From Nemertoderma westbladi (Eukaryota > Animalia > Xenacoelomorpha), in assembly GCA_032718475.1 (NCBI GenBank), contig JAUCBJ010006293.1, positions 1-34,035 on the forward strand: a DNA stretch of 34,035 nt, written 5' to 3'. This document shows, in pieces, positions 1 to 34,035 of this stretch (within the stretch, counting starts at the first letter, position 1; the number at the start of each line of letters is the position of its first letter). Both the position numbers and the translations under genes were made by a program. The notes beneath the pieces were generated by a model that made no database searches, was not told the DNA's origin, and was given only the letters and a program-made list of their open reading frames with translations.

Positions 1-3000
1 TTTGTACTTAAATGTGGGTGCATTGTTCCTCTCTTTGTACTACATTTGGGTGCATTGTTCCTCTCTTTGTACTTAAATGTGGGTGCATTGTTCCTCTCTT
101 TGTACTTACATGTGGGTACATTGTTCCTCTCTTTGTACTTAGATGTGGGTGTTGTTCCTCCCTTTGTACTTAAATGTGGGTGCATTGTTCCTCTCTTTGT
201 ACTTAGATGTGGGTGTTGTTCCTCCCTTTGTACTTAAATGTGGGTGCATTGTTCCTCTCTTTGTACTTAGATGTGGGTGTTGTTCCTCCCTTTGTACTTA
301 AATGTGGGTGCATTGTTCCTCTCTTTGTACTTAGATGTGGGTGTTGTTCCTCCCTTTGTACTTAAATGTGGGTGCATTGTTCCTCTCTTTGTACTACATT
401 TGGGTGCATTGTTCCTCTCTTTGTACTACATTTGGGTACATTGTTCCTCCCTTTGTACTTACATATGGGTGCATTGTTCCTCCCTTTGTACTTACATGTG
501 GGTGCATTGTTCCTCCCTTTGTACTTAAATGTGGGTGCATTGTTCCTCTCTTTGTACTTAGATGTGGGTGCATTGTTCCTCCCTTTGTACTTAAATGTGG
601 GTGCATTGTTCCTCTCTTTGTACTTAGATGTGGGTGTTGTTCCTCCCTTTGTACTTAAATGTGGGTGCATTGTTCCTCTCTTTGTACTTAGATGCGGGTG
701 TTGTTCATCCCTTTGTACTTAAATGTGGGTGCATTGTTCCTCTCTTTGTACTTACATTTGGGTGCATTGTTCCTCCCTTTGTACTTACATGTGGGTGCAT
801 TGTTCCTCTCTTTGTACTTACATGTGGGTACATTGTTCCTCCCTTTGTACTTACATGTGGGTGCATTGTTCCTCTCTTTGTACTACATTTGGGTGCATTG
901 TTCCTCTCTTTGTACTACATGTGGGTACATTGTTCCTCTCTTTGTACTTAAATGTGGGTGCATTGTTCCTCCCTTTGTACTTAAATGTGGGTGCATTGTT
1001 CCTCCCTTTGTACTTACATGTGGGTGCATTGTTCCTCTCTTTGTACTACATTTGGGTGCATTGTTCCTCTCTTTGTACTACATGTGGGTACATTGTTCCT
1101 CTCTTTGTACTTAAATGTGGGTGCATTGTTCCTCTCTTTGTACTTACATGTGGGTACATTGTTCCTCCCTTTGTACTTACATGTGGGTGCATTGTTCCTC
1201 TCTTTGTACTACATTTGGGTGCATTGTTCCTCTCTTTGTACTACATGTGGGTGCATTGTTCCTCTCTTTGTACTTAGATGTGGGTGTTGTTCCTCCCTTT
1301 GTACTTAAATGTGGGTGCATTGTTCCTCTCTTTGTACTTAGATGTGGGTGTTGTTCCTCCCTTTGTACTTAAATGTGGGTGCATTGTTCCTCTCTTTGTA
1401 CTACATTTGGGTGCATTGTTCCTCCCTTTGTACTTACATGTGGGTGCATTGTTCCTCTCTTTGTACTTAGATGTGGGTGCATTGTTCCTCCCTTTGTACT
1501 ACATTTGGGTGCATTGTTCCTCTCTTTGTACTACATGTGGGTGCATTGTTCCTCTCTTTGTACTTAGATGTGGGTGTTGTTCCTCCCTTTGTACTTAAAT
1601 GTGGGTGCATTGTTCCTCCCTTTGTACTTACATGTGGGTGCATTGTTCCTCTCTTTGTACTACATTTGGGTGCATTGTTCCTCTCTTTGTACTACATGTG
1701 GGTACATTGTTCCTCCCTTTGTACTTACATGTGGGTGCATTGTTCCTCTCTTTGTACTTAGATGTGGGTGCATTGTTCCTCCCTTTGTACTTACATGTGG
1801 GTGCATTGTTCCTCTCTTTGTACTTAGATGTGGGTGCATTGTTCCTCCCTTTGTACTACATTTGGGTGCATTGTTCCTCTCTTTGTACTACATTTGGGTG
1901 CATTGTTCCTCCCTTTGTACTTACATGTGGGTGCATTGTTCCTCTCTTTGTACTTAGATGTGGGTGCATTGTTCCTCCCTTTGTACTACATTTGGGTGCA
2001 TTGTTCCTCTCTTTGTACTACATGTGGGTACATTGTTCCTCTCTTTGTACTTAAATGTGGGTGCATTGTTCCTCCCTTTGTACTTAAATGTGGGTGCATT
2101 GTTCCTCCCTTTGTACTTACATGTGGGTGCATTGTTCCTCTCTTTGTACTACATTTGGGTGCATTGTTCCTCTCTTTGTACTACATGTGGGTACATTGTT
2201 CCTCTCTTTGTACTTAAATGTGGGTGCATTGTTCCTCTCTTTGTACTTACATGTGGGTACATTGTTCCTCCCTTTGTACTTACATGTGGGTGCATTGTTC
2301 CTCTCTTTGTACTACATTTGGGTGCATTGTTCCTCTCTTTGTACTACATGTGGGTGCATTGTTCCTCTCTTTGTACTTAGATGTGGGTGTTGTTCCTCCC
2401 TTTGTACTTAAATGTGGGTGCATTGTTCCTCTCTTTGTACTTAGATGTGGGTGTTGTTCCTCCCTTTGTACTTAAATGTGGGTGCATTGTTCCTCTCTTT
2501 GTACTTACATGTGGGTACATTGTTCCTCCCTTTGTACTTAAATGTGGGTGCATTGTTCCTCTCTTTGTACTACATTTGGGTGCATTGTTCCTCCCTTTGT
2601 ACTTACATGTGGGTGCATTGTTCCTCCCTTTGTACTTACATGTGGGTGCATTGTTCCTCTCTTTGTACTACATTTGGGTGCATTGTTCCTCTCTTTGTAC
2701 TACATTTGGGTGCATTGTTCCTCTCTTTGTACTTAGATGTGGGTGTTGTTCCTCCCTTTGTACTTAAATGTGGGTGCATTGTTCCTCTCTTTGTACTACA
2801 TTTGGGTGCATTGTTCCTCTCTTTGTACTACATTTGGGTGCATTGTTCCTCCCTTTGTACTACATGTGGGTGCATTGTTCCTCTCTTTGTACTACATTTG
2901 GGTGCATTGTTCCTCTCTTTGTACTACATTTGGGTGCATTGTTCCTCTCTTTGTACTTAGATGTGGGTGTTGTTCCTCCCTTTGTACTTACATGTGGGTG

Positions 3001-6000
3001 CATTGTTCCTCTCTTTGTACTTACATGTGGGTACATTGTTCCTCCCTTTGTACTTACATGTGGGTGCATTGTTCCTCTCTTTGTACTACATTTGGGTGCA
3101 TTGTTCCTCTCTTTGTACTACATGTGGGTGCATTGTTCCTCCCTTTGTACTTAAATGTGGGTGCATTGTTCCTCTCTTTGTACTTAGATGTGGGTGTTGC
3201 TCCTCCCTTTGTACTTAAATGTGGGTGCATTGTTCCTCTCTTTGTACTTAGATGTGGGTGTTGTTCCTCCCTTTGTACTTAAATGTGGGTGCATTGTTCC
3301 TCTCTTTGTACTTAGATGTGGGTGTTGTTCCTCCCTTTGTACTTAAATGTGGGTACATTGTTCCTCCCTTTGTACTTACATGTGGGTGCATTGTTCCTCC
3401 CTTTGTACTACATTTGGGTACATTGTTCCTCCCTTTGTACTTACATGTGGGTGCATTGTTCCTCCCTTTGTACTTACATATGGGTGCATTGTTCCTCCCT
3501 TTGTACTACATTTGGGTGCATTGTTCCTCCCTTTGTACTACATTTGGGTGCATTGTTCCTCCCTTTGTACTACATTTGGGTGCATTGTTCCTCCCTTTGT
3601 ACTACATTTGGGTGCATTGTTCCTCCCTTTGTACTACATGTGGGTGCATTGTTCCTCCCTTTGTACTACATTTGGGTACATTGTTCCTCCCTTTGTACTT
3701 ACATGTGGGTGCATTGTTCCTCCCTTTGTACTACATGTGGGTGCATTGTTCCTCCCTTTGTACTTACATGTGGGTGCATTGTTCCTCTCTTTGTACTACA
3801 TTTGGGTGCATTGTTCCTCTCTTTGTACTTAGATGTGGGTGTTGTTCCTCCCTTTGTACTTAAATGTGGGTGCATTGTTCCTCTCTTTGTACTTACATGT
3901 GGGTGCATTGTTCCTCTCTTTGTACTACATGTGGCTGCATTGTTCCTCCCTTTGTACTTACATGTGGGTGCATTGTTCCTCTCTTTGTACTACATTTGGG
4001 TGCATTGTTCCTCCCTTTGTACTTACATGTGGGTGCATTGTTCCTCTCTTTGTACTACATTTGGGTGCATTGTTCCTCTCTTTGTACTTAGATGTGGGTG
4101 TTGTTCCTCCCTTTGTACTTAAATGTGGGTGCATTGTTCCTCTCTTTGTACTTACATGTGGGTGCATTGTTCCTCTCTTTGTACTACATGTGGCTGCATT
4201 GTTCCTCCCTTTGTACTTACATGTGGGTGCATTGTTCCTCCCTTTGTACTACATTTGGGTACATTGTTCCTCCCTTTGTACTTACATGTGGGTGCATTGT
4301 TCCTCCCTTTGTACTTACATATGGGTGCATTGTTCCTCCCTTTGTACTACATTTGGGTGCATTGTTCCTCCCTTTGTACTTACATGTGGGTGCATTGTTC
4401 CTCTCTTTGTACTACATTTGGGTGCATTGTTCCTCTCTTTGTACTTAGATGTGGGTGTTGTTCCTCCCTTTGTACTTAAATGTGGGTGCATTGTTCCTCT
4501 CTTTGTACTTACATGTGGGTGCATTGTTCCTCTCTTTGTACTACATGTGGCTGCATTGTTCCTCCCTTTGTACTTACATGTGGGTGCATTGTTCCTCTCT
4601 TTGTACTACATTTGGGTGCATTGTTCCTCCCTTTGTACTTACATGTGGGTGCATTGTTCCTCTCTTTGTACTACATTTGGGTGCATTGTTCCTCTCTTTG
4701 TACTTAGATGTGGGTGTTGTTCCTCCCTTTGTACTTAAATGTGGGTGCATTGTTCCTCTCTTTGTACTTACATGTGGGTGCATTGTTCCTCTCTTTGTAC
4801 TACATGTGGCTGCATTGTTCCTCCCTTTGTACTTACATGTGGGTGCATTGTTCCTCTCTTTGCACTACATTTGGGTGCATTGTTCCTCTCTTTGTACTTA
4901 GATGTGGGTGTTGTTCCTCCCTTTGTACTTAAATGTGGGTGCATTGTTCCTCTCTTTGTACTTACATGTGGGTGCATTGTTCCTCTCTTTGTACTACATG
5001 TGGCTGCATTGTTCCTCCCTTTGTACTTACATGTGGGTGCATTGTTCCTCTCTTTGTACTACATTTGGGTACATTGTTCCTCCCTTTGTACTTACATGTG
5101 GGTGCATTGTTCCTCCCTTTGTACTTACATATGGGTGCATTGTTCCTCCCTTTGTACTACATTTGGGTGCATTGTTCCTCTCTTTGTACTACATTTGGGT
5201 GCATTGTTCCTCTCTTTGTACTACATTTGGGTGCATTGTTCCTCTCTTTGTACTTAGATGTGGGTGTTGTTCCTCCCTTTGTACTTAAATGTGGGTGCAT
5301 TGTTCCTCTCTTTGTACTACATTTGGGTGCATTGTTCCTCTCTTTGTACTTAGATGTGGGTGTTGTTCCTCCCTTTGTACTTAAATGTGGGTGCATTGTT
5401 CCTCTCTTTGTACTTACATTTGGGTACATTGTTCCTCCCTTTGTACTTACATGTGGGTGCATTGTTCCTCTCTTTGTACTACATTTGGGTGCATTGTTCC
5501 TCCCTTTGTACTTACATGTGGGTGCATTGTTCCTCTCTTTGTACTACATTTGGGTGCATTGTTCCTCTCTTTGTACTTACATTTGGGTACATTGTTCCTC
5601 CCTTTGTACTTACATGTGGGTGCATTGTTCCTCCCTTTGTACTACATTTGGGTGCATTGTTCCTCCCTTTGTACTTACATATGGGTGCATTGTTCCTCCC
5701 TTTGTACTACATTTGGGTGCATTGTTCCTCTCTTTGTACTACATTTGGGTGCATTGTTCCTCTCTTTGTACTTACATTTGGGTACATTGTTCCTCCCTTT
5801 GTACTTACATGTGGGTGCATTGTTCCTCTCTTTGTACTACATTTGGGTGCATTGTTCCTCTCTTTGTACTTACATTTGGGTACATTGTTCCTCCCTTTGT
5901 ACTTACATGTGGGTGCATTGTTCCTCCCTTTGTACTACATTTGGGTGCATTGTTCCTCCCTTTGTACTTACATATGGGTGCATTGTTCCTCCCTTTGTAC

Positions 6001-7228
6001 TTACATGTGGGTGCATTGTTCCTCCCTTTGTACTTACATGTGGGTACATTGTTCCTCCCTTTGTACTTAAATGTGGGTGCATTGTTCCTCTCTTTGTACT
6101 TAGATGTGGGTGTTGTTCCTCCCTTTGTACTTAAATGTGGGTGCATTGTTCCTCTCTTTGTACTTACATGTGGGTGCATTGTTCCTCTCTTTGTACTACA
6201 TGTGGCTGCATTGTTCCTCCCTTTGTACTTACATGTGGGTGCATTGTTCCTCTCTTTGTACTACATTTGGGTGCATTGTTCCTCCCTTTGTACTTACATA
6301 TGGGTGCATTGTTCCTCCCTTTGTACTTACATGTGGGTGCATTGTTCCTCCCTTTGTACTTAAATGTGGGTGCATTGTTCCTCTCTTTGTACTTAGATGT
6401 GGGTGCATTGTTCCTCCCTTTGTACTTAAATGTGGGTGCATTGTTCCTCTCTTTGTACTTAGATGTGGGTGTTGTTCCTCCCTTTGTACTTAAATGTGGG
6501 TGCATTGTTCCTCTCTTTGTACTTAGATGTGGGTGTTGTTCATCCCTTTGTACTTACATTTGGGTGCATTGTTCCTCCCTTTGTACTTAAATGTGGGTGC
6601 ATTGTTCCTCTCTTTGTACTACATTTGGGTGCATTGTTCCTCCCTTTGTACTACATTTGAGTGCATTGTTCCTCTCTTTGTACTTACATGTGGGTGCATT
6701 GTTCCTCCCTTTGTACTTACACTTACATGTTTCCTCCCTTCGTACTTACTTGCGGGTGCATTGTTCCTCCCTTTGTACTTACATGTGGTTGTTGCTCCTC
6801 CCTTTGTACTTACATGTGGGTACATTGTTCCTCTCTTTGTACTTAAATGTGGGTGTTGTTCCTCCCTTTGTACTTATATGTGGGTGCATTGTTCCTCCCT
6901 TTGTACTTACATGTGGGTGCATTGTTCCTCCCTTTGTACTTACATGTGGGTACATTGTTCCTCTCTTTGTACTTAAATGTGGGTGTTGTTCCTCCCTTTG
7001 TACTTATATGTGGGTGCATTGTTCCTCCCTTTGTACTTAAATGTGGGTGCATTGTTCCTCTCTTTGTACTTACATGTGGGTGCATTGTTCCTCCCTTTGT
7101 ACTTACATGTGGGTGCATTGTTCCTCCCTTTGTACTTACATGTGGGTGCATTGTTCCTCCCTTTGTACTTACATTTGGGTGACTTGTTCCTCCCTTTGTA
7201 CTTACATGCGGGTGCATTGTTCCTCCCT
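1..7228. repeat. 31-33 bp minisatellite array (roughly 220 units, truncated by the window start), intronic in the VGLUT-like gene and derived from its exon end plus 5' splice site
   Basis: Consensus on + is TTTGTACTTACATGTGGGTGCATTGTTCCTCYC; on - it reads GRGAGGAACAATGCACCCACAT|GTAAGTACAAA. Variants are 33 bp, 32 bp (ACTACAT) and 31 bp (GGGTGTTG). The last unit merges into the coding exon at 7206-7228. Confidence 0.98.
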
Positions 7229-7395
7229 CGTGCGTAGAGGCATTCCCATTAAGGGTAACTACAGAAACACCTAGATTACATCGGATCCCGAAACTAATAC
7301 AGAAACCAAGGCCGCACATCAGGGCGATGGCGTACCGGGTAGAGATACTACAGCATTGGGGGCACGTGCATGGCAGACGTCCGCGAAACCGATTC
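7206..7395 (-). CDS. VGLUT: Vesicular glutamate transporter (SLC17A6/7/8-like) exon encoding TM1 and the start of the first luminal loop
   Basis: Acceptor ttttcttccctag| and donor |GTAAGT. Translates [63 protein letters not shown], matching the VGLUT motif [34 protein letters not shown]. 190 nt, phase 2 in, phase 0 out. Confidence 0.93.
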
Positions 7396-7974
7396 CTAGG
7401 GAAGAAAAATGCAACAAAAATATTAATAATTATCCTTACAGTTAGGGTGGACCAAAAGTGATCGAAAGTCGAAAATCTATCACAAATCGTTTCGAAAATA
7501 ATCGATCGAATTTTTTTTATTTTGTGATGATTTTAGATGAATTTTTAACTTAAGCATATCACTTTTATTTAACAAACAAGATTTTAATGCAATTTATATT
7601 ACTCATTATTACTATTATTGTTATTATATTCACTTAAGACAAACAGTCGACGATTATATAAATTATATATAAATGGATAGAATGCATATCACACACTGGA
7701 TAAGGCACCAGATCGTCTCAATGATAATTTTATCAAATTTTGATCGCGTTGAATCGGACTTTCGACGCATTCAAAATTGATCCAACTTCAGGGGAAAATC
7801 GAGACAAATATCAGGTGATTAACTCAAAAATTAAACTGTAGCCTTATCTAATCAAATCACTTTAGTAATAAAAAAACATGCCGCTGTAACCTGCTCCTTT
7901 CTTTTAATTTATAATTAACTTTCGCCGAGGCGAGATATTAATTCATCGAGAAGAGATTTGCGTGCATCACAACG

Positions 7975-7996
7975 CCCCCCCCCCCCCCCCCCCCCC
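7975..7996. repeat. Poly-C tract (C22)
   Basis: Direct read. Similar G/C homopolymers occur at 18179-18200, ~19692, ~19772, 30171-30185 and 30237-30262. Confidence 0.9.
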
Positions 7997-8355
7997 ATCT
8001 CAAAAATTACCACAGGATCATGAATGAATACACTTATTTTAGCTTTTCACTCAATGTAATTTTACCACTCTTAGAACCTGCCAACTCGTGTAAAACTTAA
8101 TACACTCGGACAAAATAATTTAATTTCAGTCAATTATAATTAGTTACCGTGATACTACACGATACAGCTTAGCTGTAATCAGATATAGCAACTATCAGAT
8201 AACAACTACAGTTGATATAAAGACAACGTATTGAATCTTGAACTTCAGTACGAAATTACCGAGTCCTACCCCCTAGGACTGTTCAGTCATTTCCTAAACT
8301 ATAAAATAACGGAATAATTAATAAACAGTAGATCCACTGCTATAGTATCTCTTAC

Positions 8356-8463
8356 CTCAATGATGAAGAATCCGCTAATTCTGGGGCACCCCCTATGTGA
8401 CCGTTCTCCAGGGTCTCCTCGTGGTTCAGCAACGATTTCTCATCCAAATTTTTATGCCCCGCC
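8356..8463 (-). CDS. VGLUT: Upstream VGLUT-like exon (cytoplasmic N-terminus)
   Basis: Acceptor aatttttag| and donor GAG|GTAAGA. 108 nt, open: AGHKNLDEKSLLNHEETLENGHIGGAPELADSSSL, ending in phase 2 (AG|G = Arg), which joins in frame to the 7395 exon. GC-richer than its flanks. Confidence 0.72.
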
Positions 8464-9158
8464 CTAAAAATTATAATAATTAATTATATAATAATGTAAT
8501 AATTAATTGCAATTATTGCGGTCTGTCTTGTTCGAGATATAAATGACATACTGTCCTGGTCATATTGCGTATTGTTAAACACTAAACTGAGAATGATCGA
8601 ACATGCTCTTGCGAAATTTTACTTTTACTACATATGTGCTATTCTGAATATAAGTCAATTCAATCATTGATTGAATTCCAAAGCTAAGTCGGTGGTGACA
8701 CCTGACACACCACCGATATACTAATTATATATCACAGGGACTAACCAAATGTAAAAAAAAATACCCTGGAATTCCCGTTCGTGTTGCAGTACCTATAAGA
8801 AGAATCAGTTTTGCCCGTAGGAGTAGATTGTATTCTGTGCATATTTCCTCTAGAGCTTGAATTAGTATTAGCAGGACGTATGCAAAATAGATGGGCAGTG
8901 ACAGGGCTATGTTTGGTGATATGGCGTCCATCGAACTAGGGTCGCCCATACAACCCCCTTCCTATGTACTGTATAATACATCAATACATGGCAGCGAGCT
9001 CATCTATAAAACCGATAATATCATATGCCCGGGAATTATAATTAGAACCCTCGCAGCCTCGCCTTCCAGTGTAATTTTCATTCGTTCAAGTCCAAGTGCA
9101 CAGAGAATAAATTCAAAGCTGGAGTGCTAATAAACAATAAGTTAAATGTTAGGCCTAC

Positions 9159-9175
9159 CTCACAATAGAGTCCAT
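9159..9175 (-). CDS. Candidate VGLUT start-codon exon (MDSIVR)
   Basis: ATGGACTCTATTGTGAG|GTAGGC ends in phase 2, compatible with the 8463 acceptor. Very short, so it could be chance. Confidence 0.3.
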
Positions 9176-12100
9176 TTGATAATCGTGTTCATTTTACATA
9201 AAATTAATTGTACTACTAATCAATAGATAGATAACACCGTAATAACTACAGTTCACAGTTGCAGTACCCGTAACAGTACAAATTAGATATAAATTTCAAA
9301 TTTGACTACATCTTTGAGCCACTGTCAGACAACACTGCCGGTTGTGGTATCCTTATGCAAAGTTCAATACTCAAATATCAGTCTGCAGATGTTTGCTACT
9401 GCTCTAGTGTACTGTGACTGCGACATTACTGGTACTGTGTAGTGTAAGTTACTTTGGCAGCATACTGGGATCAGGCTCTCTGGGTGTCAGGTTATGTTAT
9501 AGACGTTATGAATTAATTGAATTTCCCTCCTAAAAATCCCCATGGCTTAATTCATTAAATCAAATTTAATAGACATTTTATTGCTACTATGTTATGTTAT
9601 TGTGATTTTATGTTATTATATTTATTATTTATTTTATATATCCTATATCGGTATGTTATATTATTAATGGATTGTGGATAATCATTTAATTAAATATTGC
9701 AGTTATTAAAATAAAAATCGTTATAGTAAGGTCTTTTTTATGTACAATAATGCACATGGAATACATGACGGATAGGAGAAAAGATACTATTCAATAATTT
9801 TATTCAATCCAATTTTAGTTTTTTGTGATACTTTAGCTTGTGTGCTTCACTCTTTCGTTTATTGTTTTGATTATAATAATTTGGTCACAACATGGTCTGC
9901 TGTCTGCTAAACATTTACTCCCAACCTGTGTATCTCTAGAAACTTTATGAATAACTGCGACAAAAGAGTAATAATAATTGGACTAACCCAGTTTCAGTTA
10001 ATGTCGAGTAAGAATACCTAGCTAGCCATCATCCCCAAGCCGAGCTATCCTCTCTCCCTAGAGGCTTTACGGGGTTAGCTTAATTGGAAATATTAATTTC
10101 CTGTTTATAATGTAATCTGTAAGGTTGGCACAGTAGTAGGCCTCATGGTTGTACTGTATAATGACGGAAAAGCCACGTTAGTTACTGTATAAAAATAACA
10201 TAAGAGGATTAGGAGGATATTTCTTCGTTGTAAATTAAGTTTGAATTTGAATGCAACTTTATACTGTATATTATAAAAAACTATAGATAGATTTTCGAAT
10301 TTTCATATGGTTTTCTTTTCATAATGCGTGGGAAAGTATGAATTATTGAATGTGGGACTCTTTTAAGGGTGTATTCAGACAGGCCTGTTCACCATCACCG
10401 CTCCAATATGCGGAGGGTTCTTCTCGGCATCCTTAAACGGTCGCCAAATCGGTACCAGTTTTTTGGAGGAGATAAGACCGCACGCATAAGTCGCCAGACT
10501 TTATGCTTATTCCAGCAATCCCGAAATCGCACTGAATTACTTGCGCGCACCACATAGTATGCTATTGACCCACGACAATTAGGTCAGCCATCATTGATTG
10601 ACAGCCACTGCGCACTGCGCGCGATCTGTCTTCTGGGTTCACCTCTACCGATAGTAGTTAAGGCGATAAGTCAACGCGCAAGTCAATTCCAAATATATAT
10701 ATTTTCGAAAATTACTGGCCTCGGAGATTTTATTGGCACTTGAAATCAACATAAACTTGAACTAATTAGGGTGGATTGAATATCTTCTATTGTTTTCCCC
10801 ACAGACTGAACACACGCCCACTCCACTCTTTCTACTGTATTTACTCAGGGTAATTGCGCTACAGTTATAAAGTTAATGCGGCTTCGTTCAGAGGGTCGTG
10901 AATCATTGATGATGTTGGGATGAGGGGTCAACTACAGCCATTGACGACCATCCATAATAGATGAGCGAAGGAATTGCTTGCGAAGCCGCTGTGGAGTGAA
11001 CGTCATACCAACATGATGGAGTACATGCATCTTAGAACTGACAGCAGAAGCATGGTTCCAAGGCCGGGGTTGGTCCGTGGGGGGTTTTATTGAGCAAAAA
11101 TATTATACCTGGTTTCGTGGGCATTCCAAATTAATCCTTTTGATAGGTTTAGTTTGAAGATTAACAGGAAGTACATTTTAATTTGTCTGTTTCTATTTTC
11201 TAACTAAAAATGATTATTAAATTTTTACAGCTATTGGAAAATATTATTCTACAGTTCATTATAAATTGCTTGCATAATTTATATTTTATGTTTAATCAGA
11301 GAAACGTCTAAGAAACCCTTCTTAAACCAAATATCCTACCCTGCTCTATCCACTACAAAGTATCCACTATTGACTAGCTATGGACAATAGGTAGGCTGGA
11401 CCTATATTGCACATTGACTACCACCTACTCTACTGCAGTATTTGTGGCAATAAGTTAGTGCTTTCAGTATTTGACTCGTTATTACCTTTCTGCCTTGCCT
11501 TACAATTGAATGGTTTCTGAGTGCGGCACGCTTGATCGATGATGCAAACCAAACTAATAAGCTTTGAAGGGTACTTTCAGGGTGAAAGTAATGAGAAACC
11601 CCATACCCTCCACATTATCACGGTATCTGTGTAGACACAGTGTTTGGCATACACTGAAAGGCGATTTTGAATATTGCGCGGAAAAGGTATGGCATATATT
11701 ATGAGATTGTATGTACAATACAATGGATTAAAATAACCGTAAATTAATAATAAATCAAATAATTAAGTATACATCTCATTAAGTATAGCCCATTTCACGA
11801 ACACGAACAAAAACGAGCGTTATGTACATATATTGAATTTTTCTTTTTTTTTTCGCATTTTTGCATTACGAAGCGGCGTATAATTGGACTTAATTTTAAG
11901 TGTGTATTGGTGGAGGGTATTATTGCATTAAACGTATGTAGCCAATGTATCAATGTGTGTGTCTCTATTGGTGAAGGGTTTGAATTACATGCGAGTTTCC
12001 ATCTCAAAAATTATGTCAATAAACAACTAACTAACTACCGTGCTCATAGATGTAGGCCTACCTCTGAACTAGGTTAGTAGAGTAAAGAGTAGGGCCTACG

Positions 12101-14288
12101 TGAAAACACGAGAGACAGGATGAGGCAACCGACCGGAAGGCTCGACTCACTTTTGGCTGTTACCACTGCTGCCGGTATGGCAGGTAAGACAGTAAACACC
12201 GAATGTTGTTAAATACTTTCACTATCATGACATTTACCTTTTTCTTTATCTCTCCAATATATTTCATTACTGTTACTGTAGCATTACAACTGGGTAGGTT
12301 GATGCTACTCGTGCTAGAATCCTAGAGTGGTGATAGCAGGTCAAACAGTGGCGGAAATTTTATAATTCAGGTTTAAAATATCACCCTGGGGGTAGAATCG
12401 GATTATTTCGTTTGGAAGTACCATGCCACATGAAAATAAATACTGTAGGTGGCCGGCCGTCTGGTTGTGTGTAACCAGGGGCTAATTGACACTTGACACA
12501 TGGAATTATAATTAATTCGGTTAGATTTAAAAAGTATTATTTTCTTCTGATGTATAACTAAATATTTTTAAATTGACTATGGTCGTAAACATTAACATTT
12601 CCTTATAATTAAATTTACTGGTACTATATACTTGTGCTACTTAATTATTTATATTACCGCGGCAGGATATAGGGTTTCTTTTTGTTGTTATGGATTTGTT
12701 GTTATGTATCCCTGTTTGTCGTTTCCATTATTGTAGAGTGAATTAAATGTATCGCGGTAAAGCAAATATTATTTTCTTAATTTTCTTATATTTAATTTAA
12801 TCAATTGTGAAATTTTATATTATAATTACATATTTGATTGGATAGATAAATAATGAATGAATGCAATGGGACATTGGGTGGTAGGCCATGTATGCCTCGA
12901 GTGGGGCGAGTCTTACAGTCCGTATTCTATATGGGTGGGTGAACTTTGGTTTGAATATATCAATATAGACTGCTCTGAAGGCAGTAGCTCGTAAGTTCCT
13001 TTAACGCATCGCATTCCAGAATGTGGTATAGAAAATTATCTTCAAAGTTTGACACCGCATTCGTACCTTCGACCTAATACTTTATGAGGTGAATGTCGCT
13101 GCCGCGCGTGTGTAGGTCCTACACACCCTGCCTGGCCTACGTGGAAAGGGGCAGGGAAGACCCTTGAAACAACATTAACTAATTTATGGATTATTATAAC
13201 AGCGTCGAAAAACGGCGTTCATATTAGCAAACGGCAATAATACAACAATACAAAGTCGGTTTACTTTTATAAAAATTATAATTAAAATACAATACGTAAT
13301 ATGTAATAATAAGTAGTGCTGGCCAGTATAAAATAACGAATAAATACATAATAACTACTGACATCAAGCATTGCAAATATAGTAGAAGCCTTTGATGACA
13401 GCGTTACGGTTCGAATGACTTTATTTTACGAGCAGGCGAAGCGAGCGTTGCAATAAAGTGCCGTAATTATAATACACTAAGTGCTCTGCAACGTATTAAC
13501 ATTGAAGTAAATTTACCTTCAATAACATATTACCTTCAATAACATATCGCCAATCTCTCTACTATTATTTAGGCTCCTTCTCAATATATCTAATATAAGT
13601 TCTACGAAACTATTGTGGTGTTTGATATACAGATAGTCAATGTGCAGTATTTTTGATATTTTAAATAAATTACCTCAATTCCGCATTATTAATTCTTCCG
13701 AGTGATTTAATTTTTGTGCAGATTAACTGTCTACTTGAATTCGAAGTGTTTGGGAGTTATTGTTTGTTGGCGGCCATTTCTGGATGCCGGAATACGTTGC
13801 ACATTGCAAGTTGATAAGTACAGAAAGCAACCGTTTGTTACAAATCAATTCCCTGCACCCACCAACCTATAATGCAGTAAGATTCAGGTATGTCATTTGT
13901 ATTTAGTTATAATCAATGTTCAGTTGATGTAGGTAGAGTAAATGAGAGTATTCGGTCCCTGATCGATATCTTCAGTTTCCAATTTATCTTTCAATAAATC
14001 AATATTTAAACAGTGATGTTATTATTATTTTCCATTACGAAATTAAGTGAGGAAGAAAAACAGTTTTTTCTTATTGTTACTGTATTTCATGTTTATCCAA
14101 ATTCCATCGTCATAATGCCAAATATCCATTAGGTTAATTGCTCATTTTGTCACGGGTAAAAAACATTTATTGTGGGAGTGTGGAGGGCATAAACAAATGG
14201 TTTCGTGTTGATGCCGGTAAATCTAAAACCAATTAGTAATTCCTAACTAACGGTTCTATATTTACTTTTGTCATAAATAAATAACACT

Positions 14289-14294
14289 TTTATT
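14289..14294 (-). terminator. Candidate polyadenylation signal of the Lmx-like gene
   Basis: AATAAA on - about 230 nt after the stop codon, followed by GT/T-rich sequence. Confidence 0.4.
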
Positions 14295-14521
14295 CAAGTA
14301 CACAACCCCGTTATGAAAACTTGCAGTGTGTGTTCGTATTTACGTAGGTATATTGTGAAGTAATAATGTATCTACTGCATAAGTGTAGGCCAGGTGGCCT
14401 AACAATATATTTACAAAACTATTAGCAGAGAGTTGTGCATAGCATGTTCAAACAATTTGATTGTTCGAAAGTGAAACTAATTCTCATATTAATAGTTCAG
14501 TGCATGATTTGAGATAAGGCA

Positions 14522-15577
14522 CTAAAAACACCCTCTAAAATACGAATGAACCAAATCCCCCAAAGCGCCGGTTGCGTTTCTAGTTATTTCTGGGTTGATC
14601 TGGTTGGGAAAGCGTCGTCTGCTGGGATCCGATCCGAAAACGAAATGGGGATGAATCGATTCGAAGTTTGGATATCCGATGTTAACTAGCGGGAATGGTC
14701 GGTTGGGTCCGACCATCGGGGCGTCCAGTTGGTAGACGGGGGATCCCGACGAAACATCTTCGCTGCGCTCTCGGGACGACTTGATTGCCATTTTATGGAG
14801 CTGTCGTTTCGCGAGTTTCTTTCCTTTGGCTCTCTCGTTCTGGAACCAGACCTGAACAATGCGCACCGGAAGTCCAGTCTCATCCGCGAGTCGCTCTTTC
14901 ACTTTCCGCGAGGGTTTCTGGGACACATCGAACGCCGTACGGAATATTCGTCGTTGGGTTGTCGTGAGAATGACCCGTTTGCTTCGGTTCACTAGATAAT
15001 GTTTCTTAAGTTTATTCGAAGAGCGAAAAGCCGTTGATTTATCGGATCCAGATGGGCTGGAATTCTCAAATAATTCATCGGAACAGCCGCTGTCATCTTC
15101 CGATAAACCGTCCACGTTAAAACTCATCTTATCAAGATCGGTTTTGCACATGAGTTGACCCTCGTTTATTATAAATTCATCTCCTTTCTCCAGATGCTTG
15201 CAGCACCAGGCGCAATTAAAGCAAGATAAATGAAACACGAGTTCCTTAACCCGCATCACAAGTTCCCGCGGTCCAACCAACTGGCAACAAACGTGGCATT
15301 TCGTGCCGAACAGACGCAAGTAGTCGTGTTTACAATAGTATTCGCGTTGTTTCACGTAGCACACGTTGTTCAATGGGATGCCGCACTCGCAGCACATCAA
15401 ACATCCCTCGTGCCAGAAACTCTCGCCTCCGCCCGACACACTTAGTAAATAACGGTCCAAAATATCCGTCTTACAACCGTGACATTGTGCGTGGGATGGG
15501 GGTTCCCGCTTCATGCTAATCTCAGATTGAATGGAAAGAGTTTCTCTTTCGTACTGTAAAGCATCGCAACGATTCAT
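14522..15577 (-). CDS. Lmx1: LIM-homeobox transcription factor, Lmx1 class, intronless CDS (351 aa from the first ATG)
   Basis: Two complete LIM domains (CHGC..WHEGCLMCCEC..CKHD; CHVC..FHLSCFNCAWC..CKTD). The homeodomain at 14810-14989 (RVILTTTQRRIFRTAFDVSQKPSRKVKERLADETGLPVRIVQVWFQNERAK) closely resembles Lmx1 [51 protein letters not shown]. C-terminal SYF as in Lmx1. The track start at 15616 is not an ATG; the first ATG is at 15577. Confidence 0.95.
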   Translation of the reverse strand: MNRCDALQYERETLSIQSEISMKREPPSHAQCHGCKTDILDRYLLSVSGGGESFWHEGCLMCCECGIPLNNVCYVKQREYYCKHDYLRLFGTKCHVCCQLVGPRELVMRVKELVFHLSCFNCAWCCKHLEKGDEFIINEGQLMCKTDLDKMSFNVDGLSEDDSGCSDELFENSSPSGSDKSTAFRSSNKLKKHYLVNRSKRVILTTTQRRIFRTAFDVSQKPSRKVKERLADETGLPVRIVQVWFQNERAKGKKLAKRQLHKMAIKSSRERSEDVSSGSPVYQLDAPMVGPNRPFPLVNIGYPNFESIHPHFVFGSDPSRRRFPNQINPEITRNATGALGDLVHSYFRGCF

Positions 15578-15665
15578 TACTTCCAACAAGAAGAAGAACA
15601 GAAGAATACAACACAAAGAAGAAGGTTAAAACATGAGAACAAGTAGCTTACTCAGAAACAGAAAC

Positions 15666-15699
15666 ACTGGACTAACTTTCGCGGTCTGGTAGCTTTATA
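15666..15699 (-). promoter_or_regulatory. Candidate TATA box plus initiator for the Lmx-like gene
   Basis: TATAAA on - at 15699-15694, with Inr-like TTAGT/CCAGT 26-31 nt downstream, about 95 nt before the ATG. Confidence 0.45.
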
Positions 15700-17626
15700 A
15701 AGTCTTGTCAAGTGAGATAACTCACACCAAACTCATACCATAACCGCGCACCTGGCTCGCATTATTGTAGACAACTCGTCCAGATTAAGAACCAATTCCC
15801 GCTATCTCCACACTCTAGGCGGTCTACCAGGTAGCATCAGTCCGAAATTACAGCCCATTGGCGCCGGTACTGGAGCAGAGCTGCGAAGCTTGACACTCAT
15901 AACTTAACTCCCCATGAAATTTAGTGAAATGTTATTACTTTTTAATGTTATTTCTCATGGTTTGGGTTCAATAAGTACAGAGCATTTAGGTTTAGTGTGT
16001 GTCTCCACTCGCTCTACATTGCTGTATGTGGTAGTGTATGCGATTGACGTGTAGGAGACAGAAGTTGTATAATGACAGATTTCAATGTTATATTATTTCC
16101 CCGTTTATACTTAATCAAAATGTTGCATGATATTATGAAATATTTCACGACGAAGGTAGCTGAAATAAAGTTAGATAAATATAAAGAGATTAATTGAAAT
16201 AGGGACTGAGTTGAATTACTGTGAACCAGCCGATTGTTTGCTTGCTTAATAGAAATTGCTTTAAACGTATTTTATAGCTTTTTATAGAAATTAGCTTGGA
16301 AAATGATAGAAATTTTTTTTGCTTTACATAACTTATTAATAAAGTCTTTTTATTATTTCATAAGTGAAAAGATACTCATCACTTTTCGATTGTTTCACTA
16401 TCAGCAATCCATTCATTATTTCAGATTTATCAAAATTTCAAATATTCAAATATCTCGAACATGCTTTCTCGGGCTTGCTCGTGCTGTACTGTAACCTAAC
16501 ACGCCCTCTCCCAAACTAAATGGCTGCAAACTATGTGTCCTGTTAAGCAAATATGAGCGTTACGTGGTTTTGGGACACAATGTGTAGCGAAATAAAATAC
16601 AACGTCCAGTAGGAAACATTATCTTTGTCCTATAAAACGTTATCAAACAGTCCCGCGTTAATTTTTATTCCTGATTATTTCATCCGATGATTTTATCTCT
16701 GATGTAATGATGAATTTATAATATAAATGCCGCGGCTGGCTGGACCTGTGGAAACGTTGAACTGAAATGAATATCTCGCAAATCTTCGCGGGTGGAATAC
16801 ATAGAGGGTGGCTGAGCTGGGAGCCGGTTGCAGTGACAGTTTCCGCGAGACCAGCCAGATCATTTTTACAAAAAATATGTAAATATAGATAATGTGATGG
16901 AGATTTATTATCCGACGATGTTTACCGGAGGATTCCCTGGGCACCTGCGGCGGAAACAGGGGCGGTTGGGATAGAGATCGAGAAGGCACGCGGAGGCAGG
17001 TGCCCGCGCCGAGATTGGCAACCCATATCGTAATGGCTTTCTTACGAAGCTATAATTCCGTTTTATTAGCCCGTTTTCATTATGCGCCGGGCTTTGTCAT
17101 GTATATATTATAATATTATTGAACCGGAAAGCATGGGGTTGCCTTTATAAGGGCAATGAGCAGTAAGTTCAATAAAATAGATAAAGGGAGCATTGTCTTT
17201 CTGATTCTATTGTAAGATAGCGCGGTTAGTTTGTTACATAGAAACCCAATATTCCATTTATGTGTAAAAACATACGAACTTTTCACAGTTTTGTAGTGCA
17301 CAATGTCGGTGTGCCACGATAGTTTATGATTATTGATAGTAACAATGTGTTGGCAAGCTGTGTTTTTCGAGGTGTTTGTTGTTTGTGTGTTTGTTGTTTC
17401 GGTAAAATAAACTTATCATTCGAGGTTAAGACCCCTAGATCCCTTCCTATAATAAACGATAGTTTATTTTATATTCAGTGTTAACTTGTGCAAAAACAAA
17501 TCGAGTGTTTTATTATCCCTTAGGTACCGTATTATTATTGATTTTTTCTTGTATTCTACAGCCTAATGATTCATACACGGTTATTGTCAACTGGGTAATT
17601 AGTCAGGCCGAAGAGACAGCAATTAT

Positions 17627-17648
17627 AGAGGGAGAGAGAGAGAGAGAC
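17627..17648. repeat. (GA)n microsatellite
   Basis: agagggagagagagagagaga read directly. Confidence 0.8.
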
Positions 17649-18540
17649 ACGTTGGCCACTTAAGTAGTTCTTTATAGCCGCTTATAGGGTAAATACAGCT
17701 AGTCTAATTAGTTATCTTTGCCCTGGCCAGTTGACAGTTTAGTGTTGTCCTTTTGCTTTTACTATTTAACAGGTACTTTTGTTCGCTTGTTTTTTTAGGA
17801 TTTATGAATTAACGTGCTAAAAACAAGTTAAACAAACATTATGCTTATACAAAATTATTCACATAGATTAGTCGCTAACTGCACATATAAATGACATGTT
17901 TTGCACAATGTGAGTAGATTTTATTGCTTAGCACTTCGGTAACATGTGTATAGTGAATGTTCTGTTTATAAATATAAATACACTGACGGGTAACCACCGT
18001 CTTACTGACTAACTAGTGAATGAAAGCATGGTGTACTCCTCCTAAGGCGCTATAGTACAAAAAAATTATACACAACACAACAGTTCTCTAGCACAGTGAG
18101 TGGAATTACCTGTCGCTGTCTGAAGTTAGCCTTCTTAACACGGGGCATACATATATTAAGTGATCCCCCACCCCCTCACCCCCCCCCCCCCCCCCCCCCC
18201 TACATAAAGAACAGAACCCCATCCCGTCTGAAATTATGTACGTATCCCACGGTGCGGGCACCACGCTGTTGGCAGACACGTCTACTTTTACAAACCTTCG
18301 CATCATATTGTAAAGCGCCCAACACCTTCATGCGACACTGTTCGTAAGATAGTGCTGCAGATGTTCCACAGTTTTATGATGTACTACGCGCTACACGATT
18401 TATATTTATGTTGTTAGGTTCTGGTTGGTTATGCCCGACCTGGTGTTTGTTGTTACGCAGTATAACTGTACCCAACAATTGATAAAATAAATAAATAAAT
18501 CTCACTAAGTAAACAGTGAGGTTAAGCTGTCTCTGTTCCA

Positions 18541-18809
18541 GGGTGAGTACAAAACAAAGACCCAAGACTTCTGCCCATTCTGTACAAAACAAAGATAAGG
18601 GGTAAAAGTCGCGTTAGGTCCCAAAGAGCGTTAGGTCCCAAAGAGCGTTAGGTCCCAAAGTGCGTTATGTCCCATTGTCATTTAAATGAGCAAGTTAGTT
18701 AAGGAGCAGGTTACAGAGGCGTGTTGAGGGAACCAAAACAATAAACGAGAGTTAACACATGTGTTTTGTACAGGTCTTGAGTCTTTGGGTCTTTGCTTTT
18801 TACTCACCC
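18541..18809. mobile_element. MITE with ~30 bp terminal inverted repeats and a degenerate 10 bp TSD (Mutator-like)
   Basis: Left end GGGTGAGTACAAAACAAAGACCCAAGACT; right end reverse-complemented GGGTGAGTAAAAAGCAAAGACCCAAAGACT. Inner IR CTGTACAAAACA/TGTTTTGTACAG. Flanks CTCTGTTCCA (18531-40) and CCCTGTTTCA (18810-19). Internal 17 bp tandem GCGTTAGGTCCCAAAGA x~3.7. Confidence 0.7.
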
Positions 18810-20328
18810 CCCTGTTTCAGAGTAACCATTACTCATTATAAGTAACGTATCGTTTTATTAAGCCTATTTATATTCCTTCAAGTAGTTCAAGTACAGTAAC
18901 AGTACCGGTAGGTATAGTTGATACTTACTTGTGAATTCCGATCTTAGTGATTTCAATTAATTCTTTAGGTCTATCGACCACACGAGTTCTCACATTATCC
19001 AAGACTCTCCTGGCCCCGTCCATATCTATAACCGATAGGTTGTGACGAGTTTCACATAAAAGTTTGTCGGTATTCTATACGGAATCCCAGGGGCTCTCTC
19101 CACAGAGGGATTCAACTGCAACCCCTGTTCTAGAATACGTAGACTGTTGTTTTATACTTTTCCTGATTTCAGGTTCGGGTTAGTTTTTTATTTATTTGTG
19201 AAATAAATTAGAAATCTGAAGAACGGAGAAGTAGTGTGTTAAAAAAGTTTAGTATCTGTCGATAATAAAATACATCGGTTAATGAATTATTATTCAAATA
19301 TCTCAAATAGACTTAAGATAAATTTATTTTACAACATATCACATTGCAACTTCATATTCAAATGAGTTGGTAAGTAATGTAAATTTTACAGCTCTCTCTC
19401 GAGATGAGTCGTAATAATAAATATAATAAATAAAATTAATAAAATAAAACTCAAACTCAAACTCAAATAAACTTTATGTTATAAATAAATTCATTAATTC
19501 TTTACATTTTAGTTGAAACATATTTGAATGTAATTTTCTCTAAATTTATATTATAGAATTTTAGAAAATACAGCAAAAATGTAATATTTTAAAATACTTT
19601 CATTTGCGCGCTTTTCATGAGCAAAAGTTGTATTAACAAACTATCGGTTGAGTGCATTGTAATGAGCTACAGTAGTTTATCTGTAAAGTCAGGGGGGGGG
19701 GGATACTTGTCTCAAATCCCATATCAGCGAATTAATACCTCGTATCCAAGTATTAATTAAAGGAAAGGACTCCCCCCCCCCCATATATGTCTAGTTCACA
19801 ATCAAGTACATAAATTTATTGATATTTGATGTTATCAAATCTCTAATATTTCATTTTACATAATGCGAAAATAAAAAGTTGACATTTTGTTCGCATTCCA
19901 ATGTATATTATTAGTTTTTCAATTTCATTTTCTTTTTATTCGTTTTCATTTCTTTTTTCATTTTTATTTATTTTGGTCACTTTTATTTGCGCACTTACAC
20001 TTGCGTGATACCACAAGTGGTATGTAATAATAAATTACGACAAACGAACGAACTTGGCGACTGAGTTTCTAATGAAAATAAAGCTATGAAGATTGGAACA
20101 CTGCGAAAAGTATGTTTATAGGTACAGTAAGTAGACATAAACTGTAATATTACGAGACGGTTGGATAATATGGTTATGATAAAATAATATGAAACTCGTG
20201 TTGTTAGAAAATTTTAATATTTCTAGTCTATTAATAATTACTGTAGTCTTAAAATTTATATATACAATTTCAATAGCAACCGTAAGTTTGCTTACCACCT
20301 ATAGCAAATCAATCGGAAAGATGCAGGA

Positions 20329-20401
20329 GCCTCCGTGGTGTTAGTGGTTAGCATACCTGAACGTTTATCGGGAGACGCGGGTTCGATCCCCGCTGGTGGC
20401 G
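20329..20401 (+). tRNA. tRNA-like sequence (pseudo-tRNA or tRNA-derived element; nominal anticodon GTT)
   Basis: Folds as a cloverleaf: acceptor GCCTCCG/TGGTGGC (one T-T mismatch), D arm GTGT-TAGTGGTTA-GCAT, anticodon stem CCTGA/TCGGG, T arm GCGGG-TTCGATC-CCCGC. A and B boxes are intact and TTCTTTTTT follows. The loop ACGTTTA lacks U33 and purine 37. Confidence 0.7.
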
Positions 20402-23400
20402 AATTCTTTTTTCCCGCTCCATTTGCTATAGAGTTGGATCATCCTTAGTCCTGTTTAATTACTTAAAATTTATATATATTAGGAATTTTTTGTGCATCAA
20501 TGTATTTTGCATGTAGTTTTACAAAAATGTATCAGCTTATCTTAAGATATTGGACCCTTAGTAACTGTTGTACACGTACAAGAGTAGGTACAACAACAAA
20601 AATGCTATTGGGCTACTTAATTTGATTATTATTAATTAACAATATTTATTGTTCGTAAGATACTCAAAACGACGGCAAAGCAATTTCTAATTTCAGGTTC
20701 AGTTTTTTCATGTTGTTCAGGTCCATTTTCATCTGGAGCTGTAATTTTGAATGTCTACATTAATTTGCTAGTTTGGAATCTTGAGTTCTAATGAGTTGTA
20801 CAACAACTGTCAATACATTAGTACGTTGAGTTAAGTAAAATTTTTGGAATAAAAAGTATTTTACTTTAAATCTTAATTTAATAAATTCTTTTAATTTTTT
20901 TCCATAGTAATGTTTGTTATTAAGTTCGACCGATAATGTTCCCTTCTAATAGTTAGTCCAATCGTGGTGAATGTGAACTATAGAATAAAATGATTTATAA
21001 TCTTTGAGAAATCTTTTCACATTAATGTAAGTAGCACACAAATAAAAATGTAACGCACGCCCAAATTCTGTAACGCACAAACGACAGACACTATATGCTA
21101 CGAACGAACAAAAGTGTAATAGGCCTACACAAACAAATAGAACTGTAACGCATAATCCATATATACAAGAAATCAATATACCAAGAATCCATATACCGCA
21201 GAAAGAAAGTTAATCTCTGGTTAATTCATTTATTTGTAACACAATGGTAGCACAAACTGTTTGCGCACTGTTGTGGATGTCGCGCCCATGCATCTATTAT
21301 TGGGAGGATGGAACGATTAAATATTAATAGTATAATAATTATCTTATTCACTACGGTGAGTTGCTTTAAATTTATACTAATTATAATTACCTAATAACGA
21401 ATTCTCCTGTATTTTCTTTTTATAACTCTCAGTGTAGCTCCTCAAAACGCCTTACACAGATTCACAAATTATGCGTAGATGTCGAAAGTTTAGGAGGGAG
21501 GTCAGTGTTCCCATTGGCTGGCGGTTTCCTGGCGACTGACTTCAATCCTGGAATGGCTGTTGTGTCGACCAAGGAATCCGGGATTGGATGGTTGCTGACG
21601 CACGAGGGTTGGTTGCCTTCCTGATACTGCTCCCGGTATTATCAAGATGTGTTAGCAGATTAAACTGACGTTCTGTGAAACTATATAGTTGTGTAAAGGG
21701 TGCATTACCTAATTGAATTGTAGGTTGTGTGTGTTAGGTTGGGACCACCGGTGGAAAGCAGCCTAAATGATAATAGAACAAGCATATCAAAACTACATTA
21801 GCGTTAAGAGAGACGGCCAAATGACGTTATGCCGGGTCAACTAAAACCCCCACCCCACTGCGATAGGAATGGCATTTTGTCTCATTGATCCCGAGAACTC
21901 TAGTAGGGGTCCTTTTGTAATTACGGGGTAAATTGAAAGTGCCTACTTTGTGTAGATCTGTGATGATATTATCTCGCCTTATTTTACTGGTACTGCTGCT
22001 CTCACTTAGTGTCTGTAACTGAGGAGGGTAATAATGTCTGATGACGAACATACGCGTCTTTCTACATGAGATATAGTGCCGTTCGTGTATGTTATGCGTT
22101 ATATAAAATGTCAATTTTTCCATCATACCTATAAATGCCATGTTATTCCAGGTAGCAGAGAGAGCATGTGATGAGGATGCCTTGATTGGCATCAACAGGA
22201 TGCTACGCAGGGTTCATGAAATTGGATACGATGCTCATTTATGAGATCAGGAATTCTACATCCTCGGCAACATCTTATTGTAAAACCAAGCATCACCATG
22301 CAGGCACGACTAGACAACCTTATTAAATGTGCATCCTACTGGTGACGGCCTATATCTGGTGGTGATTATAAAGAGTTGGGATTGAACATCTAAATCTACA
22401 CGGGGCGATTATCATTAATAATTTATATAAATCTAACAGAACTAAATAATACTAAATAATAATCTTAAATTAATACAATTATTATAAATATAAATTCATT
22501 GAGTGGTAACTATACTCCTTTTCCGTGCGTTATACCCTGAATTCGATGGTATTTATATCAAAGGCACTAAAAAAACTAAAGTATAACTGGTCGTAGTCAC
22601 CTGAAGAAGATAAGATTCATTTCATCTTAATCGGCCTTCGCAGAAAACCGTCTTGACTTATGCGTTACGACGTTACGTTATTAATATTTACACTCAGTTT
22701 ACACTCTAAAACATTTAAAAAATAAGGAGTGTGTCACAGGTGTATGATGGTAATTCGGTTAGCATTTCATGACAAACACTAAAAGGTGATTTTTTCAAAC
22801 TGGAAATTGCTTGAGTATATTTTGAGGAATACTGTCTGTTATCGACTGAGACAATTGAGTCGCTTATCCTAAGAGATTTTCCATCTAATTTGTATTACAA
22901 CACGATTACAATAGAAGATGTCTATCCTAGATAAATACCCCATTCTGAATTTAATGAAATTGATCGTTTTAACATTCATCCTTATTCAAGTATCAGTTTT
23001 CTTAACGTATACGTTGTATCTAGAAGACCAATCACTATGCATCACTTAAGTAACGAATAATAAATTATATCTAAATAATATTTGCACCCGTTTTCAATAT
23101 TGCTTAACTTTTTTTGGAAACTAACAAGTACAACGCATCTTAAATTATCTTACTCTAATCATTCTATAACTTTATCAGCCGTTAAATGCTTGGCAAGCAC
23201 AAATATATATCCTGGGCAACGTTCATTCACAACGAATAATGGAATGCGTAATAGTAACCCGCTATGTAGATCCCATGTAATTTTATGCCAAAATAAACGA
23301 CATGAAACTCGAAGCTTCCAAATCTACAAGTAACCGATTGGAACATAAGTGCCATCCTTATGAAATAATTCCAGTATTTCTATGTTAGATTCTTTTATTT

Positions 23401-23442
23401 CTACTTCTTTTATCTTTCGTGCCGTTCCTTGTGGTATTTATA

Positions 23443-23570
23443 ATGTCTGACTCAAGAGAATATTCCCGTGATCCTCTAACTAAGGAGCCCGATGAAGCTG
23501 AAACTTCCGAAGGGGCTGCTGTCATCAGAGAACCAAAGTACTACGATCCAAATAGTTACCCAGTGGGAAG
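23443..23570 (+). CDS. PLSCR: Phospholipid scramblase, probable first coding exon
   Basis: ATG at 23443; MSDSREYSRDPLTKEPDEAETSEGAAVIREPKYYDPNSYPVG, then AG|GTTCGT (phase 2), joining in frame to the exon at 24053. Confidence 0.68.
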
Positions 23571-24052
23571 GTTCGTTTATCCTATTGTCTTATTATTGCT
23601 ATCGTGTACATATATGTAATATTGGATATTATGGATGGAAATGGACAGGACATACTATACGCACTAACTTTGCTGCAACAGTCTGTTAGCAACCTGCTGA
23701 GGGCAGGTTCAACGGTGACGTAGTTCCGCATTTTGTAAACTCTAAAACAAAAAACCTATAAAATATTATTTATTTAAGTCGCATTATCAGCTCAACTCCT
23801 ATTTATTGAGTAGGACTACCGTTCGCATATGACCATTGTTTATTGTCTCCATTTCATATATTTACAATTTTAATTTTTTATATTTTTCACGCTTTTTTAA
23901 ATATAAAATTATAAATAAGGTTCTTATAGATTCCCTAGATAAGGTTCTTATATATGGGGCATTCCTCGCATAATGTAAAGTTACTAATATTTTTTATAAT
24001 TGAAAAAATGCACAAATCCAATGAATCCTTGATGAGTTTTTTACTATTTCAG

Positions 24053-24231
24053 ATGGATGGCCAAGCCCACGATACTGGAAGGAAATTGCATGGATGGGTT
24101 GGAGTATTTGGTGCCGTTGGATTCCATTAAGGTAGAACAAACCGTGGAATCTCGAGCATTATGTTGTGTTTCTGAAAACACCTACAGAATTCGCAATAGT
24201 GCTGGAGAACTTATATACTGGGCGACAGAAG
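24053..24231 (+). CDS. PLSCR: Phospholipid scramblase exon 2 (not in the ORF track)
   Basis: Acceptor ttactatttcag| and donor GAAG|GTTAGT. WMAKPTILEGNCMDGLEYLVPLDSIKVEQTVESRALCCVSENTYRIRNSAGELIYWATE matches PLSCR WM..P....NCP.GLEYL..ID.I...Q..E.......N.Y.I.N..GQ.VYFA.E. Confidence 0.92.
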
Positions 24232-24374
24232 GTTAGTTACTAATGGGGAACTGGACAGAAACCGATGATGTCGCTGCCATAAAAAAAAGGAATGTTATTG
24301 AAGGTAAGGCGAATGGCCTATTATAGTAATAGTAGGTCATGTAACAAGGTAGTTCCGAACATGGTGCAACGAGG

Positions 24375-27300
24375 ATAGTGGTACCCATAGCACAATAGTG
24401 GAGTCCATGTAACGATATTGGTGCCCATAGCACGATAAGTGGAGTCCATGTAACGATAGTGGTGCCCTGCCCATAGCACAATAGTGGAGCTCATGTAACG
24501 ATAGTGGTGCCCATAGCACAATAGTGGAGCTCATGTAACGATAGTGGTGCCCTGCCAATAGCACAATAGTGGAGCTCATGTAACGATAGTGGTGCCCATA
24601 GCACAATAGTGTAGCTCATGTAACGATAGTGGTGCTCATAGCACAATAGTGTAGCTCATGTAACGATAGTGGTACCCATAGCACAATGAGTGGAGTCCAT
24701 GTAACGATAGTGGTGCCCTGCCCATAGCACAATAGTGGAGCTCATTTAATGTTAGTGGTGCTGGTGCCCATAGCACAATAGTGGAGCCCATGTAACGATA
24801 GTGGGGCCCTGCACATAGCACAATATTGAAGCCCATGTAACGATAGTGGTGCCCATAGCACAATAGTAGAGCTTATCTAACGTTTAGTGGTGCCCAAGGC
24901 ACAATAGTGGAGCCCATGTAACGATAGTGGTGCCCTACCCAGCCCATAGCACAATAGTGGAGCTCATGTAACGTTAGTGGTTCCCATAGCACAATAGTGG
25001 AGCCCATGTAACGATAGTGGTACTCATTGCACAATAGTGGAGCTCATGTAACGTTAGTGATGCCCATTGCACAATAGTGGAGCTCATGTAACGTTAGTGG
25101 TGCTGGTGCCCGTGGTACAATAGTAGTGCTCATTTAACGATAGTGGTGCCCATTGCACAATAGTGGAGCTCATGTAACGTTAGTGGTGCTGGTGCCCATG
25201 GTACAATAGTAGTGCTCATTTAACGATAGTGGTGCCCATTGCACAATAGTGGAGCTCATGTAACGTTAGTGGTGCCCATTGCACAATAGTGGAGCTCATG
25301 TAACGTTAGTGGTGCCCATTGCATAATAGTGGAGCTCATGTAACGTTAGTGGTGCTGGTGCCCATGGTACAATAGTAGAGCTCATTTAACGATAGTGGTG
25401 CCCATTGCACAATATTGGAGCTCATGTAATGCTAGTGGTGCAGGTGCCCGTGGTACAATAGTAGTGATCATTTAACGATAGTGGTGCCCATTGCACAATA
25501 GTGGAGCTCATGTAACGTTAGTTGTACCCATAGCACAATAGTGGAGCCCATGTAACGATAGTGGTGCCCTGCCCATAGCACAATAGTGGATCATGTAACG
25601 TTAGTGGTGCCCATAGCACAATAGTAGAGCTCATCTAACGTTTAGTTGTGCCCAAGGCACAATAGTGGAGCCCATGTAATGATAGTGGTGCCCTGCCCAG
25701 CCCATAACACAATAGTGGAGCTCATGTAACGTTAGTGGTGCCCATAGCACAATAGTGGAGCCCATGTAACGATAGTGGTACTCATTGCACAATAGTGGAG
25801 CTCATGTAACGTTAGTGGTGCCCATTGCACAATAGTGGAGCTCATGTAACGTTAGTGGTGCCCATTGCATAATAGTGGAGCTCATGTAACGTTAGTGGTG
25901 CTGGTGCCCATGGTACAATAGTAGAGCTCATTTAACGATAGTGGTGCCCATAGCACAATAGTGGAGCTCATGTAACGTTAGTGGTGTCCATTGCACAATA
26001 GTGGAGCTCGTGTAACGTTAGTGGTGCTCATTGCACAATAGTGGAGCTCATGTAACGATAGTGGTGCCCATAGCACAATAGTGGAGCTCATGTATTGCTA
26101 GTGGTGCAGGTGCCCGTGGTACAATAGTAGTGCTCATTTAACGATAGTGGTGCCCATAGCACAATAGTGGAGCTCATGTAACGTTAGTGGTGTCCATTGC
26201 ACAATAGTGGAGCTCGTGTAACGTTAGTGGTGCTCATTGCACAATAGTGGAGCTCATGTAACGATAGTGGTGCCCATAGCACAATAGTAGAGCTCATGTA
26301 ACGTTAGTGGTGCTGGTGCCCATGGTACAATAGTAGTGCTCATGTAACGATAGTGGTGCCCATTGCACAATAGTGGAGTTCATGTAACATTAGTGGTGCT
26401 GGTGCCCGTGGTACAATAGTAGTGTTCATTTAACGATATTGGTGCCCGTTGTACAATAGTAGTGCTCATTTAACGATAGTGGTGCCCATTGCACAATACT
26501 GGAGCTCATGTAACGTTAGTGGTGCTGGTGCCCGTGGTACAATAGTAGTGTTCATTTAACGATATTGGTGCCCATTGCACAATAGTGGAGCTCATGTAAC
26601 GTTAGTGGTGCCCATGGTACAATAGTAGTGCTCATTTAACGATAGTAGTGCTCATTGCACAATAGTGGAGCTCATGTAACGGTAGTGGTGCCCACTGCAC
26701 AATAGTGGAGCTCATGTAACGTTAGTGGTGCTGGTGCCCATGGTACAATAGTAGAGCTCATTTAACGATAGTGGTGCCCATTGCACAATAGTGGAGCTCA
26801 TGTAACGTTAGTGGTGCAGGTGCCCGTGGTACAATAGTAGTGCTCATTTAACGATAGTGGTGCCCATTGCACAATAGTGGAGCTCATGTAACGTTAGTGG
26901 TGCCCATTGCATAATAGTGGAGCTAATGTAACGTTAGTGGTGCTGGTGCCCATGGTACAATAGTAGTGCTCATTTAACGATAGTGATGCCCATTGCACAA
27001 TAGTGGAGCTCATGTAACGTTAGTGGTGCCCATGGCACAATAGTGGAGCTCATGTAACGTTAGTGGTGCTGGTGCCCGTGGTATAATAGTAGTGCTCATT
27101 TAACGGTAGTGGTGCCCATTGCACAATAGTGGAGCTCATGTAACGTTAGTAGTGCCCATTTCACAATAGTGGAGCTCATGTAACGTTAGTGGTGCCCATT
27201 GCACAATAGTGGAGCTCATGTAACGTTACTGGTGCCCATTGCACAATAGTGGAACTCATGTAACGTTAGTGGTGCCCATGGTACAAAAGCAGAGTTCATT

Positions 27301-29437
27301 TAACGTTAGTGGTGCTGGTGCCCGTGATACAATAGTAGTGTTCATTTAATGATATTGGTGCCCATTGCACAATAGTGGAGCTCATGTAACGTTAGTGGTG
27401 CCCATTGCACAATAGTGGAGCTCATGTAACGTTAGTGGTGCTGGTGCCCATGGTACAATAGTAGTGCTCATGTAACGATAGTGGTGCCCATTGCACAATA
27501 GTGGAGTTCATGTAACGTTAGTGGTGCTGTTGCCCGTGGTACAATAGTAGTGTTCATTTAACGATATTGGTGCCCGTTGTATAATAGTAGTGCTCATTTA
27601 ACGATAGTGGTGCCCATTGCACAATACTGGAGCTCATTTAACGTTAGTGGTGCTGGTGCCCGTGGTACAATATTAGTGTTCATTTAACGATATTGGTGCC
27701 CATTGCACAATAGTGGAGCTCATGTAACGTTAGTGGTGCCCATGGTACAATAGTAGTGCTCATTTAACGATAGTAGTGCTCATTGCACAATAGTGGAGCT
27801 CATGTAACGGTAGTGGTGCCCACTGCACAATAGTGGAGCTCATGTAACGTTAGTGGTGCTGGTGCCCATGGTACAATAGTAGAGCTCATTTAACGATAGT
27901 GGTGCCCATTGCACAATAGTGGAGCTCATGTAACGTTAGTGGTGCAGGTGCCCGTGGTACAATAGTAGTGCTCATTTAACGATAGTGGTGCCCATTGCAC
28001 AATAGTGGAGCTCATGTAACGTTAGTGGTGCCCATTGCACAATAGTGGAGCTCATGTAACGTTAGTGGTGCTGGTGCCCATGGTACAATAGTAGTGCTCA
28101 TTTAACGATAGTGGTGCCCATTGCACAATAGTGGAGCTCGTGTAACGTTAGTGGTGCCCATGGCACAATAGTGGAGCTCATGTAACGTTAGTGGTGCTGG
28201 TGCCCGTGGTATAATAGTAGTGCTCATTTAACGGTAGTGGTGCCCATTGCACAATAGTGGAGCTCATATAACGTTAGTGGTGCCCATTGCACAATAGTGG
28301 AGCTCATGTAACGTTAGTGGTGCCCATTGCACAATAGTGGACCTCATGTAACGTTAGTGGTGCCCATGGTACAATAGTAGAGCTCATTTAACGATAGTGG
28401 TGCCCATTGCACAATAGTGGAGCTCATATAACGTTAGTGGTGCAGGTGCCCGCGGTACAATAGTAGTGCTCATTTAACGATAGTGGTGCCCATTGCACAA
28501 TAGTGGAGCTCATGTAACGTTAGTGGTGCTGGTGCCCGTGGTACAATAGTAGTGCTTATTTAACGATAGTGGTGCCCATTGCACAATAGTGGAGCTCATG
28601 TAACGTTAGTGGTGCTGGTGCCCATGGTACAATAGTAGTGCTCATTTAACGATAGTGGTGCCCATTGCACAATAGTGGAGTTCATGTAACGTTAGTGGTG
28701 CTGGTGCCCATGGTACAATAGTAGTGCTCAGTTAACTATAGTGGTGCCCAGGGCGCAATAGTAGAGCTCATGTAACGTTAGTGGTGCTGGTGCCCATGGT
28801 ACAATAGTAGTGCTCATTTAACGATAGTGGTGCCCATTGCACAATAGTGGAGTTCATGTAACGTTAGTGGTGCTGGTGCCCATGGTACAATAGTAGTGCT
28901 CAGTTAACTATAGTGGTGCCCAGGGCGCAATAGTAGAGCTCATGTAACGTTACTGGTGCCCATTGCACAATAGTGGAACTCATGTAACGTTAGTGGTGCC
29001 CATGGTACAAAAGCAGAGTTCATTTAACGTTAGTGGTGCTGGTGCCCGAGGTACAATAGTAGTGTTCATTTAACGATATAGGTGCCCATTGCACAATAGT
29101 GGAGCTCATGTAACGTTAGTGGTGCCCATTGCACAATAGTGGAGCTCATGTAACGTTAGTGGTGCTGGTGCCCGTGGTACAATAGTAGTGTTCATTTAAC
29201 GATATTGGTGCCCATTGCACAATAGTGTAGCTCATGTAACGTTAGTGGTGCCCTGCCCATTGCACAATAGTGGAGCCCATGTAACGTTAGTGGTGCTGGT
29301 GCCCATGGTACAATAGTAGTGCTCAGTTAACTATAGTGGTGCCCATGGCGCAATAGTAGAGCTCATGTAACGTTACTGGTGCCCATTGCACAATAGTGGA
29401 GGCTGGTGCCCATAGCACAAAAGTGGAGCTCATGTAA
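24375..29437. repeat. ~5 kb minisatellite, 40 bp core unit with 45/46 bp variants, filling scramblase intron 2
   Basis: Consensus ATAGTGGTGCCCATWGCACA-ATAGTGGAGCTCATGTAACG, with insertion variants CCCTG and GGTGCT. Confidence 0.98.
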
Positions 29438-29773
29438 TGTTGTTTTTATTTTAGAAACTAATCTATGTGTACGTTGTTGTCTTTATTTTAGAAACTAATC
29501 TATGTGTACGTTGTTGTCTTTATTTTAGAAACTAATCTATGTGTACGTTGTTGTCTTTATTTTAGAAACTAATCTATGTGTACGCTGTTGTCTTTATTTT
29601 AGAAACTAATCTATGTGTACGTTGTTGTCTTTATTTTAGAAACTAATCTATGTGTACGTTGTTGTCTTTATTTTAGAAACTAATCTATGTGTACGTTGTT
29701 GTCTTTATTTTAGAAACTAATCTATGTGTACGTTGTTGTCTTTATTTTAGAAACTAATCTATGTGTACGTTGT
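29438..29773 (+). repeat. 37 bp tandem array (9 acceptors) made of the scramblase 3' splice site plus exon start
   Basis: Unit TTGTCTTTATTTTAG|AAACTAATCTATGTGTACGTTG. The AGs end at 29454, 29491, 29528, 29565, 29602, 29639, 29676, 29713 and 29750. Confidence 0.97.
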
Positions 29774-29943
29774 ATCTGCGGTCCTGCGAGGTCCTTTATA
29801 ATGGATATTTCCGGCGAAGATGGCCGTAACATAATGCATCTTCTCCGCCCAGTCCGCTGCGATCTGCTCTGCTTTCCCTGTTTCAATATGACGATGCAAA
29901 TCCAGACTCCGTCCGGAAACATCATTGGCTATGTTAACCAAAT
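29751..29943 (+). CDS. PLSCR: Phospholipid scramblase exon 3
   Basis: ETNLCVRCICGPARSFIMDISGEDGRNIMHLLRPVRCDLLCFPCFNMTMQIQTPSGNIIGYVNQ matches PLSCR [57 protein letters not shown].Q. Phase 1 in (matches exon 2); donor AAT|GTAAGT, phase 2. Confidence 0.93.
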
Positions 29944-30170
29944 GTAAGTTCCTATTCTACTAATCGTATCATAATTGTGTATTGCAATTGCCAGAAAACG
30001 CTATAAATGTGACAGCTGTGAGTTATAGACTAAATAATAATGGACATTACAAATAACAATAAAAGTTGACATTCATCAAATGGCTGTTACAAATTACTAT
30101 ATAAATTGTATTTACTTCTTTGCTTTATGTATTATATGTATTACAATTAAGTTTTCATTCTAAAGTGGAC

Positions 30171-30308
30171 GGGGGGGGGGGGGGGTATTCTTATTTTTTC
30201 CATTTCTGAACAAAACCATAATATTAGGGGTAGGGTGGGGGGGGGGGGGGGGGGGGGGGGGGCAGGTGTATTCTATTTTTTCCATTTCTGAACAAAACCA
30301 TAATATTA
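30171..30308. repeat. Local duplication of ~42 bp, each copy preceded by a poly-G tract
   Basis: GTATTC(T)TATTTTTTCCATTTCTGAACAAAACCATAATATTA at 30185-30226 and 30268-30308. Confidence 0.85.
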
Positions 30309-30851
30309 CATCTTTAATTACAGTTGCATAACAGCTCAACTCCAATTCATTTATTCTATGTTTAGCTTACTGTAGTAGTATTGTACTGAATATGATCAAT
30401 ATTAATATTGTAACTATGTATGTATCCTATTGACGACATTGTGTCCCTGTCATATCTTAGTTATCTTTCCTTGTGAAATATGATACAAAAATGTGCGAGA
30501 AACTGGCAGGAATGAACTGTCTAAGTCAACATTTCCGAGGTTCTGTAAACGACCTTTTGGACTTAGAGAGATAAAGAGGGATTGTGGTAATAGGTTGTGT
30601 GCTTTCCTAGTAACTTAATGCAATGGATAAGGATTGCATTTAATAAATACTGTCTCTGATTATGCTAAAACACACGACGTCCATCATACTTTGACCCGCG
30701 TCACTATAATTATTGAAGTAAACATTATTCTTACCTGTTTATTTTCCATATTTTTTTGCATTATTGTTCGTCTAATCTGCAGTCGTAATTTAATAAATTC
30801 TACTAAAATTTTTTCCAATAAAATTTATTATCTATAAAAAAAACCTTCGGG

Positions 30852-32522
30852 ATGGAAGACCAAAAGGAAGCTAAAACGAAGGCTCTGCAGGCTGCTGAAG
30901 ATTCTTTAGCTGATGATGCAGTTTGGAAAACCATACAGAAAAACACATTTACTAGATGGTGCAACGAACATTTGAAGAAAACACCTAGATCCGTGGATGA
31001 TTTAGATAAAGACCTCGGGGATGGTCTCGTACTTATTTCGTTGCTAGAGGCGTTGTCAGGGGAGAAGTTCCCCAAGTATCACAAGAAACCGGGATTCCAA
31101 CAGATGAAGTTGGAGAACATATCAACTGTGTTGCGGTTCCTTATCGATCATGAGCATCTCAAGTTGGTGAACATCGGCACTATGGACATCGCGAACGGGA
31201 AATCTAAGTTGATATTGGGCCTCATATGGACGCTCATTCTGCATTACTCTGTGTCGAATTGGACCGCTAAAGATGAGGACGGGTCGAGCCCAATCGATAA
31301 CGACAGTTCGTTGACCCCGAAGCAGCGATTACTTCGGTGGATTCAGGATAAAGTCGCCCCTAAGAAGATCGACAACCTCACCACCGATTGGAACGATGGA
31401 CGCTCGATAGGGGCCTTAGTCGACGCCGTCGCCCCCGGCCTGTGTCCGGACTGGGAGCTGTGGGACCCCGAGGACGATTTGAGAAACGCCAAGGAAGCGA
31501 TGCAACTCGCGGAGGATTGGTTAAATGTCCCGCAACTATTGAGGCCCGAGGATATGACGAACCCGAATGTGGATGATCTCTCGATGATGACCTATCTCAG
31601 TCAGTATCCTAAGTGCAGTGTGAAGGAAGGCGCGCCAATCAGACCTCCCAAGTCTAAAGATTTAAAGATATACGGACCAGGATTAGACGAAGAAGAAATA
31701 GAATTGGGCAAACCCGTGAAGTTTACCGTTGAAGCGCCTATCAATCATGATGAGGATATATCAGTTGACATCGTTGACGGCAATGGGGATGATATTGAGG
31801 TCGAAACTCTAATAGAAAGTAGTAAAGATAAAAAGAAGGTCAACTTTTCTTATGTACCGGAAGAGCCAGGGATTTACTCCGTGAGAGTTCGTGATGGTGA
31901 TAATGAGGTGAAACAGAGTCCGTATTGTGTCGACCTGTCGAATCATAAGAAAAATATTATCGCCGAGGAACCAATTATTGCACCATCTCAGGTAAATCGC
32001 AATCAATTTGCGGATATTGGAGATCTTCTAAAAGATCCTGACATGGTTTACGCATCGGATCTAAATATGGAGAAAGAAGATGATGAATTCAATGTGATAA
32101 CAAAGTTTAATATTCTGCCAGATGAGGACAACGTCTATCAACTGGAACATGTTGAAACTATTAAACCTGATATCCAACAAACCACATTTTTCTTTCCTTG
32201 CGAACCAGATGACAATGATTCGGAGGCGGTGGAATGCATAGGAGACTCTGTTAGCGAAGGTGTCGTGGGTCGGAACACATTCTCTGTGGACGCCAGTCGA
32301 GCCGCTTACCATCGGCCGCTCATCGTAGGTGTGAAGGGCGCGAATTCGCCGTGCGAAGAGTTGAGAGTGAAACACACCGGAGGAAATATATATAGAGCGT
32401 CGACTACGACGTAACAGAAAGCGGGAAGTATTGCCTCATAGTCAAGTGGGGGAAAACAGCATGTCAGAGGGAGTCCGTTTAAGATAAGAGTTCGCGATAC
32501 AAGAACCACGGGATTATTTTAG
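30852..32522 (+). CDS. Short intronless filamin-like protein: CH1-CH2 actin-binding domain, one Ig repeat, acidic linker and terminal Ig repeat disrupted by two frameshifts (ORF as read ends at 32414)
   Basis: LADDAVWKTIQKNTFTRWCNEHLK, KLILGLIWTLILHYS, TPKQRLLRWIQDK, TDWNDGRSIGALVDAVAPGLCPDW and VDDLSMMTYLSQYP match the filamin ABD. YGPGL..FTVE..SYVPEEPGIYSV..SPY is an Ig repeat. FSVDASRA..VGVKGANSPCEELRVKHTGGNIY plus the frameshifted SVDYDVTESGKYCLIVKWG-KQHVRGSPFKIRV resembles the last filamin repeat. Confidence 0.9.
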
Positions 32523-33184
32523 GTACTACAGCAAAGTTAAACAATATAGCCTGCTGTTTATCATTGAATATGCTTTAAAACGCTACGTATACGAATATTA
32601 TAGAAGTTTCAGTCTCTGTCATAGTAGGTGATAATTAAGAAGCACCACTATAAATGAATTTAGTGAAACTTATGAAATTATATTGATAAATAAATAGTTT
32701 CATTTTGAAGTTTGTTTTTAAATAAATAATTTTATACCAAATAGTATGAGGTGGCATTTGTCTCATTTATATTAGGTTTGTCTCTAATTATATTTGTGTA
32801 TAAGTAGCCTAAACTTTATAAAATGTACTAACTAACATAAAAATCAATGCTTCAAAATCGAATTACTTATTTAATTAAGTTCCAATGTGATATCGAAATT
32901 GATTTGTTTTGGATTAAAATGCTGTTAGAATACTCTAAGTGTTGCCTTCGCGCAGCACGTGACATAAAGTGTCTTAAGTTAAGTGTCAACTAGAAATAAT
33001 TATAAGTAAATTCAGAAGTTTCCAAATCACTTTTAACACCGATGTCACAGATTTGATCACAGATGCAGACAGGGTAACTGCAGCCGATTTATAACCTCCA
33101 AAAACTCTGCCCAAAGTCTGAGGTCTAGAATATATGTGCCAGGTATTAATCAGGAAGAAATAATTATTAACAACAACACGAAAG

Positions 33185-33725
33185 GGCTGAAGGTTTTCAT
33201 TTCGGGTATTTCTAAAATGTTTTAATTTCAGCCCACTAGCGGTAGACTGGAGAACTGCAGATGGATTAGCGTCCCCACAAAAACGCAACCGATGGATGGT
33301 CTACGTAGCGAGGATGTAATCTGCCAAGTTCCAGTTTGAAATGATCACAAATAACGAAATGATAGAAGGTTTTTCACTTTCAGATATTTCGACCTCTAAA
33401 ACGGCAAATTGTAGACGTAGATGGTGAACCTTCCCACAAAGAAAGCAACCAGTTTTCTAGTAGTCGACTAATAAATACAGTATCTACCAAGTTTCATCTT
33501 AAACGGATTGTAAAATCCAGGTATACTGTCGAAGGTTTTCACTTTCGGACATTTCTCCCTCTACCGCAGACTGGAGAACTGCGGATCTATCACCTTCTTA
33601 TCAAAGACGCAATATGTTGTATAGTACATAAATGCCAAGATCCAACTTAAATTATTACCGACCCCACAAAGACACAGGATGTGTTCTAACACATTTCTGA
33701 CAAGTTTCAGCATGAACGGATTAAA
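33185..33725. repeat. Degenerate tandem repeat, period ~170 bp, about 3 copies
   Basis: GAAGGTTTTCA(C)TTTCGG/AG recurs at ~33189, ~33365 and ~33531; AGACTGGAGAACTGC at ~33244 and ~33568; CCCACAAA at ~33274, ~33433 and ~33664; CAAGTTTCA/CAAGTTCCA at ~33325, ~33488 and ~33701. Confidence 0.65.
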
Positions 33726-34035
33726 ATCAGAGAAATGGGAGGACCAGGATATTTAATGTTTAGACATGTAGGGTAGCCCTCTAGCGGGAGCTGTTTTGGG
33801 GTGTGTGAAAGTCTCTAAAAAATTGTTGTTTTATTGATGCCCACAAATTTTTCAACTCGACAGCTTTAAATCCGACAACGTTATTAGCATGTCAAAATGG
33901 TAAAGCAACGACAATGACAACTACTTGCCATTATTGAGCCGCCCCTAAGAGTGTCAGTTCGCTAAGGCTCCGCCAAGTTCGTGGCTCGCCGTAAAACATT
34001 TGTAGACGTAATATACATATTTTAGTCTTTCTGCA

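Follow-up and report, generated by a model that had tools for sequence, protein, structure and literature searches.

The stretch of DNA analysed here, hereafter the window, is 34,035 nt long and corresponds to positions 1-34,035 (forward strand) of contig JAUCBJ010006293.1 in the Nemertoderma westbladi assembly GCA_032718475.1. It carries exons of a vesicular glutamate transporter gene (VGLUT, SLC17A6/7/8-like) on the minus strand and of a scramblase gene on the plus strand, together with three large tandem arrays identified by TRF (33 bp x 223, 40 bp x ~120 and 37 bp x 9.1), beside which the window holds six small repeats and two homopolymer runs. The edges of the two junction-spanning arrays, ~3 and 6 units each, were compared with four public runs, X1 to X4. 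X4 is not recorded as RNA, but since its contigs are spliced and lack the introns, we treat it as a transcriptome. The window also contains an intronless LIM-homeobox gene, LMX1-like (14528-15625, minus strand), which lies upstream of VGLUT on the same strand and is 38-44% identical to six of its seven matches, a tRNA-Asn(GTT) gene (20329-20401, plus strand), and an intronless filamin-like gene with two CH domains and a filamin repeat (30852-32500), on the plus strand like the scramblase gene. The last repeat of the filamin-like gene appears to shift frame twice near 32395-32455, which might reflect assembly indels or decay. The next scramblase exon of X4 was not found in the window, so the filamin-like gene is likely to lie inside a scramblase intron.

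Results

A donor-side array at a VGLUT exon

The features of the VGLUT gene that bear on the first array are as follows.

1-7227 (TRF 1-7228), minus strand: 33-bp donor minisatellite, TRF period 33, 223 copies; contigs of the unit in X1, X2 and X3
7074-7205, minus strand: proximal decoy donors of units 2-5, intact and in frame; exon ends would be 7173, 7140, 7107 and 7074
7206-7395, minus strand: VGLUT exon of 190 nt with the authentic phase-0 donor at its end; VGLUT2 match; covered by an X4 contig
8356-8463, minus strand: upstream VGLUT exon of 108 nt, spliced to 7395 (X4 joint 7394-8355, ends CT..AC)

Exon 7395-7206 encodes the initial part of a vesicular glutamate transporter (match to VGLUT2 chains at E 1e-14) and is separated from the upstream exon by a GT-AG intron of 960 nt (7396-8355). 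This intron harbours a high-copy dispersed repeat (7760-7960; summed depth up to ~156,000 versus 16-24 in the flank), with a smaller high-copy repeat nearby at 8075-8147. On the far side of the intron, the X4 VGLUT contig stops exactly at an acceptor-like site at 8463 (minus strand), and the 108-nt exon has no Met; a branch at this point could reflect alternative first exons or trans-splicing.

Unit 1 of the array (7227-7195, minus strand) consists of the final 22 nt of exon 7395-7206 plus 11 intron nt and contains the real donor, in agreement with a first-pass annotation of this DNA that had described the unit as the last ~22 nt of the exon plus intron sequence. The 7.2 kb and 223 units counted here are lower bounds, for the array reaches the first base of the window and continues past it, with its far end outside. 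Units are 33 nt (n = 123), 32 nt (n = 70), 31 nt (n = 29) or 29 nt (n = 1) long and fall into 32 distinct types, whose order along the array is structured, with recurring multi-unit blocks. The six-base donor is intact in 76 of the 223 units, a point absent from the first-pass annotation, and broken in the other 147 (66%). The +1 G is lost in 77 units (43 to T, 32 to C and 2 to A, i.e., all three possible substitutions), and an A at +3/+4 in 70. Scored against the donor consensus, the damaged units match at 4-5 of 11 positions versus nine for the real site. The share of intact donors, from the exon to the far end, runs 5/5, 7/12, 18/43, 22/60, 14/60 and 10/43. The first five donors have all stayed intact and keep the frame, the 33-nt unit has no stop codon, and each of units 2-5 would add 11 residues after TM1; the intact donors that come after these five do not preserve the frame. 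A search of the donor array for an acceptor-like AG returned none.

The position of this donor was compared with VGLUT-like loci from a metagenome scan, which yielded 13 loci, 12 of which were scored (the other, L013, was missed by the peptide pattern). A donor-like motif stands at exactly the window's offset in 4 of the 12, and nine bases earlier with unchanged phase in three similar ones; one locus, L005, reads through the exon boundary with no intron, and in the remaining four no motif was found near the offset by the pattern used. These loci indicate that the VGLUT donor position is conserved and common to other animals, and the first-pass description of a conserved boundary holds for the VGLUT donor. 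In the 13 loci, TRF reported no repeat that spans the donor. We also considered that the intron had been gained by tandem duplication and rejected it, since the donor position is shared with other animals, the donor array contains no acceptor-like AG, and X4 has no additional joint.

An acceptor-side array and a third array in the scramblase gene

The corresponding features of the scramblase gene are listed below.

23443-23570, plus strand: probable first coding exon, inferred from the open frame
24053-24231, plus strand: exon with donor at 24231, Pfam Scramblase 1-60; a loose X4 end equals window 24200-24229 and is joined to 29751
24374-29437 (TRF 24374-29401), no strand assigned: 40/46-bp minisatellite, ~118-120 units, 5 kb, adjoining the 37-bp array
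29438-29773, plus strand: 37-bp acceptor minisatellite of 9 units (TRF), with exact 37-bp periodicity over 9.08 units; 67-nt cyclic contig in X1, X2 and X3
29751-29943, plus strand: exon of 193 nt, Pfam Scramblase 62-123 (E 8.6e-13); X4 contig 29749-29944 shows no differences

The exons at 24053-24231 and 29751-29943 thus match successive parts of the Scramblase profile. The 37-bp unit comprises 17 intron and 20 exon nt, or 14 and 23, as 3 nt are common to both ends, which bears out the ~15 plus ~22 nt proposed earlier. An AG acceptor is present in each of the nine units, from 29454 to 29750, the ninth (29750) being the real one. Use of any of AG1 to AG8 would lead to a stop after 12 codons (8/8); acceptor 9 alone keeps the frame. 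The copied exon start gives each unit a branch-point-like CTAAT, the A of which sits 31 nt upstream of the AG that follows. Acceptors 2-9 are consequently near-identical in context, with almost no differences in this motif, the pyrimidine tract, the AG and the first 23 exon bases.

The 40/46-bp array, which falls within the stretch covered by the first-pass annotation and went unmentioned there, has a unit made of two half units of ~20 bp each. Donor- and acceptor-like motifs were sought on both of its strands and none was found; having no splice motif and being unlike six nearby splice sites, it was rejected as a junction copy. It extends as far as the pyrimidine tract in unit 1 of the 37-bp array, so that two unrelated arrays abut with no spacer. 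The 40/46-bp array makes up ~92% of the scramblase intron and the 37-bp junction array ~6%; the idea that junction amplification inflates introns therefore suits VGLUT and fails for the scramblase gene. Just 3' of the used donor, the interval 24232-24302 (plus strand) contains a branch-point-like motif, an AG 27 nt on and 45 in-frame nt, and at 24302 another strong donor-like site follows; the 45-nt exon that this site might define was rejected, being absent from the X4 contig.

The arrays in public runs

Three of the runs, X1, X2 and X3, represent two samples and two studies; X2 and X3 come from one sample, and X1 may be the source of the assembly. Each contains a 67-nt contig (37 + 30), which is the cycle of a 37-bp tandem unit in a 31-mer graph, and each contains the 33-bp units at summed depths ~100 to 2600 times the flank, including variants with 1-nt and 2-nt deletions like those in the window. 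Relative to a simulated window donor array, depth was 3.4-4.8x in X1, 1.5-1.7x in X2 and 0.2-0.3x in X3, contig depth being no measure of copy number; estimating copy number in this way was rejected, as X2 and X3, from one sample, disagree several-fold. That both arrays are assembly artefacts, which the first-pass annotation had named as grounds for refuting it, might be argued from the facts that the public evidence consists of short-read contigs with no record spanning either array, that X1 is possibly the assembly's own source and that summed depths differ between runs. Because both units occur in contigs of three runs from two samples, and given the structured order of unit types in the donor array, we regard it as scarcely credible; the existence of both arrays is supported.

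Splice sites used

In X4, a 2137-nt contig jumps the 960-nt VGLUT intron, covers 7206-7394 and leaves the window at 7206, i.e., at the first donor, running 1839 nt further off the window at a depth of 304. Depth is 0 over 7030-7188, and no contig lies on donor units 2-6, in a data set of contigs from which rare isoforms are dropped. On the scramblase side, a 1168-nt contig runs across 29749-29944, and ahead of this part stands the end of exon 24053-24231; this identifies the ninth and last AG as the one used. None of the decoy acceptors compared has a contig in X4, where rare forms are dropped and nonsense-mediated decay could hide decoys, and no extra splice joint was seen in the run. Both boundaries are real splice sites, since spliced contigs end or join exactly there, and the first-pass observation that both arrays straddle exon-intron boundaries and leave one intact exon was correct. 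The exon-proximal site is the only one seen in the spliced contigs of both genes, in one run that misses minor isoforms, and the protein is accordingly taken to be unchanged. Use of the last acceptor may point to exon definition, or to decay that hides the others.

Discussion

The account that we consider probable is that these are two minisatellites spanning real junctions, likely born by chance as short duplications and likely tolerated because splicing picks the site beside the intact exon. The seed would have been a 33- or 37-bp duplication across the junction by slippage or microhomology (3 nt are shared by the ends of the acceptor array), and unequal exchange or slippage may then have copied blocks of units, in keeping with the recurring multi-unit blocks of the donor array. 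By geometry, all copies of a duplicated junction piece that lie past the exon-proximal splice site are intronic, so growth into the intron needs no process of its own. The first-pass annotation had invoked a process or a selective filter; a permissive filter would account for survival, and expansion into the intron is a geometric consequence. Unused donor copies would decay, a few mutant unit types spreading by block duplication, and stray use of decoy acceptors would be removed by nonsense-mediated decay, leaving the arrays near-neutral. Junction-specific machinery would be unneeded, although a mild mutational bias toward exon edges would be compatible. In favour of this account, X4 ends at donor 1 and joins 24231 to acceptor 9, while the repeat units compared have no depth at all in it; the loss of donors, from all intact beside the exon to fewer than one in four at the far end, is as expected of unused drifting copies; and only one acceptor in nine keeps the frame. 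The region also makes arrays regardless of junctions, as the 5-kb non-junction array and the six small repeats illustrate, and two comparable systems point the same way: among identical donors, human F7 minigenes select just the most upstream one (PMC1557585), and lancelet mirages are reported not to disturb splicing (PMC3087553, PMC3902484).

Several observations fit this account less well, and it has to be weighed against readings in which junctions or selection play a larger part. With arrays collapsed to one unit and placed uniformly, and ranges reflecting which arrays and junctions are counted, 0.03-0.14 junction-straddling arrays are expected and two are observed (P for two or more, 0.0003-0.008), in a window that was singled out for this very oddity in a very large scan. 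For the three large arrays alone, two of which sit on junctions, the expectation is 0.03-0.07 (P 0.0003-0.002); with all nine arrays, P is up to 0.008. A uniform null makes two in three an improbable result, and a filter on survival cannot by itself lift the rate above the intronic background. One might thus suppose that exon edges are mutational hot spots that seed tandem duplications in this genome, perhaps because co-transcriptional splicing, or the composition step at exon edges, promotes breaks or slippage, and that junction arrays are enriched genome-wide; the authors of the lancelet work suggest that mirages may be general in that group (PMC3087553, available text). This reading is compatible with the tolerance part of our account. 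However, the excess of two arrayed junctions in nine comes from one window, chosen for its oddity; tandem self-similarity or old duplications above background were found at none of the other seven junctions examined; 7 of the 9 arrays are not on junctions; and the related VGLUT loci, as described above, have no repeat across the donor. We therefore think hot spots unlikely. Our literature search, which covered titles and the beginnings of abstracts and few subscription papers, retrieved no genome-wide test for an excess of junction arrays in an invertebrate. The available text of PMC10078293 and PMC12783039 has no bearing on units that span junctions.

A bolder version holds that exon edges seed minisatellites far above chance here and that, in large donor arrays, selection favours units with dead donors, as 66% of units now carry one of the three +1 G substitutions or the +3 deletion, and the intact donors next to the exon are in-frame ones alone. 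Frequent unit variants do lean toward the donor (5/9 in -3..+6, P 0.07), as do recurrent ones (3/13 at GT, P 0.04, a comparison chosen after the fact). Nevertheless, these are two of nine binomial tests, the other seven giving P 0.10-0.69; the +2 T is the same in every unit; and the decoys closest to the exon, from which the strongest competition would be expected, have kept their donors. Block duplication of a small number of mutant unit types explains the variant counts, and linkage explains why +1 and +3 lesions never occur in one unit. Selection against decoy donors was thus not accepted, and we hold the combined claim to be improbable, more so than hot spots by themselves. The arrays could conversely be functional banks, in which VGLUT donors 2-5 would lengthen the loop after TM1 by 11, 22, 33 or 44 residues and decoy acceptors would tune scramblase level via decay of mis-spliced RNA. 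A unit free of stops, five intact in-frame donors and near-identical acceptors 2-9 with their branch-point-like motif would suit such a role, and the available part of PMC1557585 states that human 6-16 and CBS make use of the next two pseudo-sites. Against it, the VGLUT contig has ample depth and yet units 2-6 and the decoy acceptors compared have no X4 contig; a unit length that is a multiple of 3 arises by chance one time in three; and edge units that retain the founder sequence are ordinary array behaviour in the lancelet account (PMC3087553, available text). We find this reading very hard to favour, and the banks of decoy or alternative splice sites that had been suggested are not supported: RNA-like contigs, in which rare forms are dropped, show the exon-proximal site alone, 66% of the donor copies are broken, and every decoy acceptor would lead to a stop.

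Junction-spanning minisatellites tolerated by splicing, our preferred explanation, belong to a class that is already known, the mirage or F7 type, defined as head-to-tail arrays with a unit of 10-160 bp (here 33 bp x 223 and 37 bp x 9). As in that class, the terminal unit lies on a real junction, the splice signal is reiterated with many but not all copies intact, and exon-proximal splicing predominates (in one run). Copy number in that class also varies between alleles or individuals; here, summed depths vary from run to run, and do so within one sample as well, so that they give no copy number. The possible novelty raised by the first-pass annotation thus gives way to precedent in lancelet "mirages" and in human F7/CBS/6-16-type VNTRs. 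In the available text of PMC3087553 and PMC3902484, lancelet mirages (Adh3, the globins BflGb6 and BflGb9, troponin C and PGBD5) duplicate intron-exon boundaries, both 5' and 3', with units of 10-72 bp in Adh3; many but not all copies keep the AG or GT, regular splicing is unaffected, and the origin is called unclear. The arrays described here resemble them in the tandem duplication of junctions on donor and acceptor sides, the partial retention of signals and the use of the normal splice site. They differ in that the donor array has at least 223 units, as opposed to 2-7 in the globin and PGBD5 cases, and in occurring in a different animal, one without a close protein relative in the database (witness the identities of the LMX1-like neighbour). 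In human F7, as far as the available part of PMC1557585 describes it, the first 37-bp unit of the intron 7 VNTR spans the exon boundary and minigenes confirm the most upstream donor as the one used; the same part cites 6-16, CBS, LMNB2 and PDGF cases. The VGLUT array is alike in that its first unit spans the exon end, the donor is repeated downstream and the most upstream donor is used (here in X4), but F7-type arrays have 5-25 copies with identical pseudo-sites, as against at least 223 copies, 66% of them broken, and the acceptor-side array has no counterpart among the F7-type cases in that part of PMC1557585. Finally, human segmental duplications contain internal tandem repeats that lie at exon-intron boundaries, to which the available text of PMC2812944 ascribes 27 curated intron modifications. 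These repeats share with our arrays ~30-bp units at exon-intron boundaries that expand by slippage or unequal crossover; unlike them, they are short (~4 units) and often create new introns or alternative transcripts, none of which were seen here.

The arrays in N. westbladi are therefore two more cases of a known oddity, with a donor array that is unusually long and in which the occurrence of all three +1 G substitutions is likewise out of the ordinary, though without overall significance. Were selection for dead donors to prove true, splicing load would steer repeat turnover unit by unit, and a genome-wide excess, if real, would point to a mutational link between splice sites and the birth of repeats. 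The acceptor array is a natural experiment, with acceptors 2-9 near-identical and the last one seen in use, the mirror image of the F7 donor model, and as such offers a direct test of exon definition versus scanning plus decay.

What the first reader, a model, noticed from the sequence alone, without database searches (positions are those of the whole stretch)
7073..7228. Five intact in-frame 5' splice sites could give VGLUT a length-variable luminal loop
Seen: on the minus strand, intact T|GTAAGT donors start at 7205, 7172, 7139, 7106 and 7073, spaced 33 nt apart with no stop codon. Each step adds 11 aa ([11 protein letters not shown] or a close variant), giving +0/11/22/33/44 aa. The next two donors are destroyed (7040 TT, 7007 AT) and a 31 bp unit then shifts the frame. 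Established: this position is the glycosylated first luminal loop after TM1 (NAS sequon just upstream), a variable region of VGLUTs. Inference: donor choice could add His-containing repeats facing the acidic vesicle lumen.
Basis: partly seen in the sequence, partly recalled or inferred. Interest (0 to 1): 0.8.

Follow-up and report, generated by a model that had tools for sequence, protein, structure and literature searches.

The report
Repeated splice donor in VGLUT intron
The end of one exon of an invertebrate glutamate-transporter gene, splice signal included, has been copied over 220 times into the next intron; this kind of repeat is known from human and lancelet genes, and the first signal, which sits at the ancestral position, likely does most of the work, though no RNA was available to test it.

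Summary
The five in-frame, stop-free GTAAGT donors are real. They are the first five of at least 222 units of a >7.2-kb, 33-bp minisatellite built from the last 23 nt of a VGLUT exon plus 10 nt of intron; 76 units keep an intact donor, 71 of them unproductive. Donor 7205 is the ancestral one: 75 of 128 homologous read-through ORFs show the donor valine at the same position. This is a 'mirage' or exon/intron-boundary minisatellite, as in human F7, IFI6, CBS, LMNB2 and PDGFA and in amphioxus genes, where the first donor is used alone or with the next two. This scan has noted the same layout on other DNA many times. The proximal run is mildly unusual (p 0.01-0.03), but the array's edge is un-homogenised and also keeps the exon-like base at a non-donor site. 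The loop is luminal and has annotated inserts at this junction in 3 of 120 vertebrate VGLUTs, so leak would probably be tolerated. Donor use is untested: no RNA run was listed. Verdict: new member of a known kind; a functional length ladder is unlikely.

The parts
7206..7395 (-). VGLUT (SLC17A6/7/8-like) coding exon, 190 nt: end of the N-terminal tail, TM1 and start of luminal loop 1; acceptor AG at 7397-7396, phase 2 in, phase 0 out
7236..7244 (-). N-A-S glycosylation sequon, aligned to residue 101 of the VGLUT2 chain
1..7228 (-). 33-bp minisatellite, at least 222 units (29-33 nt, 31 unit types), running off the window; unit = last 23 nt of the exon + first 10 nt of the intron
7200..7205 (-). 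Donor 1, CAT|GTAAGT: the authentic donor at the ancestral intron position
7167..7172 (-). Pseudo-donor 2, AAT|GTAAGT, in frame (+11 aa)
7134..7139 (-). Pseudo-donor 3, in frame (+22 aa; would add an N-V-S sequon)
7101..7106 (-). Pseudo-donor 4, in frame (+33 aa)
7068..7073 (-). Pseudo-donor 5, in frame (+44 aa)
7002..7040 (-). Two destroyed donors (TT at 7040, AT at 7007); the unit from 7007 is 31 nt and shifts the frame
6905..6943 (-). Two intact but out-of-frame donors (6943, 6910) upstream of the first in-frame stop
6843..6845 (-). First in-frame stop (TAA) of the read-through, codon 121 after donor 1
750..854 (-). Run of four intact donors 33 nt apart deep in the array (854, 821, 788, 755): an internal control for the proximal run
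8356..8463 (-). Candidate preceding exon, 108 nt, AG...GTAAGA, phase-compatible and open when spliced to the VGLUT exon; no homology support was sought

Best explanation
A 33-bp piece spanning the 3' end of a VGLUT exon and its splice donor has been amplified into an intronic minisatellite of at least 222 units, and the spliceosome likely uses the first, ancestral donor (7205) for nearly all transcripts, leaving the copies as silent or near-silent pseudo-donors. Shown: unit anatomy, array size, donor states and frames, and the position of donor 1 at the conserved intron. Inferred: origin by tandem duplication across the boundary; expansion and homogenisation of the interior by slippage or unequal exchange, with the edge left out, which keeps exon-like units next to the exon; first-donor choice by exon definition or 5'-to-3' priority as in F7; any leak to donors 2-5 would be in frame in a tolerant loop and so nearly neutral.
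For: Unit = exon end + donor: the exon's last 23 nt match the consensus unit at 22 of 23 positions, and this stretch holds the GG shared with VGLUT2. Donor 1 is ancestral: 75 of 128 homologous read-through ORFs have V at the equivalent residue (40 VS/VR) against 6-17 at each of the next ten positions, while spliced homologues continue K/T-A-Q-F there; with donor 1 the exon supplies 25 residues from the Cys of GIRCN, as in vertebrate VGLUTs, of which 112 of 120 have the standard loop length. 71 of 76 intact donors are out of frame or behind a stop, including two only 262-295 nt from donor 1, so intact donors have not been removed where their use would be harmful. The edge differs from the interior in general: 9 of the first 17 units are rare types against 8 of 204, and the non-donor +13 G>A variant is in 3 of the first 16 against 105 of 205; exclusion of boundaries from homogenisation is described for amphioxus mirages. 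The first added unit has two non-synonymous changes. Precedent: only the first donor is used in F7, LMNB2 and PDGFA, and in-frame F7 copies are silent too; amphioxus mirages do not disturb splicing.
Against: The proximal run of five is the longest in the array and has p = 0.012 (shuffle) to 0.03 (proximal rate); the interior chance of one good unit following another is 19 of 64. Two destroyed donors stand just before the first frameshift, as selection on leaky donors would predict. All five donors match the consensus equally (8 of 9) and have similar predicted accessibility (0.38-0.47 unpaired), so only position favours the first. In IFI6 (6-16) and CBS two downstream copies are used. The scanning rule was shown in mammalian cells, not in this unidentified invertebrate. 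The next exon is outside the window, so its phase is inferred from homologues.
Confidence: 0.7

Rival explanations
1. Leaky use, IFI6/CBS-like: donor 1 dominates but donors 2-3 (perhaps up to 5) are used constitutively at a visible minor level, giving +11/+22-aa loop isoforms. Weak selection keeps the nearest copies in frame or destroys them, without the isoforms having a function of their own.
For: Two downstream copies are used in IFI6 and CBS (PMC1557585 introduction). Proximal run p 0.01-0.03, with destroyed donors before the frameshift. Equal donor strength. Annotated inserts of +6, +24 and +25 aa at this junction in 3 of 120 vertebrate VGLUT1/2 proteins suggest the loop tolerates extra residues.
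Against: The edge effect explains the run without selection. Intact out-of-frame donors at 6943 and 6910 persist. Three of the five human cases named in PMC1557585 use only the first donor.
Confidence: 0.22
2. One reading: a selected, possibly regulated ladder of five isoforms that adds His-rich 11-mers (and a second glycan site) to the lumen-facing loop and tunes the transporter's response to vesicle pH, its stability or its sorting.
For: In frame, stop-free and in the glycosylated luminal loop; His count after the TM1 region would rise 3, 4, 6, 8, 10, and an N-V-S sequon appears from donor 3 on. A photoreceptor-specific VGLUT1 splice variant exists (PMC11182277, one passage); that it is a 25-aa insert in this loop is recalled, and fits the +25-aa hamster protein P0191.
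Against: No sign of coding constraint: the first added unit differs by two amino acids. No such peptide repeat follows this junction in the spliced homologues examined. The array is 40 times longer than the usable part and mostly unproductive. His content is simply copied from the exon end.
Confidence: 0.04
3. The many decoy donors act against the gene rather than for isoforms: they bind U1, lower splicing efficiency or cause exon skipping and nonsense-mediated decay, and donor-killing variants have spread in the array because they relieve this.
For: 146 of 222 units have lost the donor through four variant types (+1 G>T 42, +1 G>C 32, +1 G>A 2, one-base deletion at +3 70); 3 of the 7 common variants hit donor positions +1 to +6.
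Against: Few independent events (the +1 changes may derive from each other), spread by block duplication (identical blocks of 14 and 16 units), so counts are not independent; about a third of the units stay intact along the array. F7 copies do not compete with the first site.
Confidence: 0.04

Closest known systems
Human F7 intron 7 37-bp VNTR (Borensztajn et al. 2006, PMC1557585; seen: abstract, synopsis, introduction, discussion, searched passages)
   Same: First unit spans the exon/intron boundary, so identical donors follow the authentic one; some copies are in frame and stop-free.
   Different: F7 has 5-9 units with 4 exonic nt; here at least 222 units, 23 exonic nt, 76 intact donors, and a unit that is a multiple of three. 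F7 splicing was measured (first donor only); here it is untested.
Human IFI6 (6-16) intron 2 and CBS intron 13 minisatellites (seen only as described in PMC1557585's introduction; the original papers were not read)
   Same: Donor-repeating minisatellite; these are the precedents for use of the two nearest copies besides the authentic donor.
   Different: 25 and 15-20 copies; use of copies shown there, not here. No case of five usable steps is described in what I read.
Amphioxus 'mirages' (globins BflGb6/BflGb9, Adh3, troponin C, PGBD5; PMC3087553 and PMC3902484, passages)
   Same: Invertebrate minisatellite duplications of exon/intron boundaries; many but not all units keep the splice signal; concerted evolution inside, boundaries excluded.
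   Different: The unit numbers given in the passages read are small (3 and 6 for BflGb6); this array is far longer. RT-PCR there showed normal splicing.
Mammalian VGLUT1v splice variant (Moriyama et al. 2017: title seen in a reference list and one passage in PMC11182277; the 25-aa loop insert is recalled)
   Same: Extra residues at the same exon junction in luminal loop 1: hamster P0191 has +25 aa and tarsier P0196 +24 aa there.
   Different: The P0191 insert does not begin with the donor valine, so it looks like a cassette or acceptor shift, not a donor ladder; single step, non-repetitive sequence.

Membership tests
Exon/intron-boundary minisatellite ('mirage'; F7 IVS7 type) | Head-to-tail array of 10-160-bp units | tested here: met
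   Period 33, 223 copies, 91% matches
Exon/intron-boundary minisatellite ('mirage'; F7 IVS7 type) | First unit spans an authentic exon/intron junction | tested here: met
   23 exonic + 10 intronic nt; donor at the conserved VGLUT intron position
Exon/intron-boundary minisatellite ('mirage'; F7 IVS7 type) | Splice signal reiterated in many but not all units | tested here: met
   76 of 222 intact
Exon/intron-boundary minisatellite ('mirage'; F7 IVS7 type) | Concerted evolution inside, boundary units excluded | tested here: met
   Identical blocks of 14 and 16 units inside; 9 of 17 edge units rare against 8 of 204; only the proximal edge is in the window
Exon/intron-boundary minisatellite ('mirage'; F7 IVS7 type) | Length polymorphism between alleles | not testable with these tools
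   One haplotype, no genome held
Exon/intron-boundary minisatellite ('mirage'; F7 IVS7 type) | First donor used alone or mainly | not testable with these tools
   No sequencing run could be listed for this DNA, so no reads were laid
IFI6/CBS subtype (downstream copies used) | Transcripts spliced at copies 2-3 | not testable with these tools
   Needs RNA
VGLUT (SLC17A6-8) clade | TM1 sequence closer to VGLUT than to sialin, with the Arg of GIRCN (residue 88 of the VGLUT2 chain) | tested here: met
   E 1e-14 against 2e-3; Arg aligned to 88
VGLUT (SLC17A6-8) clade | N-glycosylation sequon in luminal loop 1 | tested here: met
   NAS aligned to residue 101; loop described as glycosylated in PMC6861006
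VGLUT (SLC17A6-8) clade | Full 12-TM MFS fold with the remaining transport residues | not testable with these tools
   Downstream exons lie outside the window; the 63-aa exon alone matched no Pfam family

The most novel reading that the evidence does not exclude
An unusually long donor-repeating minisatellite has been put to use at its proximal end: three or more of the downstream in-frame donors are used at substantial, perhaps cell-type-specific levels, giving a VGLUT ladder in 11-aa steps whose lumen-facing loop gains up to seven histidines and a second N-glycan site, fenced off by destroyed donors just before the first frameshift.
Probability: 0.07. Interest if true: 0.6.

Novelty: new member of a known kind. 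Interest (0 to 1): 0.2.

Why it matters
As it most likely stands, it is an ordinary but very large example of a known oddity: at least 76 donors of equal strength behind one exon, a natural test of first-donor priority in an invertebrate. If the ladder were real it would be a minisatellite-built length dial on a synaptic vesicle transporter, with more steps than the IFI6 and CBS cases, and would make the role of VGLUT's luminal loop in pH sensing directly testable.

Tried and rejected
No whole genome is held, so the next exon, the far end of the array and other copies of the unit could not be examined. Sequencing-run search with the exon (7206-7395, kind rna): no RNA holder listed; this is no evidence either way, and no reads could be laid. 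Search for this species' own spliced VGLUT: the word-based search of longer proteins gave 1 hit among 6 candidates, 54% identical, and the best 150 of 256 representatives were 45-68% identical, so no close relative or transcript-derived protein was seen. Lineage: the neighbouring LMX-like protein is only 42-48% identical to amphioxus proteins; the organism stays an unidentified animal, taken to be an invertebrate from these low identities. RNA folding showed no difference in accessibility between donors. Donor strength gave no ranking (all 8 of 9; consensus from PMC1557585). Selection against decoy donors was considered and left as a weak rival: too few independent events. Assembly artefact rejected as the origin of the layout: 31 unit types with ordered block duplications, although total length may be off. 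Papers not held: Moriyama 2017, Turri 1995. PMC10078293 passages had nothing on donor-repeating units; PMC5954066 was seen as a search listing only. Four searches for VGLUT loop splicing gave no paper on a donor ladder in VGLUT; most subscription journals are not covered. No structure was predicted, because only two exons are in the window.

Full report
Observation. The minus strand carries a 190-nt exon (7395-7206) behind a pyrimidine tract and AG, translating to a TM1 segment and the start of a loop. GTAAGT stands at 7205, 7172, 7139, 7106 and 7073, 33 nt apart and in codon phase 0; 7040 and 7007 have lost the GT, and the unit from 7007 is 31 nt. I segmented 222 donor positions; 76 are intact GTAAGT. 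Five are productive (in frame, before the first stop at 6845); 71 are not, including 6943 and 6910, which are intact, out of frame and upstream of that stop.

The gene. The exon product matches VGLUT2 and VGLUT3 chains (E 1e-14, 2e-11) far better than sialin (2e-3); its Arg aligns to residue 88 and its NAS sequon to residue 101 of the 582-aa VGLUT2 chain. The first luminal loop is the glycosylated one (PMC6861006, passages). A 108-nt candidate exon at 8463-8356 splices to it in frame. The next exon is outside the window and no genome is held. No close relative was found; the organism is an unidentified animal, probably an invertebrate.

Which donor is the original. Gene calls on genomic contigs read through the exon end into the intron, so a phase-0 GT shows up as a valine. 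Of 151 homologues (P0002 and the best 150 of 256 hits), 18 matched the downstream spliced motif (3 of these are read-throughs of short introns) and 133 did not; 128 of the 133 reached the position of interest. 75 of 128 have V at residue 26 counted from the Cys of GIRCN (40 VS or VR), against 6-17 at each of positions 27-36; valines are also common at positions 16 and 23 (53 and 50), mostly inside the exon. Spliced vertebrate proteins continue K/T-A-Q-F at 26. Donor 7205 gives exactly 25 residues from that Cys. A fish VGLUT3-like read-through loses its match to the solved VGLUT3 chain at the same place. So 7205 is the ancestral donor. The unit is the exon's last 23 nt (22 of 23 identical to the consensus unit) plus 10 intronic nt, and the exonic part holds the GG shared with VGLUT2, so the repeat came from the exon end, not the reverse (inference).

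Is the proximal run more than chance? The open frame is built in: the unit is mostly copied codons, and only one of its three frames has a stop. Four more intact donors 33 nt apart directly after the first have p = 0.012 when the 221 units are shuffled and about 0.03 with the proximal rate; this speaks mildly against my reading. But a run of five somewhere has p = 0.45, a run of four lies at 854-755, and the shuffle null is a poor model because the edge is not like the interior: 9 of the first 17 units are rare types against 8 of 204, the edge shares no block longer than one unit with the interior while the interior has identical blocks of 14 and 16 units, the commonest donor-killing variant is in 0 of the first 16 units against 70 of 205, and a non-donor variant is depleted too (3 of 16 against 105 of 205). 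Units are not independent, so these counts are descriptive. Exclusion of boundary units from homogenisation is reported for amphioxus mirages (PMC3087553, passages). The first added unit has two amino-acid changes, which is not what a conserved peptide repeat would show.

How it most likely works. All five donors match MAG|GURAGU at 8 of 9 positions and are about equally accessible in a folding model, so position decides. In F7, identical copies behind the authentic donor are functional yet unused, the in-frame ones included, and the most upstream site wins (PMC1557585: abstract, introduction, discussion). LMNB2 and PDGFA behave alike, IFI6 and CBS also use two copies (same introduction, second-hand); lancelet mirages give no aberrant mRNA. 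I put 0.70 on first-donor use with silent or near-silent copies, 0.22 on visible minor use of the nearest copies, 0.04 on a selected ladder and 0.04 on a mainly repressive effect. The rule comes from mammalian cells, and its transfer here is inference.

Would extra residues be tolerated? Probably. Among the best 120 of 889 vertebrate VGLUT1/2 proteins (ranked by score, which favours forms without inserts), 112 have the standard Cys-to-Trp distance of 30, 3 have 31, one 27, one was unresolved, and three carry inserts at this junction: +6 (gibbon, beginning with V), +24 (tarsier) and +25 (hamster). These are database gene models. The +25 form fits the retinal variant VGLUT1v, whose existence I saw in one passage (PMC11182277) and whose insert size I recall. 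Donors 2-5 would give distances of about 41, 52, 63 and 74 if the next exon is of the usual kind; spliced homologues span 19-42. Tolerance removes a barrier to leak; it does not show use or function.

Novelty. The layout is a known kind, and this scan has noted it on other DNA many times (unchecked AI notes, several reporting first-donor use). What is particular here is the size, well above the 5-25 copies of the human cases, and the chance coincidence of an in-frame unit with a loop known to take inserts. My searches for VGLUT loop splicing listed no donor ladder in VGLUT; the library lacks most subscription journals, and no supplements were read. The decisive test, junction counts, could not be run.

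Noticed in passing
window 14522-15574 (-): Intronless LIM-homeobox ORF (350 aa; LIM and homeodomain by Pfam), best hits LMX1-like proteins of amphioxus at 42-48%. It lies 6 kb upstream of the candidate VGLUT exon on the same strand; whether it is nested in a VGLUT intron or is a retrocopy is open.
   Followed up: partly
window 30852-32414 (+): Intronless filamin-like ORF (520 aa) with two CH domains and only one clear filamin repeat: a much shortened filamin, perhaps a retrocopy or a first large exon.
   Followed up: partly
window 24374-29401: A second large minisatellite (40/46-bp units, 86- and 126-bp higher-order periods, about 120 copies), directly abutting a 37-bp x 9 array at 29438-29773.
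   Followed up: no
window 20329-20401 (+): ARAGORN calls a tRNA-Asn(GTT); it may be a tRNA-derived repeat rather than a gene.
   Followed up: no
window 1-7040 (-): 146 of 222 units have lost the donor through four variant types; position +1 has all three possible substitutions. Too few independent events to call selection.
   Followed up: partly
window 6526-6330 and 691-495 (-): The same seven-unit block recurs 5.8 kb apart, so the array has long-range duplications and may extend well beyond the window.
   Followed up: no
P0067, P0085, P0052, P0098: Related VGLUT homologues with an intron apparently earlier in loop 1 and loop lengths of 19 and 42 in two gene models: loop 1 and its intron position vary in some lineages.
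   Followed up: no
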